Source: Candidatus Krumholzibacteriota bacterium
Lineage (GTDB): Bacteria; Krumholzibacteriota; Krumholzibacteriia; LZORAL124-64-63
Reading direction: 5' to 3'
Assembly: GCA_024277025.1 (NCBI GenBank)
Contig: JAJRWA010000067.1
Location: 504-64,503, forward strand
DNA: 64,000 bases
In this document: piece by piece, positions 1-64,000 of the stretch
How positions within the stretch are numbered: position 1 is the first letter of the stretch
Layout of the letters: each line of letters starts with the position of its first letter
The notes under the pieces: generated by a model
What the model was told of the DNA's origin: nothing
The model's database searches: none
The model's input: only the letters and a program-made list of their open reading frames with translations
Made by a program: the position numbers and the translations under genes

Positions 1-229
1 GGGACAGGCCAGCATGATGGAGATCTACACCAGGGAGATTCTGAACATCCGGGACAAGCTCTATTTCATTCTGGCCAAGCACACGGGGCAGGATCAGGAG
101 AAAATTGCTTCGGACAGTGATCGGGATTTCTTCATGTCGGCGGACGAGGCCCAGGCCTACGGTCTGGTCGACAAGGTGATCGAGAACCGCAACGAGATCG
201 CCGACGACCAGCCGAAGAAGAAAAAATAG
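1..229 (+). CDS. clpP: ATP-dependent Clp protease proteolytic subunit ClpP, C-terminal fragment (gene runs off the 5' end of the window)
   Basis: C-terminal 71 aa (…[24 protein letters not shown]…) is the typical ClpP tail. clpX follows immediately, matching the conserved clpP-clpX order. Confidence 0.85.
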
Positions 230-239
230 CGAGGATCAG

Positions 240-1502
240 ATGAAAAGACGCCAGAACGGCAGCCCACAGAAAATCAAATGCTCTTTCTGTGCCCGCGGCC
301 AGGACGAGGTGGCCAAGCTGGTTGCCGGTCCTTCCAGCGTCTACATCTGCAGTGAGTGCATCAAGCTGTGCAATGACATCCTCGAGGGCGAGTTGCTGGA
401 CGAGGCGTCGCTGGCGCCGCCTCGTTACCACAAGCCCAAGGAGATCCTCGATCACCTGAACGAGTACGTCATCGGGCAGGAAGATGCCAAGATCAGCCTC
501 TCGGTCGCGGTGTACAACCATTACAAGCGGATTCACCAGAAGAAGACCGGCGACGGGGTCGAGATCGACAAGTCGAACATCCTGCTGCTGGGCAATACCG
601 GCACGGGCAAGACCCTGTTGGCCCAGACCCTGGCCCGCTTTCTCAACGTGCCCTTCGCCATCGCCGATGCGACGGCCCTGACCGAAGCGGGTTATGTCGG
701 TGAGGACGTGGAGAATATTCTGGTGCGGCTGCTGCAGGCGGCGGATTACAACGTGCCGGCCGCCGAGCAGGGCATCGTCTACGTGGACGAGATCGACAAG
801 ATCGGACGCAAGAGCGGCAACCCTTCGATCACGCGCGATGTCTCGGGTGAAGGCGTGCAGCAGGCCCTCCTGAAAATCCTGGAGGGCACCGTGGCCAACG
901 TGCCGCCCCAGGGCGGCCGCAAGCATCCCCAGCAGAAGTACCTCGAGGTCAACACCAAGAACATCCTCTTCATTTGCGGCGGGGCCTTCCAGGGCCTGGA
1001 GAAAATCATCGAGCGCCGCGTGGGCAAGAACGTGCTCGGCTTTGCCCGCGAAGAAGAGTTCACCAGGAGCGAAGAGCGCGAGGAATTTCTCGGTCTGGTC
1101 GAAGCCCAGGATCTGATGCAGTTCGGGTTGATCCCCGAGCTCGTTGGCCGCATGCCGGTCGTGACCTACATGCACGAACTGGATCGCGACGCCATGGTGC
1201 GCATCCTGACCGAACCCCGCAACTCCCTGACCAAGCAGTACCAGAAACTGTTGGACATGGAGGATGTGGAGCTGATCTTCGAGCCGGAAAGCCTGATCGC
1301 CATTGCCGACCTGGCCACCGAGCGCAAGACCGGCGCCCGTGGACTGCGGTCGATTCTGGAGAGCATCATGCGCAACACGATGTTCGATCTGCCGTCCCGG
1401 GAAGGGGTCCGGCAGGTTGTCGTCACGCGGAAGACCGTCACCGAGAAGGCTGAGCCCATGCTTGTCATGGGTGAATCGCCCAGTGACCTCAAGGAAGCCT
1501 GA
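240..1502 (+). CDS. clpX: ATP-dependent Clp protease ATP-binding subunit ClpX
   Basis: N-terminal C4 zinc ribbon ([31 protein letters not shown]). Walker [19 protein letters not shown]. Full-length 420 aa. RBS-like GAGGA upstream. Confidence 0.95.
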
Positions 1503-1686
1503 GCGAAACCGGCCCCTGGTCGCCACGTGGCCACTCCGTCACGATTCGTGAAATTTCCCTCCTCCCGGGATAAATTACTGAGCGGGTCGCCCTGATCCGG
1601 TTATATTTGCTGGGTACGGCTGCCTGGAGGTGGCCAGACCCTTTTATTGGCCCGGCCAGCCGGGCACTGCCTGCAATTGGAGAACA

Positions 1687-4107
<2,421 letters not shown>

Positions 4108-4113
4108 TCCACC

Positions 4114-4707
4114 ATGGAAGTCGAATTCATCACCAGCAGTCCCGACCTGCGAGGTCTGCCCGCGCCGGATCTGCCGGAATTCGCCTTTTTGGGGCGCAGC
4201 AATTGCGGCAAGTCGTCGTTGATCAATCATTTTCTGAACCGGACGAGCGTGGCCCGAACCAGCGGCAAGCCGGGCAAGACACGGCTGTTCAACTACTTCC
4301 GGGTTGAGAATCGGTTCTATGTGGTGGATCTGCCCGGCTACGGGTTCGCCAAGGTGAGCAAGCAGCAGCGGGCCGTGTGGAAGAAGCTCTTCGCGCGCTA
4401 TCTGGCGGCCGAGGACCGGGCCATGGCGATCTTCCAACTGCTGGACGTGCGGCATCAGCCGACGGCCGATGATCTTGAGGTGGCGGACTGGATTCGGCGG
4501 TCCGGTCATCCCAGCGCGGTCGCCATCACCAAGACCGACAAAATCGGAACCAACAGCCGGCAACGGCGCTATACAGAGATCATTTCGGCCCTGGGCATGG
4601 GGCCGGATATTCCGGTTTTTCCGACCTCGGCTGTGCAGAAGACGGGGCGGGTCGAGATGATCGCGTGGGTGGAGGCCCTGCTGGCCGCCAACGCAGACAG
4701 CGAGTGA
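4114..4707 (+). CDS. engB: Ribosome biogenesis GTP-binding protein EngB/YsxC/YihA
   Basis: G1 motif GRSNCGKSSLIN and DLPGYGFAKVSK motifs. lon-ysxC synteny is conserved in many bacteria. Confidence 0.85.
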   Translation: MEVEFITSSPDLRGLPAPDLPEFAFLGRSNCGKSSLINHFLNRTSVARTSGKPGKTRLFNYFRVENRFYVVDLPGYGFAKVSKQQRAVWKKLFARYLAAEDRAMAIFQLLDVRHQPTADDLEVADWIRRSGHPSAVAITKTDKIGTNSRQRRYTEIISALGMGPDIPVFPTSAVQKTGRVEMIAWVEALLAANADSE

Positions 4708-4708
4708 T

Positions 4709-4738
4709 TTGACGCGCTGTGGCGATTCCCGGTATAAT
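4709..4738 (+). promoter_or_regulatory. Near-consensus sigma70 promoter (TTGACG-N18-TATAAT) upstream of the secreted CXXCH protein
   Basis: -35 TTGACG at 4709-4714, -10 TATAAT at 4733-4738. A perfect 15-bp palindrome CTGGTCC-T-GGACCAG at 4758-4772 lies just downstream and could be an operator. Confidence 0.5.
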
Positions 4739-4834
4739 AGGGCTGAAAACTCCATCTCTGGTCCTGGACCAGTGGCGGGGCCGGAGCGCCATGACCGCAT
4801 TGTGCGGCCAGTAAACCCGAAACCAGGTTGGTTC

Positions 4835-5263
4835 ATGCACAACTTCGCCCACACAGGATCGCACAGGCTGGCGACCGTACTTGCGGTTTGCCTGGTGTTG
4901 TGGGCCGGTGGGGCAGGCGCCACCGAGTTCGACATTAATCGGCTGCCGGTGATCTCGCCGAATCTCTGCCTGGCCTGCCACACGGTTGATGCTCCGACCG
5001 CGGGCAACGCGGGCCTCAACCCCTTCGGTGTCGACTACCTGGCCAATGGCCGGCAGTGGGATTCCAATCTGGCCCAGCTGGATTCCGATGACGACGGCTG
5101 TTTGAATGGCGTCGAGGTCGGCGACAGTGACGGGGACGGTAACCCGGACGGCAACGTGACGGCGCAGGCGGGCAATCCGGGCGTTTTTGACGACTGCGGT
5201 TCCGGCTCCCTGGTGGACGAGAAAACCTGGGGTACCTTGAAAGCTATGTTTGACGCCGAGTGA
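4835..5263 (+). CDS. Small secreted protein with a single CXXCH motif and Asp-rich Ca-binding-like loops (hypothetical)
   Basis: Signal peptide (LATVLAVCLVLWAGGAGA). Motif NLCLACHTVD = CXXCH. Two DxDxDG loops (DSDDDGCLNGVE, DSDGDGNPDGNV) reminiscent of Excalibur, dockerin or TSP3 calcium sites. Start ATG 4835 chosen downstream of the promoter; the maximal ORF starts at 4709. Confidence 0.5.
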   Translation: MHNFAHTGSHRLATVLAVCLVLWAGGAGATEFDINRLPVISPNLCLACHTVDAPTAGNAGLNPFGVDYLANGRQWDSNLAQLDSDDDGCLNGVEVGDSDGDGNPDGNVTAQAGNPGVFDDCGSGSLVDEKTWGTLKAMFDAE

Positions 5264-5365
5264 TCGCGGAGCGATAATTGGTATCTGAGTTACCCGGCTG
5301 GCGTCATGCTGCTTGTTCGGGTTTTTTTTGCGCGCCAGGCAGGCGGTGGCGCCAGCCGGCGAACC

Positions 5366-6673
<1,308 letters not shown>

Positions 6674-6763
6674 CGCTGGCCGGATGCGGCGAGGGTTTCG
6701 AAGTTTTTGACAGCAGGACGCGGGTACTCTATATTGCGGGCCGCTGCGGAAACCGATTTGGGT

Positions 6764-6839
6764 GGGCCACTAGCTCATCAGGTAGAGCATCTCCCTTTTA
6801 AGGAGGTTGTGCTGGGTTCGAGTCCCGGGTGGCCTACCA
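6764..6839 (+). tRNA. tRNA-Lys (anticodon UUU)
   Basis: 76-nt cloverleaf folded by hand. Acceptor GGGCCAC/GTGGCCT (G-U first pair), D-arm GCTC…GAGC, anticodon stem TCTCC/GGAGG with loop CTTTTAA (anticodon TTT), T-arm CTGGG-TTCGAGT-CCCGG, discriminator A and encoded CCA. Confidence 0.8.
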
Positions 6840-6854
6840 GCCCAATCCCGCGTG

Positions 6855-6886
6855 AGGCCGGCCGATAGGGCGGCCTTTTTTTTTCT
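6855..6886 (+). terminator. Rho-independent terminator after tRNA-Lys
   Basis: Hairpin AGGCCG-gccgataggg-CGGCCT followed by a T9 run. Confidence 0.6.
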
Positions 6887-6897
6887 CCATTTTCGAC

Positions 6898-6925
6898 TCA
6901 AGTTTTGCTCGGCCGCGGCCGATAC
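6898..6925 (+). promoter_or_regulatory. Candidate sigma28 (FliA) promoter upstream of flagellin
   Basis: TCAAGTTT-N12-GCCGATAC compared with the sigma28 consensus TAAAGTTT-N11-GCCGATAA. Lies about 100 nt upstream of the flagellin ATG. Confidence 0.45.
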
Positions 6926-7024
6926 CTCCCATATAAGGCGAAGACCGTCCACCTCCACTGCCCAGCACCAGGCGGGCCGTGCGGAGCCGGGATTTCAGCG
7001 TGGGCGCAACAAGGGATTGTCAGC

Positions 7025-7864
7025 ATGACCTTTCGCATCGGCAGCGGCTACTCCGCAACCAGGAATTCCTTGCGCACCACGGCGCAGCACCGCCATGAGG
7101 AACGCAAGTCACTGGAGAAACTCAGCAGTGGCCACCGGGTCAATCGGGCGGCCGATGATGCGGCGGCGCTGGCGATCGCCACCCGGATGGGTGAGGTGCT
7201 GGCCGGGTTGGAACAGGGGATGGAGAACGTCTACGACGGGTTGTCCATGGTCCAGACCGCCGACGGGGGACTGGACGCCACCACCGATCAACTGCACCGG
7301 ATGCGCGAACTGGCCGTGTCCGCCGCCAGCGATGTGCTGAGCCCCGACCAGCGGCAGGCGGCGCAGTCGGAATTCGAGGCTCTGCGGAGCGAAATCGACC
7401 GCACAGCCTCCAGCACGGAATTCAACGGGCAGAAGGTCCTGGACGGCTCCGCCGGCGAAGTCGAGATCGCGCTGGGGCAGGAGCAGGACGCCGCCGGCGA
7501 GGGCATTGCCCTGGACTTCTCCCGCAACATGGATGCCGAGTCCCTCGGCCTGGCCAGTACCCAACTGGCGGGGCCCGATGGCCAGAACGCGCGGGCGGCC
7601 CTGGACGATATCGACAGCGCCCTGGCTGCAGTCAGCAGTCAGCGCGCGCAGTTCGGCAGCGTCAGCAACCGCCTGATGAGCGCCAACCAGGGCCTGGCCG
7701 TAGCGGCCGAGAACACCTATGCGTCGCGCTCCCGAATCATGGATACCGACTACGCGGCGCAGTCGGCCGAGCTCGTGCGCCAGCAGATCATGGTTCAGGC
7801 CGGCACGGCGGTCACGGCCCAGGGCCTGCGGATCCCCTCGTCGGTGCTGAGCCTCCTGGCCTAG
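7025..7864 (+). CDS. Flagellin (short, about 279 aa, N and C helical domains only)
   Basis: N-terminal flagellin domain (LSSGHRVNRAADDAAALAIATRM…NVYDGLSMVQTADGGL…ELAVSAASD) and C-terminal domain (…SRSRIMDTDYAAQSAELVRQQIMVQAGTAVTAQGLRIPSSVLSLLA). Start taken at ATG 7025 with an AAGGGA RBS. Confidence 0.8.
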   Translation: MTFRIGSGYSATRNSLRTTAQHRHEERKSLEKLSSGHRVNRAADDAAALAIATRMGEVLAGLEQGMENVYDGLSMVQTADGGLDATTDQLHRMRELAVSAASDVLSPDQRQAAQSEFEALRSEIDRTASSTEFNGQKVLDGSAGEVEIALGQEQDAAGEGIALDFSRNMDAESLGLASTQLAGPDGQNARAALDDIDSALAAVSSQRAQFGSVSNRLMSANQGLAVAAENTYASRSRIMDTDYAAQSAELVRQQIMVQAGTAVTAQGLRIPSSVLSLLA

Positions 7865-7888
7865 GCTGCGCCACGAGCGCAAGAGACA

Positions 7889-7920
7889 AGAAAAGGCGCC
7901 GGGCTTCCCCGGCGCCTTTT
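7889..7920. terminator. Bidirectional rho-independent terminator between the convergent flagellin and pepF genes
   Basis: AAAAGGCGCCGGG-cttc-CCCGGCGCCTTTT: a perfect 13-bp stem flanked by an A-run and a T-run. Confidence 0.7.
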
Positions 7921-7941
7921 CTGTCGTCGGACCTCGGCCCG

Positions 7942-9867
7942 CTACTTGTGTCCGTACTTCTTCGTCCAGACCTTGTCGAACTCCGCCACTGTCTTGGCGA
8001 AGGTGTCCATGGCGCTGACGATCGGCGCCGGCGTCTCCAGGTCCACGCCCGCGTTGCGCAGGATGTCCAGGGGCGGGGCGCTCGAGCCGGCCTTCAGCAT
8101 GTTGTCGATGTAGCGGGTGGCCGCCTTGTCGCCGTGGTTGGTGATCTCGTCGGCCAGGGCCAGACCGCTGGTCAGGCCGGTCGCGTAGGTGAAGACATAG
8201 AAGTTGTAGTAGAAGTGGGGGATGAACATCCACTCGCACTCGTCATCCGGGCCCAATTCGAAGTCGTCTCCGTAGTACTCGCGAATCAGCGACGCATACA
8301 GTCCGTTGAGAAACTCGGCTGTCAAGGGGTTGCCCGCCTCGGCGTACTCGTGGAACTGCAGCTCGAAATCCGCGAACAGGGTCTGCCGGAAGATAGTCTG
8401 CCGGATGCTCTCCAGCCGCTGGTTCAGCAGCATCAGGGTGACATCCACGTCGTCGGCCTCGGCCAGCAGGTAGTTCGTCAGCAGGGCTTCATTGCAGGTC
8501 GAAGCGATTTCGGCCAGGAAGGTCGTGTATCCGGCGTAGACCGGCGGCTGGTTGCGGCTGGAGAAAACCGAGTGCAGGGCGTGGCCCATCTCGTGGGCCG
8601 TCGTCGAAACCGCATCCAGGCTGTTGTCGAAGTTGTGCAGCACGAACGGGTGGATGTCCCGGGCCAGGATGCCCGAGCTGTAGGCCCCGCTGCGCTTGTT
8701 CTCGTTGGGGTAGACGTCGATCCAGCCGTTGGCCGGGTCCATGCCCTCGGTGATCAGGCTGACGTACTCCTTGCCCAGGGGCTTGAGACCCTTGGCGATG
8801 ATGCGCCGGGCATCGTCATAGCTGTACTCCGGTTCGACGCCCTCGATCATGGCATTGTAGAGGTTGGGGAAAGTCAAGGGGCCGTCAACGCCCATGACCT
8901 TGCGCCGCAATTCGACATACTTGTGCATGGTGCGGGGCAGGTTCTCGCGCACCGTGTCGATCAACATGCGGTAGGCGTCGGTCGAGATGTTGTCGGGGCT
9001 GAGGGCGGCCTCAAGGCAACTGTCGTAGCCGCGGGCGGTCTTGTTCAGGATGTGGGCCTTGACCGCGCCGTCGAGCATGGTGGCGAAGGTGTTCTCGTAC
9101 CGGCGCAGGGTGCCGAAGAACGCGTCGCGCGCCTGGACACGCGTGTTGTAGGCATCGGATGAACGCAGGGCGCTCCAGCCACTGACCGTCAACTCGACCT
9201 TCTGGCCGTCGGCGTCCACGATCTCGGGGAATTTCATGTCCACGCCCAGCAGGGCGTCGTAGGCGTCCTTGGGCGCCGAAGCCAGATTGCCGCCCAGGGC
9301 CATCAGGCGCTCTTCCGGGCCGGACAGGGTGTGCGCCTGCTGCCGCAAGAGCTCACTGAAGTAGTACTCGTAGACCTGCAGGGCCGGTTCCTCGGCCATG
9401 AAGCCCTTGATGACCGCGGGGTCGATCTCCAGCAGTTCGGGCTGGATCCAGCTGGTGGCCTCGCCAAAGGCCGGCAGCATGGACTTGACCCGGCCGTCCA
9501 TGGTGCGGGCGGCGCTGTCCGCCTGGTTCACATCGTATTTCGTCTGGGCGTACATGTAGAGTTTGTAGAGGCGGTTGGTGAGTTCTTCACTGGCCTTGTT
9601 GGCAGCCAGCAGGCTTGCCGCCGAGTCAGCCAGATGGCCCTTGTATTCGGTCAAGGTGGGGATGTCGGCGGCCACGGCGGTCATTTCGAGTTCCCAGGCG
9701 GCGTCGTCCGGGAAGATGTCCGTCGGGTGCCACTGATACTCGACGGGGATCTGTTCACGTGGTGCGGAGGGGTCTGGCGTGTAGCCGGCCACGGCGGCGA
9801 CGGCCACCAGCAGCACGAAGATCGTGGCCAGGGCGGCAACTGATCCGAAACGACGGCGAGGGCTCAT
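7942..9867 (-). CDS. pepF: Oligoendopeptidase F (M3 family), secreted or lipoprotein form
   Basis: HEXXH zinc motif in TAHEMGHALH and M3B-type architecture. N-terminal signal peptide. Confidence 0.85.
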   Translation of the reverse strand: MSPRRRFGSVAALATIFVLLVAVAAVAGYTPDPSAPREQIPVEYQWHPTDIFPDDAAWELEMTAVAADIPTLTEYKGHLADSAASLLAANKASEELTNRLYKLYMYAQTKYDVNQADSAARTMDGRVKSMLPAFGEATSWIQPELLEIDPAVIKGFMAEEPALQVYEYYFSELLRQQAHTLSGPEERLMALGGNLASAPKDAYDALLGVDMKFPEIVDADGQKVELTVSGWSALRSSDAYNTRVQARDAFFGTLRRYENTFATMLDGAVKAHILNKTARGYDSCLEAALSPDNISTDAYRMLIDTVRENLPRTMHKYVELRRKVMGVDGPLTFPNLYNAMIEGVEPEYSYDDARRIIAKGLKPLGKEYVSLITEGMDPANGWIDVYPNENKRSGAYSSGILARDIHPFVLHNFDNSLDAVSTTAHEMGHALHSVFSSRNQPPVYAGYTTFLAEIASTCNEALLTNYLLAEADDVDVTLMLLNQRLESIRQTIFRQTLFADFELQFHEYAEAGNPLTAEFLNGLYASLIREYYGDDFELGPDDECEWMFIPHFYYNFYVFTYATGLTSGLALADEITNHGDKAATRYIDNMLKAGSSAPPLDILRNAGVDLETPAPIVSAMDTFAKTVAEFDKVWTKKYGHK

Positions 9868-10006
9868 GGGAAAACCTCCAAAATACAGGTTGGCGTGAGC
9901 GAGCCCGGCTCCAGGGGGAGCCGGGCTGGCGCGGGAAAACTGCTGATCGCGCGGCGGCCTAACGGCGCAGGGCGCGACCTATCTCGTCCTGACCCGGCGC
10001 CCATGA

Positions 10007-11233
10007 TTAATCACCCATGGACTTGCCGGGGAAAGGCATCTCGATTGTATCGACAGTCATGGTACCGCCGGCGACGTCATGAACACCGTGGAAGATGATC
10101 TCGTCGTAGTAGCCCGTGAAGTAGAGGTTGTCCGGGCCGGTGCCCCAGATGCTGACCAGGCTGCTCGCGCCATCGTAGAGCATCTGTCGCTGGCCGGTTC
10201 CCGCCGCGAAGTTGTAGTCGACAGTCTGGAAGTATACCCGGCCCTCGTCGGTCACCAGATAGACATTGCCCGTGCCGTCGACCCAGATGTCGCGGATGCC
10301 GGCGCCGGGGTCGTTCGTCAATTCGGGATAGAACTTTTGCCAAACGTTGTCGCCGTTGTCGTCCCGGACCAGCCTGAACAACCAGCCTTCGCTGGTGCCG
10401 AGGTAGTTGCGGCTGAGATCGACGGCATCGCTGGTCGTGCACAGGACCCACTCGGCGGCGACAACCTGTTCGCCGCTGATCGGACGCAGGATCCAGTCAG
10501 CCGTTGAAATCGAATCCGGCAGGGTGTTGATGGCCAGCACGTTGCCCTTGGTATTGTTGATGCCGAAGGGCTCGTCTTCGAACTTGGGATCAACGTAGGC
10601 ACCACCCATGAAGTAGTGGTTCACCGTCAGCACGGAGGACAGGTCCTTGGCGACCGACAGGGTGTCGGTCGGACTGCCGTTTTCGTCCAGGATGACCATG
10701 ACGTCTTCGACGCCGCCCCAGGTGGAACCGTTGAGGCGGCGGATGGTCCCGTTGGCCCCGACGGCGTGGATGCGAACATCGCTGGACAAAGAGCCAATCT
10801 GCATCTGGCCGATGCCGAACAGGTTCTGCTGGGTGCCGCTGCTCATGCCGCCCCAGCCGGAGCCGGTGTTGCGCCAGATGTGGCCGCCGTGGCCGACTGC
10901 GTAAAGGACAGACTCGGCCGGGGGGGACCAGATGTTCGTGATCGCGGCAGTGGTCCCCATGTTCTGCAGAGTCCAGCTCGTGCCGTCGAAATGGTACATC
11001 ACACCGAGGGCGCCACCGACATAGATGTCGTCAGCCGCGGTGCCATACACGTCGAAGAGCCACTTGCGGGCCTCGGGTACCGGTGCGGTGGGGAATTTGA
11101 CCTCATTGTCGTCGGAACCGCAGGCGCTCAGGCTCAGCATGCCGCCGAAAAGGGCCAGGGTCATCAGCGCGGGTACGCTACACCTGTTCAACAGACGGGC
11201 CGCGCCGGTCAGGGCGGAAGCAATTTTCATCAT
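10007..11233 (-). CDS. Lipoprotein with a Ycf48/BNR-like beta-propeller (hypothetical)
   Basis: Signal peptide plus lipobox (LSLSAC). Repeated W-x-x-V/G-T blades (GTSWTLQN, GSGWGG…, GSTWGGV). Start set at the internal MMKIAS (11233) because the upstream part of the maximal ORF (start 11569) runs antisense to the nadA start. Confidence 0.6.
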   Translation of the reverse strand: MMKIASALTGAARLLNRCSVPALMTLALFGGMLSLSACGSDDNEVKFPTAPVPEARKWLFDVYGTAADDIYVGGALGVMYHFDGTSWTLQNMGTTAAITNIWSPPAESVLYAVGHGGHIWRNTGSGWGGMSSGTQQNLFGIGQMQIGSLSSDVRIHAVGANGTIRRLNGSTWGGVEDVMVILDENGSPTDTLSVAKDLSSVLTVNHYFMGGAYVDPKFEDEPFGINNTKGNVLAINTLPDSISTADWILRPISGEQVVAAEWVLCTTSDAVDLSRNYLGTSEGWLFRLVRDDNGDNVWQKFYPELTNDPGAGIRDIWVDGTGNVYLVTDEGRVYFQTVDYNFAAGTGQRQMLYDGASSLVSIWGTGPDNLYFTGYYDEIIFHGVHDVAGGTMTVDTIEMPFPGKSMGD

Positions 11234-11557
11234 TGCTGCTATATCCTCACGTTCAGCTTGGTGGGGAGAACGGAACGGCCGACCACCGAGGCCGACAAGA
11301 ACCCACAGAATCCTCGTCGGCAATCCCATGCCCGCCAGGAGGCAGAGGCCGCAAAACCAACCCATAAATAATATGGCCCACGGGGGCGAAAGTCCACACC
11401 CGGAAGCGGATAATCGGAAAGTTGGCTTGCAGAATGGGGTTGTTGTGACAAAATTGAGTTTGGATCCGGCTGTTATCGACGTTCTTGGGCCACCCAGTCC
11501 CCGAGCGACGGCCGGTGGCCGTTGGGGCCGAAACCTGTTGCCAAGGAGTGCAAGGCC

Positions 11558-12517
11558 ATGAACAACCATCCGCTAAGCGTGGCCGAGCCCGGTCTGGACC
11601 TCTTTGCTGAGATTGAGCGGCTGCGCCGGGATCTCAATGCCGTCATTCTGGCCCACTTCTACCAGGAGCCGGATATCCAGGATATCGCCGATTTTGTGGG
11701 GGACAGCCTGGCGCTGAGCCAGCGCGCGGCCGAGACCGAGGCGGAAGTCATCGTGTTTGCCGGTGTGCACTTCATGGCCGAGACGGCCAAGATTCTCAAC
11801 CCGGACAAGCAAGTGCTGCTGCCGGACCTGGAGGCCGGCTGCAGCCTGGCCGACGGGTGCCCACCCGCCGAGTTCGCCACTTTCCTGGCGCGCTATCCCG
11901 GGCACAAGGTCATCAGCTACATCAACTGCTCGGCCGCGACCAAGGCCATGAGCGATGTGATCTGCACCAGCAGCAACGCGGTGAAGATCGTGCAAAGCTT
12001 TCCGGCGGATCAGCCGCTCGTCTTTGCGCCGGACCGCTATCTGGGTTCCTGGGTGCAGCGCAGCCTGAACCGGGATCTGGTTCTGTGGCCGGGCTCCTGC
12101 GAGGTCCACGAAGTGTTCAGCGAAAAGCGGCTGGTGGAACTGAAGGTCGAGTATCCCGCGGCCGTCGTGGCGGCGCACCCCGAGTGCCCGGCCGGAGTCT
12201 TGCAGCATGCCGATCTGGTGGGCAGCACCTCGGCCATCCTGAAGTATGCGCGGGAAACGCCGGCCCGCCAGATCATCGTGGTCACCGAAGCGGGCATCCT
12301 GCACCAGATGCGCAAGGACAATCCGGACAAGGAACTGATTCCGGCGCCGGGCAATGACGAGTCCTGCAACTGCAACGAATGCCCGTACATGAAGCTGAAC
12401 ACGCTGGAGAAACTCTATCTCTGCCTGCGGGACCGGACACCCGAGATCACGGTCGATCCGGCGGTGGCGGCCAAGGCCCTGATTCCGATCAACCGCATGC
12501 TGGAGCTGAGCCGTTGA
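11558..12517 (+). CDS. nadA: Quinolinate synthase A
   Basis: Full-length NadA similarity (…[22 protein letters not shown]…CSAATKAM…). Start at MNNHPL. Confidence 0.9.
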
Positions 12518-13674
12518 AGACCCCGGTCTACCTCGACGGGCACGCGACGACTCCCATGGATCCCCGCGTACTGGCCGTCTGGGAACGCACGGCCCGCGAT
12601 CACTTCGGCAATCCGGCCAGCACGGGCCATGCGTTCGGTTGGGCCGCCAGCCGGGTGGTGGAACTGGCCCGGGAACACGTGGCCGGTTTGATCGGCGCCA
12701 CTCCCCGCGAAATCATCTTCACGTCCGGCGCCACCGAGGCCGACAACCTGGCGGTCCTGGGCCTGGCCGGCGCGTTTGAAGGGCGTGGCCGCCGGCAACT
12801 TGTCACCTCGAACCTGGAGCACCCGGCGGTGGCCGGACCACTGGCCTGGCTGGCCGGGCAGTCAGCCTGGGAGCTGACCACCGTCCCGGCGGGCCCCTCG
12901 GGTCTGGTGGCTCCGGATGACCTGGCTGCCGCCGTCACCGGCCAGACCCTGCTGGTCTCGCTGATTGCGGCCCAGAACGAAATCGGGACTTTGCAGCCGC
13001 TGGCCGCCGTCGGGGAAATCTGCCGTGCTGCCGGCGCCTTCTTTCACGTCGACGCGGCCCAGATGGGCAGCGGTCTGGACCTGGATGTGGAGCGGGACCG
13101 GCTCGATCTGGTGTCCCTGTCGGGGCACAAGATGTACGGGCCCAAGGGAATCGGCGCTCTCTACGTCAGGCGGCGGGGGCCGCGTGTGGGTTTGCGGCCG
13201 CTGATGTACGGAGGTGGACAGGAGCGGGACTTGCGGCCCGGCACCCTGAACGTGCCGGCCATTGCGGCTTTCGGTGAGGCCTGCCGGTTGCTGCAACTGG
13301 AAGGGGCGGCCGATCGCGTCAGGATCGGAGGACTGCGTGATCGCCTCTGGCAGAATCTGCAGGACAATCTGCCGGATATTCAGCTCAATGGTGACGCGAA
13401 GGCGAGGCTGGCGGGCAATCTGAATGTCAGTTTCGGTGGTGTGCCGCCCGGACGCCTGGTCGGGGCCTTGACGACGCTGGCGGTCAGCGCCGGGTCGGCC
13501 TGCGCCAGTGCCGAAGGCCGGGTGTCCGCCATACTGCTGGCGCTGGGCGTGGGACCGGAACTGGCCGCGGCGAGTCTTCGCTTCGGCCTCGGACGATTCA
13601 CGACCGAGGCCGAAGTCGACTTCGCGGCCACGCAGGTAGTCGCGGCCGTCAGGCGTTTGCGCGCAGGCTCCTAG
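12514..13674 (+). CDS. Cysteine desulfurase (NifS/IscS-like), TTG start overlapping the nadA stop (TTGA)
   Basis: [19 protein letters not shown] matches the IscS/NifS N-terminus MKLPIYLDYSATTPVDPRV. PLP-lysine region [18 protein letters not shown]. The ATG at 12379 would overlap nadA by 139 nt, so the TTG at 12514 is preferred. Confidence 0.85.
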
Positions 13675-14831
13675 TCGCCATCGTAGTCGGCGGCTTGCCG
13701 CGCCGAGAGGGAGATGCGCCGCCGGGACAGGTCCACATCCAGCACCCGCACCGAGATTTCCTCACCCTCGTTGACCACTTCCCGCGGGTGGATGATCCGC
13801 CGGTTGGCCAGTTCTGAAATGTGAATGAGGCCTTCGACACCCGGACGCAACTCGACAAACACACCGAAATCAACCAGACGTGTGACCTTGCCCGTCGTGT
13901 CGGTGCCGGGGATCATGGCCGAGGCTGTTTCCGGCCAGGGATCGATGGCCAGGGCCTTGATCGAAAGACTGATGCGCTCGGATCGGCCTTGCCCCAGATT
14001 CTGAATCTCCAGCACCTTGACCTTGACTGTCTGGCCCTCCTGCAGCACATCCGACGGGTCGCCCACGCGCTGGTGGGAAATCTGGGAAATATGGACCAGA
14101 CCTTCGATCCCACCGATATCGACAAAGGCGCCAAAGGGGACCAGGCGCGTGACCACGCCGGTCAGGGCATCCCCCAGGCTGAGATTGGCCCGGGTCTCGC
14201 GGGCCTCGTCCTCACGCCGGGCCTGCAGCAGGGCGCGCCGGGAGACGACCACGTTGCGGCCGTCCTCGGAGACTTCCAGGATCTTGAACTTGAGGGACTG
14301 TCCGACAAAGACCGAGGGGTCGTCGGCACGCCGCACGTCGATCTGGCTGAAGGGGCAGAAGGCGCGGGTGCCACCCAGGTCGATGGAAAAACCGCCCTTG
14401 TTCGTGTCGCCAACCTTGCCTGCGACCGGTGTGCCGGATTCGAATGCCTTGCGCAGGGCGTCACGGCCGGCGTCGCGCAGCTTCAGGCCCATGGTCAGTT
14501 TCAACCCGTCGGTGCCCTTGGCGATGTGAGCGGTGATCTGATCGCCGACCTGGTGCGTCAACTTGCCCTCGGCGTCGCTGATCTCGGCCACGGCCAGGGG
14601 CAGTTCATTGCGCAGCCCGCAAGCCACGAACGCGTCGTGCTCGCCGATCTGGATGATCGTGCCGGTGACCTTGTCACCGACCTTGCCGTCGGCCGGCGCG
14701 GCGACCGCCTCGGCTTCGAGCATGGCGGCGAATTCGCTGGAATCCTCCGACTCGTTCAGGGGCTGAACTTCGGGCGCCGCCGGGATCTCGGCGGGCTCGG
14801 GCGGCGGGTTTTCATTCTGGTCGAAGGTCAT
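13671..14831 (-). CDS. rpsA: 30S ribosomal protein S1-like (four S1 domains)
   Basis: Four tandem S1/OB domains (GxV.G.V…G.FV…G…GL.HISE). Acidic N-terminus. Confidence 0.8.
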   Translation of the reverse strand: MTFDQNENPPPEPAEIPAAPEVQPLNESEDSSEFAAMLEAEAVAAPADGKVGDKVTGTIIQIGEHDAFVACGLRNELPLAVAEISDAEGKLTHQVGDQITAHIAKGTDGLKLTMGLKLRDAGRDALRKAFESGTPVAGKVGDTNKGGFSIDLGGTRAFCPFSQIDVRRADDPSVFVGQSLKFKILEVSEDGRNVVVSRRALLQARREDEARETRANLSLGDALTGVVTRLVPFGAFVDIGGIEGLVHISQISHQRVGDPSDVLQEGQTVKVKVLEIQNLGQGRSERISLSIKALAIDPWPETASAMIPGTDTTGKVTRLVDFGVFVELRPGVEGLIHISELANRRIIHPREVVNEGEEISVRVLDVDLSRRRISLSARQAADYDGD

Positions 14832-14998
14832 TTCCGGTTCCTGTTCTCAGAGGGCCTGGGACAAGACCGCGACGACCGGACGGTACAGTTCAACAGAACC
14901 GCTGGCCGAACAGACGGTCAGGATAGGGAAAATATACCACAAGTCCGGGATGATTCCCACCGTTGGAATGTCCAGGCGGTCGCGGATAACCAGGTTGA

Positions 14999-16732
14999 TC
15001 AGACCCGCTTAAGGACCACGAGGGTCAGGTCGTCGGTCGGGGAGGCGGCTGTGCGGGCGCCCGTAACGGAAGCGGAGTGCGGCGCGGTGTGCTGGGCGAC
15101 GCCGGCCAGGATCCGTTCGCAGACCACGGCCGGGGCCGGTGGGGGCAGGGGATTCGCGATCCGCTGCAGGCCGTCGGCCCCGAGTTCCCGGCCCTCCGGA
15201 TCGGTGGCCTCGGTGATGCCGTCGGTGTACATGATCAGCAGATCGTCCGGATCCAGGGTGACGGTGCCCACGGTGTAGGTCGATTCCGGCCACATGCCCA
15301 GGGGCGGCCCGGTGGGCGCGAGCCATTCATGCGGCCCGTCAGCGCGCTGGAGAAGGGGCGGGTTGTGGCCGGCGCCGGCATACCGCAAGCGGCCGGCCGC
15401 CGGGTCCAGTACCGCCAGGAAGAGCGTGGCGAAGCGCTCGGCGTCGGTGCTGCCGAACAAGGCCCGGTTGGCCGCGACCAGCAGCTCGCCCGGGTCATCA
15501 TGGATCAGGGCCAAAGCACGCAGGCTGGACTGGAGTGTGCTGGCCAGCAGCGCGGCGGCGATTCCCTTGCCTGCGACATCCGCGATCAACAGGCCGAAAG
15601 CGCCGTTGCCCATGGTGATGAAGTCGTAGGTGTCCCCGCTGACGGCCTTGCTGGGCTCATTGACCGCCGCGACGGCGAATCCCGGGATCTGCGGCACGTC
15701 AGCGGGCAGCAGGTGCCGCTGAATCTGCCGGGCGGCCAGGAGTTGGGCCTCCAGTTCCTCCTTGATCAGCGCGTCGTCCAAGCCTTCCAGCCCGGCCTGG
15801 GCCACTGCTTGCCGTGAAGCCTGCAGGGCCTCGGCAAAGAGGTTGTCAGCCAAGCCGAGGCCGATCAGGTCCGACATCGCCTGCACTTCGCGATCCACGT
15901 GGGCGGCCAGTTCGGTCAGGGCCGGCGGGTCGAGGCCAAGATCGCTGGCCAGGTCGGCCAGCGGTCGCACGGGATCACCGTCACCGCAAACGCCATAGCC
16001 GATGGCCCGGGCCAGACCGATGGCGCTGCGCAGGACAGCGATCAACCGGGCGGTTGCCGGGGCGAGTTCGTCCGCGGCAAAGTCCTCGGCATAGAACTCG
16101 ACGGCGTCGCAGAACAGGCGCGGCAGGTTCCACTCCCGCAGAATGCGGGCGGCGAGTTCGCCGTGGTGGAAGTCCAGGAGCGCGAGTTCGGCCTGGGCCA
16201 GGGGCAGTCTTTTGCGCCGGGCCAACTCCAGCACGGAGGCGTACTCGGCACCGGTGCGTTGGGTCAGCGCCGTGATACCCAGGCCGTGCAGGATACCGAC
16301 CAGCCAGGCGTCATCCGGCGCGGGGCCGTCCGCGGACGTGTCTCCCCGGCGGCGGGCCAGACCTTCGGCGCAGCAGGCCACAGCCAGGCCGTGCTGCCAG
16401 TGACCGGTCAGGTCCAGGGGCAGGTCGGTCCTCGCGCGGGGAACCATGTCGTGCATGCCCATCAACAGGGCCACGTTGCGCACGCGACGGATACCCAGCC
16501 GCACCAGGGCGCCGCGCAGGTCGCGGACCTCCTGTCCCCGTGCGACGGCTGCGCTGTTGGCCAGTGCCAGAAAGCGCAGGCTGAGCACGTTGTCGCTGAG
16601 GATGAGTTTGGTGAGCGCAGCCAGATCGCAGTCGGGATCGGAGGTGAGGCTGACCACCTGGGCCGCCAGGGACGGCAGGCTGCCGACCTCGTCGACGAGG
16701 TCGGTGACGAAGTATCTTGTCCGCGTTTCCAT
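14999..16732 (-). CDS. Signal transduction protein: N-terminal HDOD domain fused to a PP2C/SpoIIE-type Ser/Thr phosphatase
   Basis: HDOD hallmarks in the N-terminal 280 aa. PP2C motifs GDTYDF…LLIADVAGKGIAAALLAS…YAGAGHNPPLL…LIMYTDGITEA. Confidence 0.75.
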   Translation of the reverse strand: METRTRYFVTDLVDEVGSLPSLAAQVVSLTSDPDCDLAALTKLILSDNVLSLRFLALANSAAVARGQEVRDLRGALVRLGIRRVRNVALLMGMHDMVPRARTDLPLDLTGHWQHGLAVACCAEGLARRRGDTSADGPAPDDAWLVGILHGLGITALTQRTGAEYASVLELARRKRLPLAQAELALLDFHHGELAARILREWNLPRLFCDAVEFYAEDFAADELAPATARLIAVLRSAIGLARAIGYGVCGDGDPVRPLADLASDLGLDPPALTELAAHVDREVQAMSDLIGLGLADNLFAEALQASRQAVAQAGLEGLDDALIKEELEAQLLAARQIQRHLLPADVPQIPGFAVAAVNEPSKAVSGDTYDFITMGNGAFGLLIADVAGKGIAAALLASTLQSSLRALALIHDDPGELLVAANRALFGSTDAERFATLFLAVLDPAAGRLRYAGAGHNPPLLQRADGPHEWLAPTGPPLGMWPESTYTVGTVTLDPDDLLIMYTDGITEATDPEGRELGADGLQRIANPLPPPAPAVVCERILAGVAQHTAPHSASVTGARTAASPTDDLTLVVLKRV

Positions 16733-16782
16733 GCCCAGAAAATCGGCACGAACGGTCGGGGATTGAGGGTTTCCTCGGCCCG

Positions 16783-18606
16783 CTACTTGATCAGGGAGAT
16801 CTTGGCGCTGGCCCGCACGGTCCCGTCGACTTCGATCGCGTACAGGTAGGCGCCGGCTCCGGCGGGCGTCCCGCCCAGGTCCACCCCGGGCCAGGCGACA
16901 GTGTTGCTGCCCGCCTGGGCGGAAAACCGACCGCTGCGCCAGACCAGATGCCCGCGCAGGTCGTGGATCCGCACCTCGCAGTCGGCCGGCCGGTCCAGGC
17001 TGAAGCCGATGTTCGTGCGGGGATTGAACGGGTTGGGCCAGGCCCGGTGGGTCAGGGGTCGTGGCGGTACCGTGATGCCGCCGGCCGCCACGTTGTCCGC
17101 GATCTCAATGATCTCGTCGACGTTGATATGCCCCATGGCTCCGGTTTCCTGATCAACGATCGTGATGTAGCACAGGCGCCCCTGGTAGGGGGTCAGATCC
17201 CATTCCCGGGGGGTCATCGGGCTGCTGCCGCTGCCGGTCTCGCTGAAGAGGATCTCGCCCGTGTCATCGGCCACCAGGGCGACATAACAAGTGGCCGGAT
17301 AGTTGCCGCCGCCGACCAGCAAAGTCATGCGATTGCCCGTGACTGGAAAGCGATAGGACTCGCAAACGCCCGTCGTCGCGTCACCGAGCTGGGTGCCCGG
17401 CGAGCCGCGGCCGGACAGCGGACCCTGATAGTATTCCTGGGACCCATAGTAGCTGTTGCCGACGACCCCGACCGAAGGCTCGCCCCGCCAGACGGGATTG
17501 TCGCCAAAAGTGGGTGTGCCCAGATTGGCCGAACCCGAATGCACGATCCAGTCGGCGTCCAGGGGATGCGGCCGGTACACGGTCGGGTTGCTGCCGTCCG
17601 AATCCGTCAGCAGGGTATCGATCCGCACGACATAGTGCAGGTTGCCGGATCCATCGGCCATCTGGTAGGGGGCCAGGCGCGAGAAGACATACTGGCCGGG
17701 ATCGAACTCATCCAGCTCGGGGGCGTAGCCGTAGTCCAGCAGCACGCGATCAGCCATGCTCCAGTCGCCCGGATCGGCCGCCGAAAGGATCGTCGTGCCC
17801 GGCGTGTCGAACTCGCCGAAAAGCAGGTGGTGCGTCGATCCGATCACCCGGTACTGGCTGCTCTCCAGGACCCTGGCCGGGGTGTCTCCGTCGTTGCTGA
17901 ACAGGGGGCCCACATCGGTCCAGGAAACGAGATTGTCGGAGGTGCCGTGATAGATCACGCCCATGGTGCTGCCCGTATCCTGCTTGGCGGTCACCAGGAT
18001 GTTCCAGAGGCCATCCTGCCGATAGACGTAGGGGTCCCGGAAATCGCTCCAGGTTGAATTCTTGTCCCAGACGTAGGTGCTTGAGTCGGCCTCGACCGCC
18101 GGATTGACCGTGGCCTTGGTCCAGTACTGCAAGTTGAAGGAGTAGGCCAGACAGATGGTCTGGTTCATGCTGGCGTCACAGCCGGTGTAGGCCATGACCC
18201 AGCGGTTGTTGGCTTCGTCGCGAAACACGTCGGGTGCCCAGATCGCCCCCTCGTCCCACGGGCCCTGGCCTACCGTGATGACCGGCTGCGGGTCGCTCCA
18301 GTGCCTGAGGTCGGGCCCGTAGGAGTGCCAGATGGTGTCGGCGTAGGCGGCGTTGGGCGTGGCCTCGTTGATCGTGTGATAATAAATGTGGTAGATCGAA
18401 TCGGGTCGGATGATACTGAAGTCCCAGACCTGCCGTCCGGGGTGACGAAAGTACTTCTGCTCGAAGTCAAAACGGACCAGAGCCTGGGCCATCGGCGCCA
18501 CCGCCAGCAGGGCCACTACGGCGGCCAGCAGAATCAGCAGGCCCCTGTGGCCGTTTCCCGGAGGAGCCGTCCGGACAGCGCGCTGGGTGGGGGAGTGGTC
18601 GAGCAA
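16783..18606 (-). CDS. Secreted 5-bladed beta-propeller glycoside hydrolase (GH43/GH32-like) with a C-terminal T9SS/FlgD-Ig-type sorting domain
   Basis: WAPD and RDP motifs (IWAPDVF, FRDPYVY). Signal peptide. C-terminal about 80 aa ending …GAYLYAIEVDGTVRASAKISLIK, typical of a Por-secretion tail. Confidence 0.7.
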   Translation of the reverse strand: MLDHSPTQRAVRTAPPGNGHRGLLILLAAVVALLAVAPMAQALVRFDFEQKYFRHPGRQVWDFSIIRPDSIYHIYYHTINEATPNAAYADTIWHSYGPDLRHWSDPQPVITVGQGPWDEGAIWAPDVFRDEANNRWVMAYTGCDASMNQTICLAYSFNLQYWTKATVNPAVEADSSTYVWDKNSTWSDFRDPYVYRQDGLWNILVTAKQDTGSTMGVIYHGTSDNLVSWTDVGPLFSNDGDTPARVLESSQYRVIGSTHHLLFGEFDTPGTTILSAADPGDWSMADRVLLDYGYAPELDEFDPGQYVFSRLAPYQMADGSGNLHYVVRIDTLLTDSDGSNPTVYRPHPLDADWIVHSGSANLGTPTFGDNPVWRGEPSVGVVGNSYYGSQEYYQGPLSGRGSPGTQLGDATTGVCESYRFPVTGNRMTLLVGGGNYPATCYVALVADDTGEILFSETGSGSSPMTPREWDLTPYQGRLCYITIVDQETGAMGHINVDEIIEIADNVAAGGITVPPRPLTHRAWPNPFNPRTNIGFSLDRPADCEVRIHDLRGHLVWRSGRFSAQAGSNTVAWPGVDLGGTPAGAGAYLYAIEVDGTVRASAKISLIK

Positions 18607-18751
18607 GATGAGTCTCCGGCCGGAAGCGGGGTTCCGAAAAGTTGGGGCGGTGCTCCATTTGGCGCAGCGGATGGGGACTGATTTGTATTCTGGTGGTATA
18701 TTTTACCACATAGGTATCACCCCGTCAATATTCGGGAGATTGAGCGCGGCC

Positions 18752-19846
18752 GTGAGCAACCGATTTGAAAGCAGGACGCGGCGGGGGACAACCTTGCTGC
18801 TGCTGGCCTGGGCCGGCGTCTGGAGCAGTGGCGCGCTTGTTGTCCCGGCTCGGGCCCAGTCGCGGCAGGCTGATAGTGACGCGGCGTTGCGGGGGCTGGC
18901 TGTCGTGGACAGCCTGCTGGCGGTCCCCGCCCCGGAACCGGCCTTGGCTGCGGCCCGGGATCTCTGGCGGGTCTGGGCGGAACATCCGATCTATGGCTGG
19001 CAGATCGAAGGTCGGCTGGGCCTGGCCCTGCTGGTGGCCGGCCAGCCGGCGGCGGCCGTGCCGCACCTGGAAAACACGGTGCGCCGCCACCCTCGTGAGG
19101 CTGCCCACCACCGCAATCTGGGGGCTGCCCTGCTGCAACTGAATCGACGGGGGCGCGCTCTCAGCGAGTACCAGGCGGCGGTGGAACTCGAGCCCGGCCG
19201 CGCGGATCTGCGACGGGAATACGGTCAGCTTCTCTTGTCGTTCGGGGACACGAAACGGGCCGCCAGGGAAATTCTCACCGGGCGTCAGCTGTGCGGGAAC
19301 TGCCCGGAGATGGACGAGCCACTGGCCTCGCTCTATCTCATGGAGGAGGACTTCCCGCGGGCGGTGCCGCCCCTGCGCCGGATTTATGAGCGCAAGCCGG
19401 ATCCGGCGCATCGCCAGGCCCTGGTCGCGGCGGTCGCCCAGGCGGGAGACGACTCGGTCCTCGTGGCAACACTGGAGGGCCTGCCAGGGGCCGATTTCAC
19501 CACGGCGGAATGGCGCTTGTTGATCGAGGCCGAGGGACGCCTCGGCAGATGGGACCACTCTCTGCAGGCGGCGTCCCTGCTGACCGGCGGCCCTGAAGCG
19601 GTACCTGCTGCCATTGCCGCCGAGGCCCCCTTCTGGGGGCAGGCGGCCCTGATCCTGCTGGCGGCCCGGATGTATGCCGCCGGCCTGGCGGCCGCCGACC
19701 GGGCGATCGCCCTGGCACCTGCCGAAGTCGTGTATCGCAACAACCGGGTCGTACTGCTGACCCGCCTGGGCCGGGATACGGAAGCCCGGCAGGAATGGAA
19801 ACGTGTGCTGGCCCTGGATCCGTCCTTGGCCCAGGATGAACCTTGA
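18752..19846 (+). CDS. Secreted tetratricopeptide-repeat protein
   Basis: Signal peptide TTLLLLAWAGVWSSGALVVPARA. Multiple TPR units. GTG start at 18752 chosen to give a canonical n-region; the maximal ORF starts at 18587. Confidence 0.55.
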   Translation: MSNRFESRTRRGTTLLLLAWAGVWSSGALVVPARAQSRQADSDAALRGLAVVDSLLAVPAPEPALAAARDLWRVWAEHPIYGWQIEGRLGLALLVAGQPAAAVPHLENTVRRHPREAAHHRNLGAALLQLNRRGRALSEYQAAVELEPGRADLRREYGQLLLSFGDTKRAAREILTGRQLCGNCPEMDEPLASLYLMEEDFPRAVPPLRRIYERKPDPAHRQALVAAVAQAGDDSVLVATLEGLPGADFTTAEWRLLIEAEGRLGRWDHSLQAASLLTGGPEAVPAAIAAEAPFWGQAALILLAARMYAAGLAAADRAIALAPAEVVYRNNRVVLLTRLGRDTEARQEWKRVLALDPSLAQDEP

Positions 19847-19860
19847 GCCAAGGAGACGGC

Positions 19861-20781
19861 ATGATCTTTCGGGCGAGCGAGTTTTTCCGCAGGGTGAAGC
19901 AGGGCCGGCTGGGCCTGGCGGCCGGTGTGTTGGTTGTGGCGGCGGGCTGCGCTTCCGGCCCCGGGCGGCCACCGGAGAAATCCCCGGCCTCGCCGGCCGG
20001 TGGTGGGATGCGGGAACAGGTTGTGCCGGAGGGAGTCTTCCGCGAACACATCCTGGCCCGCTGCGTGCGGGAAGATCCGGTGCCGAGCGTGGTCGAACGC
20101 TATCTGGGAATCAGCTCGGAATACTTCCGGGAGGGCTCGGGCTCTGACGGGATGATCGAACTGGAGCTCGGGCTGGCAGCCGGGCACCGCCATCCGCTGT
20201 TGTTGATGACCCTGGGCCAGCTCTATCTGTTGGCCGGGCAGGGCAACCCGGACCTGCTGCCGGTCGAAGGGCCGGCGGCCGACGTGGGAAGCTACGAGCA
20301 GAACAAGCCCCGCCTGCTGGGACGGGCGCGCCAACTGCTGGCCGAGGCGGTCCGGAAGCGTCCCGACGATGCGGCCCTGGACTACCTGCTGGCCGATGTG
20401 GCCCGCACTCTGGGCGAGACGGCGCGGGCGGATTCGCTCGTCGCCCGTGGACACGGCAAGTGCACCGGCGGCCGCAGTTTCCGCATCCTGCAACTCTACC
20501 AGGAATTGTACCGGCACCCACCGCGGTATCTGGGTGGGCCGGCGCCGGAATTTCCCCAGGTTGCGGTCGACAAGGGGATTGGCGGCGATGTGGTCCTGGA
20601 CCTGTTGTTGAGCCCGGCGGGGGAGGTCCGGCAGTACGAGGTGGTCGAAAGCCCGTCTGCAGCCCTGTCCAAAGCGGCCTGGCAGAGCCTGCGCGCAGGG
20701 CGGTTTGAGGCGGCCAGCGTGGGTAAATACGCCGTTTGGTCATGGTTGCGCGTGACCACCTCCTTCAATCTCCGTTCCTGA
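19861..20781 (+). CDS. Lipoprotein with a C-terminal TonB/TolA-like domain
   Basis: AAGGAGA RBS. Lipobox VVAAGC. C-terminal FPQVAVDKGIGGDVVLDLLLSPAGEVRQYEVVESP…AAWQSLRAGRFEAA is a TonB_C fold signature. Confidence 0.6.
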   Translation: MIFRASEFFRRVKQGRLGLAAGVLVVAAGCASGPGRPPEKSPASPAGGGMREQVVPEGVFREHILARCVREDPVPSVVERYLGISSEYFREGSGSDGMIELELGLAAGHRHPLLLMTLGQLYLLAGQGNPDLLPVEGPAADVGSYEQNKPRLLGRARQLLAEAVRKRPDDAALDYLLADVARTLGETARADSLVARGHGKCTGGRSFRILQLYQELYRHPPRYLGGPAPEFPQVAVDKGIGGDVVLDLLLSPAGEVRQYEVVESPSAALSKAAWQSLRAGRFEAASVGKYAVWSWLRVTTSFNLRS

Positions 20782-20925
20782 TTTGGAACTGTCGGTTGAT
20801 TTGCCGGGGCTGATTGCCTTATTTTTCAATGTCACGGTATGCCGCCAACCGGGGCCCGGCAACACTGCCGGGATCCGGTCTGCGGGCATCCCTTCCCAAA
20901 CCCCGCGCTGGAGGTTCATCCGAAC

Positions 20926-22347
20926 ATGAAGTGGATGCGCAACCGCTTTCTGCTGCTGCCCTATGTCGTGCTGCTGACGGTCCTGACCGTCGTTGGCTGC
21001 ACCAGCAAGCAGGACCCTTCCGAAGAGCTGATTGTCTGTGGAAATCATTCCTGCGGCGAATTGGTCATGGTGACGACCGACACTTCCAGTGACGGATACC
21101 ACTATTTGAATCCCCGGCTCTCACCGGACGAGTCCAAGATCGTGTTCTCGGCGGACTGGAAAGCGATTTCGGATCCACGCGACCCAGGTACGGCGGCGTA
21201 TGTGGAGAATCGGCAGCTGATACTTTATCCAAACGTGGTGATTCCCGATCCCCAGCCCCGGGCCCAACTGGCCCCCGGGCCGGGCGAGACGATTGGTGGC
21301 GAACTGGTCGTGCTCCGGCAGCGGACGCTCACTTTCGGGGGGAGCTCTCCGTTCCTCAGTGGCCTGCCCAATGATGACAAGGCCTATCCCAGCTGGCAGG
21401 ACAACACGAACGTGATTTTTGCCGTGCGTCCGACCAACCTCGGTGGGCGCTATCGGATCTGCCGGACCGACGTGACGGACCCGGTGCTTGCGCCGGTCGA
21501 GTTCCTGTTCATGGAACCGCTCGATGCCTTCGCCTCGCCGCCGTTTGCGCAGCATCTCGAGCCTGTGCTCTCGCCCGTGCGGACAGCTACCGGCGAGCCC
21601 ACGTGGCTGGTCTTCACGCGTTCCAGCTGTTTGGACCCCGGGGACCCCGAGACGTGTGGTGGGCTGGCCCTGTGGGTGCTCGATATGTCGACCGCCGCGA
21701 TCGATGACGGCTATGGCGCCCTGGCTTTTCCGGTGACTCGCGAGTATTCACGGGTCGAGACGCCGAACTGGTCGCCCGACGGCAGGAAGATTATTTTCTC
21801 CGGTGGCCTGGATGTCGGTGGTGCCGGCAGTGGTGCGGGCACGGAACTGTTCACGATCGACTTTGATACCACCGGCCTGGCAGCCGGCACCATGGCTCTG
21901 GACAACAACCTGCAACGGCTGACCTTCACTTCGCGCGCGGAGGGTGATCCGATCGCCGGTATCCTCAACACCGCACCGGTGTATGCCAACGATGGGGCCT
22001 CGGTTTTCTTCGTGTCGACGCGCCGGGCGCCGGCCATCACCTTGCACGACCGTAATATCTGGCGGGTGCCGGCTGACGGCAGCCTGGATCCGGAGATCTA
22101 CTACTTCACGCGTTCGGATGATGTGACGCCCGCCGTTTTGCCGGATGGCCGGATCATTCTGAGCAGTGCGCTTGGCTTTCCGACCGAAATGCTGAACCGG
22201 CTGGAGGAAGAGGCGTTCCAGCGCCTGGCCAACGCCGATACGCTGGGGCTGGACGAGGTCCAGTTGCGGGCCCTGGCGGCCGATGAGCGTCGCCAACTCG
22301 AGTTCTTCGAGGGAGTCATGTCGCACATCTACATCTATCGCCCCTAG
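20926..22347 (+). CDS. TolB-like lipoprotein with WD40-like (PD40) beta-propeller repeats
   Basis: Signal peptide plus lipobox (LTVVGC). Repeated SPD(E/G)xKI(V/I)FS motifs. Confidence 0.65.
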   Translation: MKWMRNRFLLLPYVVLLTVLTVVGCTSKQDPSEELIVCGNHSCGELVMVTTDTSSDGYHYLNPRLSPDESKIVFSADWKAISDPRDPGTAAYVENRQLILYPNVVIPDPQPRAQLAPGPGETIGGELVVLRQRTLTFGGSSPFLSGLPNDDKAYPSWQDNTNVIFAVRPTNLGGRYRICRTDVTDPVLAPVEFLFMEPLDAFASPPFAQHLEPVLSPVRTATGEPTWLVFTRSSCLDPGDPETCGGLALWVLDMSTAAIDDGYGALAFPVTREYSRVETPNWSPDGRKIIFSGGLDVGGAGSGAGTELFTIDFDTTGLAAGTMALDNNLQRLTFTSRAEGDPIAGILNTAPVYANDGASVFFVSTRRAPAITLHDRNIWRVPADGSLDPEIYYFTRSDDVTPAVLPDGRIILSSALGFPTEMLNRLEEEAFQRLANADTLGLDEVQLRALAADERRQLEFFEGVMSHIYIYRP

Positions 22348-22349
22348 GT

Positions 22350-22970
22350 ATGACCAACCTTGTGGCATTGCGCCGGGAAATGGTCGACGTCGGGCGCCGG
22401 ATGCAGAGTCGAGGATTTGTGGTGGCCGCTGAAGGGAACCTTTCGGTTCGCGTCAGCGGCCACTGTTTTCTGGTCACCCCTGCCGGTGCCGCCAAGGGAC
22501 AATTGCGGGTGCAGGACCTGGTCGAGGTGGATCTGCAGGGCCGGACGGCCCAGGGCGAACCCACCAGCGAGTGGCCCCTGCACCGCGCAATCTACGAAGG
22601 CCGCAGCGACGTGTCGGCTGTCTGCCACGCCCATGCGCCCTGGGCGACGGCCTTTGCCGCAGCGGGCCGGGACCTGGACGGATCCCTGCTGACCGAAACC
22701 GCGGCGCTGCTGCCGCGGGTGCCCCTGGCCACGCGTTGTGAACCCGGTTCGGCGTCCCTGGCGGCCTCCATCGCCCCCTTTCTGGCCGATCACGACGCGA
22801 TCCTGCTGGGCAATCATGGTGTCGTGACCCTGGGCAGCGATCTGCCCGGTGCCTTCGCCCTGCTGGAGACGGTCGAACGCCTGGCCCAGGTCACCCTGCT
22901 GGCTGAAGTCGCGGCCGGACGCAGCCCCATCGACGAAGCTACCCTGAGGCTGTTGCAGCAACGCGGTTGA
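22350..22970 (+). CDS. Class II aldolase/adducin-family protein (fuculose-phosphate aldolase or MtnB-like)
   Basis: EGNLSVR…HCFLVTP…CHAHAPWATAFA…LLGNHGVVTLG signature of the class II aldolase fold. Confidence 0.8.
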   Translation: MTNLVALRREMVDVGRRMQSRGFVVAAEGNLSVRVSGHCFLVTPAGAAKGQLRVQDLVEVDLQGRTAQGEPTSEWPLHRAIYEGRSDVSAVCHAHAPWATAFAAAGRDLDGSLLTETAALLPRVPLATRCEPGSASLAASIAPFLADHDAILLGNHGVVTLGSDLPGAFALLETVERLAQVTLLAEVAAGRSPIDEATLRLLQQRG

Positions 22971-22985
22971 GTTTCCGTGCTGAAT

Positions 22986-24248
22986 CTATTTTCCCTGATA
23001 GAGCAGGCCCAGACGATCCGTGATGGCGTCCCAGCTGAAGCGTTCCGTCATCAGGTGTCGCGCCGCCACGGCCCGCGCCCGGCAGCCGGTCTCATCTGCG
23101 GCGTCGCGCAGCCAGGCCTCGGCAAATGAGTCATCGCAGGGGGCGATGGTCAGGACACCGTCCGCCGGCCCGGCAATGCCTTCGGCTCCGACGGGTGTGG
23201 TCACGACCGGCACCCCACGGGCCATGGCTTCCAGGATCTTGATCTTGATGCCGCCCCCCTCGGGCAGAGGCGCGACAAAAAGACGGCAGTTGCGGAAGAG
23301 AGGCGTCAGGTCGTCCACGAAGCCCACGGCCTTGAGCCGTTGCTGAGCCCAGCGTTCGCGGGGCAGGCGGGAACTCACAAAAGTGTCGGAACCGCGTCCG
23401 GCCAGGATGAGTGTGGCGGCCGGTCTGGCGGCGCTCACCCTGGGCCAGATCCGATCCACCAGCATTGCCGCGGCCAGGCGGTTGGGGCGGTGGTCGAAAG
23501 AGCCGACAAAGAGGTAGGTCTCCCGGCCCCCGTCGGCGCCGGGTTGCCAGTCGGCGGCCAGGGCGGTCAGGTCCATGCCCAACGGCATGAGAACCAGGTT
23601 CTCGCCACCCAGTTCAGCGTAAAGCTTGTGGTCTTCCGCCGTGACGCACAGGGTCGTGTCCGCCCAACGGGTGGCGTCTGCCTCGAGTCGGCGCCAGGCG
23701 GCTGCTTCAGCGCGCAGTAGCCTGCGGAGCACCGGATTGCCCGAGCGTTCAGCGCGGCGGTCACGCGGCACGTGGCCCAGTTCATGACTGTTGAGAATCA
23801 GGCGTGGCCGGGGCTCGGCTCCCGGCCGGCGTTGGCGGCGCAGATGCCGGGCATAGAGGGCCAGTTGGAGGTACTCGATCTGGATCGCTTCAGGCTGAAA
23901 CTCGGCAACCGCCCGACTGACCAGTTCGAACAGATGGCGGTCGGCGTACTTCTCAACGTAGGCGGGATAGCCGGCGGTCAGCGACCGCAATTGGGCCTGC
24001 AGCCGCCTGCCGAGCAGGGACAGCTTGTCGGCACCCTGTGCCCCCCGGTCCAGAAAGGGGAGTCCGCGGACCTGCACGCCCAACTCGGCCACTTCCCGGA
24101 GGCGGTTTTCTTCGCCGGGCCTGACCAGGCAGAGCGCCAGGACCTCGTGCTTGCGGCCCAACCAGGTGAGCAGGTCGCGCACGGCGGTCCCGCCACCATG
24201 GCCCACCCGGCGGTGGGGCAGGTAGGGAGTGAGGACCATGATCTTCAC
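22986..24248 (-). CDS. Glycosyltransferase family 4 (GT-B fold)
   Basis: N-terminal MKIMVLTPY…GGG and C-terminal E-x7-E region typical of GT4. 420 aa. Confidence 0.8.
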   Translation of the reverse strand: MKIMVLTPYLPHRRVGHGGGTAVRDLLTWLGRKHEVLALCLVRPGEENRLREVAELGVQVRGLPFLDRGAQGADKLSLLGRRLQAQLRSLTAGYPAYVEKYADRHLFELVSRAVAEFQPEAIQIEYLQLALYARHLRRQRRPGAEPRPRLILNSHELGHVPRDRRAERSGNPVLRRLLRAEAAAWRRLEADATRWADTTLCVTAEDHKLYAELGGENLVLMPLGMDLTALAADWQPGADGGRETYLFVGSFDHRPNRLAAAMLVDRIWPRVSAARPAATLILAGRGSDTFVSSRLPRERWAQQRLKAVGFVDDLTPLFRNCRLFVAPLPEGGGIKIKILEAMARGVPVVTTPVGAEGIAGPADGVLTIAPCDDSFAEAWLRDAADETGCRARAVAARHLMTERFSWDAITDRLGLLYQGK

Positions 24249-24282
24249 GGTTCGATTCTCCGGCAGGAAACGGGGCGGCGGC

Positions 24283-24567
24283 TTAGTAGGCCCGGTAGCC
24301 GCGGGCGATCGAGAATTCTTCCTTCTTGCGCTCGAGCTCGATTTTCCATTCGGTCGAGCCTTCTTCCAACTGGGGCTTGTTCTTGAGCAGGAAGGTGGTG
24401 GCTTCCTCGTCGATCTCGTCCTCGATCTTCAGGTCCTTCAGAATCAGGCCTTCGACCAGGTGCAGGAAATCATCTTCGCCGATTTCCAGGTCGACCAGTT
24501 CTTCATCCAGCAGTTTATTGCAGACCAGGCGGGCAATGACGGCAACCCGCTCCTCTGATAATCTCAT
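24283..24567 (-). CDS. Small acidic protein, DUF507-like, paralog B
   Basis: 94 aa, MRLSEERV…EDEID…NK…, paralogous to the upstream ORF. The family assignment is from memory of DUF507 N-termini (MRLS.EKI..L). Confidence 0.5.
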   Translation of the reverse strand: MRLSEERVAVIARLVCNKLLDEELVDLEIGEDDFLHLVEGLILKDLKIEDEIDEEATTFLLKNKPQLEEGSTEWKIELERKKEEFSIARGYRAY

Positions 24568-24597
24568 GGCAAATCCCTTCCGGCATGCGGGCCGGTT

Positions 24598-24879
24598 CTA
24601 CAGGATGAAGCCGGCCTTGCGGGCCAGTTCCCGTTTCAGTTTGCTGCGCAGGGCGCCGACGTCCATGTCCATGGCTGAAATCTCGTTCTTGTTCTGGGCC
24701 ACGAGCTCTTCCACCTGATCGTCGATCTCATCCTCGGCCTGCATGTTCTCGAATATCGCGTCGTCCACCGCTCGGGTCACCAGATCGATGTTCTCATTCG
24801 GATGGATCCGCGGATGCTCCTGCATCATCTGCAGAATGCGGTCCGAGAGGTGTTCGATCTTGTTCTTGCTCAGCCTCAA
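24598..24879 (-). CDS. Small acidic protein, DUF507-like, paralog A
   Basis: 93 aa, MRLSKNKIEHLSDRIL…EDEIDDQVEELVAQNK…. Aligns along its full length with paralog B. Confidence 0.5.
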   Translation of the reverse strand: MRLSKNKIEHLSDRILQMMQEHPRIHPNENIDLVTRAVDDAIFENMQAEDEIDDQVEELVAQNKNEISAMDMDVGALRSKLKRELARKAGFIL

Positions 24880-25188
24880 GGGGGCCTCCGCCGGGTTGGG
24901 AGTTGGGAGTCGGCAGGTGGCCAGCCGGCCACCCTTGCCGCCTTGCAGGCGGTTTTTCGTCTCTTGCTATTTAAAGCTTTTTCAAAGTGGTTGGCAAGAA
25001 AAAACGGCTTGGTTATGGTGGGGCGGTCCCGGTTTCGTGCCGGGATCGGCCGGGTGAAGGTCCATTCGCCTCCGGACGGGAATATTCCCGGGAACCATCG
25101 GGATGGATTCACGTATCACAGCGGCCGTTTGACACACGATTTGCAGGTTTCAGCCGCTGGTGCGGAGCGCCAGGTCCGAAAGGTCGCC

Positions 25189-26175
25189 ATGTCCGAATAC
25201 CAATCTCTCGATAAAATCCGTGCCGAGGAGCTGTCCCGGCGCCTGGGTGCCGTCCTGTCCGAGGCGGGCAAGGTCATCGTGGGCCAGAGCGAAATGATGG
25301 AGGGGCTGCTGCTGGGGCTGATCACCGGCGGCCACATCCTGCTCGAAGGCGTGCCGGGTCTGGCCAAGACCCTGGCCGTCAGCACCCTGGCCCGCACCGT
25401 CGATACCCAGTTCCGGCGGATCCAGTTCACGCCCGACCTGCTGCCGGCTGATATCACCGGCACCACGATCTACAACCGCGAGACGGGTGAATTCAGCGTC
25501 AAGCGCGGGCCGGTTTTCGCCAACATCATCCTGGCCGACGAGATCAACCGGGCGCCGGCCAAGGTTCAGAGCGCGTTGCTCGAAGCGATGCAGGAACGGC
25601 AGGTCACCATCGCCGGCGAGACCTTTCCCATGGCGGACCCTTTTCTGGTTCTGGCCACCCAGAATCCCATCGAGCAGGAAGGGACCTATCCCCTGCCCGA
25701 GGCGCAGGTCGACCGTTTCCTGCTGAAACTTCACATCGGCTATCCCACCAAGGACGAAGAGCGCCTGATCATGGACCGGATGGCGGGCCGGGATCTGCCG
25801 GATATCTCGAGCGTGATCGATCCGGCCGCCATCAGCGAGATGCGGTCGGCCGTCAACGCGGTCTTCCTGGACGAGAAGATCAAGACCTACATCCTGGATA
25901 TCGTGTTCGCCTCGCGTGACCCCGAGGCGGCGGGCCTGGACCTGGCGCCCCTGATCGCCTGGGGCGCCTCGCCGCGGGCCACCCTGGCGCTGACCCAGTT
26001 GTCCCGGGCGCGGGCCCTGCTCAAGGGGCGGGCCTTCGTCATCCCCGAAGACATCAAGGCCGTCGGTCATGATGTGTTGCGGCACCGCATCCTGGTGACC
26101 TACGAAGCCGAGGCCGAGAATCTCAGCAGCGACGATATCGTCAGCAGTCTGTTGGACAACATCGAAGTGCCCTAG
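25189..26175 (+). CDS. moxR: MoxR-family AAA+ ATPase (first gene of the Bat aerotolerance operon)
   Basis: Walker A LLEGVPGLAKT and MoxR signature along its length. Start at MSEYQS (25189); the maximal ORF starts at 24802. Confidence 0.9.
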   Translation: MSEYQSLDKIRAEELSRRLGAVLSEAGKVIVGQSEMMEGLLLGLITGGHILLEGVPGLAKTLAVSTLARTVDTQFRRIQFTPDLLPADITGTTIYNRETGEFSVKRGPVFANIILADEINRAPAKVQSALLEAMQERQVTIAGETFPMADPFLVLATQNPIEQEGTYPLPEAQVDRFLLKLHIGYPTKDEERLIMDRMAGRDLPDISSVIDPAAISEMRSAVNAVFLDEKIKTYILDIVFASRDPEAAGLDLAPLIAWGASPRATLALTQLSRARALLKGRAFVIPEDIKAVGHDVLRHRILVTYEAEAENLSSDDIVSSLLDNIEVP

Positions 26176-26180
26176 GAACA

Positions 26181-27098
26181 ATGAAGAAGACACGACCCGG
26201 TACTGCCATTCCCCCGGAAATCCTGGCCTCGGTGCGCCGCATCGAGATCAGGACGCGCCGGTTGGTGGAGGAGGTGTTTTCCGGTGAGTACCATTCGGTC
26301 TTCAAAGGGACCGGTATGGAGTTCCGCGAAGTGCGCGAGTATGTGGCCGGCGACGACATTCGCACCATCGACTGGAATGTGACCGCGCGCACCGGCGATC
26401 CCTTCGTCAAGATCTTTGAAGAGGAACGGGAACTGACGGTCATGCTGGCGGTCGACATGAGCCGCAGCGGCTGGTTCGGTACCGGCGAACGGACCAAGGT
26501 GGAGGTGGCGGCCGAGCTGTGCGGGGTGCTGGCCTTCTCGGCCATCGCCAACAAGGACAAGGTCGGCCTGGTCCTGTTCAGCGACCGGGTCGAGAAGTTC
26601 ATCCCGCCCGGCAAGGGCAAGAGCCACGTACTGCGCCTGATTCGCGAACTGCTGACCTTCACGCCGGCGGGGCAGGGGACCGACCTGAATGAACCGCTGC
26701 GGCTGCTGGGGTCGGTGCTCAAGCGCAAGGCCACGGTTTTTCTGGTCTCGGACTTCTGGACCGACGATTTCACGACCAGTCTGTCGGTGCTCGGCCGGCG
26801 CCACGATGTGGTGGCGGTGCGCGTGCGGGATCCGCGGGAGACCAGTCTGCCGGCCGTGGGGCTGGTCCGCTGGGTGGATGCCGAATCGGGGCAGGTCGCG
26901 CTGATCGATACGTCGGCACCCGAGACGGCCCGCCAATTGGCGCTGCGGGTGTACGCCCACGACGGCGCCCTGGAACGGACCCTGGCTTCGCGGGGGGTTG
27001 ACATCGTGGATGTCGATGTGACCCGGTCCTATGTTGATCCGCTGCGCAAGTTCTTCCTGGCCCGCGAGGGCCGGACCGGACGGAGGGCCCGCCGGTGA
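26181..27098 (+). CDS. DUF58 protein (vWA-like, partner of MoxR)
   Basis: DWNVTARTGDPFVKIFEEERELTVMLAVDMSRS… is a DUF58 hallmark. Follows moxR by 5 nt. Confidence 0.85.
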   Translation: MKKTRPGTAIPPEILASVRRIEIRTRRLVEEVFSGEYHSVFKGTGMEFREVREYVAGDDIRTIDWNVTARTGDPFVKIFEEERELTVMLAVDMSRSGWFGTGERTKVEVAAELCGVLAFSAIANKDKVGLVLFSDRVEKFIPPGKGKSHVLRLIRELLTFTPAGQGTDLNEPLRLLGSVLKRKATVFLVSDFWTDDFTTSLSVLGRRHDVVAVRVRDPRETSLPAVGLVRWVDAESGQVALIDTSAPETARQLALRVYAHDGALERTLASRGVDIVDVDVTRSYVDPLRKFFLAREGRTGRRARR

Positions 27099-28213
27099 AC
27101 CGCGCCTGGCTCATGATTCTGTGCGGCCTGGCCGCCGGGGCGGCAAGTGCGGTGGCCCAGCCCGGCCCGGTTCCGGTACCGGCGCCACCGGTCGCGCCGG
27201 CTGTCCCGGATACCGTGGTTATCGTGGTGGCGGCTCCGGATTCATTGCCACAACCGCTGGCGGTCCATGTGGTGCAGGATACGGTGGCTTTTGGCGGCCT
27301 GCTGGATCTGGTCCTCGACTATGACCCGGACCAGGCGGCGGACCAGCCACTGCACGTTGCCGCTGAAGGCGACTGGCTGACCGCAGAGTCGCCGGCGCCC
27401 CGCAGCTGGTGGGCCCGGTTGACGGGCCGGGATTCGCCGCGGGAAGTCGATCTGGCGGGTCTGCAACCGAGCGGCGGCCCACGGGTCGTGCAGTCCTTCC
27501 GCGTCTATCGCCGCGACCCGCTGCGGATTCGCTATCGGGATGATGTCTCGGCGGTGGTGTTTGTCCGTGGACAGACGGCGGGCGCCGAGCAGACAGCCAC
27601 CATCCGGGCACCCCGGCCGGTGTCCTGGTTCCCCTGGCTGTCGTTGGCCACGATCCTGGTCCTGCTGGGCCTGGCAATCTGGCTGCGGTGGCTTTGGCTG
27701 CGGCGGCACGTTCGGCCACGGCTGGCCCATTGGCCGGTGCCGCCGCCGGCGTGGCTGGCCCTGGCCGTGGCCCTGCGTGAGCTGCTGGCGGACCCTGCGC
27801 TGGCCCGCGGGGACAGTCGGGTCTTCCTGGATCGGCTGGTCTATCTGGTGCGGACCTATGTGGCCGGACGTTACCGCATTGCGGCGCGTGAAATGACGGG
27901 CGGCGAGATCGTGGCGGCCTGCACGCGACTGGGGCACGAGGCCAGCCATCCGGCCGGATTCGCGCGGCTCATCGATCTGCTGGATCGCGAGCGCTACAAC
28001 CCGGATACGCCGTCGCCGGCTTTTTGCCGGGAGCAGGCGGTGCAGTTGCTGGGCCGCGTGGGCCGTGTGCGGTTGGTGGCCCGCTATGCCGTGCCGGAGG
28101 CCGAGCAGTTGCTGGCCGGCGAGAAAGCCTGGTCGGCTCTGGTCGCTGACCTGGGGCTGGGGGCCGGCCGGTCAGCTCCGGCCACGGTGTCGGGCGACAG
28201 GGAGGACGACTGA
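27095..28213 (+). CDS. Hypothetical membrane protein (third gene of Bat-type operons)
   Basis: GTG start overlapping the DUF58 stop (GTGA). Signal peptide, Pro-rich segment and an internal TM helix (WFPWLSLATILVLLGLAIWL). Confidence 0.55.
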   Translation: MNRAWLMILCGLAAGAASAVAQPGPVPVPAPPVAPAVPDTVVIVVAAPDSLPQPLAVHVVQDTVAFGGLLDLVLDYDPDQAADQPLHVAAEGDWLTAESPAPRSWWARLTGRDSPREVDLAGLQPSGGPRVVQSFRVYRRDPLRIRYRDDVSAVVFVRGQTAGAEQTATIRAPRPVSWFPWLSLATILVLLGLAIWLRWLWLRRHVRPRLAHWPVPPPAWLALAVALRELLADPALARGDSRVFLDRLVYLVRTYVAGRYRIAAREMTGGEIVAACTRLGHEASHPAGFARLIDLLDRERYNPDTPSPAFCREQAVQLLGRVGRVRLVARYAVPEAEQLLAGEKAWSALVADLGLGAGRSAPATVSGDREDD

Positions 28214-29199
28214 TGGAACTGGCGCGTCCGCTGCTTCTGTTGTTGTTGCCGCTGGTTGGCGTTGCCCTGTGGGCCCGGTTGCGTGGTGGTGGTGATCAGA
28301 CCGCTCTGCGCCACTCTCGTTTGCCGTTGCTGGTGCCGGCGCGTGATCCGATGCGGGTACGGTTGGCCCGCGGGCTGCCCTGGGTCACGGCGCTTGCGTT
28401 GGCCCTGCTGGTCGTGGCGGCGGCCGGTCCGCGCCAGAGCCGCAGCAGCGAGGATATCGAAGGCGAGGGCATCGATATCGTGCTGAGCCTGGACATCAGC
28501 GGCAGCATGCGCTCCCTGGATTTCCAGCCCCAGGATCGTCTGGGTGCCGCCAAACAGGTGATTCGCGACTTCATTGCGGGACGGCCCCACGATCGGATCG
28601 GGCTGGTCGTCTTTGCCGCCCGCGCCTTCACCCAGTGCCCCCTGACACTGGACCATCCGGTGCTGACCGGATTCCTGGACGAGATCCAGGTCGGCCTGAT
28701 CGACGATGGCACGGCGATCGGTCTGGGCCTGGCCACGGCGGTGGCGCGCCTGAAGCACTCGACCTCTCCGAGCCGGACGGTGATCCTGCTGACCGACGGG
28801 GTGAACAATGTGCCGACCCTCGAGCCCGAGACCGCGGCCAAACTGGCCAAGTCCCTGGATGTCCGGGTGTACACGGTTGCCATCGGGCGCGAGGGCATGG
28901 TGCCGTATCCGGTGGATGACCCCATCTTCGGCCGTCAGACCCGGCAGGTCGAGACACGTATCGACCTGGCTCTCCTGCGGCGGATCGCCGGGGCGACCGG
29001 CGGCGAGATGTTCCAGGCCACGGACCCGGAAGCCCTGGCCCGGATTTTCAGGACCATTGACGAGTTGGAAACAGCCCGCTACGAAACGAAGATCAGCACC
29101 TGGTACCGGGAGCGTATGGTGTGGTTCGCCCTGCCGGCGCTCCTGCTGTTGCTGCTGGAGGGGATCCTGGGTGCCACCTGGCTGCGGCGTGTGCCGTAG
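28213..29199 (+). CDS. batA: BatA (vWA-domain membrane protein)
   Basis: Two N-terminal TM helices followed by a vWA domain with MIDAS DISGSM…TDG. Start overlaps the upstream stop (TGATG). Confidence 0.85.
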   Translation: MELARPLLLLLLPLVGVALWARLRGGGDQTALRHSRLPLLVPARDPMRVRLARGLPWVTALALALLVVAAAGPRQSRSSEDIEGEGIDIVLSLDISGSMRSLDFQPQDRLGAAKQVIRDFIAGRPHDRIGLVVFAARAFTQCPLTLDHPVLTGFLDEIQVGLIDDGTAIGLGLATAVARLKHSTSPSRTVILLTDGVNNVPTLEPETAAKLAKSLDVRVYTVAIGREGMVPYPVDDPIFGRQTRQVETRIDLALLRRIAGATGGEMFQATDPEALARIFRTIDELETARYETKISTWYRERMVWFALPALLLLLLEGILGATWLRRVP

Positions 29200-29225
29200 C
29201 CGGCAGTGACCGAGAAAGGACGAGC

Positions 29226-31088
29226 GTGAGATTTGCCGCGGAAATCTGGCTGTGGTTTGTGCCCCTGGTGCCTCTGTTGTGGTGGGTGCTGCGCAGTGCC
29301 GACCAGTCAGCTGCCAGGCGCCTGATCCGTCTGCTCGGCGAGCAGGCCGAAGGCCATGTCGAACGGGCCAATCCGCGCCTGCGCTCGTGGCAGAGGTTCT
29401 TCTTTCTGGCCGGATTGTTCTGGCTGCTGCTGGCCCTGGCCCGTCCCCAGTGGGGGGCCCGGGAAGTGACCGTCACCCAGCAGGGGTCGGACATCGTGGT
29501 GGCTCTGGATATCTCCAATTCCATGTTGGCCGAGGACGTCGTGCCCAACCGGATGGAGCGGGCCAAATCGGAGCTGGGCAGTTTCCTGGATCGTCTGGAG
29601 AACAGCCGGGTGGGCCTGGTCTTTTTCGCCGGTGCGGCTTTTATCCAGTGCCCGCTGACACTCGACTACGGCACGGCCGATATCTTTCTCAAGATGGCGG
29701 GGCCGGACATGATGAGCGCCCAGGGTACGGATATCGGCGGCGCCCTGAAGGCCAGCCGCGAACTGCTGGCCAAGGGCAGTCCCGAGGGGCCGGATGGGAA
29801 TTTTCAGGCCATTCTGCTGGTTACCGATGGCGAAGATCTGGAAGGCGCCTGGCGCGAGGAAGCCGAGGCCTGCCGTGACAAGGGGATCCGCGTGATCCCG
29901 GTTGGCGTCGGCGAGGAAGGCGGCGGCTTGATCCCCGTGCAGGACAGCCAGGGCCGGCCGGCGGGTTTCCTGAAGGACGAAGAGGGCAACGTCGTGACCA
30001 CGCACATGGATCTGGCGAAACTGGAGGAACTGGCGGCAATCGGTGGCGGCAGCGCCTTCCGCCTGGGCGTGGATGGGCTGGCCGGTGACCGGCTGTTTGC
30101 CGAATTGAAGCGGTTGGGCCGCCGGGACCTGGAGGAGCGCCGGATATCAGCTTATCAGGAGCGATTCGTTTGGCCCTTGCTGATGGCTTTGGCGAGTTTT
30201 CTGTTGCGCATGCTGCTGCGGCCACGCGGCTCCGACCGGGCCAAGAGTTGGCGCCGGGCCGGTCTGGTGGGGGCCCTGGCGCTCTGGGGCGCGGTGGCCT
30301 GGTCGGGTTCAGCCGTGGCCGGGTTGGCCCCGCCCCAGTTGCGTGAAATGAACAAGGGGTTGGAACGCTATGAGTCCGGCCAATACGATGAAGCCCTGTC
30401 CGCGTTCGAGTCGGCCATGGTGCAGGCACCGGATGATCCGCGGATCGGGCTGGCGGTCGGCGAAACCTTGTTCCAGCTCGAGCGGTATGAAGAGGCGGCC
30501 AGGGAGTTCCAGCGGGTCCTGAGTCTGACGGATGACGAGGCTCTGCGCGCCGAAGCGCTGTACAACAAGGGGACGGCCCAACTGGCGGCCGGTGACGCGG
30601 CCAAGGCTGTCGCGGACTTGCGCCGGTCCCTGCAGGTTGATCCGCAGCAGAAGGACGCCCTGTTCAATCTTGAGGTGGCGTTGCAGCGTTTGAAGCAGCA
30701 GGAGCAGCAACAGCAACAGGAGCAGGAACAACAGCAAGAAGAGCAGAAGCAGGAAGAAAAGGACCAGCAGGAACAGCAGCAGCGACAGGATCAGCAGGAC
30801 CAGGAACAGAAGGACCAGGACCAGCAGGAGAATGAGCAGCAGGATCAACAGGAATCAGAGCAACAAGAGCAGCAGCCGCCAAAGGACCAGCAAGGCCAAC
30901 AGGCCGACCAGAACCAGGACCGGCAGGATGAATCGGCTGCGCCCGAGGATGACATTGATCCCAGGGAACTGACCAAGGAACAACAGGCTCAGATTCTCAA
31001 AGCCCTGGATCGCGACGAGGAAGAGCTGAAGCGTTCGGTACAGAAGCGCCTCAAGGGCGGCAAACCCAAGAGCGGGAAGAAATGGTGA
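29226..31088 (+). CDS. BatB-BatC fusion (vWA membrane protein fused to TPR repeats) with a Gln/Glu-rich low-complexity tail
   Basis: GTG start with AAAGGA RBS. TM helices plus vWA (DISNSM…TDGED). TPR units follow. A roughly 80-aa stretch of Q/E/D/K repeats spans about 30690-30930. Confidence 0.8.
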   Translation: MRFAAEIWLWFVPLVPLLWWVLRSADQSAARRLIRLLGEQAEGHVERANPRLRSWQRFFFLAGLFWLLLALARPQWGAREVTVTQQGSDIVVALDISNSMLAEDVVPNRMERAKSELGSFLDRLENSRVGLVFFAGAAFIQCPLTLDYGTADIFLKMAGPDMMSAQGTDIGGALKASRELLAKGSPEGPDGNFQAILLVTDGEDLEGAWREEAEACRDKGIRVIPVGVGEEGGGLIPVQDSQGRPAGFLKDEEGNVVTTHMDLAKLEELAAIGGGSAFRLGVDGLAGDRLFAELKRLGRRDLEERRISAYQERFVWPLLMALASFLLRMLLRPRGSDRAKSWRRAGLVGALALWGAVAWSGSAVAGLAPPQLREMNKGLERYESGQYDEALSAFESAMVQAPDDPRIGLAVGETLFQLERYEEAAREFQRVLSLTDDEALRAEALYNKGTAQLAAGDAAKAVADLRRSLQVDPQQKDALFNLEVALQRLKQQEQQQQQEQEQQQEEQKQEEKDQQEQQQRQDQQDQEQKDQDQQENEQQDQQESEQQEQQPPKDQQGQQADQNQDRQDESAAPEDDIDPRELTKEQQAQILKALDRDEEELKRSVQKRLKGGKPKSGKKW

Positions 31089-33754
31089 TGGCCAGGAAAC
31101 ATGTGTCAGCCGGCGGCAAGGGTTGCGAGTTTTCCGGGCCCGCAGGACGGGTCCTGGGGCTGGTTGTGGGCCTGTGGCTGTTGGCCCACCCGGTCATGGC
31201 TGCCATTGAGTGCGACGCTTCGGTCAACCGCACCAGCGTGCCGAGTGGAGGCGAGGTGATCCTGACCGTGACGGCCGCCGGGGATGTGGGCTGGTCGCCG
31301 GAATTCCAGTTACCCGATATGCCCGGGGTTCGGGTCTATGCCGGTGGCACAAACCAGAGCATGTCCGTCACCAACGGCCGCACCGAAACGACCGTTTCAC
31401 GGGTCTACTACCTCAAGATCGAAACAACTGCGGACTTCACGATCGGCCAGGTTTCCGTAACCTCGGGCAACAAGTCCTGCCGCACTGAGCCGATCGCCAT
31501 CAAAGTGACGCCAATGAACGGGGCCGGCACCCAGATTCCGCCGGCCAACAGCGGCAATCGTGTTCAGCGGCCGGGCGAGTCCCCCAACGGCGCGGTCAAC
31601 AGCGAGGCGGGCAAGGCCGGCGACAGCGTTTTTGTCACGCTGGAAGCGGACCATACTGAGGCCTGGGTCGGCCAGCAGATCGTCCTGACGTTCCGCTACT
31701 GGCGCCGGGTCCAACCGTGGAACAACCCGAACTTCACGCCGCCACGCACCGAAGGATTCTGGCGGGAGAACCTCGGCTCGGAGCGCAACTATCGGCAGGT
31801 GGTGAAGGGCCGGGCGTACACGGTGACCGAGATCCGTTACGCGGTTTTCCCCACCCGCATCGGGGATCTGGTTATCGAACCGGCCGAGCTCAACTTTCCC
31901 CGCGGCGCGTTCGACAGCTTCTTCCAGTCCCGGCGCAATCGGCGTGGGCCCAGCACGCTGCGCACCGATCCGGTCACCATTCACGTCAAGGAACTGCCCC
32001 AGCCCCAGCCGGCGGGCTACTCTGGCATCGTCGCTTCCCAGCTCAAGCTGATCAGTCAGGTTGACCGGGACACGATCCCGCGGGGCGAGGCCCTGGGCCT
32101 GAAGGTTCGCCTGGACTCTGACGGCTTCCTCAAGGGATTCAGCAACCTGGCGGTGCCGGTGCCGCCGAAGGTCAGGATGCACGACGCGGGCGAGAGTTTT
32201 CGCACGGGCGCTGAGGGGGGCAAGCTCAAGGGACACATTGTCGTCGAGAAGGTGATCGTACCGGACCAGGACGGTGAACTGCATCTGCCGCCGGTCGAGT
32301 TGGTTTGGTTTGACGTCAAGGCGGGTCGCTACCGGACTGCGCGTACGGCGGCCTGGGACGTGGTGGTTACCGCGAGTGATCTGCCGCTGGCCGGGGCGGA
32401 CGAATCGGGCTTCCTGCGCAGCGAGATTTCCCGCCTCGGCGAGGATCTGGCGTTCATCCACCCGGCGCCTGCTTCGTTGTCCCGGCGAACCGGTCCGCTG
32501 ACCGGCCGCGCCATCTGGTGGGGGCTGCTGATTCTGCCGGGCGTGCTGCTCGGCATGTTCCGCTTCTACCTGCGGCGCCTGGCTGCGGAACTGCGGGATC
32601 CAGCCGGCCGCCGGGCCCGTGGGGCACTGACTGCGGCCAGGAATTGTCTGGCCGCCCAGGAGGGTGACATGATGCCGGCGGTGGCGCGGGCGATTTGCGG
32701 CTACGTGGCCGACTGCCAGGATAGAACCTTCGCGTCGGTCGGCCCGGCCGCCGTTCTGGAATTCTGCGCTGGGCTGGGGGCGCCGGAAACTGGAGAGCGG
32801 CTGGTGGCGATTCTGGATGAATGTGACGCCGCCCGCTACGGCGGGTCCGGCCCCGAATCAGCGGCCCGGGTCGTCGAGGAGGTGGGTGGCTTGCTGGCAA
32901 CGCTGGATGCCGGACGGCGCTCGGCGCACCGCCGGCGCGGGACGTCGGCGGCCACGCTGGCCATCCTCGGTATCGCGCTGTGCCTGGCGGTGGCCCCGCT
33001 GCAAGCCGCGGACCAGGCCGAACGCCCCGGCACTGATCCGGTCAGGCTGCTCGCCGAGGGGAACCAGGCCTACACCGAGGGACGGCTGGACGACGCGCAG
33101 AGCCGGTATCTGGCGGCGCGGGACCGGGGTGTCAACGATCCGGTTCTGCATTTCAATCTGGGCAACACCTATGCCCGCACAGGGCACCTGGGCCAGGCCA
33201 TCGCCAGCTACCTGCGGGCGCAGCGGCTGGCCCCGCGCGACAAGGATGTCAGAAACAATCTGTTTTGGGTGCGGCGGCACATCCGGGATCTGGAACTGAG
33301 CGAGCACTCACTGCCGTTGTTCATTGCCCAACTGGCCGGGATAGTCGGCGCGTTGACTGTGGATCAGTGGGGAATCGGCTTGATAGCGCTGGCCTGGCTG
33401 GTGGCGGCCCTGATCGGCTGGGGCTGGTATCGCGATGACTTCAACCCGCGGTTGCGGCGCTTGTTGCTGACTGGCGGGGCGGCGCTGATTCTGGTGGCGG
33501 CCGTAACCGCCGGCCGCTGGTACGTCGAAGAGGTGCGTGATTCCGCGGTCGTCATCGTGCCGGAAGTCGAGGTCCGGTCCGGTCCGGCGACTTCGTTTTC
33601 GGCCCTGTTCAAGGTCCACGACGGTTTGACCCTGACCATTGATGAACGCCGCGCCGGCTGGGCCCGCGTGGGTCTGGGCGGCGACTGGGAGGGGTGGGTG
33701 CCCGAACCCAGTATCGAACCCGTCCGGCGAGCGGCCGGGGCTCAGGGCCGATAG
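31082..33754 (+). CDS. BatD-BatE fusion (oxygen-tolerance BatD domain, TPR, C-terminal SH3b)
   Basis: Overlapping ATGGTGATGG start. BatD-like N-terminal half. TPR units (…YLAARDRGVNDPVLHFNLGNTYARTGHLGQAIASYLRAQRLAP…). C-terminal SH3-like module (VEVRSGPATSFSALFKVHDGLTLTI…GWARV). Confidence 0.75.
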   Translation: MVMARKHVSAGGKGCEFSGPAGRVLGLVVGLWLLAHPVMAAIECDASVNRTSVPSGGEVILTVTAAGDVGWSPEFQLPDMPGVRVYAGGTNQSMSVTNGRTETTVSRVYYLKIETTADFTIGQVSVTSGNKSCRTEPIAIKVTPMNGAGTQIPPANSGNRVQRPGESPNGAVNSEAGKAGDSVFVTLEADHTEAWVGQQIVLTFRYWRRVQPWNNPNFTPPRTEGFWRENLGSERNYRQVVKGRAYTVTEIRYAVFPTRIGDLVIEPAELNFPRGAFDSFFQSRRNRRGPSTLRTDPVTIHVKELPQPQPAGYSGIVASQLKLISQVDRDTIPRGEALGLKVRLDSDGFLKGFSNLAVPVPPKVRMHDAGESFRTGAEGGKLKGHIVVEKVIVPDQDGELHLPPVELVWFDVKAGRYRTARTAAWDVVVTASDLPLAGADESGFLRSEISRLGEDLAFIHPAPASLSRRTGPLTGRAIWWGLLILPGVLLGMFRFYLRRLAAELRDPAGRRARGALTAARNCLAAQEGDMMPAVARAICGYVADCQDRTFASVGPAAVLEFCAGLGAPETGERLVAILDECDAARYGGSGPESAARVVEEVGGLLATLDAGRRSAHRRRGTSAATLAILGIALCLAVAPLQAADQAERPGTDPVRLLAEGNQAYTEGRLDDAQSRYLAARDRGVNDPVLHFNLGNTYARTGHLGQAIASYLRAQRLAPRDKDVRNNLFWVRRHIRDLELSEHSLPLFIAQLAGIVGALTVDQWGIGLIALAWLVAALIGWGWYRDDFNPRLRRLLLTGGAALILVAAVTAGRWYVEEVRDSAVVIVPEVEVRSGPATSFSALFKVHDGLTLTIDERRAGWARVGLGGDWEGWVPEPSIEPVRRAAGAQGR

Positions 33755-34101
33755 ACCGCTTCGGTGGTTGGTGTCTCACAGACCGTCACGTCCGTCAGCA
33801 GGGGGAGTCTGGGTTTCAGGCGCTCGTAGATCCAGATGGCCATGACCTCGGCGGTGCTGTTCTGCAATCCTTAAATCTCATTGAGATTGTGGTGATCGAG
33901 TTGCTCATACAGCGGCGCGAAAGCGGCACTCACTTCACCGTAGTCCTGCACCCAGCCCATTAGCGGATCCAGTTCCCCTTCCAAACCCAGTTTGACCACG
34001 TAGGTGTGGCCGTGCAGCCGTCCGCACTTGTGGTCGGCGGGGACTTCCGGCAACCGGTGGGCTGCGTCAAAACGGAATGACTTGGTGATGCGGCAGATCA
34101 T
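33742..34101 (-). pseudogene. queD: 6-carboxy-5,6,7,8-tetrahydropterin synthase QueD interrupted by an in-frame TAA (at 33871-33873)
   Basis: N-terminal 76 aa (CGRLHGHTYVVKL…LDHHNLNEI*) stop. The same frame continues GLQNSTAEVMAIWIYERLKPRLPLLTDVTVCETPTTEAVYRP, matching the QueD C-terminus. Confidence 0.6.
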
Positions 34102-34217
34102 GGCCCTCTTTTCCGTGTGGCTCAGGCGTAGGCAACTGCTGTGATTGCAGAAATTAAGCCCAATGACGGCGTGATGGCAACTTCAGGGCCGCCCAAATAT
34201 CCGCTGAGTGCCAAATA

Positions 34218-36320
34218 ATGATAAAACCCACCCCGGAATCTGCCGAATACAGTGACCTAAGGTCCAATGGTCCGCGTGAGCCTGCCCAGACGCCCCTGGA
34301 ACGGCAACTCGGACCGCAGACAGTGAGGACTCGTGTGACAACCAAGACCAATGAATTGCAGGACATCCTGCAAACCCTGGACACGTTGCAAAACCGGGTT
34401 CAGGAACTGAAAGCGGCCGACGAGCCCGCCGCAGACTCGGCGGGCCCCCAGGACGAGCCCGCGCCACCGGCGCCGTCGGTGCCGGCTGAGTCCGGCGGGG
34501 AGGCCCCGGCACCGGTTGCACCCATGCCCAGCGCGCGTGGGGAGGTCGGCACCGAAGACATGTTCCTGCTGAGGGCCGGCGTGGCCGAGTTGAACGCCAT
34601 TTCCCAGTTCAAGGACTTTCCTGCCTATTTCGTGCGTCTCGCCCACCGAACCGGGCTGCGCATGCTGCTGCTGAAGCGTTGGACCACCGGTCTGCAGGTG
34701 TTTCTCGAAGAGAACATCAAGCTGCCAGCGGAGGCGCGCAAGAAGCGCGCCGATGGCCGGGCCCCGATCCCGACAACCAAGACCGACATCTTCGAGGCGA
34801 CGGCGACCGAGGCGACCGTCTACAGCGGTCCGGTACCGGTCAAACACTTCCCTCTTGACCTGACCCTGATGCTGGGGCGCGGCAGCCGCGACCGCCAGAT
34901 CATCGTCGTGCCGCTGCCGTCCCAGGGACACTGGAACACGTTCCTTTACCTCGACGCGGAGAAATCAACCGAGAAGTCGCTGGCCGTGGCCGAGATTCTG
35001 GCCCAATACGCCCTTTCCCGCATGATCCTGCTGAGCAAAGGGGTGCAGAACCGGCAGGGGCGGGTGGCCGGTATCCTCAAGTCAGAACTCTATCGCCGCC
35101 AGAAGAGCCAGGCCCTTCGCGCCCGGAAAGGCCCGCAACCTCCGGGCAGGAAAGTACCTGACGGCAAGAACGCCTGGGACGATGAGCAGGCACCGCCGTC
35201 CTCCGAATCCCAGCCCGCGGCCGACCAGACCGACCAGCAGGGGCCGGTCAACGACCTTGAAATCGATCCGTTCGCTGTCGTGTCACCGACTGCGGTGGTT
35301 GACGAGCCGGAGGTCGAAGCGGCGGTTGCGCGGCGCAAGCTGAAACTGGCGCCGGCCGCCGCCACGGCCCCGGCCGCACGGGGCAATGATCCCGATAGCG
35401 CCCGCACGGCCGAGGACCTGCCCGATCCCCCGGACTGGGATCCACGGGACGGCCGGGCCGTGAAGCTCACGCCCGAAGTCATTCTGCATCACAGCGGGGA
35501 ACTGCCGGCCCTGCCCAAGGCGGCCTGTCATATCATGGCCGTGATCGAGGATCCGCGCACGACGGCCACCAAACTCGAGTCCGCCCTGGCAATGGACCAG
35601 GCCCTGACCGCCAAGGTGCTGCGCATTGCCAACAGCCCGTTCTACGGCGCGGTTCGCGAAATCAAGACCGTCAGCGAGGCCATCGTGCGCCTCGGTTTCA
35701 TCGCCATCCGCAACTGGACCCTGGTGACAGCCGCCCGCTCGGTGTTTCTGGCCCCCGGGGCCGGGATGCTCTACCAGAAGATCTGGCGGCAATCGGTCAT
35801 GTCCGCCATGGCGGGCCAGTTGGTGGCCCAGGTTGTGGGCCGTGCCGATCCGGAAGCGGTGTTTATCGGCGGCCTGATGCAGAACATCGGCCAGCTGGTC
35901 CTGGCCCGCAGCCATCCGGAACTGTTCCAGGAGATCCTGACCGAGTCGGCCGACACGGGCCGATCGTACCACGATGTGGAACAGGAGATGCTGGGCTTCG
36001 ATCACGGGGCCCTCGGGGCCCTGCTGATCAGTGAGTGGAACCTGAGCCGTGAACTGGAAGAGGCCGTTCGCTGGCACCACAACTACACCGACGAGGCCGC
36101 CAGCAACGTGCAGGTGGCGGCCATGATCGCCCTGGGCGAGCAAATCGCCCTGACCAGCAGTGGTGAGGACCAGGTTGATGATGAGGCGCCCGTCGACGAA
36201 GCCGGCGACTCACCCGAGTTGCTGGCGACGGCCGAATTCCTGGGCGTGACTGCGGTTCGCCTGGCGGAGTTGAAGCAGAAGGCAGCCAAGTTGCAGATCG
36301 ATCCCCACTTCTTCACCTGA
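34218..36320 (+). CDS. HDOD-domain signalling protein with a long low-complexity Pro/Ala/Glu-rich N-terminal region
   Basis: C-terminal about 280 aa shows HDOD hallmarks (…LPALPKAACHIMAVIEDPRTTATKLESALAMDQALTAKVLRIANSPFYG…). The N-terminal about 400 aa is of unknown function. Confidence 0.6.
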   Translation: MIKPTPESAEYSDLRSNGPREPAQTPLERQLGPQTVRTRVTTKTNELQDILQTLDTLQNRVQELKAADEPAADSAGPQDEPAPPAPSVPAESGGEAPAPVAPMPSARGEVGTEDMFLLRAGVAELNAISQFKDFPAYFVRLAHRTGLRMLLLKRWTTGLQVFLEENIKLPAEARKKRADGRAPIPTTKTDIFEATATEATVYSGPVPVKHFPLDLTLMLGRGSRDRQIIVVPLPSQGHWNTFLYLDAEKSTEKSLAVAEILAQYALSRMILLSKGVQNRQGRVAGILKSELYRRQKSQALRARKGPQPPGRKVPDGKNAWDDEQAPPSSESQPAADQTDQQGPVNDLEIDPFAVVSPTAVVDEPEVEAAVARRKLKLAPAAATAPAARGNDPDSARTAEDLPDPPDWDPRDGRAVKLTPEVILHHSGELPALPKAACHIMAVIEDPRTTATKLESALAMDQALTAKVLRIANSPFYGAVREIKTVSEAIVRLGFIAIRNWTLVTAARSVFLAPGAGMLYQKIWRQSVMSAMAGQLVAQVVGRADPEAVFIGGLMQNIGQLVLARSHPELFQEILTESADTGRSYHDVEQEMLGFDHGALGALLISEWNLSRELEEAVRWHHNYTDEAASNVQVAAMIALGEQIALTSSGEDQVDDEAPVDEAGDSPELLATAEFLGVTAVRLAELKQKAAKLQIDPHFFT

Positions 36321-36340
36321 CCGGAAACCCAGGCCGAAGA

Positions 36341-36979
36341 TCAACCCCGGGCGCGCTGGCTGTGTCCGGGGTTCTCCGTGTCCGGTTCCTCGTCCAGCGC
36401 GGCGCCCGGCGCACCTTCCTCACAGGGCGGCTCGAAGTGCAGGCGGCAGCGGGCTTCGTAGGTCTCGGCCGCGCCGACAACCACCTGGGCGGTGGCCCGG
36501 GTCAGGCGCTGCGTGAAATTGGCCGGATCCCCGCAGGTCATGCAAATAGCCAACTGCTTGGTCACATATTCGGCCGAACAGAGCAGTTCGGGCATGGGCC
36601 CGAAGGGGTTGCCCATGTAGTCCAGGTCCAGCCCGGCGACAATCACGCGTTTGCCGCGGTTGGCCAGGGTGTTGGCCACAGCGACGATCTCGGCGGTGAA
36701 GAACTGACCTTCGTCGATGGCCACCAGTTCGGTGCGATCGTCCACCAGCTTCAGGATTTCCCGCACGTCGGTCACCGCCACGCCGGGAATGCTCTGCTGG
36801 CTGTGGGAGACGATGCTGGTGGCGTCATACCGGGCATCGCTGCCGTGCTTGAAGATCTGAACCCGGCGCTTGGCGATCTGCGCCCGTCGCAGGCGCTTGA
36901 TCAGTTCCTCACTCTTGCCGCTGAACATGGGCCCGCAAATGACCTCGATCCAACCCGTCTTGCCATGGATGATCTGCAT
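36341..36979 (-). CDS. tdk: Thymidine kinase
   Basis: P-loop [12 protein letters not shown] and C-terminal zinc ribbon [13 protein letters not shown]…RCRLH. Confidence 0.9.
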
Positions 36980-37134
36980 GATGCTCCCCGGGGCTGTCGG
37001 GCCCCTGTTGCCACCGCCGTGGACTCTGTCGGGTTAAACCTTGTCTATTGCCAGCAGAACAATTTATTCTATCACAGTTCCCGTGCCAAGGAAATGCTGC
37101 CAAGAACGCCCCGAGGGGCCGGAAACGAGTTGAT

Positions 37135-37971
37135 ATGTGGTCTCGCGAAGAGTTTTGCCGGGTGGTCAAGCCGGGCGTGGTGGGCATGATCCACCTGCCG
37201 GCCCTGCCGGGGAGCCCGGCCGGGGGCGGTGATCTGGCGGCCGTGGAGCACTTTGCCCTGCAGGATGCCGAGGCCCTGGTGGGGGGCGGACTGAACGCCC
37301 TGATGATCGAGAACTACCATGACGTGCCCTTTCATCCGCAGACCGTGCCTGCGGTGACGGTGGCGGCCATGACCCGGTTGATCGGCGCGGTCAGGCGGGC
37401 CTTCCCGCAGGTCAGAGTGGGCGTCAACGTGCTGCGCAACGATGCGGCCGCGGCTTTGTCGATCGCCGTGGCCACCGGTGCCCATTTCGTGCGCGTGAAC
37501 GTTCACGTGGGGGCGGCCGTGACTGATCAGGGTCCGCTGGTGGGGCGCGCCTGGGAGACTCTCCGGCTGCGTCGGGAACTCGGTGCCGACGAGCCGGATT
37601 CCTACGTAGCGATCCTGGCCGATGTCCGGGTCAAGCACGCCCGGCCCATGGCCGAGCGTCCCCTGGCTGAGGAGGCGCAGGACCTGCGTCTGCGCGGTCT
37701 GGCCGACGGCATCATCGTCACCGGCGCGGCCACCGGCGCGGGCGCCGATCCGGCGGCGGTGGCCGCCGTGCGGGCGGCACTGCCGGATTGTCCGCTGCTT
37801 GTCGGTAGCGGCATGGCGTCGGCCACAGTTGCGCAGTTTGTGCCGGCGGCCGATGGCTGTATCGTGGGATCATCTTTGAAAGAACCGAATTCGGACAGCA
37901 GCCCGGCCCGGGTTTCGACAGCACGAGTACGGGATTTTGTCGAGGCGTTTCGGGCGGCCGCCGGCAGTTGA
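37135..37971 (+). CDS. BtpA/SgcQ-family TIM-barrel protein
   Basis: …GMIHLPALPGSP… start and overall BtpA-family similarity. Confidence 0.6.
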   Translation: MWSREEFCRVVKPGVVGMIHLPALPGSPAGGGDLAAVEHFALQDAEALVGGGLNALMIENYHDVPFHPQTVPAVTVAAMTRLIGAVRRAFPQVRVGVNVLRNDAAAALSIAVATGAHFVRVNVHVGAAVTDQGPLVGRAWETLRLRRELGADEPDSYVAILADVRVKHARPMAERPLAEEAQDLRLRGLADGIIVTGAATGAGADPAAVAAVRAALPDCPLLVGSGMASATVAQFVPAADGCIVGSSLKEPNSDSSPARVSTARVRDFVEAFRAAAGS

Positions 37972-37998
37972 CCACCTCCAACCAAGAGGGTTTCTGGC

Positions 37999-39024
37999 AT
38001 GAATATTCTGGTTACCGGCGGCGCCGGTTTTATCGGAGCGAACTATGTGCGCCTCCTGTTGGCGGGTGGCGAGGACCGCGTCGTCAATTTCGATCTGCTG
38101 ACCTACGCCGGCAATCTCGAGAACCTGGCTGGTTGCGAAGACAACCCGCGCTACCGTTTTGTGCGTGGTGATGTCCGCGACCGCGCTGCGGTCCGGGCGG
38201 TCCTGGCCGACGAGAAAATCGAGGCTGTGGTGCACTTCGCCGCCGAGAGCCATGTCGACCGCAGCGTCGAGGGACCCGAAGTCTTTGTGCTGACCAACGT
38301 GCTGGGCACCGAAATCCTGCTGGAAGAGTCGCGGGCCGCCGGCGTGGAGCGCTTCGTGATGGTCAGCACCGACGAGGTCTACGGCTCGCTGGGCCGTGAA
38401 GGCCTGTTCGTCGAGACGACGCCTCTGGCGCCCAATTCCCCCTACGCGGCGAGCAAGGCTGCGGCCGACCTGATGTGCCGGTCTTTTTTCAAGACCTTCA
38501 ATTTCCCGGTGCTCACCACGCGCTGCAGCAACAACTACGGGCCCTATCAGTTTCCCGAGAAACTGATCCCCTTGATGATCGCCAATGCCCTCGAGGACAA
38601 GCCGCTGCCGGTCTACGGCGACGGCCGCAATGTGCGCGACTGGCTCTATGTGCAGGATCACTGCACGGCCATCGATCTGGTCCTGCGCCGGGGGCGGCCC
38701 GGCGGGATCTACAATATCGGCGGCTGCAACGAGATGCAGAACATCACCCTGGTCGAAATGCTGGTCGACCGGCTGGGCAAGAGCCGCGACCTGATCACCT
38801 TCGTCAAGGACCGTCCCGGGCACGACCAGCGCTACGCCATCGACGCGTCGCTGATCAGCAGCGAGTTGGGCTGGCAGCCGAGCGTCGACTTCGCCGCGGG
38901 CCTGGCCCGGACCGTCGACTGGTATCTGGCCAACCGGGACTGGTGGGAGAAGATCCGCAGCGGCGCCTACATGGAATACTACGCCAAGATGTATGGCGAC
39001 CGCGGTGGGGCGACAGGGCCATGA
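37999..39024 (+). CDS. rfbB: dTDP-glucose 4,6-dehydratase
   Basis: MNILVTGGAGFIGANYVR Rossmann start and a YAASKAAAD catalytic motif. Confidence 0.9.
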   Translation: MNILVTGGAGFIGANYVRLLLAGGEDRVVNFDLLTYAGNLENLAGCEDNPRYRFVRGDVRDRAAVRAVLADEKIEAVVHFAAESHVDRSVEGPEVFVLTNVLGTEILLEESRAAGVERFVMVSTDEVYGSLGREGLFVETTPLAPNSPYAASKAAADLMCRSFFKTFNFPVLTTRCSNNYGPYQFPEKLIPLMIANALEDKPLPVYGDGRNVRDWLYVQDHCTAIDLVLRRGRPGGIYNIGGCNEMQNITLVEMLVDRLGKSRDLITFVKDRPGHDQRYAIDASLISSELGWQPSVDFAAGLARTVDWYLANRDWWEKIRSGAYMEYYAKMYGDRGGATGP

Positions 39025-39059
39025 GCGCGCTTGGGTGACAACTGCCGGATGGCCGCCAC

Positions 39060-39719
39060 GTGTCGATCGCTGATGAAGCCGCCGACAGGCTCTGCTGCGG
39101 CGTCTTGGTGTTGGACCCGGTGAAAGTAGCCGAAAACCCCGCCGTGTGGCAGGCGACAGCAGAAGTGGGCCGCGAACTGGCGACGCAGTATGAAGGCCGG
39201 CTGCCCTCCGAGATCCCCGGGCTGACCGAAGCCCGTGATCTCTACAAGAGTTTCGGCATGGACCCTTCGCGGCACCGGCCGAGCAGCGAAGCCTTGCTGC
39301 GCCGGGTGCTCAAGGGCCGGGACCTGTATCACATCAACAATGTTGTCGATACGTGCAACCTGGCTTCCCTGAGTTTCCTGCTGCCCGTGGGGATGTATGA
39401 TCTGGCCCTGATTCAGGGTAACGTGAGTCTGCGCACCGGCACCGCTGACGAGCAGTATCCGGGCATCCGCAAGGGTCCGGTCAACCTAGCCGGCCGCCTG
39501 GGCTTGTTCGACGAACAAGGCCCCTTTGGCTCACCGACCAGTGATTCGGCCCGCACCTGCATCAGCGAGCGGACAACGGCGATCCTGGCGGTAATCATGG
39601 CGACAGCCCGGCAGCCGCGTCAGGAAATGTCGGGACACCTGACGGTGTTCAGCGGGAAGTTTGCCGAATTCTGTGGAGCCAGAGAAGTGTTTCGGGCCGT
39701 GCTGGGAGGCGCAGGATGA
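39060..39719 (+). CDS. B3/B4 tRNA-binding-domain protein (PheT-like stand-alone domain)
   Basis: …HINNVVDTCNLASLSFLLPVGMYDL… is B3_4-domain-like. GTG start. Confidence 0.5.
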   Translation: MSIADEAADRLCCGVLVLDPVKVAENPAVWQATAEVGRELATQYEGRLPSEIPGLTEARDLYKSFGMDPSRHRPSSEALLRRVLKGRDLYHINNVVDTCNLASLSFLLPVGMYDLALIQGNVSLRTGTADEQYPGIRKGPVNLAGRLGLFDEQGPFGSPTSDSARTCISERTTAILAVIMATARQPRQEMSGHLTVFSGKFAEFCGAREVFRAVLGGAG

Positions 39720-41008
39720 TGAAGACCAGACTTGCTGTGTGGGGATTGGCGCTTTTGGTTCTGACGGGTAGTGCGGGGGTGGCCCGCGCGCAGTCGGCGC
39801 CGCAGGTCGAGCGCATGCTGGATCGCGTGCGGACGCTGACGGCACCGGCCCTGGCCGGCCGCGGCGCCGGCAGTCCGGAATTGCAGGCCGCCGGCGATAC
39901 GGTGGCGGTTTGGTTGGCGCAGTTGGGCCTCGTCCCGGCTTTCGACGGCACCTGGTTCCAGGACTTCGACCTGAAGGGCGAGGGCTGGTCCGGCAACGAC
40001 CTGACCGGCCGCCGGGACCGGAACGTGGCCGGCATTCTGCCCGGAGTCGGCCACCTGGCTGAGCGCTACGTGGTGGTGGGCGCGCATCTGGATCACCTCG
40101 GGCGCGTCGACCCGACCTCGGCGCCGGGCCGACTGCCCGGCCCGGACGACTACTACCCCGGGGCCAACGACAACGCTTCGGGCGTGACGATCGTGACGGA
40201 GATCATCCGCCTGGCGGCAACTCGCCAGACGGACCAGACGCCCCGTCGCAGCGTGGTGTTCGTATTCTTCGGCGGTGAAGAGGTCGGTCTGCAGGGCAGC
40301 GGCCGCTACGTGTCACAGCCGCCAGTGGCGCTGGACCTGGTCGACGCCATGATCAACTTCGATACCGTCGGCCAGATCAGCGAGAACCGGCTCTACGTCA
40401 GCGGCCTGGGCACGACGCCGGATTTTCCCGCACTGGTCGAGGCGGCCAATACCGACCGGCTGAATCTTTCCCTGGGGCAGGGTGGCTGGTCGGGCAGCGA
40501 CCACATGAATTTCAACACGCGTGAGATTCCGGTGCTGTTCGTTTTTGGCGGCCCCTATCTGCAGTACAATCGTCCCAGCGACACCTGGGACACGCTCACG
40601 CCGGCGGGGCTGGTCCAGGTCGCGGCCTACGGCGATCGCCTGCTCGACCTGATCCGCACCCACGACCGGCCCCTGCCGTGGGTCATGGTGGCGGCCAAGG
40701 ATCTGCGCGAAGGCGACACGTCCGGCGAGAACCGCGATACCTGGTTCGGCTCCCTGCCGGATTTCAGCGAGGACGTCAAAGGTTACAAACTGGGCGGAAT
40801 TTTTGACAACAGTCCGGCGGCCCGTTCCGGTCTCCAGAAGGGCGACGTCCTGGTCGGCCTGGGCGGGCGCGAGGTCACCGACCTGGCGTCCTTCACCCAT
40901 GCCCTGCGGGCGCACGCGCCGGGCGACCTGGTCGAGGTCGAGGTCCTGCGCGAAGGCCGGCCTCTGCGCTTTACGGTCGTGCTGGGAAACCGGACCGAGC
41001 GCAAGTAG
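39716..41008 (+). CDS. M28-family peptidase with a C-terminal PDZ domain, secreted
   Basis: Signal peptide. M28 metal ligands (HLDHLG…, DNASGV, GGEE). PDZ (…GIFDNSPAARSGLQKGDVLVGLGGREVTD…). ATGA overlap with the upstream stop. Confidence 0.75.
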   Translation: MMKTRLAVWGLALLVLTGSAGVARAQSAPQVERMLDRVRTLTAPALAGRGAGSPELQAAGDTVAVWLAQLGLVPAFDGTWFQDFDLKGEGWSGNDLTGRRDRNVAGILPGVGHLAERYVVVGAHLDHLGRVDPTSAPGRLPGPDDYYPGANDNASGVTIVTEIIRLAATRQTDQTPRRSVVFVFFGGEEVGLQGSGRYVSQPPVALDLVDAMINFDTVGQISENRLYVSGLGTTPDFPALVEAANTDRLNLSLGQGGWSGSDHMNFNTREIPVLFVFGGPYLQYNRPSDTWDTLTPAGLVQVAAYGDRLLDLIRTHDRPLPWVMVAAKDLREGDTSGENRDTWFGSLPDFSEDVKGYKLGGIFDNSPAARSGLQKGDVLVGLGGREVTDLASFTHALRAHAPGDLVEVEVLREGRPLRFTVVLGNRTERK

Positions 41009-41012
41009 AGGA

Positions 41013-41969
41013 TCAGTGCTCTTGGGGGACATCACCCCGGCGGCCCTGGGCGTGCAGTCCCTCGCAGTCGTGAGGCTCGCTGGCATCGCCCGGTTCGACG
41101 TGCACGAACACCATGGCGATTTTTTCGACCTCGGCCCGGATGCGGTCCTCGGTGGCGTGGGCGATATCATGGGCCGAGGCGATGGTGTGGTCCGGGTGCA
41201 CGGCCAGGCGAATGTCCGCCAGGTACCAGGATCCCCGCTGGCGAACGTGCAGGCTGCGCAGCTCCTGGACGCAGGGCACGCCACGCGCCGCGGCCCTGAT
41301 CTCGTCCAGAAGATCCTCGTCGGGCATGGTGTCCATCAGCGCCATCACATTCTCGCGCATCAGGTCAACACCCATCTTCAGAATGAACAATGAGATGATG
41401 ATGGCGCCGACGTTGTCCAGAATCGGCCAGCCCAACAGGGCACCGCTGATGCCGGCGGCTGCCGCGAGCGAGCTGATGGCGTCCGAACGGTGCATGGCAC
41501 CATTGGCCAGCAGGGCGGGGCTGTTGTGCAGGCGGCCGACCCGCAGCGTGTAGCGGGCCATGAGTTCCTTGATCACGACCGAAACCAGGGTGGCCACCAG
41601 AGCCGGCCACTCGGGATGCAGATAGGTTCCGTGGACGATATTCAGGATGGCAGATCTGGCGATCCCAACCGCGGTCAGCAGCATGAAGGCCGCCACGACG
41701 ACGGCGCCCAGGGTTTCGAAACTGTGGTGGCCGTAGGGGTGATTGTGGTCCGGCGGTCGGGACGAAGCCTTCAGCGCCAGCAGGATCCCCACATCACTGA
41801 GCACATCGGCCAAGCTGTGGAAACCATCGGCAACCAGGGCTGCTGAACCGGCCAACAGACCAAAAGCCAGCTTGCCGAAAGAGAGCAGGACATTGCCGAT
41901 CAGGCCGGCGGTCGTACAGACCACCGGCCGGTCCCAGTAGGAAGCGCTCACCGTCGACGAGTCACTCAT
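41013..41969 (-). CDS. Cation diffusion facilitator family transporter
   Basis: LVADGFHSLADVLSDVG…HPYGHHSFE CDF signature. Six TM helices. Confidence 0.85.
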   Translation of the reverse strand: MSDSSTVSASYWDRPVVCTTAGLIGNVLLSFGKLAFGLLAGSAALVADGFHSLADVLSDVGILLALKASSRPPDHNHPYGHHSFETLGAVVVAAFMLLTAVGIARSAILNIVHGTYLHPEWPALVATLVSVVIKELMARYTLRVGRLHNSPALLANGAMHRSDAISSLAAAAGISGALLGWPILDNVGAIIISLFILKMGVDLMRENVMALMDTMPDEDLLDEIRAAARGVPCVQELRSLHVRQRGSWYLADIRLAVHPDHTIASAHDIAHATEDRIRAEVEKIAMVFVHVEPGDASEPHDCEGLHAQGRRGDVPQEH

Positions 41970-41981
41970 GCCGCCGGCTGC

Positions 41982-43799
41982 TCACTCGATTTCCTCGCCC
42001 GGCAGTGGGGCGGGGTACATGGCATCGATCGTTTCCTTGTAATTGCGATAGATCACGAACCGCTTGATCTTCATCGTCGGTGTCAACTCGCCCCCTTCGA
42101 GAGTGAACTCGCCGGGCAGCAGGGTGAACTTGCGGATCTGGTTGAAGCCAGGCAGATCCTGATTCACCGTCGCCAGGATTCCCTCGAAGAGTTCAATCAC
42201 CGCGGGGTGTTTCAACAGGTCGTCGTCGCTGGTTTTTTCGTCGATCCCGGCTTTGACGGCGAATTCACGCAGGACTTCGAAATCAGGCACGATCAACGAA
42301 CTGAGGAATTGGCGCTTGTCACCGATGACCACCATCTGGGTCACGTACTTGTTGGTGATGAAGGCGTTTTCGATAGGCTGCGGCGCGATGTTCTTGCCGC
42401 CCGCGGTGACGATGATGTCCTTCTTGCGGCCCGTGATGAAAAGGTAGCCGTCCTCGTCGATCCGGCCCATGTCACCGGTGGCCAGCCAACCGTCGGCCGA
42501 GAGTATCTCGCTGGTCGCAGCCTCGTTGTTGAAGTAGCCCAGCATGACCTGCGGCCCGCGGCACAGGATTTCCTCGTCCTCGGCGATCTTGATTTCCGTG
42601 TCGGGAATGGGTTTGCCCACGCTGCCGAAGCGGATGGCGCCGAAGTTGTTGCAACTGAGCACCGGGCTGGTTTCGGTCAGGCCGTATCCTTCCAGGACGA
42701 CCATGCCAGCCCCGTAGAAGAACTTGTTTATCTTCGCGTTGAGCGGAGCGCCGCCCGAGACCATGAACCGGATCCGCCCGCCGAGCTTCGCGCGCAGCTT
42801 GCTGAAGACCAGCTTGTCGGCCAGGGCCTTCTGGAACGCCAGCCAGCCCGTCGGTTTGCCGCCCTCGGTCTCGATTTCGGCACAGCGAATACCGACATCG
42901 CGGGCCCAGAAAAAGATGTTCTTCTTGGGGAATCCGGCGGCCAGGGAAATGGCCGCCGACTTGGCATAGATCTTTTCGTACAGACGCGGCACGCTGATCA
43001 TGATCGTCGGCCTGACCTCGCCGACATCCTCGGGTACCGAATCCATGCGGGCGGCGTAGGCGATACCCACCCCTGCGTGCAGCATCGTGTAGAAACCGGC
43101 CATGCGCTCGAGCACGTGGCTCAGAGGCAAGAAGCTGAGGCAGCGGTCACCGCTTTCGAATTTCATCAGGGTCCGGATGTGCCGGACGTTGGAAACGAAA
43201 TTCCAATGGGAAAGCACGACGCCCTTGGGCTTGCCCGTCGTGCCCGACGTGTAGATGATGCTGCAGGGTGAGTCCTTGTCTATCGGCAGGCACTCGTCAC
43301 GCGGTTCGGGCGGGTTGTCGTCGACCAGGTTCTGCCCGATCTGTTTCAACTTTTCGAACGTCATGATGTCCGGCAGGCTGGTCCGGTCAAACGAAACGAC
43401 ATCCTTGAGAAAAGACAGCCGTTCACGGATGTTGTGTATCTTCTGCGCCTGCTCCTGGGATGAGACGAAGATGACCGTCGGCTGGCAATCATTCAGGATG
43501 TACTCGATCGTGTCCTCAAGCAGGGTGGGATAGATCGGCACGATGACACCGCCGGCGCACTGGCCGGCCAGGTCACTGAGCGCCCACTCAAGCCGATTCT
43601 CCGAGAGGATGGCCACGCGGTCACCCGGCTGTACGCCGAGCGAACGCAGGCCGAAGCGCAGCGCCCGGACACGCCGCAGCGCTTCCTGGCTGGAGACATC
43701 GACATACTGCCCGGTCTCGTCGCGATACGAGAAACAATCGGGTCGGGGGAATTCGTGGACTGCGGCGAGAAACAACTCGGGGATCGTCTGGACCGACAT
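41982..43799 (-). CDS. Long-chain-fatty-acid--CoA ligase (AMP-binding enzyme)
   Basis: YTSGTTGKPKGV AMP-binding motif. …GYGLTETS…, …TGDMG…DEDGYLFITGRKKD… start at MSVQTIPE (43799). Confidence 0.85.
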   Translation of the reverse strand: MSVQTIPELFLAAVHEFPRPDCFSYRDETGQYVDVSSQEALRRVRALRFGLRSLGVQPGDRVAILSENRLEWALSDLAGQCAGGVIVPIYPTLLEDTIEYILNDCQPTVIFVSSQEQAQKIHNIRERLSFLKDVVSFDRTSLPDIMTFEKLKQIGQNLVDDNPPEPRDECLPIDKDSPCSIIYTSGTTGKPKGVVLSHWNFVSNVRHIRTLMKFESGDRCLSFLPLSHVLERMAGFYTMLHAGVGIAYAARMDSVPEDVGEVRPTIMISVPRLYEKIYAKSAAISLAAGFPKKNIFFWARDVGIRCAEIETEGGKPTGWLAFQKALADKLVFSKLRAKLGGRIRFMVSGGAPLNAKINKFFYGAGMVVLEGYGLTETSPVLSCNNFGAIRFGSVGKPIPDTEIKIAEDEEILCRGPQVMLGYFNNEAATSEILSADGWLATGDMGRIDEDGYLFITGRKKDIIVTAGGKNIAPQPIENAFITNKYVTQMVVIGDKRQFLSSLIVPDFEVLREFAVKAGIDEKTSDDDLLKHPAVIELFEGILATVNQDLPGFNQIRKFTLLPGEFTLEGGELTPTMKIKRFVIYRNYKETIDAMYPAPLPGEEIE

Positions 43800-43951
43800 G
43801 GCGCCTCCTGGCCGGTGATTGGCGTGCCCTGCTTGCGATTTTTTCCATCCGGGGTCACAATGGTTACCCTGCATTGTCGATTTTGTCAATCCACCAACAG
43901 CTTTCCGGAAGTTGGGTTTGTGCCTTGGCTTGTCACCCACAGATTTTCGGC

Positions 43952-45136
43952 TTGAACAACCGGGCGGCCCTCGTCGCCGATTTGCTGTACTGGTTTGCAA
44001 CAACCCGCCGGGACCTCCCCTGGCGGCAAGCCAATGATCCGTACGGAATCTGGGTGTCCGAGATCATGCTGCAGCAGACGACAGTGCAGACGGTGGTTCC
44101 CTATTGGCAGAGATTCATGGCCCGGTTTCCGACGGTGGGCCATTTGGCCCGGGCCGAACCGGATGACGTGCTGGCGCTCTGGTCAGGCCTGGGCTATTAC
44201 ACCCGGGCGCACAATCTGCATGCGGCGGCGCAGTTGATTTGTGAAACCGGTGGTGGGCGGTTGCCCGGTTCCCGCGATCAGTGGTTGGCTTTGCCCGGAG
44301 TGGGGCCCTACACCGCCGGCGCCATCGCCAGTATTGCCCTGGGTGAGGCTGTGCCCGCTCTGGATGCCAATGCCCGCCGCGTTCTGCTGCGCTGGACCAC
44401 CCTGGATCCGGCGGCTTTGGCCCGCAGTCCGGACAGCAAGGTCCGCCGTGCCATCGATTCCGTGGGGGCCGAACTGGTGCCGGTGGCGTCTCCCGGAAAC
44501 TGGAACGAGGCTCTTATGGAGCTGGGCGCTTTGGTGTGTGGCGCCCGGCGGACCCGTTGTGAGGTGTGCCCGGTCAGCCGGCATTGCCACGCCCGCCTGG
44601 GTGGCTGGGTTGCCGAGGTTCCGCCTGTACGAGGCGCAGCCGGGGCTGTGCCGGCCGAGGTGGTGCAGTTGGTGCTGACCTGGCGTGGGCGCGTGCTGCT
44701 GGTGCCGCCGCCGGCGGTGCCGTTGCCGTTGGGGCAGATGCCGGGCGACCTGGTCCGCAGTGACTTCAGCGGACTGCACCGCGGGTTGTGGGGACTGCCG
44801 ATGTCCGGCTGGTTCGTGCCCGGCTCCGCCGGCCGCGTGCCGTGGTTGGCCTGGCGGGAGCGACTTGAATTGCCGGCGGCAATCTGGTCGGACTCCGCTG
44901 TGCCGCGCGAAGTCGGTGCGTTCCGGCATGCGATCACGAGGTTCAGGTTGCGCGTTGTGGTCCATCACCTTGAACTGCCCGGTCGGCGCGCCTTGCCGCC
45001 GGATTGGTTGCGGGACGGCTCTGCGGCCGGCTTGGTTCCTGCGCAGCGCGGATTTTTTGCGGTCCGCGGGCCACGTCCGTCAGTGTCGGCCCTGACTGAA
45101 AAAGCCCTTCATTTTCATCAGGATACTGTTGTTTGA
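43952..45136 (+). CDS. mutY: A/G-specific adenine glycosylase MutY
   Basis: HhH-GPD domain (…WVSEIMLQQTTVQTVVPYWQRFMARFPTV…LPGVGPYTAGAI…). 4Fe-4S cluster loop C-x6-C-x2-C-x5-C. C-terminal NUDIX-like domain. The start is uncertain: the TTG at 43952 aligns with the E. coli N-terminus, while the maximal ORF starts at 43874. Confidence 0.8.
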   Translation: MNNRAALVADLLYWFATTRRDLPWRQANDPYGIWVSEIMLQQTTVQTVVPYWQRFMARFPTVGHLARAEPDDVLALWSGLGYYTRAHNLHAAAQLICETGGGRLPGSRDQWLALPGVGPYTAGAIASIALGEAVPALDANARRVLLRWTTLDPAALARSPDSKVRRAIDSVGAELVPVASPGNWNEALMELGALVCGARRTRCEVCPVSRHCHARLGGWVAEVPPVRGAAGAVPAEVVQLVLTWRGRVLLVPPPAVPLPLGQMPGDLVRSDFSGLHRGLWGLPMSGWFVPGSAGRVPWLAWRERLELPAAIWSDSAVPREVGAFRHAITRFRLRVVVHHLELPGRRALPPDWLRDGSAAGLVPAQRGFFAVRGPRPSVSALTEKALHFHQDTVV

Positions 45137-45207
45137 CTTTCACTTAATTGGAGACCTTTTTTATGCCATAGATCGACCACCCGGTACCTCAGCGAGAGGC
45201 CAAGGTA

Positions 45208-45606
45208 ATGCTGCAGATCACGAGGCAAACTGAATACGCAATCCGAGGACTGCAGGAGTTGGCGCGCCGCAACGATGATGCTCCTGTCCAACTGAAGGTC
45301 ATCGCCGGTTCGTGCGAAGTCTCCGAGGCCTTCCTGGCGAAGATTTTTCAGATGTTGGCCCAGGCCGGCATCGTCAAGTCCCATCGCGGGGTCAAGGGCG
45401 GTTTCAGCCTGGGCCGTCCCGCCACCGAAATCTCCTTGCGCGAGGTCGTCGAAATCTGCGAAGGCGGCATCGTGCTGAACCATTGTCTGCGCAAGGTCGA
45501 CCCCTGTCGTGACGTGGACACCTGCGCCGTGGCGAACGTATGGCGTGAGGCTCAGGACGCCCTGACCGGCGCCCTTGACCGGACCAATCTGGCCGACGTT
45601 ATCTGA
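45208..45606 (+). CDS. Rrf2-family transcriptional regulator (IscR/NsrR-like, three-Cys cluster-ligand pattern)
   Basis: wHTH (…LKVIAGSCEVSEAFLAKIFQMLAQAGIVKSHRGVKGG…). Cys triad C-x7-C-x5-C. Confidence 0.8.
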   Translation: MLQITRQTEYAIRGLQELARRNDDAPVQLKVIAGSCEVSEAFLAKIFQMLAQAGIVKSHRGVKGGFSLGRPATEISLREVVEICEGGIVLNHCLRKVDPCRDVDTCAVANVWREAQDALTGALDRTNLADVI

Positions 45607-45677
45607 TTGCTTCGCAGTTCGTTTGATTGCGGCAGCCCCTCCGACGGAGGGGCTGCCTGTGTCTGGTGCTTCACGGT

Positions 45678-46736
45678 CTAGCGGTCTTGGCGGCGTCGGC
45701 GCAGTTGGCCGCAGGCCGCGTCGATATCGCGTCCGCCACTGGCCCGGATGAAGGTGGGCACTCCGGCCGCGGTCAGGACCTGCTGGAAGGCCAGCACGCG
45801 CGGTTGTTCGGTGGGTACCAGTTTGGAGTCCGACAGGGGATTCAGGGGGATCAGGTTCACTTTGAAGTTGTGACCTTTGAGCAGACCGGCCAGACGCCGG
45901 GCCTGTTCCGGCAGGTCGGTCGTGTGCTGGATCAGGACCCAGGCAATCGTGACGCGGCGCCCGGCCTGGCGCCCATAGTCGGCGGCCAGACGGAGCGCCT
46001 CCTGCAGCGAGGTTCGACCGGGCACGGGCATGACCTGCTTGCGCTCCTGGTCTGTGCTGCCGCCGAGGCTCAGGGTCAGTCCCACGCCGGGCGCCGTCGC
46101 GATCAGTTGCCTGAGGCCGGCGGCCGGCCCACTGGTCGAGATCTGGATTCGGCGACGGGACATGGCCAGACCGTCGGGGGTCATCAGGATGCGGAGTGCC
46201 ACCTCGACCGCCTCCCAGTTGTCCAGCGGTTCGCCCATACCCATGAAGACGACATTGTGCCCGCGGTCTCCCAGCCCCGGGATCGGGTCGTGGTGCAGGT
46301 CGGCTCGCAGCCGGATCACCTGTTCGACAATTTCGCCTGCGGTCAGTTGCCGCTCCAGACCACCGCGGGCGGTGGCACAGAATGTGCACGCCATGGCGCA
46401 GCCCACCTGGCTGGACAGACAGAAGGTGGCGTGGTCGGCCATGGGGATGATGACGCTCTCGATGGTTTGACCGTCGCGCAAGCGAAACAGGAATTTGCGG
46501 GTCTGGTCACTGGCGAGTTGCCGCTCCTGCAACTGCAGCGCACTGAGGTCGTAGCGCTCCGCGAGGGCTTGCCGCAGAGTGCGGGGCAGGTTCCCCATTT
46601 CGGCCCAGTCCGTGGCGCCATGCTTGAAAGCCCACTCCTGGAGTTGCCGGGCCCGGTAGGCCGGGGCGCCCAAACTGTCGACCAGCGCGGCGAACTGGCC
46701 GGGAACCAGGGAACGGAGCAGGGGTTTGTTTTCCAT
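45678..46736 (-). CDS. rlmN: 23S rRNA/tRNA (adenine-C2)-methyltransferase RlmN (radical SAM)
   Basis: CLSSQVGCAMACTFCAT radical-SAM CxxxCxxC. Full-length RlmN similarity. Confidence 0.9.
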   Translation of the reverse strand: MENKPLLRSLVPGQFAALVDSLGAPAYRARQLQEWAFKHGATDWAEMGNLPRTLRQALAERYDLSALQLQERQLASDQTRKFLFRLRDGQTIESVIIPMADHATFCLSSQVGCAMACTFCATARGGLERQLTAGEIVEQVIRLRADLHHDPIPGLGDRGHNVVFMGMGEPLDNWEAVEVALRILMTPDGLAMSRRRIQISTSGPAAGLRQLIATAPGVGLTLSLGGSTDQERKQVMPVPGRTSLQEALRLAADYGRQAGRRVTIAWVLIQHTTDLPEQARRLAGLLKGHNFKVNLIPLNPLSDSKLVPTEQPRVLAFQQVLTAAGVPTFIRASGGRDIDAACGQLRRRRQDR

Positions 46737-46910
46737 CGGGTTGCCTCTGGCGCCTGCCCGAATCCTCAGGGTTGGCTGGCGCCGCGATTGCCTTGGGTTC
46801 GGTTGTACAAAAAAACTCAACTAGGGGTTGCCTGAATGGTAGCCTGTCCGGACAATAAACCCAAACGGTTCCCGGGCCGGTGACGTTCCTCCGAATAAAA
46901 AGGACTTTCC

Positions 46911-48272
46911 GTGAAAACAGTGCTGATCGTCGACGATGAGATCGCCATCCGTGAAACCCTGGAGATGATCCTGACCTACGAGGACTATCAGGTCGTCAAG
47001 GCGGGTTCCGGTGCCGAGGCCCTGGCTGCCGTCGCCAAACAAACGCCGGATGTGATTCTGTTGGATGTGAAAATGCCGGGCATGGACGGCTTCGAGGTCA
47101 TGGAACGCCTGAAAGCCGCCGGCAACGACGCGCCGGTGATTGTGATCTCGGGACACGGCAATATCCAGACGGCGGTCGAGGCAGTCAAGCAGGGCGCCTA
47201 CGATTTTCTGGAAAAACCCCTTGATCGCGATCGGCTGCTGGTCACGCTGGGCAACTGTCTTGACTATCGGAAGGCCCGGCAGGACGTGGCGGTGCTGGTC
47301 GAGCAAACGCAAGCCAGGACGCCGCTGGTGGGCGAAAGCCCGGGGATGCGGGAAGTCAGGACATTTATCGAGAAGGTGGGGGGCAGCGAGGCCACGGTCC
47401 TGATTACCGGCGAAAATGGAACCGGCAAGGAGCTTGTCGTCAGCGCCATTCACCGGATGAGTGCGCGGCGGGATCATCCCCTGGTCGAGGTCAATTGTGC
47501 GGCAATCCCGCGGGACCTGGTTGAATCTGAACTGTTTGGTCACGAGAAAGGCAGTTTCACCGGCGCTGACAGACAGCGGATCGGCAAGTTTGAGCAGGCC
47601 GACGGCGGCACCTTGTTCCTGGACGAGATTGGGGACATGAATGAGGAAGCCCAGGCCAAGGTCCTCAAAGCTGTCGAGGAGAGCCGCTTCCAAAGGGTCG
47701 GTGGAACTGATACGCGAACAGTCGATGTGCGGATTGTCGCGGCCACCAATCGGGACCTTGCTTCGCCGGCTTCGGGATTTCGCCAGGATTTGTTCTTCCG
47801 GCTCAATGTGCTGTCCATCCACTTGCCTCCCCTGCGGGAGCGGCCTGGCGACGTGGAATTGCTGCTGAACTGGTTCATGGCCGATCTGGCGGCCCGGATG
47901 AAGACGGCGCCCCGGCGCTTCGCGCCAGCCACTCTGGAAATCCTGAATGCCTATTCATGGCCCGGCAATGTGCGGGAACTGCGCAACCTGGTGGAGCGCA
48001 TGCTTATACTGGCTTCAGGTGAAGTTGTGCAACCCTCGGATCTGCCCCTCATGCCGGGTACCGAACAGGCTTCTGAAAAATCGACATCTCTGTTTGCCTG
48101 CAACGACTTCCAGGAGTTCAAGGCCAACAGCGAAGGAGAGTTTTTGCAACACAAGCTCAAGGAAAACCTGTACAATGTTTCCAAGACGGCCGAGGTGCTG
48201 GGCATGCAGCGCAGCAATCTGTACAAGAAGATCACAAAGTACGGCTTGCGAACCCAGCCGACTGTCGATTGA
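46911..48272 (+). CDS. Sigma54-dependent response regulator (NtrC family: REC + AAA+ + Fis-HTH)
   Basis: REC domain with D54-like (LLDVKMPGMDG). AAA+ Walker A GENGTGKE. GAFTGA motif in ESELFGHEKGSFTGA. C-terminal HTH. GTG start. No histidine kinase gene adjacent. Confidence 0.85.
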   Translation: MKTVLIVDDEIAIRETLEMILTYEDYQVVKAGSGAEALAAVAKQTPDVILLDVKMPGMDGFEVMERLKAAGNDAPVIVISGHGNIQTAVEAVKQGAYDFLEKPLDRDRLLVTLGNCLDYRKARQDVAVLVEQTQARTPLVGESPGMREVRTFIEKVGGSEATVLITGENGTGKELVVSAIHRMSARRDHPLVEVNCAAIPRDLVESELFGHEKGSFTGADRQRIGKFEQADGGTLFLDEIGDMNEEAQAKVLKAVEESRFQRVGGTDTRTVDVRIVAATNRDLASPASGFRQDLFFRLNVLSIHLPPLRERPGDVELLLNWFMADLAARMKTAPRRFAPATLEILNAYSWPGNVRELRNLVERMLILASGEVVQPSDLPLMPGTEQASEKSTSLFACNDFQEFKANSEGEFLQHKLKENLYNVSKTAEVLGMQRSNLYKKITKYGLRTQPTVD

Positions 48273-48331
48273 AGGGAGTCCTGGATTTACGGAGCGTAAA
48301 CCTGGGTTGACACATTTCCCCGGGATACGTG

Positions 48332-48360
48332 TTGACTTGCCGAGCGTTCATCCGTAAATA
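48332..48360 (+). promoter_or_regulatory. Near-consensus sigma70 promoter TTGACT-N17-TAAATA upstream of the small secreted protein gene
   Basis: -35 TTGACT at 48332-48337, -10 TAAATA at 48355-48360, exact 17-nt spacer. Confidence 0.5.
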
Positions 48361-48459
48361 ATAAGGACAATCCGCAGTCTTTCCCGGGCAGGTCGGTTGG
48401 GGAAGAAGGCAGCAAAGTTCGTTCAGACGGGGTGTGTATCTTTGAAGGAGAAGAAGAAC

Positions 48460-48801
48460 ATGAAAAGAATCCATATGGTTCTCGTTCTTCTGGTGACAGT
48501 GTTTGTGGTGGTTGCCGCCGGTGGTGCGCCGTTGGCTTACGCCGGTGAGGCGGGCTCCATCCAGGTTCCCGATGCCTTGACCAGGGGAAGCGACACAGTG
48601 TTGAACACTGCGAGCACTCCGCCTGGTGGCGACGACGCCGAGGGCGATCCGGATTCCATGGGTGACGGCCTTTCCAAGGATCTCAACGATTCTGGCGCGT
48701 CTGCCAGTTCCGGCGGCCTGATTATCGACGGCGTTGATATTACGGCGCTTGAGGAGTCCTTGCTGTACATACTGTCGCAGATTCAGATTCTGGTGCTGTA
48801 G
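48460..48801 (+). CDS. Small secreted acidic protein (113 aa, hypothetical)
   Basis: GAAGGAG RBS 9 nt upstream. Signal peptide ending AYA/GEAG. Asp/Gly/Ser-rich mature region. Hydrophobic C-terminus LLYILSQIQILVL. Confidence 0.5.
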   Translation: MKRIHMVLVLLVTVFVVVAAGGAPLAYAGEAGSIQVPDALTRGSDTVLNTASTPPGGDDAEGDPDSMGDGLSKDLNDSGASASSGGLIIDGVDITALEESLLYILSQIQILVL

Positions 48802-48884
48802 GGGGTGCCCGGTTGCGGGCAACCCGGCATCGACAACAATTACGGACAGGTCACCGGTCCACTTCCTCGCCGAGGGAACGGTTG

Positions 48885-50126
48885 ATGAGAGACAACTATA
48901 AGAATCAACGTAGATACGGCGCTGACCGTCAGGCGTTCGGGCGGGCCCTCGAGCCCGCCGCGTGGAGCCGCTTGGAGCAGGTCGGTGATCTCCATTTCCA
49001 TTCGTCTGCGTACTCGTCCGCCCTCGACTATTATGGCCAGTTACTCAACGAGGCGTCGCTCAATGTGGTTCCGTGTGAGCAGGCTTTCGGCGTTCTGCGC
49101 AAGGCCGTCGACTCGCATCTCCTGCTGGGGCATTTGAATCAGGCCACTGAGTTGCTGGATCTGGCATCCAGTCTGGTCAATCGCACGACTGGTTTGTCTG
49201 ACCCCGGCGAAAACGCTGTGCTCAACGCCACGTTCGATATCAGGCGAGCGACTGTTTTCCGCGAGCGCGGCCGGCTGCACGATGCGCTGAACCTGGCCAA
49301 ACGGGCTTTCTCGGTCCTGGCCCTGACGGATCAGCACGCTGATGTGGCACGGTTGCAGGTGGTGATGGGTGTTTGCCATGCCCGGCTCGGACGCGGGGTG
49401 AAGGCCGGCGAGTTCTTTGCCGATGGCTTGTCCACCTACCGCCGCATCGGCCACGACGAGGGCGTGGCCAATCTGCTGAACAACCTGGCTCTGCTGGAAA
49501 AGAACCAGTGCCACTGGGGCAAGGCGCTGGCGCAGATGGAGAAGGCCGTCGAGTTGGCCCACCGGATCGGGGCCAGTCATCTGTTGCCCGGCTTCTATCT
49601 CAATCAGGGAATCGTCCTGCAGAAGATCGACCGTCTCGGCGAGTCCCGTTCGTTGCTGGAAAAGGGATTGCGCCTGGCTGTCAGTCTTGGCGACCAGATC
49701 CATGAAACGCGCCTCAATCTGGCCATGGGGCGGCTTGAAACCCTCTCGGGGCGATTGGCGCGGGCCGAGACTTTGCTGCTCAGCGGCAAGACGCTAGCGG
49801 ATCAGAACCACTTTCTGCGGGAGGCCACCATCGCCGATGAGTATCTCGGTGATGTTCAACTCCTGCGGGGCGACGCGGACAAAGCACGTTTCAATTACCA
49901 GTTGGGATTGGAGAAATCCCGCTCGATCGCCGTGGGCAATGATCTCGAGGGCGAGTTGCAGCGGCGCGTGGGCGAGGCCCACCTGCTTTCCGGCCAACTG
50001 GATGAAGCGATTGCGGTCAGCCAGGCTGCCATTGCTGTCTGTGAGCAGTGCGGTGAAGAGTATGAGATCGGTTTCTGCCATCTGACCCTGGGCAAAGCCT
50101 ACGCGCGCCGGAATGACTGGCAGTAG
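48885..50126 (+). CDS. Cytoplasmic TPR-repeat protein; probably the N-terminal part of the downstream sigma54 activator (same frame, separated by one TAG)
   Basis: Multiple TPR-like units. The ORF ends with TAG at 50124-50126 in the middle of a TPR-like unit (…LGKAYARRNDWQ*SDHHFRQAIARFQDQ…). The downstream ORF is in the same frame. Confidence 0.55.
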   Translation: MRDNYKNQRRYGADRQAFGRALEPAAWSRLEQVGDLHFHSSAYSSALDYYGQLLNEASLNVVPCEQAFGVLRKAVDSHLLLGHLNQATELLDLASSLVNRTTGLSDPGENAVLNATFDIRRATVFRERGRLHDALNLAKRAFSVLALTDQHADVARLQVVMGVCHARLGRGVKAGEFFADGLSTYRRIGHDEGVANLLNNLALLEKNQCHWGKALAQMEKAVELAHRIGASHLLPGFYLNQGIVLQKIDRLGESRSLLEKGLRLAVSLGDQIHETRLNLAMGRLETLSGRLARAETLLLSGKTLADQNHFLREATIADEYLGDVQLLRGDADKARFNYQLGLEKSRSIAVGNDLEGELQRRVGEAHLLSGQLDEAIAVSQAAIAVCEQCGEEYEIGFCHLTLGKAYARRNDWQ

Positions 50127-50267
50127 AGCGATCATCACTTCCGCCAGGCAATCGCCAGATTCCAGGACCAGCGTCTGCAGCACCTGTGGTGCCGCGCGAT
50201 CCTCGAATTTGCCGACCACCGGCTGGAAAACGCAGCCGAGCCGGAACTGCTGCTCTTCAGGCGTTAT

Positions 50268-51992
50268 TTGATGGACGCCCAGGAAGATGGGGCCGCATCG
50301 GTCAGCGATCTGGTCCTGTGTCAGGTGCTGGAAAAGCTGGCCCAGGTCCAGATCCAGTTGGGGCAATTCGACGACGCGCTGCTGACCGTCTTTGAACTCG
50401 AACGCCATGCAACGGGTTGCGAGGACCCGACGCTGGACAACTCGGTTGTGGCCTTGCGCAATCAGATCGAAGCCGGCTTGCTCGGCGGCGTCAACGACAC
50501 CGAGTCCCATCTGCAGGCGATTTCGGGTCTGCCCGGCCTTTTTGCCCAGGGCGGGCCGGCTGTGCCGCGCAATCTGGGGTCCGTGTTGGCCGCAGGTATG
50601 GAGCGAGTGCAGGCGGACAGCGGCTTCATCGCCATGATCAGTCACGATGGCCGGGGTCTCGCGACACATATCGCGGCCCGCAAGGGATTGACCGAGAATC
50701 TGAGCGAGCAGCTCTCCGGTTGGTTTGACGGCGAGCTTTCCAGCGGACGTCGCTCGGGCACGTGTTTCTTTTCCCGGTTGGATCCGGCTGATGATATTGT
50801 CATGGCCGTGCCGGCACTCCTGAGCGTTGCCGACAGTTGTGTCTTCATGCCGATCGCGCTGCACGACCAGCGCTTTGGCCTGCTCTGCCTGGCCAAGTCC
50901 GGTGTCGGCGCCGGTGGTTCGGCCTTTGATCGGGCCAGCCTTGATTTCCTGGCGACCTATATGGGATTCCTGGCGCTCTTCCTCTATGAAAAGGGGCGCG
51001 GCGCCACTGACGAAACTGTGCATACTCCCTTCGAGCGGATCGAGAGCTTCGAGAACATCATCACCCAGAACAGCAAGATGCTTGATGTTCTGGGCCTGGC
51101 GCGCAAGGTGGCGCCCAGTGATTTGACGGTCTTGCTCAGCGGTGAGACCGGAACGGGCAAGGGTTTGCTGGCCTACTCGATCCACGCCTTGAGCAAGCGG
51201 GCTGGCCGGAAGTTCCTCTCCATCAATTGTGCGGCGATCCCCGAAGCGCTGCTGGAGTCCGAGCTGTTCGGCCACAAGCGCGGCAGCTTCACCGGGGCGC
51301 ACAGCGACAAGAAGGGGTTGCTGGCCGAGGCTGAAGGCGGCACCGTATTTCTTGATGAAGTAGGCAAGATGCCCTTCAGCATGCAGGGCAAGTTGCTGCA
51401 TTTCATGGACACCAAGATTGTGCGCCCGGTCGGCGGCAACGTCGAAGTGCCGGTGGATGTGCGGATTGTTTGTGCTTCCAAGGCCGATTTGCATCAGATG
51501 GCCATGGAGGGGAAGTTCCTCGAGGATCTCTATTACCGGCTGCTGGATTTCCCGCTGGTGATGCCGCCGTTGCGCGAGCGTCCCGATGATGTCGAGTTGC
51601 TGACCCGGCATTTCGTCGAACGCTTCAGTATGGAGTTGGCTGGCGAGGTGCCGGCTCTGGATCGGGGTTTCCTGGATTGTCTGGTGCAGCACAGCTGGCC
51701 GGGTAATGTGCGGGAATTGGAGAAGACGCTGCGGCGGGCCATTGTGCTGGCCCAGGGTGATGGTGTTTTGCGTCCCGAGCATTTGCCGGAGCAGATTGCC
51801 GGCACGCCGGATGCGGTGCCCAGTGGTGAGGTGGCCCCGTTGAAGGAGACTTTGGCCGGTATCGAGTGCCGTGAGATCAGGCGCGCTCTCGAGATTTCCG
51901 GTGGCAACAAGTCCCAGGCTTCCCGGGTGTTGAAGATCAGCTATCCGAATCTGTTGAAAAAGATCCGTCACTACGGGATCGTGAAGGACTGA
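50268..51992 (+). CDS. Sigma54-dependent transcriptional activator with a GAF sensor domain (NifA-like: GAF + AAA+ + HTH)
   Basis: GAF region (…MISHDGRGL…HDQRFGLLCL…). AAA+ Walker A GETGTGKG. ESELFGHKRGSFTGA (GAFTGA motif). C-terminal Fis-type HTH. The true N-terminus is probably upstream (see the in-frame TAG). Confidence 0.8.
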   Translation: MMDAQEDGAASVSDLVLCQVLEKLAQVQIQLGQFDDALLTVFELERHATGCEDPTLDNSVVALRNQIEAGLLGGVNDTESHLQAISGLPGLFAQGGPAVPRNLGSVLAAGMERVQADSGFIAMISHDGRGLATHIAARKGLTENLSEQLSGWFDGELSSGRRSGTCFFSRLDPADDIVMAVPALLSVADSCVFMPIALHDQRFGLLCLAKSGVGAGGSAFDRASLDFLATYMGFLALFLYEKGRGATDETVHTPFERIESFENIITQNSKMLDVLGLARKVAPSDLTVLLSGETGTGKGLLAYSIHALSKRAGRKFLSINCAAIPEALLESELFGHKRGSFTGAHSDKKGLLAEAEGGTVFLDEVGKMPFSMQGKLLHFMDTKIVRPVGGNVEVPVDVRIVCASKADLHQMAMEGKFLEDLYYRLLDFPLVMPPLRERPDDVELLTRHFVERFSMELAGEVPALDRGFLDCLVQHSWPGNVRELEKTLRRAIVLAQGDGVLRPEHLPEQIAGTPDAVPSGEVAPLKETLAGIECREIRRALEISGGNKSQASRVLKISYPNLLKKIRHYGIVKD

Positions 51993-52058
51993 TCCGGCCC
52001 GGGGATGGATGTATTAAGTCCCGTGTGGGGACTTGGTTTGTGCATAGCAAAAGTTTAT

Positions 52059-52097
52059 AACGCAACTTGTTCCAGTACAGCAGGTTGCGTTTTTTTA
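52059..52097 (+). terminator. Rho-independent terminator after the sigma54 activator gene
   Basis: AACGCAAC-loop-GTTGCGTT followed by T7. Confidence 0.6.
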
Positions 52098-52227
52098 GGA
52101 ATACCTGTTAATAAAGTTAATAGTAAATTGAGACAGTGGTGATTGCTGGCGTCTTTCAGTTGAACGGGTTGCCTTGTAAGTCGGTATTATGAAGCCTGTT
52201 ATAGAAATTCCAGCCGTTTTGGTCAAG

Positions 52228-52244
52228 TTGGTACGGGCCCTGCT
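52228..52244 (+). promoter_or_regulatory. Candidate sigma54 promoter (-24 TGGTAC / -12 CTGC) inside the low-GC intergenic island
   Basis: TTGGTACGggccCTGCTT has a 10-nt spacing between GG and GC as in TGGCAC-N5-TTGC, and the same -12 CTGC variant as the strong promoter at 52895. Confidence 0.35.
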
Positions 52245-52255
52245 TATGCAGGAGC

Positions 52256-52590
52256 GAAGGGGCGAGTTACAGGGAACCTCTTCGAACTTGATTGATCTTT
52301 GACATTCGTGTTTTCGGGAGAGGCGAGGTTGTTTCCCTCATTTTGCTTACCGGCATGGGGGGAAGTTCTCAACAAGAAGGTTGTCAAAAGGATTGTGAAG
52401 AGGTGGGGTCTGATCAGTCGTTTTTTGGCGGCGAGAGAGAATCTGCAACCTTTTCTCCCGAAACACGAATTTCAAGGAACACTCAGGACATACAGTTCTG
52501 GATCTCTCACCGGAGATCATAAAAAGAGCCCTTACTGATCTTGAAAAGGCGAGATTCAAGGTCAGGCTGCCGCAAGGCGGGGCTCTTTTT
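52256..52590 (+). ncRNA. Candidate structured small RNA (about 300 nt), unknown family, defined by promoter, long closing helix and terminator
   Basis: Low-GC (about 47%) non-coding stretch. 5' arm ATTCGTGTTTTCGGGAGAG-gcg-AGGTTG (52304-52331) pairs with CAACCT-ttt-TCTCCCGAAACACGAAT (52446-52470). Internal hairpins. The 3' end at 52521-52590 is AAAAAGAGCCC…GGGGCTCTTTTT with an inner CCGCaagGCGG hairpin. The ORFs here have atypical low-GC codon usage. Confidence 0.3.
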
Positions 52591-52894
52591 CCATGCCTGG
52601 AACTCAGGCCGCCCGGGCCGTGAAACCAGGGAATCACCAGGCTTTGTTCCGTCTCTTTTTGGATAATCTGTCCTGCAATTCACACAGCCACCAGCGAAAA
52701 AAGGACAGCCAGGATCCGGTCGATGGTGACGCGCGACCGCTTGCTGCCGGCAGGTGTTGGCGTGTGCAGTGACGCCTGGAGTTTTCCAACATGCGTAATT
52801 GTAGCGAGTTAGCTGGTTGCTGGCCCGTGGCCGTCGGCTATGGTCTCCCGTAGTTCTGATCTGACTGAACCATGACTGCCGGCTCGACCGAGGG

Positions 52895-52909
52895 TGGCAC
52901 AAAGTCTGC
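52895..52909 (+). promoter_or_regulatory. Strong sigma54 promoter TGGCAC-N5-CTGC about 45 nt upstream of the lipoprotein gene
   Basis: agggTGGCACaaagtCTGCg: the -24 element is perfect, the -12 element is CTGC, and spacing is canonical. Predicted TSS is about 52921. Confidence 0.5.
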
Positions 52910-52951
52910 GTTAGTCACGTAGCGAACGTGGTATTGACAGGAGGCGATTTC

Positions 52952-54019
52952 ATGAGCAAAGCCAATGAACTCCGAAGGGCGAACGATACGCGACTCAGGA
53001 CGGCCTCCGTGTGGGCCGTTCCCGCGGGCGGTTTCGGAGCGAAATTGACGAGCAGGCTTCTGGTGGCCCTGGTCTTGTCCTTGCTGGTGGCGTTGGCCGG
53101 TTGCGAGTCCGACGAGGACTGTATCAACTGCGTCGACTTGCCGCCTCCTGTCGTACCCACGGGTGTGCACAGTATCAGTGGCAACAATGAAGTGATTGTC
53201 CAGTGGATCGACATCGCCTACGCCCCTTACGACGACAGCTACAACGAAAACGTAACCACCTATTTCATCTACAGCCGATTCTACGAGAACGGCGATGAGT
53301 TTGATCCGGACCGCGAATTCTTCTTCATCGGTGAAGTGGCCTGGAACGAGAACTATGACGGCAGCACCGGGCTGCACTGGTTCTATGACACCGAAGCGGT
53401 CAACGGCGAGCAGTACGAATACGCCGTGGCCGCCGTCAATGCCGCTGGACGGCAGAGTGCCCTGAGTTTCGAATTTGTCGCCGATGCGCCGTTGCCGATG
53501 AGTCCGCTCGACGGGCAGGGCTGGTTCCTGCCCGTCGAGGTCTTCGATGGCAACGGTCCGAGTGTCAATCTCTCGGCCTTCAATTTCCGCACGGCAGGAT
53601 TGAATCCGACGGTGCTGACCGCGGGCCGCGTCAGCCCGGCCGCCCCTCACCATATCAGGATCAGTATCGAGGGCGGTATTGCCTACGCGCTGGCCGAGGT
53701 CGCGTCCACGAGGATTCAGGACTTCGGCTCGTTCAGTGACGGCAACGGCAATGTGATCTTCGAGGGCGTTTCGTGGGCGCCGGCTGAGGGGTATTCGCGC
53801 ACCGGCAGGCTGGAACTGGTTGAAGGCCATGTCTATGTCGCGGAAATCATCGATCCGGTGACCAGCGAGTTGCATTACGCCAAGTTCGGCATCAACGCGA
53901 TCAACGCCGGTTCGGTCGAGCTCATCTGGGCCTACCAGCTGATTCCCGGGTTGCCGGAACTCAAAATGCCGAACCCGGGCGGCGATCCCGGGGTCAAGCC
54001 GCAAGTGATAAAGCTCTAG
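52952..54019 (+). CDS. Lipoprotein with a fibronectin-III/Ig-like beta-sandwich region (hypothetical)
   Basis: GACAGGAGG RBS. Signal peptide plus lipobox LAGC. FN3-like segment (…EYAVAAVNAAGRQS…). Confidence 0.6.
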   Translation: MSKANELRRANDTRLRTASVWAVPAGGFGAKLTSRLLVALVLSLLVALAGCESDEDCINCVDLPPPVVPTGVHSISGNNEVIVQWIDIAYAPYDDSYNENVTTYFIYSRFYENGDEFDPDREFFFIGEVAWNENYDGSTGLHWFYDTEAVNGEQYEYAVAAVNAAGRQSALSFEFVADAPLPMSPLDGQGWFLPVEVFDGNGPSVNLSAFNFRTAGLNPTVLTAGRVSPAAPHHIRISIEGGIAYALAEVASTRIQDFGSFSDGNGNVIFEGVSWAPAEGYSRTGRLELVEGHVYVAEIIDPVTSELHYAKFGINAINAGSVELIWAYQLIPGLPELKMPNPGGDPGVKPQVIKL

Positions 54020-54064
54020 GACCGTGTCCTGGAAGAGAACGAGACAGGAAAGGAGAGTGAAGCC

Positions 54065-56029
54065 ATGACCCGCACATCGAATTACAACCCGACACTGAAC
54101 TCCCTGAGGAATCGGGGAGGGATGGGCTTCGCGCTGGCTGCCGTTTGGGCTCTCCTGTTCACCATTGCGCCGGGACCTGCCCGGGGCCAGGATTACGAAG
54201 TGGGCGGCCGCAGTGACTATCAGGCGGAAAAGACAGTGGCTGACTACACGAGCCAGGCCCAGCAGGCCGCTGGTAACGACTTCGACTACCAGGCCAACCC
54301 CTTGCGGGTCGAGGTCTGGGTCGACAAGCCCGCCGGCGAGGTCTATCGCAAGGGCGAGGAGATCCGGGTGGGCGTGCAGACCAACGAAGACGCCTACGCT
54401 GTCGTGTACCGAATTGATTCCGAGGGCCTGGTGACGATTCTCTGGCCCCGGAGCCGCTTCGACGACGGCTTCCTCTTTGGTGGCCATGAGTATTCCCTGC
54501 CGGTGACGGGCGGGCGCAGCCTGCGGGTGTCGACGCAGGAAGGGGAGGGTATTGTTGAAGCGATCGTCTCGCGCTATCCCTTCGACCTGCGGGCCCTGGA
54601 ACTGGATTTTCATCACGAGAGCACGAACGAGCGCTACGATTTTGCGGTGGCCGGTGACCCTTTCCTGGCCATGAACGAGGTCAACTATGCGGTGACCGGG
54701 CTGGAGGATTCGGCGGAATTCGTGGTGACCAATTATGTCAGCTACTATGTCCACCAGCAGGTGGATCATCCGCGCTACCTGTGCAGTCAGTGCCATATCG
54801 ACGATGGTCTGGCGACTGATCCCTACGGGGAGACCTGCACGCTGGACATCCAGTACGACTACTCCTGGTACAACAGCTGGTACGACCGCTACGGTTACTA
54901 TCCCGTCTACGGCAATCCGGTCTATGTGTATATCGATCCCTGGACCTACAACCCCTGGGTCAACTACTGGTACACGCCCTACTACAGCAGCGCGCCGTGG
55001 TACGGCTGGGGCTGGGGCTGGGGCGTGTCCTACATCTGGGGCTATTCGCCCTACTACTGGGGCAACAGCGTGACGGCCTACAACAGTGGCTACCAGCGCT
55101 ATCGTCCGCTGGACCGGTCGGGACTGGACGGCGGCCGCGGCGGTTCGGTGACCAAGACCAGGGAGTATTCGCGTGGCTCGGAAATGGTGCGCAAGAGTGG
55201 GCCTTCCGAGAGTGAACGCGGTTCGATGAAAGCACGTACCCGAACGGACAGAAGCTCCCGGGACCGGACGACGGTTGCCGGCCGCAGCACCGGTGGCCGG
55301 GATCCGAATTACCGGGGTGCGCCGGCCGAATCCCGTTCGCGGGGCTCCGCAGGCCAGGTGGCCACGACCGGGCGCAGCCAGAGCGGATTGCGAATTCGTG
55401 AGAGCGGGCGTGGCTCCGGCACGACGAGAACGCGGACGTCGGCCACGACGACGTCACGCCGGCATACGGCGGCCGGTGAAGGCCGGCGCGCTGGACTCGT
55501 GCCCGTGAGCCGGGGATCCTCTTTTGACAATGAAACCTGGCGGGGCACCAGCCGGGTCGGTGGTCGCAGCACCACGACAGTCGGCCGCAGCGGCCGGACA
55601 GGATCGGGCTCCGGCCGCAGCAACAGCCCGGCCGCCTCGGCCAACAACCGCACCCGAAGTTCGAGTGGCGGGAAGGCCGTGCAGCCGCGGAAACGCAGCA
55701 CCCGGGTGTGGAACGCGACCGGCAGCCGCTCCGGCTCGAGTCAGAACTCGCGGCGGTCCCGGTCCAGTGCGGTGAACAACCGCAGTACCGGCGGCCGCAG
55801 CGGCAACAGTGCCACGAGCGTCAAGCGCACGAGATCTTCGGGCAGCAAGTCGAGCGGTGGCAAGTCGTCCGGTGGCCGGTCCAGTGGTGTCAAACGCAGT
55901 GGCGGGTCCCGGGGCGGCAGCAGCGCCGGACGCACAGGCGGTGGCTCCCGGGGCGGCAGTTCCGGCGGTGGCCGGTCGTCAGGCGGTTCCCGGAGTTCCG
56001 GCGGCCGCAGCAGTTCGTCACGTCGCTAG
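54065..56029 (+). CDS. Exported DUF4384-domain protein with an aromatic (W/Y)-rich segment and an Arg/Ser/Gly/Thr-rich disordered C-terminal tail of about 300 aa
   Basis: AAGGAGAG RBS. Signal peptide. DUF4384-like block (…VWVDKPAGEVYRKGEEIRVGVQTNEDAYAVVYRIDSEGLVTILWP…). CSQCH motif. A 90-aa stretch at about 40% W+Y. Tail made of RS, SG and RT repeats ending …GGRSSGGSRSSGGRSSSSRR. 45-nt gap to the upstream lipoprotein gene, so they are probably an operon. Confidence 0.7.
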   Translation: MTRTSNYNPTLNSLRNRGGMGFALAAVWALLFTIAPGPARGQDYEVGGRSDYQAEKTVADYTSQAQQAAGNDFDYQANPLRVEVWVDKPAGEVYRKGEEIRVGVQTNEDAYAVVYRIDSEGLVTILWPRSRFDDGFLFGGHEYSLPVTGGRSLRVSTQEGEGIVEAIVSRYPFDLRALELDFHHESTNERYDFAVAGDPFLAMNEVNYAVTGLEDSAEFVVTNYVSYYVHQQVDHPRYLCSQCHIDDGLATDPYGETCTLDIQYDYSWYNSWYDRYGYYPVYGNPVYVYIDPWTYNPWVNYWYTPYYSSAPWYGWGWGWGVSYIWGYSPYYWGNSVTAYNSGYQRYRPLDRSGLDGGRGGSVTKTREYSRGSEMVRKSGPSESERGSMKARTRTDRSSRDRTTVAGRSTGGRDPNYRGAPAESRSRGSAGQVATTGRSQSGLRIRESGRGSGTTRTRTSATTTSRRHTAAGEGRRAGLVPVSRGSSFDNETWRGTSRVGGRSTTTVGRSGRTGSGSGRSNSPAASANNRTRSSSGGKAVQPRKRSTRVWNATGSRSGSSQNSRRSRSSAVNNRSTGGRSGNSATSVKRTRSSGSKSSGGKSSGGRSSGVKRSGGSRGGSSAGRTGGGSRGGSSGGGRSSGGSRSSGGRSSSSRR

Positions 56030-56252
56030 CGGCGTCAGGCGAGGAATTCAGATTGTGTTGGTGGTTTCCCCCCATCACCCGTCGGCCGGAGAGAGACCGG
56101 ATTCTCGAAGAGGTTGGCACCAAAACGGGAAGGGTAGCGAACCGACTGGACGGGGACACCGACACATCAATGGAGAGCCCGGCGGGGGAATGTCGATCAG
56201 GGGTGACAGGTACCGCGTCGGGCTCTCCGACTCTCCACAGATCAGCGCGTGA

Positions 56253-56281
56253 TTGACCGGGCTGCGGGCCCTGCCTATAAT
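56253..56281 (+). promoter_or_regulatory. Near-consensus sigma70 promoter TTGACC-N17-TATAAT upstream of the large CTD-bearing cargo gene
   Basis: -35 TTGACC at 56253-56258, -10 TATAAT at 56276-56281. Confidence 0.5.
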
Positions 56282-56349
56282 GCGCAGCGAATATGATCCC
56301 CCGAGTTTCCGGACCAGGCCGGTTTGATCCCTGAAAGGCCCATTGATTC

Positions 56350-59300
56350 ATGCGCATTATTCCCTTCGCCCTTTGGTTTAGCCTTGTTGCTGTCCACGGC
56401 GCGGTTCCTGCCACCGCCGGGACACCGGTGGTCTACGGGGCGGATGCTGCCGGTACCGCAGCGGTTGCCGGGCTGCAGGAACTCCTACGGGCGCAATCGG
56501 CCCCGCTGCGGGCTGATGCCGCGCGCGGTCGCCAGGCCAGTCGTCTGGCTGGCGAGAGGGCCCCCGACACGCTGAATGCCCTGGTCATGATGTGCGACTT
56601 CAGCGACAGTTTGATGCTCGGCCGTTACGGCCAGGTGCCGGGTGATTTCCCGCCGCCGATGCAGACCGATCGTCACTACGCCGCCCACGATTCGGTCTAC
56701 TTCGACCATATGTTGAGCAAGGTGTCCGACTACTTCACCACGGTCAGTGGTTCCCGGCTCACGATCAACTACACCATTCATCCCCGCACGATCAATCTGC
56801 CGCAACCCATGTGGTTCTATGGCAATCATCCGCAGGAAGGCGAGCAGACCATGCTGCTGGCCGCTCAGGTGGTCGACAGTCTGGGCACCGAGATCGACCT
56901 GTCCTTGTACGACACTTTTGTGCTGATGCACGCCGGTGCGGGTGAAGAAACCGACATCCTGGGCAACAGCCCCGAACAGATCTTCAGTACCTATCTCGAT
57001 CCGGACGATTTTGCGGCCGCAGTCGAGGACAGCATTCTGGAGCAGCCGTACCTGCCGGCGCCCGGTTTCCCGGCGGGAACCGGAATCGACCGTGTTCTGG
57101 TCCTGCCGGAGACGGAGCAGCAGGATCCGGTCGGGGGCTTCGGGGGCGGCTTTGGCAGCCTGGGTGTCTACTGCTTCGAGTTTGGGCTGCATCTGGGCAT
57201 GCTTTCGCTGAGCGATTTTACGCCTTCGGGTCGGCCGGACAGCCAGGGCATCGGCCAGTATGGCCTGATGGGGTACGGGCTGTTCGTCGGGCTGGGCTTC
57301 ATTCCGCCGCACCCCTGCGCCTACAACAAACTGCTGATGGGTTGGCTGGATCCCTACGAGGCCGACGCCCGGAGCGGCGGCACGTATAGGCTGACGCCGT
57401 CCGAGGCACCGAACCAGCCGTTGGCCTGCGCCCGGGTGAATCTCACCGGCCAGGAGTTCTGGCTGCTGGAATACCGCCTGCAGGATCCCAACGGGGATCG
57501 GCGCTATACATTCGGCGACGACAAGAACGGCAATGGGCTGCCTGATTTCTACGACATGGATTCCACTGTGGGTGGCGGCATTCCCACCGGCAAGTTCGAC
57601 GCGGCCACCGATTCCCTGGAGCGGGTCATCGAGGCCGAGTGGGACTTTGCCATGAGCGAGAACAGCGCGCGCGTCCTGGGCGAGTTGGGCTGGGGGAGCG
57701 GCGTCTATGTGTGGCACATCGACGAGGGCGTGATTGCGAGCGTGATTGATGCGCCGCGCAATCTCTTCAACGCCGACGCCGGGCGCAAGTCGGTGGACCT
57801 GGAAGAGGCCGACGGGATTCAGGACCTGGACTCCAACGAACCGTCGGCGTATATGCTGGGCGGCGATGATGACAGCTTTCGCGGCGAGTTCACGGCGGAT
57901 TTCACGCCGTCGACGCGCCCGAATACCGGAACCTCGAGCGGGGCCTACAGCGGAGTCGCCTTCAGGAATTTCAGCAATGTGGTGACCGACTCCTTCGTGG
58001 CGCCGCTGTACACCGATCCGGAGACCGGGATCACCTACTGGGCCTTCGAGTACGCTGATACCATGTCCTTTGATCTTCAGATTGAAACAGCTGCGGCCGG
58101 TGCGCCGGTGCTGCACGCGCGCCGGGATCTGGCGCCCGGAACGGACTTGCGCGGGTCCCATGTCCTGGTGGGCGATCTGGACCAACTGGGGGGCACTGAC
58201 GAGATCATTCTGGCCGGACATGCAGGCGAGGTTTTTGTGCTGGACGGGAATCTGGATGAATTCCTGGACCACGACGGTGATGCGGCCACCCTGGAGCCAT
58301 TCGTGGTCGGCACGCGCGGCGGGGCGCCGGTGGTGTGGAACCTGCCGCCGGCCCTGGGCGACATCGATGGCGATGGCGAGCCGGAAATCCTGCTGACCGG
58401 GGCCGGAGGGTTGTTCGCCTTCAAGCGGGACGGAACCGCAGTGCGCAACCCGGAACCGGGATCTTTCGGGCTCTATGCGGATGTCCCCGGCTGCGAATTG
58501 CCGCCGGTTCTGCTGGCCGATTCGCGATTCAGCCCAGAGGCGGATCCGGGTGCGAGGGTGCAGGCACTGGTCATGGAGCAGGGGCCGGGCGGCGCCCGAC
58601 TGTTGTTCCTGCGCGGGGCTGATGCCACGGAGATAGCCGCGGTAGACCTGGGTGACGGGGTCGTCAGGTCGGTGCCGCTGGCCCTGGATGACTATGTTGT
58701 GGTGGCCGTGGCCGATACCAGTGGGGCGAACAACCGCCTGGTGATCCTGGAGCGTACGGCGGATATTCTGCCGGCGATTCCATCCCGCCTGGACCTGGCT
58801 TTGTCCGGGATGCCCGGGCGGTTGCCGCTGCTGGCTGGTATCGCCCCCGGCAGTGATCCGGCCCAACCACTCTTTTTTGTGACCGTAATCGATACGGCCG
58901 GGCGTGGTGAGACCGTCTTCTTCGATAACAACCTGGTGGCGGCACGGGAGCCCAGCCTGTGGCCGGTCGACCTGGTGGTTGCAGCCCCTCTCGGTCTGGG
59001 CGGCGCCTTTGTGGGCCAGGATGTTCTGGGGCGGGTCGGCAACGGTGGCCATTGGCTGACCGGGTGGCCGCGACGGCCGCTGCAGGGCGACCTGGCCGGT
59101 GATTCACGGTGGCAGGGGCAGCCTCTGGTGGCCCAACTTGTTGGTTCGGTCCAGAATCTGGACCAGTTTATTTTTCCGACGCGGGATGGGCGCCTGTTCG
59201 CCACCGGCGGGCAGGGCGATGATGAGCCGGGCTGGCCGCTGGCCGGGCCGGCGGTCTCGGCCGGTACGCCGGCCTTTGGGCAACTGGTTGGCTCACCCGA

Positions 59301-59799
59301 TGCTGATCTGGTGACGACCGGGACCTTTGACCGGATCACCGGTACTGACGGGGCAGCGGGACTTGCCACCGAACCGGTGGCCACGGTGGCGGTCTGGCGT
59401 GATCTCGCGGTTGCGCAGCCTATCTGGCCGATGCATGGTGGGTCGGTCTGGCGCAACGGGTCTTTTGACCTGGCGGTCTGGCAGCCCGGCGGGGCTGTTG
59501 CACCGGGCACAGGCCTGGTGTCCGGCAGCCACTTCTGCTTCCCGAGTCCCCTGGAAGAGGGCCCGCTGCAGGTGAGCGGCAAGGTCCGCAGTCCGGCACG
59601 GGTCAAAGTCGTGGTGTATAATCTTGAAGGGGAAGAGGTGGGGCAAACCGGTTGGCAGGCGGTCGGCCCGGTTGAACCTTTCATTGTTGGTATTGACTTG
59701 CCGGGGGCGGTAACGGGGCTTTACCTGTGCCGTCTGGTGGTCGATACCCCGGGAGTCGGAACGGAGAACAGTGTGACTCAGTTCGCGATTGTCCACTGA
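56350..59799 (+). CDS. Large secreted protein (1149 aa): M6 (InhA)-like N-terminal region without a canonical HEXXH, FG-GAP/VCBS-type repeats, and a C-terminal T9SS/FlgD-Ig-type sorting domain
   Basis: Signal peptide. M6-domain-like N-terminal 450 aa, but the expected HEYGHDLG position reads CFEFGLHLGM. FG-GAP-like repeats (GDLDQLGGTDEIILAG…, GDIDGDGEPEILLTG…). C-terminal …TGLYLCRLVVDTPGVGTENSVTQFAIVH beta-sandwich tail. Confidence 0.7.
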   Translation: MRIIPFALWFSLVAVHGAVPATAGTPVVYGADAAGTAAVAGLQELLRAQSAPLRADAARGRQASRLAGERAPDTLNALVMMCDFSDSLMLGRYGQVPGDFPPPMQTDRHYAAHDSVYFDHMLSKVSDYFTTVSGSRLTINYTIHPRTINLPQPMWFYGNHPQEGEQTMLLAAQVVDSLGTEIDLSLYDTFVLMHAGAGEETDILGNSPEQIFSTYLDPDDFAAAVEDSILEQPYLPAPGFPAGTGIDRVLVLPETEQQDPVGGFGGGFGSLGVYCFEFGLHLGMLSLSDFTPSGRPDSQGIGQYGLMGYGLFVGLGFIPPHPCAYNKLLMGWLDPYEADARSGGTYRLTPSEAPNQPLACARVNLTGQEFWLLEYRLQDPNGDRRYTFGDDKNGNGLPDFYDMDSTVGGGIPTGKFDAATDSLERVIEAEWDFAMSENSARVLGELGWGSGVYVWHIDEGVIASVIDAPRNLFNADAGRKSVDLEEADGIQDLDSNEPSAYMLGGDDDSFRGEFTADFTPSTRPNTGTSSGAYSGVAFRNFSNVVTDSFVAPLYTDPETGITYWAFEYADTMSFDLQIETAAAGAPVLHARRDLAPGTDLRGSHVLVGDLDQLGGTDEIILAGHAGEVFVLDGNLDEFLDHDGDAATLEPFVVGTRGGAPVVWNLPPALGDIDGDGEPEILLTGAGGLFAFKRDGTAVRNPEPGSFGLYADVPGCELPPVLLADSRFSPEADPGARVQALVMEQGPGGARLLFLRGADATEIAAVDLGDGVVRSVPLALDDYVVVAVADTSGANNRLVILERTADILPAIPSRLDLALSGMPGRLPLLAGIAPGSDPAQPLFFVTVIDTAGRGETVFFDNNLVAAREPSLWPVDLVVAAPLGLGGAFVGQDVLGRVGNGGHWLTGWPRRPLQGDLAGDSRWQGQPLVAQLVGSVQNLDQFIFPTRDGRLFATGGQGDDEPGWPLAGPAVSAGTPAFGQLVGSPDADLVTTGTFDRITGTDGAAGLATEPVATVAVWRDLAVAQPIWPMHGGSVWRNGSFDLAVWQPGGAVAPGTGLVSGSHFCFPSPLEEGPLQVSGKVRSPARVKVVVYNLEGEEVGQTGWQAVGPVEPFIVGIDLPGAVTGLYLCRLVVDTPGVGTENSVTQFAIVH

Positions 59800-59884
59800 T
59801 GGGGATCGCGTGACAGGCTATAATAGGCGGCAAGATGACCGGGGCCTCCGGGGCCGTGGTCGGCACAACACGGAAAGGGATTCC

Positions 59885-60823
59885 ATGGTTCGCAAGAACA
59901 AGACGACGGCGGGAGCGCTGGTGGCAGCGATGCTCCTGACGGTGGCCCTGGCACCATTGGCTCAGGCAGCGGAACCGGGCGAGTCCGGCTTGCTCTCTTT
60001 GCGCATCGGGGTCGGCGGGCGCGAGGCGGGAATGGGCGAGGCCGGAGTGGCCAGCAGTCACGGGGCGGCGGCGATCTACTGGAATCCGGCCAACAATGTT
60101 TTTGGCGACCTGGAGACCGAACTGGTCCTGCAGCACGACCGCTATCTCGGCCTGTTCAATCAAGAGGCTGCGGCCGTGGCCCATCGGGTTGGGCGAGGAG
60201 TCGTCGGGTTTATCTTTACCGGGCTCTATTCCGATGCGATTGACCGGCGCAGCCAGGACAATACGGGTATTCCCGAGGGATCCTTCAAGCCGTACGATGT
60301 GGCTTTTGGCGTGAGCTATGCCCATCCGCTGGGTGAGAGCTTCGGGCTGGGGATGAATGCGAAGATGGTCTATCAGCGCATTGATATCTATTCCGACACC
60401 GGCTTCGCCTTCGATTTCTTCGTCAGCCACAAGGCCGTTGTCGAAGGGCTGATGTTTGGCGCGAGTGTGACCAATCTGGGCGGGCAGATGAATCTGAAGA
60501 ACGATGCGTTCAATCTGCCGACGGCGTTTCGGATCGGTGCCTCGTGGAGCCCGGAGCACGACGATGGCCTGGGCCGGCTGACGCTTACCGGCGATGTGGT
60601 GATGCCCAACGATGCCAACAACAAGGCCCACGCGGGCGCCGAATACCGCCTGCTGCCCGAATTCTCGCTGCGCGTGGGCACGCGTATCAACTATGAGAAT
60701 CAGGGGCTGACTGCCGGTGCGGGTTTCCGGACCGGAGTCTTGGGCGTTGACTACGCCTACGGTGAATCGACTGTCGACGGCATTGACGACGGGCACAAGT
60801 TCGCGCTGAATCTGGTGTGGTAG
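59885..60823 (+). CDS. FadL/PorV-superfamily outer-membrane beta-barrel (T9SS PorV/UPF0164-like)
   Basis: Signal peptide (…LAPLAQA). N-terminal G-x-x-G-M-G-x-A-x-x-A…WNPA motif (REAGMGEAGVASSHGAAAIYWNPANN). C-terminal aromatic residue (…ALNLVW). Confidence 0.6.
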   Translation: MVRKNKTTAGALVAAMLLTVALAPLAQAAEPGESGLLSLRIGVGGREAGMGEAGVASSHGAAAIYWNPANNVFGDLETELVLQHDRYLGLFNQEAAAVAHRVGRGVVGFIFTGLYSDAIDRRSQDNTGIPEGSFKPYDVAFGVSYAHPLGESFGLGMNAKMVYQRIDIYSDTGFAFDFFVSHKAVVEGLMFGASVTNLGGQMNLKNDAFNLPTAFRIGASWSPEHDDGLGRLTLTGDVVMPNDANNKAHAGAEYRLLPEFSLRVGTRINYENQGLTAGAGFRTGVLGVDYAYGESTVDGIDDGHKFALNLVW

Positions 60824-60903
60824 CGGGAGCGCTGCGGTCCGGTTTCCAGGCATGACTGAGCGCTCCGTGACCTGGTCGCGGGGCGCGCCTTGTCCCAGGG
60901 CCG

Positions 60904-61710
60904 TTAGAGGGGACTCGGGCCGCGGCCGAATTCGTGCAGGCTGAACCGGCCGTCACGCAGCAGTCCGTAGCCCAGAGGGTCAAACCAGCCGGCGAGAGCG
61001 GCCAGTTGGCGGCCGCCGTTCTCGTGGACGAAACCGTGGTGGACGTGGCCCATGACCAGCAGGTCCCAGGGGGCCGTTTGCTGGCGGGCCAGCCAGCGGC
61101 GGCCTCGCTCTTCGATGGCCGAGGCTTCGTCCCGGGTCGCGCCGCGGCTCTTGCCGCTGAGCCAGGTGCTGAGGGCAAAAAGAATTTCCGGGTGCAGGCT
61201 TTTGGCCAGAACTATTCCGGGGCGCGTGCGTACCATGGCGCGGAAACTGTTGTAGGCCCAGTCGAACTTCAGCAGGCCGTCCCCATGATCGAGCCGGACG
61301 CGGCGGCTGCCGAACTGGATGGTCTCCGGGGCGCCGGTCGCGGTGCACTGGTAGCGCCGATGAAAGTAGTCGACTGCCCAGATGTCGTGATTGCCGCCAA
61401 TAAAATGCAATTGTGTCCCGGCGGCCCTGACCTCGTCCAGACCGTGCAGCAGGGCTTCATAGCCCTTGAGCCGGAAGTGCGGGTAGTCGAACCAGAAATC
61501 GAAAATATCACCCAGCAGGACGAGGTGGTCGACCTGGTGGGACAGGGTCAACAACTGCAGGAACTGGTCCATCCGGGCCGACTCGGCGGGATCCGGCTGC
61601 AGGTGGAAATGGGAGTCTGAGACGAACAGTACGGTTGGTTCGACCGTATCTGCTGCTTGCGCAGGCTCCGGCTGCACCTGGCGCTCAGTGTGTTCTGTGG
61701 TTTCATTCAT
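60904..61710 (-). CDS. Calcineurin-like metallophosphoesterase (LpxH-like UDP-2,3-diacylglucosamine hydrolase candidate)
   Basis: VLFVSDSHFH…LLGDIFDFW…GNHD motifs. Start at MNETTE (61710); the longer ORF up to 62154 overlaps the divergent gene. Confidence 0.65.
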   Translation of the reverse strand: MNETTEHTERQVQPEPAQAADTVEPTVLFVSDSHFHLQPDPAESARMDQFLQLLTLSHQVDHLVLLGDIFDFWFDYPHFRLKGYEALLHGLDEVRAAGTQLHFIGGNHDIWAVDYFHRRYQCTATGAPETIQFGSRRVRLDHGDGLLKFDWAYNSFRAMVRTRPGIVLAKSLHPEILFALSTWLSGKSRGATRDEASAIEERGRRWLARQQTAPWDLLVMGHVHHGFVHENGGRQLAALAGWFDPLGYGLLRDGRFSLHEFGRGPSPL

Positions 61711-61788
61711 GATGCCTAATCTGTAGGATAGGCAGGATTCTGACAACCGAAAATGCGTGGCGCGGGCCGCGCGCCCGAGGAGGTCGTG

Positions 61789-62253
61789 ATGTCTTTGTTC
61801 GATGACGTGAAGAAGAATCTGGTCGAGTGGTATGCGGTGACGTCGGAGAAGACCAGCGAGGTGGCGCGGGTGACAACGCGCCGGTATGACAAGTTCGGCA
61901 TCAGCCGGGACATTGAGCGTCAGTTCAGTGAGCTGGGCAGCCTCGTGTACAACGGCCTGGCTGCGGGCCGGCAGGATATTCTGGCCGAGGAAGGCGTGCT
62001 GGCCCTGGTGGAACGGATCAAGGGACTGGAAGAGGAACTGCGCGCCAAGAACGAGGAGATCGAGCGTATCCGGCGGGAATACAGCGAGCGCAAGGCTGAG
62101 GCTGCCGCCGCCGGTGGGGCGTCCGCGACGGTGATTACCGATCCGGTGCTGCACGAAGGGCAGGAGGACAGTGCCATCCTGGTCGAGCCCGTGGTGGACG
62201 CGGAATCTGATTCCGACAAGCCAGAGTCAGAAGAGACGAAAAAAGATGGTTGA
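61789..62253 (+). CDS. Hypothetical coiled-coil acidic protein (154 aa)
   Basis: GAGGAGG RBS. Predicted coiled-coil (LVERIKGLEEELRAKNEEIERIRREYSERK). No recognisable domain. Confidence 0.45.
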   Translation: MSLFDDVKKNLVEWYAVTSEKTSEVARVTTRRYDKFGISRDIERQFSELGSLVYNGLAAGRQDILAEEGVLALVERIKGLEEELRAKNEEIERIRREYSERKAEAAAAGGASATVITDPVLHEGQEDSAILVEPVVDAESDSDKPESEETKKDG

Positions 62254-62405
62254 CATCAGGATTCATTTGCGGATATGATGTCCGTAAGTTCCCTGTAACG
62301 TCCGGGCTGAGGGGATTCGGCAGAGGTGCCGATCCTCGGGTGATGTCCCGGGCCGTGGCTCGCTCCTTCACCGGACCTGGAACCCAGATGGACGGTGAAA
62401 ACGCG

Positions 62406-63956
62406 ATGCTACACGATTGGCACAACTCAAGAACCGCCAGCCGCGCCGGGGGGCGGGGTTGCTTACAGCGCAGATGTGCTCTGGTCAAGGTTGACGGTGA
62501 TTCCGGCCACCTCGATCAGCGCACGCTCTGCGTTTTTGCGTTGGCAGTGGTGTTGTGGTTCGCGGCTGTCGCTGTGGCCCCGGCGGCGCTGGTCAATGAC
62601 GCGGTGGAGTCTCCTTTCGTGGCGGTCAGCCGTGCGGTGCGGCCGGCGGTCGTCAACATCCGCATCGTCAAGTCGGTCAATGCCGAGGGCGTGGGGACCA
62701 GCCCGCTGCAGGAGATGTACCGCCAGTTCTTCCCGGATGAACAGGGCAAGGGCGGACGCTTCGAATCGCCGGCCACCGGTTCCGGGTTCGTCGTGGACGC
62801 CTCGGGCGAGATCCTGACCAACCACCATGTCATTGCGGACGCCGACGCGATTTTCATACGCTTCAGTGGGGAGAAGAGGGAGTACCGGGCCGAGCTGGTC
62901 GGCAGTGACCGCAATACGGATCTGGCGCTGCTGCGCATCGATCCGGACGGACGCCGGCTGCCGACCCTGGCCTTTGGCGATTCGGAGGCGCTTGAAGTGG
63001 GCGCCTGGGCCATCGCCATCGGCAACCCGTTCGGCAACCTGGAAAGCAGCCTGACCGTCGGCGTGGTCAGTGCCAAGGGGCGCGGCGACCTGAAGATCGG
63101 CGGGCTCACGCCGCGCTATCAGGACTTTATCCAGACTGACGCCTCGATCAACCACGGCAACAGCGGTGGGCCGCTGGTGGACATCCACGGTCAGGTGATC
63201 GGGGTCAATACGGCCATCAGCGAGCGGGGACAGGGGATCGGCTTTGCGGTGCCCAGTCGTCTGGTACAGGTAATCTACCGTCAGCTGCGGGCCAATGGCC
63301 GGGTCGTGCGAGGGTACCTGGGCGCGGTGACCGAGGATGTGGTTCAGGTGGTGGGCGAAGAAATCGAGGGTGAGCCGGAGACCGGCGCTCGCGTCCTGCG
63401 TATTGTTCCGGATTCCCCGGCCGAGGCAGCGGGCCTGCAGGCCGGGGATGTGGTGGTGGAGTTTGCCGGTGAGCCGGTGGAGTCACGTCGCGAGTTGTTG
63501 TTCCTGATCGCGGCGGCCGCGCCGGGCCAGGAAGTGGAGATGACCTTTGTCAGGGGCGGTAAGCGGAAGGGAATCCGCGTGCGTCCTGTTGAATGGATAG
63601 AGAGAGAGACACCGGCTTCCGCATCCCTGGCGGACCAGTGGCTCGGCATGGAGGTGGCTTCCCTGGCCGACGGTGACCCGCGAGTCCTGCGTCTGAAGGA
63701 AGCGCTTGGCGTCACGGCGGCAACCGGAGTGATGGTTGTGGCGGTGCAGGAGGGCCAGTCGGCGGCGGATGCCGGTATCCGCCCCGGAGACGTTTTGTTG
63801 GCCATAGCCGATCAGGAGATCATGGACCTGGCGGGTTACCACCAGGTGCGGGCGCTGCTGGCGTCCCGGCATGAACCCCTGATGGTCCGCTTGCGGACCG
63901 GCGGTGTGGAAAACACAGTCCTGGTCCAACCCCGCTCGCGCGGGGTCGAGAATTGA
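62406..63956 (+). CDS. htrA: Periplasmic serine endoprotease DegP/HtrA (trypsin-like domain plus two PDZ domains)
   Basis: Catalytic triad context (TNHHVI…, DLALLRI, GNSGGPLV). Two PDZ domains. The N-terminus is uncertain (candidate ATGs at 62388 and 62406; the maximal ORF starts at TTG 62250). Confidence 0.8.
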   Translation: MLHDWHNSRTASRAGGRGCLQRRCALVKVDGDSGHLDQRTLCVFALAVVLWFAAVAVAPAALVNDAVESPFVAVSRAVRPAVVNIRIVKSVNAEGVGTSPLQEMYRQFFPDEQGKGGRFESPATGSGFVVDASGEILTNHHVIADADAIFIRFSGEKREYRAELVGSDRNTDLALLRIDPDGRRLPTLAFGDSEALEVGAWAIAIGNPFGNLESSLTVGVVSAKGRGDLKIGGLTPRYQDFIQTDASINHGNSGGPLVDIHGQVIGVNTAISERGQGIGFAVPSRLVQVIYRQLRANGRVVRGYLGAVTEDVVQVVGEEIEGEPETGARVLRIVPDSPAEAAGLQAGDVVVEFAGEPVESRRELLFLIAAAAPGQEVEMTFVRGGKRKGIRVRPVEWIERETPASASLADQWLGMEVASLADGDPRVLRLKEALGVTAATGVMVVAVQEGQSAADAGIRPGDVLLAIADQEIMDLAGYHQVRALLASRHEPLMVRLRTGGVENTVLVQPRSRGVEN

Positions 63957-64000
63957 TTCACCCCCCACGCTGGCATGGAGGAATCCTATGGCTGGCAAGA

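Follow-up and report, generated by a model that had tools for sequence, protein, structure and literature searches.

In Enterobacteria, the sigma-54-dependent sRNA of the GlrR-GlmY system is encoded next to the gene of an NtrC-type regulator, and the Qrr RNAs of Vibrio are encoded next to the gene of the LuxO regulator. The promoter of CrcZ is RpoN-dependent, and the RNA itself is about 400 nt long. In Pseudomonas, the crcZ RNA gene is located immediately downstream of the NtrC-family activator gene cbrB, in the same orientation; CrcZ is induced by CbrB and, at hundreds of nucleotides, is long for an sRNA (PMC5113210). In Myxococcus xanthus, the pxr sRNA gene, with a predicted sigma-54 promoter, lies in the intergenic region just downstream of nla19, the gene of a sigma-54-dependent response regulator, with an intergenic spacer that measures about 260 nt (PMC5568312). 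The Qrr RNAs depend on LuxO, an NtrC-type regulator, and on sigma-54 (10.1101/2021.07.01.450815). More generally, sigma-54 has been described as a controller of the bacterial exterior, with promoters placed before genes of exported and envelope proteins (Francke et al. 2011, PMC3162934).

In silico analysis of a 64-kb stretch of Krumholzibacteriota DNA (the window) leads us to propose, with a probability of roughly 0.75, a phylum-specific sigma-54 module with two activators and two outputs, an RNA and an envelope mRNA, from which a unit encoding an M6-like protein and a PorV/PorQ-family barrel would be separate.

Gene content and conservation of the locus

The locus (Table 1) was set against 39 genome loci of relatives and 29 contigs from metagenomes; all belong to Krumholzibacteriota. 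This is an uncultured candidate phylum of the FCB group. A synteny check in relatives, proposed in an earlier note on this DNA, was run: the activator genes, the -24/-12 promoters, the upstream palindromes and the lipoprotein-DUF4384 pair showed unchanged order and spacing in every Krumholzibacteriia locus spanning them, even at protein identities down to 37-50%. The kept order also takes in the housekeeping neighbours MutY, Rrf2, RlmN, LpxH and HtrA, and therefore co-localisation alone is no proof of a functional tie to the T9SS-type genes; gene order is generally stable in this clade and, taken alone, says little about whether genes are functionally linked. The comparison as a whole indicates that the gene neighbourhood is conserved across Krumholzibacteriota and that its co-occurring features are far from chance. 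The features listed in the earlier note were found where it had placed them, with three caveats: a split activator gene, an RNA gene and an undetected CTD.

Table 1. Predicted features of the locus (positions in the window)
Feature	Position	Strand	Basis
NtrC-type response-regulator enhancer-binding protein, no kinase gene found in window	46911..48272	+	Pfam domains
Sigma-70-type promoter of the gene for the small secreted protein, TTGACT-N17-TAAATA	48332..48360	+	read directly from sequence
Conserved 5' leader of the small-protein mRNA	48361..48459	+	alignments of 23 loci
Small secreted acidic protein, 113 aa	48460..48801	+	ORF of same build in relatives
TPR + weak GAF + AAA+ + HTH enhancer-binding protein, amber-split	48885..51992	+	Pfam
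In-frame TAG for CAG (Gln)	50124..50126	+	most close relatives encode Gln
Intrinsic terminator of the activator gene	52059..52097	+	13-bp stem then T-run
UAS1, palindrome YTRTAAA-N5-TTTAYAR (CTGTTAATAAAGTTAATAG)	52105..52123	.	124 bp upstream of P1 TGG
P1, putative sigma-54 -24/-12 promoter (TGGTACGGGCCCTGC)	52229..52243	+	motif match, conserved in loci
Novel structured non-coding RNA, 337 nt	52254..52590	+	covariation, covariance model
UAS2, GTCyC-N6-GGrkA-N4-TGTCC (GTCTCTTTTTGGATAATCTGTCC)	52651..52673	.	244 bp upstream of P2 TGG
P2, putative sigma-54 -24/-12 promoter (TGGCACAAAGTCTGC)	52895..52909	+	motif match, conserved in loci
Lipoprotein, 355 aa, FN3 domain and second beta-rich domain	52952..54019	+	lipobox
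Secreted DUF4384 protein, Tyr/Trp-rich segment and Arg/Ser/Gly tail	54065..56029	+	Pfam
Sigma-70 promoter TTGACC-N17-TATAAT of the giant protein gene	56253..56281	+	11/12 consensus positions
M6-like metalloprotease homologue, 1149 aa, exported	56350..59799	+	NCBIfam
PorV/PorQ-family outer-membrane beta-barrel	59885..60823	+	NCBIfam, Pfam

The first activator contains Response_reg (3e-33), Sigma54_activat (2e-65), AAA_lid and HTH_8 (Fis-type HTH) domains, its translation displays the phospho-acceptor residues and the GSFTGA loop, and an orthologue (63-85% identity) occupies the same position in all loci. It had been described as an orphan NtrC-like regulator, and indeed no histidine kinase was found among the ORFs scanned across the 64-kb window; nor was rpoN. 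The small secreted acidic protein, also predicted previously together with its sigma-70 promoter, is a real gene: its product, which has a signal peptide, a hydrophobic C-terminus and, between them, a D/E/G-rich part with a GDPDxxGDGxG motif, matches no Pfam or NCBIfam family, and a like-built ORF fills the same gap in 33/33 relatives spanning the site. In most relatives the element TTGACn-N17-(G)TAAATA/TAGATA occurs just past the stop codon of the first activator gene. In the mRNA leader a variable hairpin comes first; the invariant GACGGGGUG (48426-48434) then stands approximately 25 nt before the ribosome-binding site.

The second activator shares the GSFTGA loop and the Sigma54_activat domain (1e-62) with the first. 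Its TPR region (48813/48885-50123) matches TPR_12 and TPR_MalT, and the part encoded by 50268-51992 also contains HTH_8 and a weak GAF_2 match (E=0.006). The TPR-GAF-AAA-HTH domains read earlier from the sequence are thus present; the single ORF is not, since an in-frame TAG interrupts it in the window (NDWQ*SDHHFRQAIARF; relatives e.g. SDWQQADHHFRQAIAKF). In about 30 relatives the gene is one unbroken ORF. A 413-aa TPR fragment is on record at NCBI as a separate protein, which places the stop in the deposited assembly. The premature TAG may mean that the circuit is partly disabled in this genome, or it may be a wrong base call. A hairpin (AACCCGTTG...CAACGGGTTA) equivalent to the terminator of this gene is found in many relatives.

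Putative sigma-54 promoters, upstream palindromes and a structured RNA

The two -24/-12 elements with a CTGC-type -12 that had been singled out previously proved to be the only matches to TGGYAY-N5-YTGC in the whole window (at 52229 and 52895, both on the + strand; 1.23 expected over 64 kb). They share one 960-bp intergenic region and recur at orthologous positions in almost every relative (27-33 of 34 loci). A position weight matrix trained on the P1 and P2 orthologues recognized only P1 and P2 in the window; over the related loci (684 kb), which contain its training sites, 55/56 of its matches fell at the two orthologous positions. P1 (TGGTAYG-N4-[C/G]TGC) is located 200-245 bp past the activator stop codon, with an exact TGG-N9-TGC core in 27 loci and one mismatch in most others, while P2 (TGGCACG-N4-[C/G]TGC) lies 5' of the lipoprotein gene in 33/34 loci and, in the window, 42 nt before its start codon. 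The transcription starts predicted earlier at about 52256 and 52921 agree with these conserved elements. From sequence, we infer the sigma-54 dependence of P1 and P2 and the ends of their transcripts.

Each promoter is preceded by a palindrome of its own. UAS1 occurs once in the window; in most relatives it is found at -109 to -124 from P1, 13 of them have another one at about -174 to -176, and in the long loci 46/49 matches to the pattern fall in the two position bins adjoining P1. The UAS2 block is present in 29/34 loci, at -164 to -245 from P2, and in the window it falls inside the interval 52600-52890 that had been proposed to contain a UAS. Variation in one of its arms is uncompensated on the other, so we read it as a site in the DNA and not as an RNA hairpin; elsewhere, the UAS2 pattern is less specific than that of UAS1. 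The presence of different conserved palindromes at P1 and P2 fits two activators serving two promoters. We likewise infer which activator binds which palindrome, and other candidate binders could include an Rrf2-family protein encoded nearby.

To judge from its position, P1 drives a structured RNA and no protein gene. The RNA begins about 12 nt past P1, at approximately its predicted transcription start, and extends to the U-run of a branched terminator; in all loci, 12-14 nt separate the -12 GC from the first letter of a conserved GAAGGGG. A MAFFT alignment of 29 orthologues contains 66 consensus pairs, 32 of them with compensatory double changes, and 95.2% of its cells are paired, versus 88.0% in shuffles (0/500 reach the observed value) and 38-57% in slid controls. 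An alignment of 48 sequences has 89 pairs, including 55 with at least two Watson-Crick types. A G-U pair present in 27/29 sequences fixes the strand of the RNA, whose MFE z-score is -5.4. A covariance model finds one match per locus, always at the same position (141-311 bits), the exception being L035-L037, the most divergent loci, of which L035 alone has a score (31 bits). A single copy is located between the activator and lipoprotein genes in 32 genome loci (those spanning the site, with the most divergent clade excluded) and in the 29 metagenome contigs, and in both sets synteny is the same wherever the flanking genes are present. The RNA varies between 270 and 360 nt among loci and contains at least eight helices, a multi-branched core and invariant purine-rich loops (ACAGGGA, GAGGUGGGGUCU, AAGGCGAGA). 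Comparison of ORFs across relatives revealed no conserved ORF in the element, and a search of Rfam gave no match at E<=10. These comparative data identify 52254-52590 as a new, undescribed, highly structured RNA. It also explains the low-GC non-coding island of the earlier note: the low GC content is real (45-51% at 51800-52600 vs about 60-65% in the flanks), but the island is not empty.

Envelope genes, proposed circuit and alternative readings

The exported lipoprotein and the DUF4384 protein with an aromatic segment and an RS tail were both recovered as previously described. The lipobox of the former (LAGC) is invariant. The latter matches Pfam DUF4384 (2e-12), its tail of about 250 aa ends in RR, and both the aromatic segment and the tail are conserved: the same architecture was found in about 33 orthologues, with 22-29 aromatic residues per 60 aa and tails containing 30-57 R, 17-96 S and 16-63 G per 250 aa. 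No characterised relatives of the two proteins were found. The 1149-aa protein carries FG-GAP-like repeats and a T9SS-CTD-like C-terminus and lacks a zinc motif, HExxH being replaced by FE[FV]GL[HR] or close variants in every orthologue. It matches NF052323 ("T9SS-dependent M6-like inactivated metalloprotease") at 5e-52 and 177 bits (cut-off 600) and the TIGR03296 M6 domain at 4e-17. None of the T9SS C-terminal-domain profiles matched it, and the CTD formerly ascribed to it is reduced to a likeness at motif level. The barrel, predicted to be PorV-like, exceeds the cut-off of the family model NF033709 PorV_fam (158 vs 90 bits) and has a Pfam PorV match (1e-4), with scores below the PorV, PorQ and PorV2 equivalog cut-offs (48-79 vs 220-325 bits).

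In the proposed module, two inputs would be received, (i) by a phosphorylation-dependent NtrC-type regulator whose kinase would be encoded elsewhere, and (ii) by a TPR-GAF sensor-activator, its gene preceded by that of the small secreted acidic protein. Activator hexamers would bind the two different conserved palindromes, namely the AT-rich UAS1, which lies about 125-135 bp before the P1 start, and the GTCCC/GGGGA-type UAS2, at about 190-270 bp before that of P2, and would act on sigma-54 holoenzyme at the two -24/-12 promoters with their common [C/G]TGC -12 element. P1 would yield a discrete, multi-branched RNA of about 300-340 nt, with a 5' helix from the predicted start and a branched intrinsic terminator as its 3' end. 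P2 would yield the mRNA of the FN3 lipoprotein and the secreted DUF4384 protein, both putative envelope components, and the M6-like protein and the barrel would be transcribed from their own sigma-70 promoter. The RNA is most likely a regulatory one that acts in trans, and it probably works by binding a protein; it has no repeated GGA or A-rich array of the kind known from protein-sponge RNAs, and how it acts can therefore only be guessed.

Being directly upstream of the lipoprotein operon and in the same orientation, the RNA might instead be its cis-acting leader (a riboswitch or attenuator), with P1 transcription stopping at 52521-52590 or running into 52952-56029, depending on a ligand or protein. 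The stem of the closing terminator belongs to the conserved fold, and RNAs that bind ligands or proteins typically have such a size and such invariant loops. We nevertheless consider a leader unlikely: between the terminator and the operon lie a poorly conserved spacer of about 300 nt and another complete sigma-54 promoter, which has an upstream element to itself; a conserved alternative (antiterminator) pairing was not seen; and the terminator helices belong to the parts of the fold that covary best, which speaks for a single constitutive structure. It is highly improbable that the block is no RNA at all and serves instead as regulatory DNA or as the gene of a small protein; conserved DNA sites do occur elsewhere in this intergenic region, and the window has stop-free stretches of 76-80 codons here, but ATG ORFs are no longer than 0-6 codons in several relatives, length differences are not multiples of three, and compensatory changes at 32-55 helix positions and strand-specific G-U pairs were observed.

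The rpoN-dependent surface programme of the earlier note survives as a sigma-54-centred regulatory module based on the conserved elements, but the giant protein and the barrel are likely outside it. That the whole exported set, including the M6-like cargo and the PorV-like barrel, forms one rpoN-dependent programme with two -24/-12 promoters seems quite doubtful. The order of the lipoprotein, DUF4384, M6-like and PorV/PorQ genes is invariant in all loci spanning them, but the same invariant order reaches the unrelated LpxH, HtrA, RlmN and MutY. No clear terminator was seen between the DUF4384 gene and the sigma-70 promoter, and P2 transcription may read through into the M6-like and PorV genes. 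Against this, a near-consensus sigma-70 promoter, TTGAC[CG]-N17/18-TA(T/C)A(A/C)T, precedes the M6-like gene in 33/33 loci, 118-240 bp upstream of its estimated start, and no -24/-12 element lies upstream of this gene. This conserved promoter of their own probably places the M6-like protein and the barrel outside the sigma-54 unit, most simply as a separate sigma-70 unit.

Comparison with known systems

The claim that this is not a described system holds for the components, whereas the arrangement of a sigma-54-dependent RNA behind an activator gene is known (cbrB-crcZ, nla19-pxr). As in NF052323 proteins, the M6-like domain lacks HExxH, and the barrel encoded next to it here is of the PorV/PorQ family; the difference is that scores for NF052323, PorV, PorQ and PorV2 are far below the equivalog cut-offs and no T9SS CTD profile matches. 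The P2 envelope genes fit the control of the exterior outlined by Francke et al., which is a general theme and no specific system. As with LuxO-Qrr and GlrR-GlmY, an NtrC-type regulator gene adjoins a putative sigma-54-dependent RNA, but Qrr and GlmY are short, Hfq-dependent or decoy RNAs of known Rfam families, none of which matches the RNA described here. About 260 nt lie between the activator stop codon and the RNA, much as in nla19-pxr; Pxr, of about 108 nt with three stem-loops, differs from an RNA of 270-360 nt with at least eight helices, and the two lack homology. The layout resembles cbrB-crcZ in that a long RNA gene comes directly after an activator gene in the same orientation. Unlike CrcZ, with its repeated A-rich Hfq/Crc motifs, the RNA has no such motifs, no sequence or structure homology and no Rfam match, and while CrcZ can be co-transcribed with cbrB, a terminator here separates the activator gene from the RNA. 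The present locus further differs in its two activators, in a second putative sigma-54 promoter serving envelope genes and in its occurrence in an FCB-group candidate phylum; what is new is the RNA family, together with its envelope partners.

Gene content and order of the neighbourhood

The window has a G+C content of ~62% (its features are compiled in the table), and all named close homologues of its proteins come from Krumholzibacteria/Krumholzibacteriota or from MAGs labelled plainly as 'bacterium'. One of its two HDOD-domain signalling proteins is fused to a SpoIIE-type phosphatase. For comparison, 39 loci of species-representative genomes were retrieved with a profile of the lipoprotein. 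Searches with the window proteins (tblastn) revealed a single invariant gene order in every sufficiently long locus: MutY, Rrf2, RlmN (minus strand), the NtrC-type response regulator (RR-activator), a small ORF, the second enhancer-binding protein (TPR-GAF activator), a gap of ~950 bp, the lipoprotein, the DUF4384 protein, the 1149-aa M6-like protein, the PorV/PorQ barrel, LpxH (minus strand), a 166-aa protein and HtrA. Protein identity falls to 37-50% in the most distant loci. An earlier note on this DNA, in which a sigma-54-centred regulatory island beside a cell-surface gene set was proposed, had made the proposal depend on synteny in relatives, and the order proved decisively conserved in all loci of adequate length. 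Since the housekeeping genes are equally syntenic, a link between the T9SS-type genes and the regulators does not follow from gene order alone. The order of the ~20-kb neighbourhood (43874-63956; L001-L039), including MutY, Rrf2, RlmN, LpxH and HtrA, is kept class-wide, and gene order in this clade is unusually stable, even at 40-60% protein identity. In L039 (and L032) several genes appeared in tblastn as frameshifted pieces, which look like long-read assembly errors and were not counted as gene disruption.

Features of the region in window coordinates
Feature	Position	Strand
Flagellin	6905-7864	
HDOD-domain signalling protein	14999-16732	-
607-aa protein with FlgD Ig-like C-terminal domain	16783-18606	-
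MoxR/VWA/BatD-type (Bat-like) cluster	24802-33754	
HDOD-domain signalling protein	34218-36320	
NtrC-type response-regulator activator (RR-activator)	46911-48272	+
Secreted acidic protein, 113 aa	48460-48801	+
TPR-GAF activator, TPR region	to 50123	+
TPR-GAF activator, GAF-AAA+-HTH region	50268-51992	+
Intergenic region, 960 bp	between 51992 and 52952	
P1, -24/-12 element	52229-52243	+
Structured RNA, 337 nt	52254-52590	
P2, -24/-12 element	52895-52909	+
Lipoprotein	52952-54019	+
DUF4384 protein	54065-56029	+
1149-aa (M6-like) protein	56350-59799	+
PorV/PorQ-family barrel	to 60823	+

The two sigma-54 enhancer-binding proteins recognised in the earlier note are borne out by the sigma-54 interaction domain PF00158 (2e-65 and 1e-62), an HTH_8 domain and a GSFTGA loop (of the GAFTGA type) in both activators. 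The reading frame of the RR-activator is intact and, in agreement with its description as a response regulator with no kinase nearby, neither a histidine kinase nor rpoN was found among the ORFs scanned within the 64-kb window. The second activator has the TPR-GAF-AAA-HTH domains ascribed to it, but it is not a single ORF in the window: its reading frame is broken by an in-frame TAG (50124-50126; NDWQ*SDHHFRQAIARF), at which ~30 relatives are uninterrupted and mostly carry Gln (CAG). A database entry exists for the 413-aa TPR fragment as a separate protein from an NCBI contig, and the stop codon therefore belongs to the deposited assembly; it may be a genuine nonsense allele or an error in base calling. 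Just 3' of the TAG, a conserved Met (ATG 50271) could give rise to a TPR-less activator product. A sequence search with the TPR part returned seven fragmentary matches only and was uninformative on other phyla.

The gene located always directly 5' of the TPR-domain activator encodes a small secreted acidic protein of ~100-115 aa, in which a GDPDxxGDGxG motif is conserved and the C-terminus is hydrophobic. As pure speculation, a secreted peptide beside a TPR receptor recalls the RRNPP-type quorum-sensing pairs. The leader of its mRNA (48361-48459) contains a hairpin whose sequence varies and, after it, GACGGGGUG (48426-48434), which is invariant (23 loci) and stands ~25 nt 5' of the ribosome-binding site.

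The -24/-12 elements and the structured RNA

Two -24/-12 elements, P1 (TGGTACGGGCCCTGC) and P2 (TGGCACAAAGTCTGC), had been predicted in the earlier note, and both are present. In each of them GG and GC are exactly 10 nt apart, in a TGGCAC-N5-TTGC-like context, and they are the sole matches to TGGYAY-N5-YTGC in the 64 kb, on the same strand and in the same long intergenic region. The number of whole-window matches is not significant by itself (2 found vs. 1.23 expected); the case for P1 and P2 as predicted promoters lies in position, strand and conservation rather than in the count. In related loci, the P1 type (TGGTAYG-N4-[C/G]TGC) occurs 200-245 bp past the activator stop codon and the P2 type (TGGCACG-N4-[C/G]TGC) upstream of the lipoprotein start codon, with the exact TGG-N9-TGC core retained at P1 in 27 loci and at P2 in 33. 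A matrix built from the orthologous sites found only P1 and P2 in the 64-kb window, and 55 of its 56 matches in 684 kb of related DNA (both strands) fall at P1/P2 positions on the coding strand; as the matrix was trained on these very sites, the informative part is the absence of other matches. The base 5' of TGC is C or G, and never T, in 60 orthologous sites, so what had been regarded as an unusual CTGC variant is the norm for P1 and P2 across the clade. We infer that transcription from both elements would be sigma-54-dependent.

Each element is preceded by a conserved palindrome. That of P1 (UAS1, YTRTAAA-N5-TTTAYAR) has a fixed position, -109 to -124 from the P1 TGG, and in 13 loci there is a second copy at ~-174 to -176. 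The pattern is unique within the 64-kb window, and in the long loci 46 of its 49 matches fall within two position bins beside P1. Another palindrome, GTCCCGTGTGGGGAC (52018-52032), was considered as a P1 enhancer and rejected: it is unconserved in relatives, the AT-rich UAS1 being the conserved element. The block upstream of P2 (UAS2, GTCyC-N6-GGrkA-N4-TGTCC) is located -164 to -245 from P2 in 29 of 34 loci. It was also considered as an RNA hairpin, which was ruled out: changes in one arm are uncompensated in the other, and UAS2 is therefore a DNA site. The simplest interpretation would be a set of two activators and as many promoters, with two different enhancer-like palindromes.

Downstream of P1, the succession of activator stop codon (51992), P1 and a structured RNA ending with a U-run is constant in all loci; the RNA has an adjacent activator gene, a -24/-12 promoter and a terminator. 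Its conserved block opens with GAAGGGG, 12-14 nt past the -12 GC, and closes with GGGGCUCUUUUU (all loci). For a MAFFT alignment of 29 copies, which is free of bias towards structure, RNAalifold gave a consensus of 66 pairs, 32 of them with compensatory double substitutions. In this alignment 95.2% of the cells are paired vs. 88.0% in column shuffles (0/500 reach the observed value), double-change cells number 157 vs. 50 in shuffles, and sliding the partners by 1-3 columns lowers pairing to 38-57%. A 48-sequence alignment, biased towards structure by having been fitted to a covariance model, has a consensus of 89 pairs, 55 of which show two or more Watson-Crick types. The strand of the RNA is fixed by G-U pairs, one of which is present in 27 of 29 sequences. 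The window copy has a folding energy of -136.5 kcal/mol (z = -5.4).

The covariance model (R1) detects a single copy in each of the site-spanning genome loci other than the most divergent and in each of 29 metagenome contigs, at a constant position and with 141-311 bits. The contigs were obtained by an independent pattern scan, whose 35 stretches comprised 29 true RNA copies and 6 chance matches; contigs with flanking genes have the same synteny as the genome loci. In the most divergent clade, R1 scored L035 with 31 bits and missed L036 and L037, and the family is therefore broader than the model. These three loci (~9500-9830, 9498-9768 and 4574-4843, respectively) retain P1 and UAS1, and their RNA is shorter (~270 nt) and begins with AUGUAGUGG in place of GAAGGGG.

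The region had been described as a low-GC non-coding island; the GC dip is real (51800-52600), but the island is not empty, as it contains the RNA gene. Two small ORFs (52292-52522 and 52299-52538) were considered as genes and rejected, as no ORF is conserved across relatives: several of them lack an ATG-initiated ORF longer than 0-6 codons, and length differences of the RNA among relatives are not multiples of three. Rfam 15 gave no relevant match in the whole window at the gathering score and no match at E<=10 for 51990-52960 with relaxed filters.

At the 5' end of the RNA is a hairpin (GAAGGGG/CCUCUUC) with ACAGGGA as its invariant loop. The multi-branched core is closed by a long-range helix (GUGUUUUCGGGAGA/UCUCCCGAAACAC) and contains a hairpin, on which a small GCUUACCGGC stem-loop sits as a cap, and a stacked arm with the invariant end loop GAGGUGGGGUCU. 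The core is followed by a variable linker with a small hairpin and by a 3' domain, in which two hairpins, one with the invariant loop AAGGCGAGA and one GNRA-capped, lie within the terminator stem. The alignments show the ACAGGGA hairpin loop as a single invariant element, alongside other invariant purine-rich loops and without a repeated array; CsrB-like or CrcZ-like repeated motifs are absent. Kissing of the GCUUACCGGC loop with the GGUGGGG loop was considered and rejected, as the former is missing in one clade and the latter nonetheless stays invariant.

Exported proteins encoded downstream

The lipobox, DUF4384 domain, aromatic segment and R/S/G tail reported in the earlier note are all present and conserved in orthologues. 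At 54900-56029, the DUF4384 protein contains a Tyr/Trp-rich stretch, with ~26 aromatic residues per 60, and an Arg/Ser/Gly tail of ~250 aa ending with RR in most orthologues. Such a composition is SR-protein-like, which is unusual in a secreted bacterial protein. An exact-sequence look-up retrieved no record for this protein or the lipoprotein, and sequence searches of the PDB were likewise negative for the lipoprotein, the N-terminal part of the DUF4384 protein and the M6-like protein.

The best family for the 1149-aa protein is the NCBIfam 'T9SS-dependent M6-like inactivated metalloprotease', with a score far below the cut-off. In place of the HExxH zinc-binding motif, the window has FEFGLH and every orthologue FE[FV]GL[HR] or a close variant, which is consistent with an inactivated homologue of M6 (immune inhibitor A). 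Its designation as a giant CTD-bearing cargo found no profile support: none of the T9SS C-terminal-domain profiles of Pfam and NCBIfam matched its last 109-599 residues at E<=10, and the sole profile match at the C-terminus was NF052323, aligned weakly at the tail (E=0.18). The motif pattern of its segment VVVYNLEGEEV...GLYLCRLVV...FAIVH resembles that of type A CTDs. The barrel protein scored 158 with the subfamily model NF033709 (cut-off 90) and remained below the cut-offs of the equivalogs PorV (76.6/250), PorQ (78.9/220) and PorV2 (48.5/325).

A near-consensus sigma-70 promoter, TTGACC-N17-TATAAT (56253-56281), is kept upstream of the M6-like gene in 33/33 loci, and a matrix scan detected no -24/-12 element there. 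On these grounds the M6-like and PorV/PorQ genes would most simply form a sigma-70 unit of their own; transcription from P2 may read through into them. The conservation of this sequence would show that canonical -35/-10 promoters are in use in the phylum. The gene of the 607-aa protein, whose FlgD Ig-like C-terminal domain is a sorting-domain type common in FCB candidate phyla, has a sigma-70-like promoter upstream, TTGACGGGGTG-...-TAAAAT (~18690-18720, minus strand), which contains the string GACGGGGTG.

Predicted circuit and comparison with known systems

From the observed sequence elements, conservation, fold and protein domains of the module, we infer how the enhancers would pair with the activators, where the transcripts would end and how the RNA may act. 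Signals would enter by two routes, one being phosphorylation of the orphan RR-activator and the other the sensor domains (TPR/GAF) of the second activator, and the activators would bind UAS1 and UAS2 and switch on the sigma-54 holoenzyme at P1 and P2. P2 would drive the expression of two envelope proteins, and P1 that of a stable, discrete, highly folded RNA acting in trans, most likely via protein binding, as suggested by its invariant purine-rich loops. The RNA opens with GAAGGGG(C/U)G, nearly identical to the leader motif of the small-protein mRNA, and this type of motif could be a shared protein-binding site.

A more far-reaching joint reading, to which we assign a probability of roughly one in four as a whole, would combine several proposals. 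The 300-340-nt RNA would represent a new complex-folded bacterial class and not a simple antisense sRNA, functioning via its tertiary architecture, e.g., as a ribonucleoprotein scaffold, protein sponge or catalytic RNA. A phylum-specific signalling circuit would have this RNA as its central output, and in it the secreted acidic peptide, the TPR-GAF activator and the orphan regulator would act together to control the RNA and the unusual envelope protein, whose regions are aromatic-rich and Arg/Ser-rich. Occurrence of GA[AC]GGGGUG both at the 5' end of the RNA and in the leader of the secreted-peptide/TPR-activator mRNA would point to a common RNA-binding partner, by which a feedback loop would be closed.

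Sophisticated biochemical roles have repeatedly been discovered for large conserved RNAs that possess invariant loops, and the new family is unusually large and well supported, with up to 55 covarying pairs and a defined promoter type. Krumholzibacteriota are uncultured, and in the literature on them we found nothing comparable described and almost nothing on regulation; the locus offers a complete, testable regulatory diagram, covering sensors, enhancer sites, promoters and outputs, from comparative sequence alone. Through it, two uncharacterised envelope proteins, one of them with a eukaryote-like Arg/Ser-rich tail, would also be tied to sigma-54, in keeping with the control of exported proteins by sigma-54 as a general theme (PMC3162934).

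The activator-P1-RNA layout is the same as in two described systems: CbrB induces crcZ, which is located downstream of cbrB in every Pseudomonas genome analysed (PMC5113210), and in the nla19-pxr locus of Myxococcus a sigma-54 promoter lies within a 262-nt spacer (PMC5568312). LuxO-Qrr is a related system (10.1101/2021.07.01.450815). Homology to the CrcZ, Pxr, Qrr and GlmY families was tested and not found (Rfam 15, gathering score or E<=10), which places the Krumholzibacteriota RNA outside all those families. Pxr and Qrr are smaller and structurally simpler, and CrcZ, unlike this RNA, has repeated motifs. Known in Proteobacteria and Myxobacteria, the arrangement in which a sigma-54-dependent RNA gene follows an activator gene would extend to the FCB superphylum, and the locus combines a new RNA family and new envelope targets with this known regulatory layout.

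Follow-up and report, generated by a model that had tools for sequence, protein, structure and literature searches.

Does the DNA between a sigma-54 activator gene and a lipoprotein operon in a Candidatus Krumholzibacteriota bacterium encode an RNA of its own, and if so, does such an RNA act independently or as a leader of the genes that follow? The analysed stretch of 64,000 nucleotides (the window) has at 51993–52600 an island that the first-pass annotation described as having about 47% GC in a 68% GC background, and for which it proposed a novel small RNA. The low GC content of the island is real (47.2%), while the background was overestimated, the whole window having 64.1% GC. Our results indicate that 52255–52590 on the plus strand is likely the gene for a highly folded non-coding RNA of ~336 nt with its own sigma-54 promoter and terminator. 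Conservation and covariation thus support the core of the first-pass proposal, namely a new structured RNA that is transcribed from a sigma-54 promoter and whose gene immediately follows that of a sigma-54 activator.

The locus and its promoters

Genes and regulatory elements of the locus are the following.

46911–48272, response-regulator bEBP gene, upstream of the TPR-bEBP gene
48885–51992 (+), TPR/sigma-54 bEBP gene (Pfam TPR_12/TPR_MalT, Sigma54_activat, AAA_lid_14, HTH_8)
52059–52096 (+), hairpin of 13 pairs and then TTTTTT, probable terminator of the bEBP gene (terminator scan)
52105–52123, block CTGTTAATAAAGTTAATAG (consensus TGTAAA-N5-TTTATA), conserved when 15 upstream regions are aligned
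52192–52201, conserved [CT]A[AG]-N4-TT[AG] element (alignment of upstream regions)
52229–52243 (+), sigma-54 (−24/−12) promoter P1, TGGTACG-GGCC-CTGC, predicted start at ~52255
52255–52590 (+), predicted non-coding RNA gene (nhmmer matches, consensus fold, covariation, no conserved ORF)
52649–52686, conserved block CGTCyCwTTTTGGrkAAnCTGTCC...CACA downstream of the RNA terminator (15 of 15 aligned loci)
52895–52909 (+), second sigma-54 promoter, belonging to the lipoprotein operon, TGGCAC-AAAGT-CTGC
52952–54019 (+), lipoprotein-like gene, first in the operon (355 aa, without Pfam or NCBIfam family)
54065–56029, DUF4384 gene, next after the lipoprotein-like gene in the operon

The RNA gene lies between the sigma-54 activator gene (upstream) and the lipoprotein–DUF4384 envelope operon (downstream) in 18 of 18 distinct loci, which come from Krumholzibacteriota-type MAGs and metagenomes. 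In nhmmer searches the RNA was matched over its full length in every syntenic locus with E values from 1e-31 to 1e-113, and one copy of the element was found in the 64-kb window. RNA length is 304–340 nt across the 18 loci and is predicted to be 336 nt in the window. Nucleotide identity to locus L001 is 79% in the RNA region and 74% in the coding stretch just upstream. A metagenome scan with an invariant 18-mer gave 11 matches, four of them real and seven being chance matches within coding regions. As far as sampled, the RNA family appears to be restricted to Krumholzibacteriota-type genomes.

The gene upstream of the RNA was correctly recognised as that of a sigma-54 activator: the Pfam match to Sigma54_activat has an E value of 1.3e-62 and is accompanied by AAA_lid_14 and HTH_8. 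It forms a single frame of 1036 codons, with an in-frame TAG at 50124–50126 in the window. This position reads CAG in relatives, and the orthologue is one gene of ~1037 aa in all of them. As to the downstream side, 180 homologues of the lipoprotein were found at E ≤ 1e-5, and the few that are taxon-named belong to Krumholzibacteriota; an exact-sequence look-up of the 355-aa protein found no record. A second conserved structured element is located at 56053–56235, at the 3′ end of the lipoprotein/DUF4384 operon, and is unrelated to the RNA.

The sigma54-like element that had been reported upstream of the RNA, TTGGTACGGGCCCTGCTT at 52228–52245, is present, and its core TGGTACGGGCCCTGC (52229–52243) has the GG-N10-GC spacing of −24/−12 promoters that resemble TGGCAC-N5-TTGC. 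Four matches to TGGYAY-N6-TGC occur in the window against 2.5 ± 1.7 expected, which alone is not above chance. The pattern TGGTAYG-N4-nTGC is kept in 18 of 18 loci, and from its −12 C it is 13–16 nt to the G with which the conserved 5′ stem (GAAGRGG) begins; in the window 13 nt separate the end of promoter P1 from the conserved 5′ hairpin. In the alignment of upstream regions, sequence conservation begins at the predicted +1.

Farther upstream, the inverted repeat at 52059–52096 is kept in most of 15 relatives with changes on both arms, is weak in three of them, and is usually accompanied by a T-run. This hairpin is probably an intrinsic terminator that separates the bEBP gene from the RNA gene. 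Lying ~130–150 bp ahead of the predicted start, the block at 52105–52123 may be a site (UAS) to which the activator binds. The element at 52192–52201 sits ~55–60 bp upstream of the predicted RNA start and shows what we take to be a resemblance to the IHF consensus WATCAR-N4-TTR; sigma-54 promoters usually have a DNA-bending site at about this position. Judged from the aligned DNA, the distal block and the IHF-like element would give an upstream architecture that fits a sigma-54 promoter.

The second promoter has the form TGGCAY-N6-TGC in 18 of 18 loci and lies 214–341 nt past the RNA terminator. The block at 52649–52686 may be an activator site for it. We found no k-mer shared between this block and the region upstream of promoter P1, no activator motif shared upstream of the two sigma-54 promoters, and no motif tied to either bEBP.

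Fold of the RNA and its covariation

The consensus fold is multi-branched, with ten helices and 73 consensus pairs. It starts with helix P1, continues with a junction bearing P3 and P4–P5, followed by P6, and ends in a three-way terminator domain. Its parts are listed below.

52256–52283 (+), helix P1, 7-bp hairpin GAAGGGG/CCTCTTC (98% of cells paired) with hardly any variation in stem or loop
52305–52321 (+), helix P2, 5′ strand TTCGTGTTTTCGGGAGA, pairing with 52454–52469
52335–52361 (+), P3/P3a hairpin with near-invariant GCTTACCGGC (per-sequence folds)
52363–52444 (+), P4–P5 arm, compensatory pairs 12 of 15 in P5 and 4 of 8 in P4
52454–52469 (+), helix P2, 3′ strand TCTCCCGAAACACGAA, pairing with 52305–52321
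52501–52518 (+), P6 hairpin GATCTCT-CACC-GGAGATC, 15 of 18 sequences having a hairpin here
52521–52590 (+), terminator domain of the A-tract/stem/U-tract type, with outer stem AAAAAGAGCCC/GGGCTCTTTTT and a U-tract at the end
52535–52565 (+), hairpin T3 inside the outer stem, loop with invariant GGCGAG, 8 of 11 pairs compensatory
52569–52578 (+), hairpin T4 with a GNRA loop, inside the outer stem

Folding of 52256–52595 with RNAfold, one of the checks proposed in the first-pass annotation, gave a stable structure of −135 kcal/mol; comparison with 100 dinucleotide shuffles yields z = −5.4, and none of them was as good. The long-range closing helix that had been described is real, with a conserved core of 16–17 bp and flanking pairs that are lineage-specific. 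Specifically, the repeat search gave the arms 52289–52313/52461–52485 and 52312–52321/52454–52463, RNAfold pairs 52293–52331 with 52446–52481, and the helix common to all relatives is formed by 52305–52321 with 52454–52469 (16–17 bp); the 6–7 bp on its inner side and the ~11 bp on its outer side are found in the lineage of the window only. This common helix P2 has 16 pairs with 95% of cells paired, and four pairs are compensatory, the sequence being otherwise nearly invariant.

Other parts of the fold combine variable stems with constant loops. The loop of helix P1, ACAGGGA(A/T)CC, is invariant save for the A/T position. Stems of P3 are of the CCYTC/GARGG type and change on both sides, and one clade has a GNRA hairpin in place of the tip. 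The P4–P5 arm has an invariant apical loop GAGGTGGGGTC at 52400–52410 and a junction stretch AACAAGAAG at 52371–52379. P6 stems change on both sides too, being GGAUCUG/CGGAUCC, GGGCCUG/CAGGUCC, AGAUCUGA/UCAGAUCU and others. A pseudoknot between the P5 loop and a strand of helix P1, GAAGAGGU:ACCUCUUC, is perfect in the window and was dropped, since the changes in relatives are uncompensated.

The terminal element claimed at 52521–52590 is there as well: AAAAAGAGCCC (52521–52531) and GGGCTCTTTTT (52580–52590) are 11-nt arms with 100% complementarity, and the 3′ arm ends in TTTTT. As in an intrinsic terminator, the stem is directly followed by a U-tract; atypical are the two extra hairpins inside the stem. 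The U-tract is 3–7 nt long in 18 of 18 loci and short (3–4 U) in some relatives. The T4 loop in relatives is GCAA, GAAA, GCGA, GUAA, GGAA or GAGA.

Covariation in relatives, another check that had been suggested, supports the helices. In the alignment of 15 sequences, 95.1% of cells pair, and compensatory double changes are found in 30 of 73 pairs and in 73 cells. In 500 shuffles, not one of the five measures was attained, and slid controls paired 39–61%. The plus strand is 95.1% paired versus 85.0% for the minus strand, with 131 G–U cells. The absence of a credible ORF was judged correctly: stop-free stretches of 40–100 codons exist, differing in frame and position between relatives; no reading frame is conserved in the RNA region of relatives, and nearly all indels there are not multiples of 3 and break the phase. 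A small protein-coding gene was rejected, no frame being conserved in both position and phase. The Rfam search that had been recommended (6S and other families) points to an uncatalogued RNA: at gathering scores no Rfam 15 family matches the RNA in the window or in 13 relatives, a tRNA elsewhere being the sole such match in the window, and the only models matched by the region at E ≤ 10 were those of eukaryotic lncRNAs and miRNAs, which we attribute to chance.

A probable independent RNA and the alternatives

Taking conservation, covariation and the two flanking signals together, we think it somewhat probable that the locus encodes an independent, activator-dependent, trans-acting structured regulatory RNA of a new family. 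Because an enhancer-binding ATPase is indispensable for the firing of a sigma-54 promoter, the RNA would be made only when its activator is switched on. The likeliest activator of promoter P1 would be the TPR-bEBP encoded immediately upstream, the alternative being the response-regulator bEBP at 46911–48272; the in-frame TAG that the TPR-bEBP gene has in the window speaks against this reading. With such an activator, the RNA would be co-induced with the lipoprotein/DUF4384 envelope operon, and by acting in trans it would form the post-transcriptional arm of the activator's regulon.

Regarding the mode of action, what is conserved is not a lone single-stranded seed but a set of parts: no fewer than six distinct loops and junctions, one invariant helix and GNRA tetraloops. 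For this reason we favour protein binding and tentatively suggest that the folded RNA might bind and titrate or scaffold a protein. A base-pairing antisense RNA is a doubtful alternative mode. A concrete lead for pairing is a 6-bp complementarity between GGCGAG of the T3 loop and CUCGCC of the conserved bEBP mRNA leader hairpin, both invariant, which would exert feedback on bEBP translation. Between the RNA and five neighbouring gene starts, this is the only Watson–Crick 6-mer complementarity kept in 11 of 11 loci. It is not clearly above the nulls, about one comparable match being found per three null RNAs, and no covariation is seen, because both partners are invariant. Unrestricted RNAduplex runs of the RNA against neighbouring start regions produced full-length duplexes without meaning (z near 0). 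CsrA sponges of the CsrB/RsmZ type present many GGA motifs in hairpin loops; in the present RNA the invariant ACAGGGA loop resembles the CsrA SELEX consensus ACA-R-GGA, and the other invariant loops are without GGA. No CsrA, Hfq or ProQ genes were found in ~350 kb of sequence that covers parts of genomes, which is too little to be informative on whole genomes.

The RNA could instead be a cis-acting leader of the lipoprotein–DUF4384 operon, transcribed from promoter P1 and ending in a terminator that is regulated in a riboswitch-like or protein-controlled manner, the second sigma-54 promoter then being an additional input. In 18 of 18 loci the RNA gene precedes the lipoprotein operon on the same strand, and no copy was found elsewhere, so that synteny is compatible with a cis role. 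Many riboswitches, too, have a terminator after a complex conserved fold, the U-tracts are short in some relatives, and in 18 of 18 sequences AAGAG (P5 loop and terminator 5′ arm) can pair with CTCTT (3′ strand of helix P1 and terminator 3′ arm). However, these alternative pairings are only 5–7 bp long and have no support from covariation, because the partners are either invariant or show no compensating change, and no convincing antiterminator helix was found. Moreover, a sigma-54 promoter conserved in 18 of 18 loci stands between the terminator and the operon, and the 214–341 nt from the terminator to this promoter differ in length and show little conservation, save for one block of ~40 nt. 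Riboswitches and attenuators are expected to lack an intervening promoter and to have mutually exclusive terminator and antiterminator helices, a layout not seen here. The terminator domain, with its invariant loop and GNRA hairpin, looks like a functional 3′ domain, and no Rfam riboswitch model matches. We therefore regard a cis-acting leader as unlikely. The narrower notion that the RNA is only the 5′ UTR of the lipoprotein gene, which, if shown by an Rfam match, had been named among the findings that would overturn an RNA gene, is not borne out, because the terminator is conserved and a separate, conserved sigma-54 promoter precedes the lipoprotein gene in 18 of 18 loci.

A second alternative is a tertiary-structured riboregulator, the RNA output of the TPR-type activator, which as a folded sensor or scaffold would have a protein or small ligand as its partner, exert kissing-loop feedback on the TPR activator and act together with the 56053–56235 element. 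The invariant GGCGAG loop of T3 would kiss the invariant CUCGCC loop of the bEBP mRNA leader hairpin, whose 3′ strand contains the ribosome-binding site. Pairing between the RNA and the 56053–56235 element was in no case above shuffles. We consider such a sensor with feedback rather unlikely; if true, an envelope regulon would be controlled by an RNA-centred module in a phylum without a cultured member.

It could also be that there is no RNA and that conservation reflects either DNA regulatory sites for the second promoter (enhancer/UAS arrays, bending) or a small protein-coding gene. In favour of this, the region precedes a sigma-54 promoter, for which distal activator sites are required, a number of conserved blocks have no assigned function, and ORFs of 76–96 codons can be drawn in the window. 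Yet double changes keep 30 of 73 pairs complementary despite drift, which DNA-binding sites do not need, and G–U pairs make the pattern strand-specific. In addition, promoter and terminator exactly bracket the conserved block, and every reading frame is unconserved and broken by indels. The comparative data make this reading very improbable and largely refute it. Finally, a 6S-like RNA whose closing helix around an open centre mimics promoter DNA and sequesters the RNA polymerase holoenzyme, an analogy drawn in the first-pass annotation from the long-range helix, which by our analysis closes an interior of ~130 nt, is extremely unlikely, since the ten-helix RNA is multi-branched and not a rod with closing stem, central bubble and terminal loop, has 304–340 nt versus ~180–200 nt of 6S, would be made from a strictly activator-dependent promoter whereas 6S expression is housekeeping, and matches no 6S Rfam model at E ≤ 10 or, in 13 relatives, at gathering scores.

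Relation to known RNAs and biological meaning

The arrangement as such is not unusual, in contrast to the view of the first-pass annotation, precedents being CrcZ/CbrB, NrsZ/NtrC and Qrr1/LuxO. Qrr RNAs are Hfq-dependent, seed-pairing sRNAs of ~100 nt, and GlmY is an RNA of ~150–180 nt with three stem-loops. In all Pseudomonas genomes analysed to date, crcZ is found downstream of cbrB (PMC5113210). The nrsZ gene of Pseudomonas aeruginosa is located directly after ntrC behind the RpoN promoter TGGCAC-N5-CTGC, and its expression needs NtrC and RpoN (PMC4253122). In V. fischeri, two enhancer-binding proteins, LuxO and SypG, can drive qrr1 (PMC10162802). GlmY of enterobacteria is activated by GlrR and sigma-54 and serves as a decoy for RapZ in a cell-envelope pathway (PMC7073468, PMC4152352). 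The locus described here is of the same kind, with a non-coding RNA gene that has a −24/−12 promoter and adjoins an enhancer-binding protein gene. At the gathering scores of Rfam 15, no match to the CrcZ, NrsZ, Qrr or GlmY families was found in the window or in 13 relatives.

Comparison with each of these RNAs shows how far the likeness goes. CrcZ, which like CrcY depends on CbrB and RpoN, is also a few hundred nt long, and it titrates Hfq/Crc in trans. It differs in having no homology to our RNA, which has a covarying ten-helix fold and belongs to another phylum, and in the N-terminus of the activator, which is a response regulator in CbrB and TPR in the present system. CrcZ uses several A-rich AANAANAA motifs, whereas the present RNA has one such stretch, AACAAGAA at 52371–52378, which reads AACGAGAA, AACAGGAA or AACAAGUC in relatives. 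A CrcZ-type Hfq/Crc sponge was rejected on the grounds that this single stretch is changed in relatives. NrsZ is processed into base-pairing units of ~40 and 140 nt; our RNA is not homologous to it and has no internal repeat units. The sigma-54 promoter of Qrr1 can be driven by two bEBPs, and two bEBP genes lie just upstream of the present RNA as well, which is not homologous to Qrr1, is three times larger and is conserved over many loops. With GlmY it shares the sigma-54 promoter and the link to the envelope, without homology. The long-range closing helix is shared with 6S (SsrS), which differs in size, branching and the central bubble.

In terms of architecture, the RNA also resembles OLE, raiA, ROOL, GOLLD and HEARO, the large structured non-coding RNAs found by comparative genomics. 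Common features are a length of several hundred nt, covarying helices, invariant loops and junctions, GNRA tetraloops and restriction to a lineage; the difference is that none of their Rfam models matches. To our knowledge, a conserved sigma-54 promoter together with a fixed place behind an enhancer-binding protein gene is not a hallmark of any of these classes. Our literature searches found nothing on noncoding RNA or sigma-54 in Krumholzibacteriota, and nothing that combines a sigma-54 promoter, a structured RNA and covariation.

What is added here is an uncatalogued and well-supported family of structured RNAs, with its promoter, terminator and covarying fold defined from sequence, in a candidate phylum known only via metagenomes. 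Pairing of a bEBP gene with a regulatory RNA transcribed by sigma-54 has so far been documented in Proteobacteria, and the same design would here be found outside them. Compared with Qrr, GlmY, NrsZ and CrcZ, the RNA is far larger and its fold more intricate. This suggests that its partner, be it protein or ligand, could be more elaborate too. The locus is compact, comprising an activator, the RNA, an operon and a second RNA element. As the promoter is expected to be strictly activator-dependent, the system could be rebuilt in a heterologous host in search of its signal and target.

The intergenic region and its predicted transcription unit

A stretch of 959 nt separates the stop codon of the sigma-54 activator gene (51990–51992) from a lipoprotein-like gene that starts at 52952. 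The first-pass annotation had described 51993–52600 as a low-GC island in a 68% G+C genome; the island stands at 47.2% G+C, whereas the window has 64.1%. The −24/−12 element, long-range helix and terminal arms that it had flagged are all present where it had placed them. Repeat arms of the helix lie at 52289–52313/52461–52485 and 52312–52321/52454–52463, and the terminal arms AAAAAGAGCCC (52521–52531) and GGGCTCTTTTT (52580–52590) are 11 nt long and perfectly complementary.

Two syntenic loci were obtained from a genome scan, a search of metagenomes for an invariant 18-mer yielded four real matches and seven chance matches in coding DNA, and the remaining loci came from look-ups of eleven lipoprotein homologues with identity down to 50%. 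In total there are 18 distinct sequences of the element. Its profile matches full-length in every locus that has the upstream region (E 1e-31 to 1e-113) and finds a single copy in the 64-kb window. Wherever flanking sequence suffices, gene order is constant: a secreted-type small ORF (about 105–114 aa), the TPR/sigma-54 activator (about 1037 aa), the element, the lipoprotein, a DUF4384 protein and a protein of ~1150 aa. The lipoprotein belongs to no Pfam or NCBIfam family. At E ≤ 1e-5 it has 180 homologues, of which the small number labelled with a taxon are Krumholzibacteriota.

Predicted promoter and RNA features (window positions)
52229–52243, + strand: sigma-54 −24/−12 element TGGTACGGGCCCTGC, from sequence pattern and relatives
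52256–52283, + strand: hairpin P1, loop ACAGGGA(A/T)CC, only the A/T position varies
52305–52321 with 52454–52469, + strand: long-range helix P2, inner and outer extensions confined to the lineage of the window
52335–52361, + strand: P3/P3a, bearing GCTTACCGGC
52363–52444, + strand: P4–P5 arm, with invariant apical GAGGTGGGGTC at 52400–52410
52501–52518, + strand: hairpin P6
52521–52590, + strand: three-way terminator domain with hairpins T3 and T4

On its own, the sigma-54 pattern does not exceed chance in the window (4 matches, with 2.5 expected), and the significance of the element comes from comparison with relatives. TGGTAYG-N4-nTGC is found ahead of the conserved 5′ end in 18 of 18 loci with a variable spacer sequence, and the distance from the −12 C to the first G of the conserved stem GAAGRGG is 13–16 nt in all of them, so that conservation starts at the predicted start site. 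An IHF-like element about 55–60 bp upstream of this start and a conserved TGTAAA-N5-TTTATA block at about 130–150 bp form, together with the −24/−12 element, what is by sequence the usual layout for enhancer-dependent promoters. Also upstream of the promoter, a hairpin with a T-run covaries among relatives and is the probable terminator of the activator gene.

At its 3′ end the conserved block has an A-tract/stem/U-tract with 3–7 U in all 18 loci, which gives a predicted RNA of 336 nt in the window and 304–340 nt across loci. A second sigma-54 promoter, TGGCAY-N6-TGC, follows 214–341 nt past this terminator in 18/18 loci, a few tens of nucleotides from the lipoprotein start. Promoter, terminator and separate operon promoter thus frame the element as its own transcription unit, and it is not merely a 5′ leader for the lipoprotein gene. 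From the terminator to the second promoter the sequence varies, except for a block of ~40 nt (52649–52686; consensus CGTCyCwTTTTGGrkAAnCTGTCC...CACA), present in all 15 aligned loci, 30–110 nt after the terminator and about 200–250 bp before the second promoter. This block and the sequence ahead of the first promoter have no k-mer in common.

A conserved and covarying fold

The predicted fold of 52256–52595 has −135 kcal/mol, 5.4 SD below dinucleotide shuffles, none of 100 being as good. Helices are conserved and covary in relatives: in the RNAalifold consensus of 15 sequences (73 pairs), standard pairs occupy 95.1% of cells and two-sided changes occur in 30 pairs (73 cells). In 500 column shuffles not one of the five measures was matched, and sliding the 3′ partners by 1–3 columns lowers pairing to 39–61% and compensatory cells to 7–30. 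P5 (12 of 15 pairs), T3 (8/11) and P4 (4/8) covary most strongly, and P2 has four compensatory pairs, the rest being nearly invariant in sequence. P3 and P6, misaligned by MAFFT, were examined by folding each sequence separately; hairpins form at matching positions with stems that differ between sequences. The T3 loop includes an invariant GGCGAG, and all sequences cap T4 with a GNRA tetraloop (GCAA, GAAA, GCGA, GUAA, GGAA or GAGA).

The plus strand pairs in 95.1% of cells versus 85.0% for the minus strand, and 131 G-U cells would be C-A if read on the opposite strand. As noticed earlier, there is no credible ORF: open frames shift phase and position among relatives, and almost no indel has a length divisible by three. 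Judged by these patterns, the element is a non-coding RNA of the plus strand.

Neighbouring elements of the operon and the activator

A second non-coding element of ~180 nt (56053–56235, +) lies between the DUF4384 gene (ending at 56029) and the 1149-aa gene (starting at 56350). It is very strongly conserved, was present in 11 of 11 loci examined, and combines a long-range helix with a terminator-like hairpin GGAGAGCCC...GGGCTCTCC, with compensatory changes in 13 of 51 consensus pairs. It has no Rfam match and no detectable homology to the first RNA (52255–52590); AGAGCCC/GGGCTCT is common to the closing stems of the 3′ domains of both. It probably belongs to the sigma-54-driven operon as a structured 3′-UTR or RNA element. 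Directly past it, a conserved sigma-70-type promoter TTGACC-N17-TATAAT (56253–56281, +) implies that the 1149-aa gene would be transcribed separately from the lipoprotein-DUF4384 operon. The 1149-aa protein (56350–59799, +) resembles the M6 metalloprotease domain and, at E 5e-52 but short of the curated cutoff, the NCBIfam 'T9SS-dependent M6-like inactivated metalloprotease', which suggests that it is secreted or at the surface.

Upstream, the activator gene is preceded in all loci by a conserved small ORF (48460–48801, +; 113 aa) without family, with a hydrophobic signal-like N-terminus. A sigma-70-like TTGACT-N17-TAAATA upstream of it (48332–48366) is kept in the window and in the related loci L004 and L013. 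A good sigma-54 pattern, TGGCACAGAATGTGC, is found at 46373–46387 (+), about 540 nt upstream of a response-regulator-type enhancer-binding protein (bEBP) gene (46911–48272). In the related locus L028 (1–3860), a long contig, gene calls of the activator region are broken up into a 488-aa TPR piece and short ORFs, with RNA and operon intact; either the activator gene has decayed or the assembly is rich in frameshifts.

Kinship and possible mode of action

No Rfam 15 family matched the element at its gathering score in the window or in 13 related loci, and at E ≤ 10 only chance matches appeared. The fold is not 6S-like, contrary to the analogy first drawn. Nor is the arrangement unusual, as had been thought, since it is a known design. 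crcZ, which is RpoN- and CbrB-dependent, lies downstream of cbrB in every Pseudomonas genome so far analysed (PMC5113210), two enhancer-binding proteins activate qrr1 (PMC10162802), and GlmY is a sigma-54-dependent decoy RNA (PMC7073468). The regulatory logic is alike, but the present RNA shares none of their sequences or folds, has two to three times the size of most such known RNAs, and has conservation scattered over many loops and junctions. Our literature search found nothing on Krumholzibacteriota combined with non-coding RNA or sigma-54. We regard the predicted structured RNA gene with its sigma-54 promoter as real and as not catalogued before, and by its predicted features it is of a known kind, the enhancer-binding-protein-linked sigma-54-dependent regulatory RNAs.

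How it acts can be proposed only tentatively. A folded RNA that binds protein is a possible reading. The GNRA loops, the invariant helix and the spread of conservation over many sites favour it somewhat over a simple seed-pairing RNA, which we consider rather doubtful. In a test of conserved complementarity between the RNA and the start regions of five neighbouring genes there was one match: the GGCGAG of the T3 loop is complementary to an invariant CUCGCC in the bEBP leader hairpin (48852–48887). The CUCGCC lies in the apparent loop of this conserved non-coding hairpin, and the 3′ strand contains the ribosome-binding site. The leader (48802–48887, +) is conserved and non-coding, with 1-nt indels among relatives; its consensus ACCGRTCCACTnnCTCGCCRAGGGAwrCGGTyGATG can form the hairpin. 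The pairing suggests feedback on activator translation as a lead and not a result, since it has 6 bp, is unable to covary, and is equalled by null RNAs in about one of three trials. A cis-attenuator role is unlikely, and keeps some weight because none of the 18 sequences found occurs away from the lipoprotein operon.

Comparison of the loci establishes, as predicted features, the promoter type, fold, terminator and separate operon promoter. The RNA would be synthesized only while an enhancer-binding ATPase is active, most likely the adjacent TPR-bEBP, alternatively the response-regulator bEBP, and it would be co-induced with the envelope operon and act in trans. The TPR-bEBP gene (48885–51992) is one frame of 1036 codons with a single in-frame TAG (50124–50126), at which five of six relatives have Gln and one has Val; this is either a C-to-T nonsense change or an assembly/read error. 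If the TAG is real, the presumed activator of the RNA would be truncated in the genome of this organism.

Follow-up and report, generated by a model that had tools for sequence, protein, structure and literature searches.

The window, by which we mean the whole 64-kb stretch of DNA that was analysed, contains a gene for a 654-aa protein, predicted to be exported, that joins a DUF4384 domain to a CxxCH motif, a Tyr/Trp-rich block, and a long polycationic tail. It belongs to a locus whose order is fixed in 78 species genomes, running from a sigma-54 enhancer-binding protein (EBP) gene through an RNA, a lipoprotein gene, the DUF4384 gene, and the gene for an inactive M6-like protein to a PorV/PorQ barrel gene. 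The protein-coding genes and predicted promoters are as follows.

48813..51992, + strand: gene for a TPR-GAF-AAA+-HTH sigma-54 EBP, assigned with Pfam
52895..52909, + strand: predicted sigma-54 type -24/-12 promoter TGGCACAAAGTCTGC (TGGCAC-N5-cTGC), upstream of the lipoprotein gene
52952..54019, + strand: ORF for an acidic fn3-type lipoprotein, with lipobox LAG↓C and then DCINC
54065..56029, + strand: ORF with an ATG start for the 654-aa DUF4384/CxxCH/aromatic/polycationic-tail protein, putatively exported
56253..56281, + strand: predicted sigma-70-like promoter TTGACC-17-TATAAT, located in the 320 nt that separate the DUF4384 and M6-like genes
56350..59799, + strand: gene for an M6-like pseudo-protease of 1149 aa (NF052323, TIGR03296)
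59789..60823, + strand: gene for a PorV/PorQ-family outer-membrane beta-barrel (NF033709, 158.4 bits against a cutoff of 90)

The DUF4384 gene is a real, intact, and ordinary member of a large uncharacterized family. An identical protein (P0001) is present in a public sequence collection, and a homologue search returned 241 sequences at E<=1e-3, of which the best 120 are mostly 560–683 aa long with a coverage of 75–99%. The initial annotation had raised the concern that the tail reflects assembly collapse of a repetitive region, and a misassembled repeat or a spurious open frame might be considered given that the GC content of the tail DNA reaches 0.72 and that long chance ORFs arise in GC-rich DNA. 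This explanation is refuted by the conservation data, and we consider its probability negligible: the frame, length (294±18 aa), and in-frame motifs of the tail, including the invariant W549 and a terminal RR, are kept across more than 240 homologues and between independent assemblies (NCBI, JGI, ENA, and Logan). TRF finds three tiny tandem DNA arrays and no more, frame 0 alone is open over the tail, with 2–6 stops in each of the other five frames, and GC3 in the tail (0.76) resembles that of the head (0.80) and of the neighbouring genes.

The family is found in every sampled Krumholzibacteriota genome, as a single-copy gene. The wider superfamily comprises at least 1,151 clusters (representatives at E<=1e-3) and reaches Gemmatimonadota, where the relatives are standalone genes that keep the tail, so that the barrel and the lipoprotein are not obligatory for the superfamily. 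This large set of homologues is known merely as DUF4384 or hypothetical proteins and does not amount to a characterized family, and none of the papers found to mention DUF4384 describes an architecture with CxxCH motif, aromatic block, and tail.

Of 68 loci, 58 carry the sigma-54 element TGGCAC-N5-nTGC with 9 of its 10 specified bases matched and the others with 8, almost always at the same place; the element probably drives a bicistron of the lipoprotein and DUF4384 genes. The original description of the gene as sigma-54-driven is supported by equivalent promoters in about 68 loci, but the promoter lies upstream of the lipoprotein gene and not directly before the DUF4384 gene; the cotranscription with the lipoprotein proposed at the same time agrees with a lipoprotein-to-DUF4384-gene spacer of median 30 nt behind the shared predicted promoter. 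The lipoprotein gene, with a likely start at the ATG at 52952 and GGAGG before it, is found upstream of the DUF4384 gene in 73 of 79 loci and also in the distant relatives L080 and L081. The barrel gene is present in 58 loci, and in L080, where the cassette consists of EBP, lipoprotein, DUF4384, and PorV/PorQ barrel genes with no M6-like gene, it directly follows the DUF4384 gene. In 39 of 65 loci, the sigma-70-like promoter is conserved at 10–11 of its 12 positions. The EBP gene is broken in the window by an in-frame TAG at 50124..50126, and in complete related loci it is a single open frame of 1020–1095 codons (59 of 60).

Folded head, Cys3-His site, and aromatic block

The protein divides into the following segments, in the order that had been read from the sequence at the outset (signal peptide, DUF4384, CSQCH, aromatic stretch, and basic tail) and that the ORF, Pfam, and composition bear out.

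54065..54187, + strand: putative Sec-type signal peptide, aa 1–41, with predicted cleavage at ARG↓Q, read from the sequence
54305..54784, + strand: Ig-like beta-sandwich with a helix/strand extension, aa 81–240, AlphaFold pLDDT 90–98
54341..54577, + strand: Pfam DUF4384 (PF14326) core, aa 93–171
54767..54838, + strand: Cys3-His constellation H235-P-R-Y-L-C240-S-Q-C243-H244...D-P253-Y254...C258, invariant in alignments, a candidate haem c or metal site
54854..55063, + strand: Tyr/Trp/Pro-rich block, aa 264–333, from composition and alignment
55064..56026, + strand: polycationic disordered tail, aa 334–654, from composition, pLDDT, and alignment

The N-terminus reads as a Sec signal peptide, with a basic n-region, a 16-residue hydrophobic core, and an A-x-G/A-x-A motif followed by Q, and the cleavage pattern A.AQ is conserved in the family consensus; these canonical n, h, and c regions and the family-conserved A-x-A↓Q site support the export that had been proposed. 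The PF14326 match covers profile positions 1–80 of 81 (E=1.7e-12, 47.7 bits against a cutoff of 27), and a Pfam search of the 654-aa protein found no domain besides DUF4384. The head is acidic, with a net charge of -25; a Foldseek search of its beta-sandwich against the PDB gave generic beta-sandwiches alone, none at E<=1e-3, and a PDB sequence search gave no match for the protein. Other PF14326 proteins carry the domain as an extracytoplasmic beta-sandwich module on bacterial Ser/Thr kinases, orthocaspases, and OmpA-type anchors, and the present family is similar in having the same domain above the gathering threshold in a putatively exported context, but here the domain is accompanied by an invariant CxxCH...C site and then by an aromatic/Pro block and 200–350 aa of polycationic tail.

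The CXXCH-like CSQCH motif picked out by the initial annotation is present at aa 240–244 and is invariant in the family. Residues C240, C243, H244, and C258 do not vary in either the alignment of the family (82 sequences) or that of the superfamily (116 sequences); in the latter, G121, P128, G160, D198, P199, P253, and Y254 are the other invariant residues. CxxCH with a third Cys 11–20 residues further on occurs in 116 of 139 additional superfamily representatives. In the variants that lack the His, exactly one Cys is lost as well and exactly two are kept, and because the His is lost solely alongside one Cys, the pattern indicates that Cys3-His is a single cofactor or metal site, possibly for haem c. 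The query protein contains exactly three Cys, so disulfides alone would leave one of this odd number unpaired. In the role that we propose below, the cofactor would most likely be a covalently attached haem c and otherwise a metal ion.

Known c-type cytochromes are exported CXXCH proteins matured by Ccm/Ccs. The DUF4384 protein is similar to the monohaem members of this group in its predicted export, its invariant CXXCH, and a His that is never lost independently, but neither its sequence nor its fold matches a cytochrome family, and its other invariant candidate ligand is a Cys only. No cytochrome or metal-binding family of Pfam or NCBIfam recognizes the site, AlphaFold is unsure of it (pLDDT about 65), the superfamily alignment (116 sequences) contains no invariant Met or second His as a distal ligand, and there are no cytochrome maturation genes (Ccm/Ccs) within the window. 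A second protein in the window, also exported, has a CLACH motif.

The aromatic block is at its densest over 70 aa with 20 Tyr and 11 Trp, and this 44% W+Y is close to the segment of about 90 aa at about 40% that had first been estimated. It is punctuated by Pro (10%), and W272, Y282, P285, Y289, D291, P292, W293, W298, W302, P305, and W325 are invariant in the 82-sequence family alignment; the Pro content together with the invariant Pro and Asp positions argues against a simple amyloid core. YxY-type motifs are numerous (YDY, VYVYI, YWY), and the AlphaFold pLDDT is below 50 even with a deep alignment, a result suggesting that the block does not fold on its own.

The site and the block together raise the possibility, which we regard as doubtful, that the protein has a redox function in which haem c sits at CxxCH with C258 as distal ligand or redox-active thiol, and in which the Tyr/Trp block is either a hopping relay that would carry electrons or holes, or a cross-linking substrate. 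By analogy, haem-catalysed Tyr-Tyr bonds would in the latter case turn the protein into a basic envelope scaffold, cross-linked by oxidation in the manner of extensins. The invariant CxxCH in a putatively exported protein, the coupling of the His to all three Cys, the odd Cys count, and the many YxY-type motifs in a block unable to fold alone are consistent with this possibility, as are the other exported CLACH protein and the report of c-type cytochromes in a Krumholzibacteria MAG (PMC7914226), whereas the lack of likeness to any cytochrome family or fold and of an invariant Met or second His for distal ligation counts against it.

The polycationic tail

The tail had been described as about 300 aa of strong net positive charge, and at 321 aa (S 23%, G 19%, R 18%, T 10%) with 67 K+R versus 14 D+E, for a net charge of +53, it fits that description well; in its last 174 aa there are 36 K+R versus 2 D+E. 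Tails across the family carry a net charge of about +40. The pLDDT is below 50 except at aa 365–390 and 465–480 (AlphaFold), the C-terminus is conserved and basic and ends in ..SRR, and the following islands are conserved in the family and specific to the clade that has the gene cassette.

55154..55168, + strand: KTREY
55385..55399, + strand: GLRIR
55460..55477, + strand: RHtAGG
55679..55714, + strand: PVEPRxkGTRxWN-type

With regard to the RS/SG/RT repeats of the initial annotation, the S/G/R/T composition is real but there are no true repeats, the tandem arrays being tiny and the longest alternating RS run being 4 residues; RS and SR dipeptides are barely enriched, at 35 compared with 26.6±4.2 when the sequence is shuffled with its composition kept. 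The proposed equivalence with eukaryotic RS domains fails as well, since the tail resembles those of SR proteins in its Ser/Arg-rich, basic, and disordered composition but lacks RS dipeptide runs, is not joined to an RRM, has no kinase close by, and belongs to a protein with a predicted Sec export signal that is not nuclear. Nor is such a tail very unusual on a bacterial exported protein, as had been thought, because all 94 of the 94 distant superfamily members with tails of at least 100 aa have tails that are net positive and about 88% disorder-promoting.

The Bacillus spore-coat proteins CotG and CotB also have Ser/Arg/Lys-rich regions and are likewise Ser/Arg-rich, basic, and disordered, but they act in the mother cell, whereas the DUF4384 protein is putatively Sec-exported. 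A further analogy may be offered by TonB, TolA, and LpoB, whose disordered linkers span the periplasm and which would share with our protein a folded module bearing a long extracytoplasmic segment that is charged, of low complexity, and conserved in length; there is no homology, however, the tail is rich in S/G/R/T and not in Pro, and neither a membrane anchor nor a partner for energy transduction can be seen. Plant extensins are basic, Ser-rich, Tyr-cross-linked wall scaffolds, and the DUF4384 protein could be likened to them in being basic and Ser-rich with YxY motifs, though here too homology is absent and the tail composition is S/G/R/T and not Pro-rich.

The initial annotation had speculated that the protein is secreted beyond the cell, with an amyloid-like or adhesive aromatic block and a tail that binds eDNA or other polyanions in a biofilm. 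The strongly polycationic tail and a beta-prone block that is unfoldable as a monomer would suit such a matrix role, and sigma-54 regulons often control the cell exterior. However, curli- and Fap-type amyloids have imperfect Q/N/G-rich repeats and dedicated export genes (CsgG/FapF), and searches with Pfam and NCBIfam found no functional amyloid family of this kind in the DUF4384 protein or its neighbours in the window, and no export genes of that type nearby. A secretion signal other than Sec is absent, the Pro-rich block with its invariant Pro and Asp positions is unlike amyloid cores, and RS dipeptide runs and nucleic-acid-binding domains are lacking, so that a matrix role appears improbable.

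Downstream neighbours and a proposed role

The M6-like protein matches NF052323 over aa 111–545 alone (E=5e-52, 177 bits, below the 600-bit equivalog cutoff) and also matches TIGR03296. Where the zinc-binding HExxH would be expected it has FEFGLHLG (57175..57192), and none of about 70 M6-like homologues has HExxH, the corresponding sequence being FE[VF]GL[RH]. Its C-terminal region matches a T9SS sorting domain weakly (E=0.24). The barrel reaches neither equivalog model, scoring 76.6 against a cutoff of 250 for PorV and 78.9 against 220 for PorQ. The DUF4384 protein has no Pfam or NCBIfam match to a T9SS sorting domain (type A/B CTD), its C-terminus being low-complexity S/G/R ending in RR, and no other T9SS core genes are found in the 64-kb window.

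In the PorU/PorZ attachment complex of Porphyromonas gingivalis, the barrels PorV and PorQ keep surface proteins at the outer membrane (PMC5562754, PMC10947112). The present locus is similar in encoding a PorV/PorQ-family barrel beside a large beta-propeller-like surface protein, here the M6-like protein, but the barrel is below PorV/PorQ equivalog scores, the neighbour is neither PorU nor PorZ, and the P. gingivalis complex has no counterpart to the DUF4384 protein or the fn3 lipoprotein. One alternative that builds on this precedent, and that we judge rather unlikely, is that the tail or its motifs are gripped by the M6-like pseudo-protease, threaded into the PorV/PorQ-type barrel, or both, anchoring or regulating a surface complex by analogy with PorU-PorV or PorZ-PorQ. 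In all loci that reach far enough, the DUF4384 gene invariably has the M6-like and barrel genes beside it (the barrel alone in L080), the pseudo-protease keeps a peptide-binding scaffold without HExxH, and the tail islands track the cassette-bearing clade. On the other hand, a separate and conserved sigma-70-like promoter precedes the downstream pair, the sorting-domain match is weak and further T9SS core genes are missing from the window, and the standalone relatives retain the tail without M6-like or barrel partners.

We favour, at a probability of about 0.38, the interpretation that the protein is an inducible scaffold, periplasmic or associated with the outer membrane, whose tail tethers it electrostatically to anionic envelope components, a mechanism that we infer from several lines of evidence. 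These are the conserved architecture with its invariant Cys3-His site, the report of c-type cytochromes in the phylum, the net-positive tails of the superfamily, the synteny in 78 species genomes and the gene content of the L080 cassette, the conserved sigma-54 promoter, the 30-nt spacer and the separate promoter of the downstream pair, the acidic partners, and the PorV/PorQ precedent, together with a paralogous architecture (P0154) in which three DUF4384 domains are followed by a C-terminal OmpA peptidoglycan-binding domain in the place of the tail. On some signal the EBP would switch on the lipoprotein and the DUF4384 protein, the head with a cofactor at its Cys3-His site would dock with the lipoprotein at an outer-membrane barrel complex, and the tail would act as a flexible electrostatic tether or spacer for polyanionic envelope material (peptidoglycan, LPS, or exopolymer) or for very acidic partner proteins. 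The M6-like protein (net charge -83) and the lipoprotein (-24) are both acidic, as is the head of the DUF4384 protein itself, in contrast to its tail. The co-variation of tail and partner charge (rho -0.54) is no stronger than that with a cytoplasmic control protein (rho -0.58), however, so an electrostatic partnership is no more than a possibility.

If the scaffold interpretation holds, the protein would be a phylum-wide envelope component without prior function, structure, or literature, in a candidate phylum without a cultured representative, encoded by a single-copy gene locked in synteny in 78 species and with relatives in Gemmatimonadota. It would combine three features that are rarely found together in an exported bacterial protein, namely a candidate haem or metal site, a segment of 44% Tyr/Trp, and a disordered polycationic tail of about 300 residues, and how so highly charged a disordered region is exported and used in the periplasm is poorly understood. 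Should the site serve structure only, as a disulfide or by binding zinc, and the tail be no more than a passive spacer, the family would be a well-described but ordinary one with a domain of unknown function.

A more far-reaching reading, and quite an improbable one in our estimation, is that these proteins constitute a new and widespread class of exported haem protein, with covalent haem c in an unusual His/Cys ligation acting on the Tyr/Trp segment and a tail woven into the anionic envelope as an inducible extensin-like wall scaffold. If true, the class would number more than 1,000 clusters, from Krumholzibacteriota, Gemmatimonadota, and perhaps other phyla, the cofactor would serve a redox relay or oxidative Tyr cross-linking, and the sigma-54 activator that controls the scaffold would also drive a structured RNA.

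For regulation, the locus provides a clean model: a single TPR-GAF sigma-54 activator would be followed by two conserved sigma-54 promoters, one for the structured RNA and one for the bicistron. The RNA, which lies together with its own sigma-54 promoter at 52227..52599 and has an invariant GUUACAGGGAWCC loop, is an uncatalogued structured RNA of about 335 nt that is supported by covariation.

Anatomy and family of the DUF4384 protein

The ORF at 54065..56029 (+) encodes a 654-aa protein whose sole Pfam match is DUF4384 (aa 93-171, E=1.7e-12), with no match among the NCBIfam profiles. Its N-terminus reads as a Sec signal peptide, with an A-x-A cleavage-type site followed by Q that is retained in the family consensus. 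By residue count CSQCH lies at aa 240-244, followed by an aromatic block of 70 aa (aa 264-333; 20 Tyr and 11 Trp, 44%) and a 321-aa tail (aa 334-654; S 23%, G 19%, R 18%, T 10%) in which 67 Lys and Arg stand against 14 Asp and Glu. The initial annotation of this ORF had named DUF4384, CSQCH, the aromatic block and an Arg/Ser/Gly tail, all of which are recovered, but its portrayal of the tail as RS-type repeats does not hold: the repetition is compositional, with only three short arrays found by TRF, and RS/SR dipeptides barely exceed expectation (35 vs 26.6±4.2; longest run 4 aa), so that the tail, in which about every fifth residue is basic, is an S/G/R/T polycation and not an RS domain.

A concern raised with that annotation, that the tail is an assembly artefact, is refuted by the homologues. 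A protein search returned 241; nearly all of the top 120, which come from independent assemblies at NCBI, JGI, ENA and Logan, have lengths of 560-683 aa at 75-99% query coverage. In the 115 of these that were compared, conservation is strong over the first ~345 residues, tail length is kept at 294±18 aa, and tail net charge is about +40 vs about -21 for the head (the N-terminal part). The family also conserves in-frame tail islands (KTREY, GLRIR, RHxAGG, and IKPVEPRxkGTRxWN with an invariant Trp), and the tail ends in RR in 37/60 family sequences. Length, charge and islands shared across independent assemblies argue for a real tail, as does the annotated frame being the only one open, with GC3 equal to that of the neighbouring genes.

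AlphaFold, run with an alignment of 82 sequences and then, for the head alone, with 116 more diverse sequences, models aa 81-240 very confidently as an Ig-like sandwich with both alignments (pLDDT 90-98). Confidence drops at the CxxCH, the aromatic block is left unfolded (pLDDT below 50), and the tail is predicted to be disordered except for two small islands. A Foldseek search of the model against the PDB found nothing beyond generic beta-sandwiches, and a PDB sequence search gave no match. The aromatic block is not of low complexity; the family alignment shows a conserved sequence in which invariant positions are taken by Trp, Tyr, Pro and Asp and form short Asx-Pro-aromatic units, and its Pro content is 10%. 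These features disfavour a simple amyloid core, and hence the amyloid part of the eDNA/amyloid matrix role first proposed for the protein, and argue instead for a segment that needs a cofactor, a partner or self-association.

With the head as query, phmmer recovered 1,151 out of 1.84 billion representatives at E<=1e-3, of which 366 reach E<=1e-10. The distant members, which are 400-650 aa long at 30-40% identity and include a Gemmatimonadota branch, repeat the whole plan of signal peptide, DUF4384, PRYxCxxCH...DPY...C, aromatic-rich stretch and disordered tail, and each of the 94 with at least 100 tail residues has a net-positive tail. Members are annotated solely as 'DUF4384 domain-containing' or hypothetical; the gene belongs, as a typical representative, to a large family that already carries a DUF label. 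Literature mentioning DUF4384 yielded no treatment of the DUF4384/CxxCH/aromatic/tail architecture and, as far as the searched literature shows, the full architecture, the Cys3-His site and the fixed cassette are undescribed. The gene is moderately surprising though not unique, and it raises directly testable questions. In a paralogous architecture three DUF4384 domains precede an OmpA peptidoglycan-binding domain, a wall anchor at the position that the tail occupies here, which places DUF4384 modules of this kind beside the cell wall.

An invariant Cys3-His site

Residues C240, C243, H244 and C258, with P236-R237, D198-P199 and P253-Y254, show little or no variation in the family and, besides a few Gly/Pro, are the only invariant side chains in a superfamily alignment whose distant members were selected for possessing CxxCH. 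Of 139 additional representatives from an exhaustive search, 116 have CxxCH and, 11-20 residues further on, a third Cys; among the other 23, 6 keep CxxC without the next His and about 10 are short fragments. In full-length exceptions His loss is never solitary, since CxxC[Y/D/E] variants also lack C258, and the others retain C240 and C258 or C243 and C258, with exactly two Cys left. The protein in the window has exactly three Cys, all in the site (most relatives have two or three extra), an odd count that disulfides alone cannot satisfy. Taken with the two Cys of the exceptions, this indicates that the four residues act as one unit that degenerates to a disulfide, as is expected, judging from these alignments, of a site for a cofactor or metal. 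For the protein as a whole, a role in redox chemistry or cross-linking is a rival to the scaffold mechanism inferred below.

In an exported protein CXXCH is the haem c attachment motif, and haem c is our leading candidate for the site; the protein matches no cytochrome family or fold in Pfam, NCBIfam, PDB sequence or Foldseek searches. Genes for OmcS- and Cyc2-like cytochromes, as well as for cox/cbb3 oxidases, have been reported from a Krumholzibacteria MAG (PMC7914226). A small ORF in the window (4709..5263, +) has a CLACH motif, a stretch resembling a signal peptide and a match to Temptin_C; its product is possibly an exported c-type haem protein, a hint that the organism matures c-type cytochromes.

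A fixed cassette and a possible role

The features of the locus are as follows.

48813..51992 (+), TPR-GAF-AAA+-HTH sigma-54 activator gene
52227..52599 (+), conserved element in the gap between activator gene and operon, uncatalogued structured RNA of about 335 nt
52229..52243, conserved sigma-54-type promoter of the RNA element, TGGTACGGGCCCTGC
52567..52590, intrinsic terminator of the RNA element
52669..52684, TGT-N10-ACA dyad, preceding the -24/-12 element by about 210 nt
52895..52909, sigma-54 -24/-12 element upstream of the lipoprotein gene
52952..54019 (+), lipoprotein gene
54065..56029 (+), DUF4384 protein gene
56253..56281, near-consensus sigma-70 promoter TTGACC-17-TATAAT in the spacer before the M6-like gene
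56350..59799 (+), M6-like protein gene
57175..57192, FEFGLHLG in place of the zinc-binding HExxH of the M6-like protein
59789..60823 (+), PorV/PorQ outer-membrane barrel gene

Across 78 species-representative genomes, nearly all labelled Krumholzibacteriota, gene order is unvarying as far as contigs reach: TPR-GAF sigma-54 activator, a gap of about 0.9-1 kb, lipoprotein, DUF4384 protein, M6-like protein, PorV/PorQ barrel, metallophosphoesterase (opposite strand), small ORF and HtrA. The lipoprotein is acidic and fn3-like with a conserved lipobox; in the window its mature form starts C-ESDED-C-IN-C (about 53100..53135). An acidic DC[ILV]NC CxxC directly after the lipid-anchor Cys, kept in the clade nearest the window and missing from deeper branches, means that both co-transcribed proteins carry CxxC motifs.

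The M6-like protein is related to the NCBIfam 'T9SS-dependent M6-like inactivated metalloprotease' (E=5e-52, a score short of the equivalog cutoff), and because HExxH is found in none of about 70 homologues, which have FE[VF]GL[RH]LG, it is on sequence grounds a conserved pseudo-protease. The barrel scores above the NCBIfam PorV/PorQ family cutoff. A T9SS accessory function for the DUF4384 protein, like the eDNA/amyloid matrix role, is a further rival to the scaffold mechanism inferred below. At L080, a distant locus with a 31%-identical relative, the order is activator, gap, lipoprotein, DUF4384 homologue and barrel, with the M6-like gene missing, so that the older core in that branch is lipoprotein, DUF4384 protein and barrel. 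The Gemmatimonadota relatives are standalone genes.

Beyond the observed anatomy, conservation, context and promoters, we infer a mechanism in which the protein would be an inducible periplasmic or outer-membrane-associated scaffold. Its cofactor-bearing head would work with the lipoprotein at the barrel complex, and its conserved-length tail could serve as a spacer or electrostatic tether that reaches towards the very acidic partners or the polyanionic polymers of the envelope. Net charges in the window are -83 for the M6-like protein, -24 for the lipoprotein, -25 for the head and +53 for the tail; as a test of tail-partner tethering, charge co-variation was uninformative, a cytoplasmic control protein co-varying equally.

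Two side observations concern the wider window. A MoxR-DUF58-VWA-BatD (Bat-type) operon (24802..33754, +) lies about 20 kb upstream, and a Gemmatimonadota relative directly adjoins BatA/DUF58 genes (locus L082, 4871..7786), which may be coincidence. A 607-aa protein (16783..18606, -) ends in FlgD_ig, a region with further matches to the C-terminal ends of the PorU sortase and M6i profiles, and has weak N-terminal glycoside-hydrolase-like matches (sucrose-6-phosphate hydrolase, beta-fructosidase) far below cutoff; it is likely a T9SS-type cargo.

Promoters and a structured RNA

Sigma-54-like motifs across the window are no more numerous than expected by chance, yet a TGGCAC-N5-nTGC element closely precedes the lipoprotein gene in practically all of the 68 loci, with a median spacer of 30 nt between the lipoprotein and DUF4384 genes; the earlier proposal of sigma-54 drive and co-transcription with the lipoprotein thus gains in silico support. 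In the ~300-nt spacer before the M6-like gene, TTGAC[CG]-17/18-TATAAT is conserved in 39/65 loci, at 10-11 of 12 matches. Because of these two promoters and the short spacer, the arrangement is most likely two transcription units, a sigma-54-dependent bicistron of lipoprotein and DUF4384 protein and a separately promoted M6-like and barrel pair.

Past the RNA terminator and before the operon promoter, a 37-nt island (52650..52686) reaches up to 94% identity across species; it includes the TGT-N10-ACA dyad, at which the enhancer-binding protein could plausibly bind. An in-frame TAG (50124..50126) splits the activator gene into ORFs 48813..50126 and 50127/50268..51992. The activator is one open frame of 1020-1095 codons in 59/60 complete related loci. 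A sequencing error, a split gene or a nonsense mutation could each explain the TAG; a genuine stop might keep the operon of this organism silent.

The element at 52227..52599 has no conserved reading frame across related loci, where its indels are not multiples of three, and an Rfam search gave no match. Its consensus structure has 71 pairs (96.4% paired), 26 of them with double-sided changes vs 11.7±2.2 in shuffles (0/500 reach 26) and 6-15 in slid controls. The element occurs once, at full length and in the same orientation, in 55/67 related loci. It includes an invariant GUUACAGGGAWCC loop, which we take to resemble the CsrA-binding consensus. The activator gene beside a sigma-54-promoted RNA is akin to CbrB, which drives the sRNA CrcZ (PMC6296734). 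At L080 (660..1600) there are two sigma-54-type elements (at 963 and 1527), the first of which, with a strong terminator about 370 nt further on (1316..1366), forms a promoter-to-terminator unit of analogous layout and unrelated sequence, so that the design of activator, sigma-54 RNA and sigma-54 lipoprotein operon predates the RNA's own sequence.
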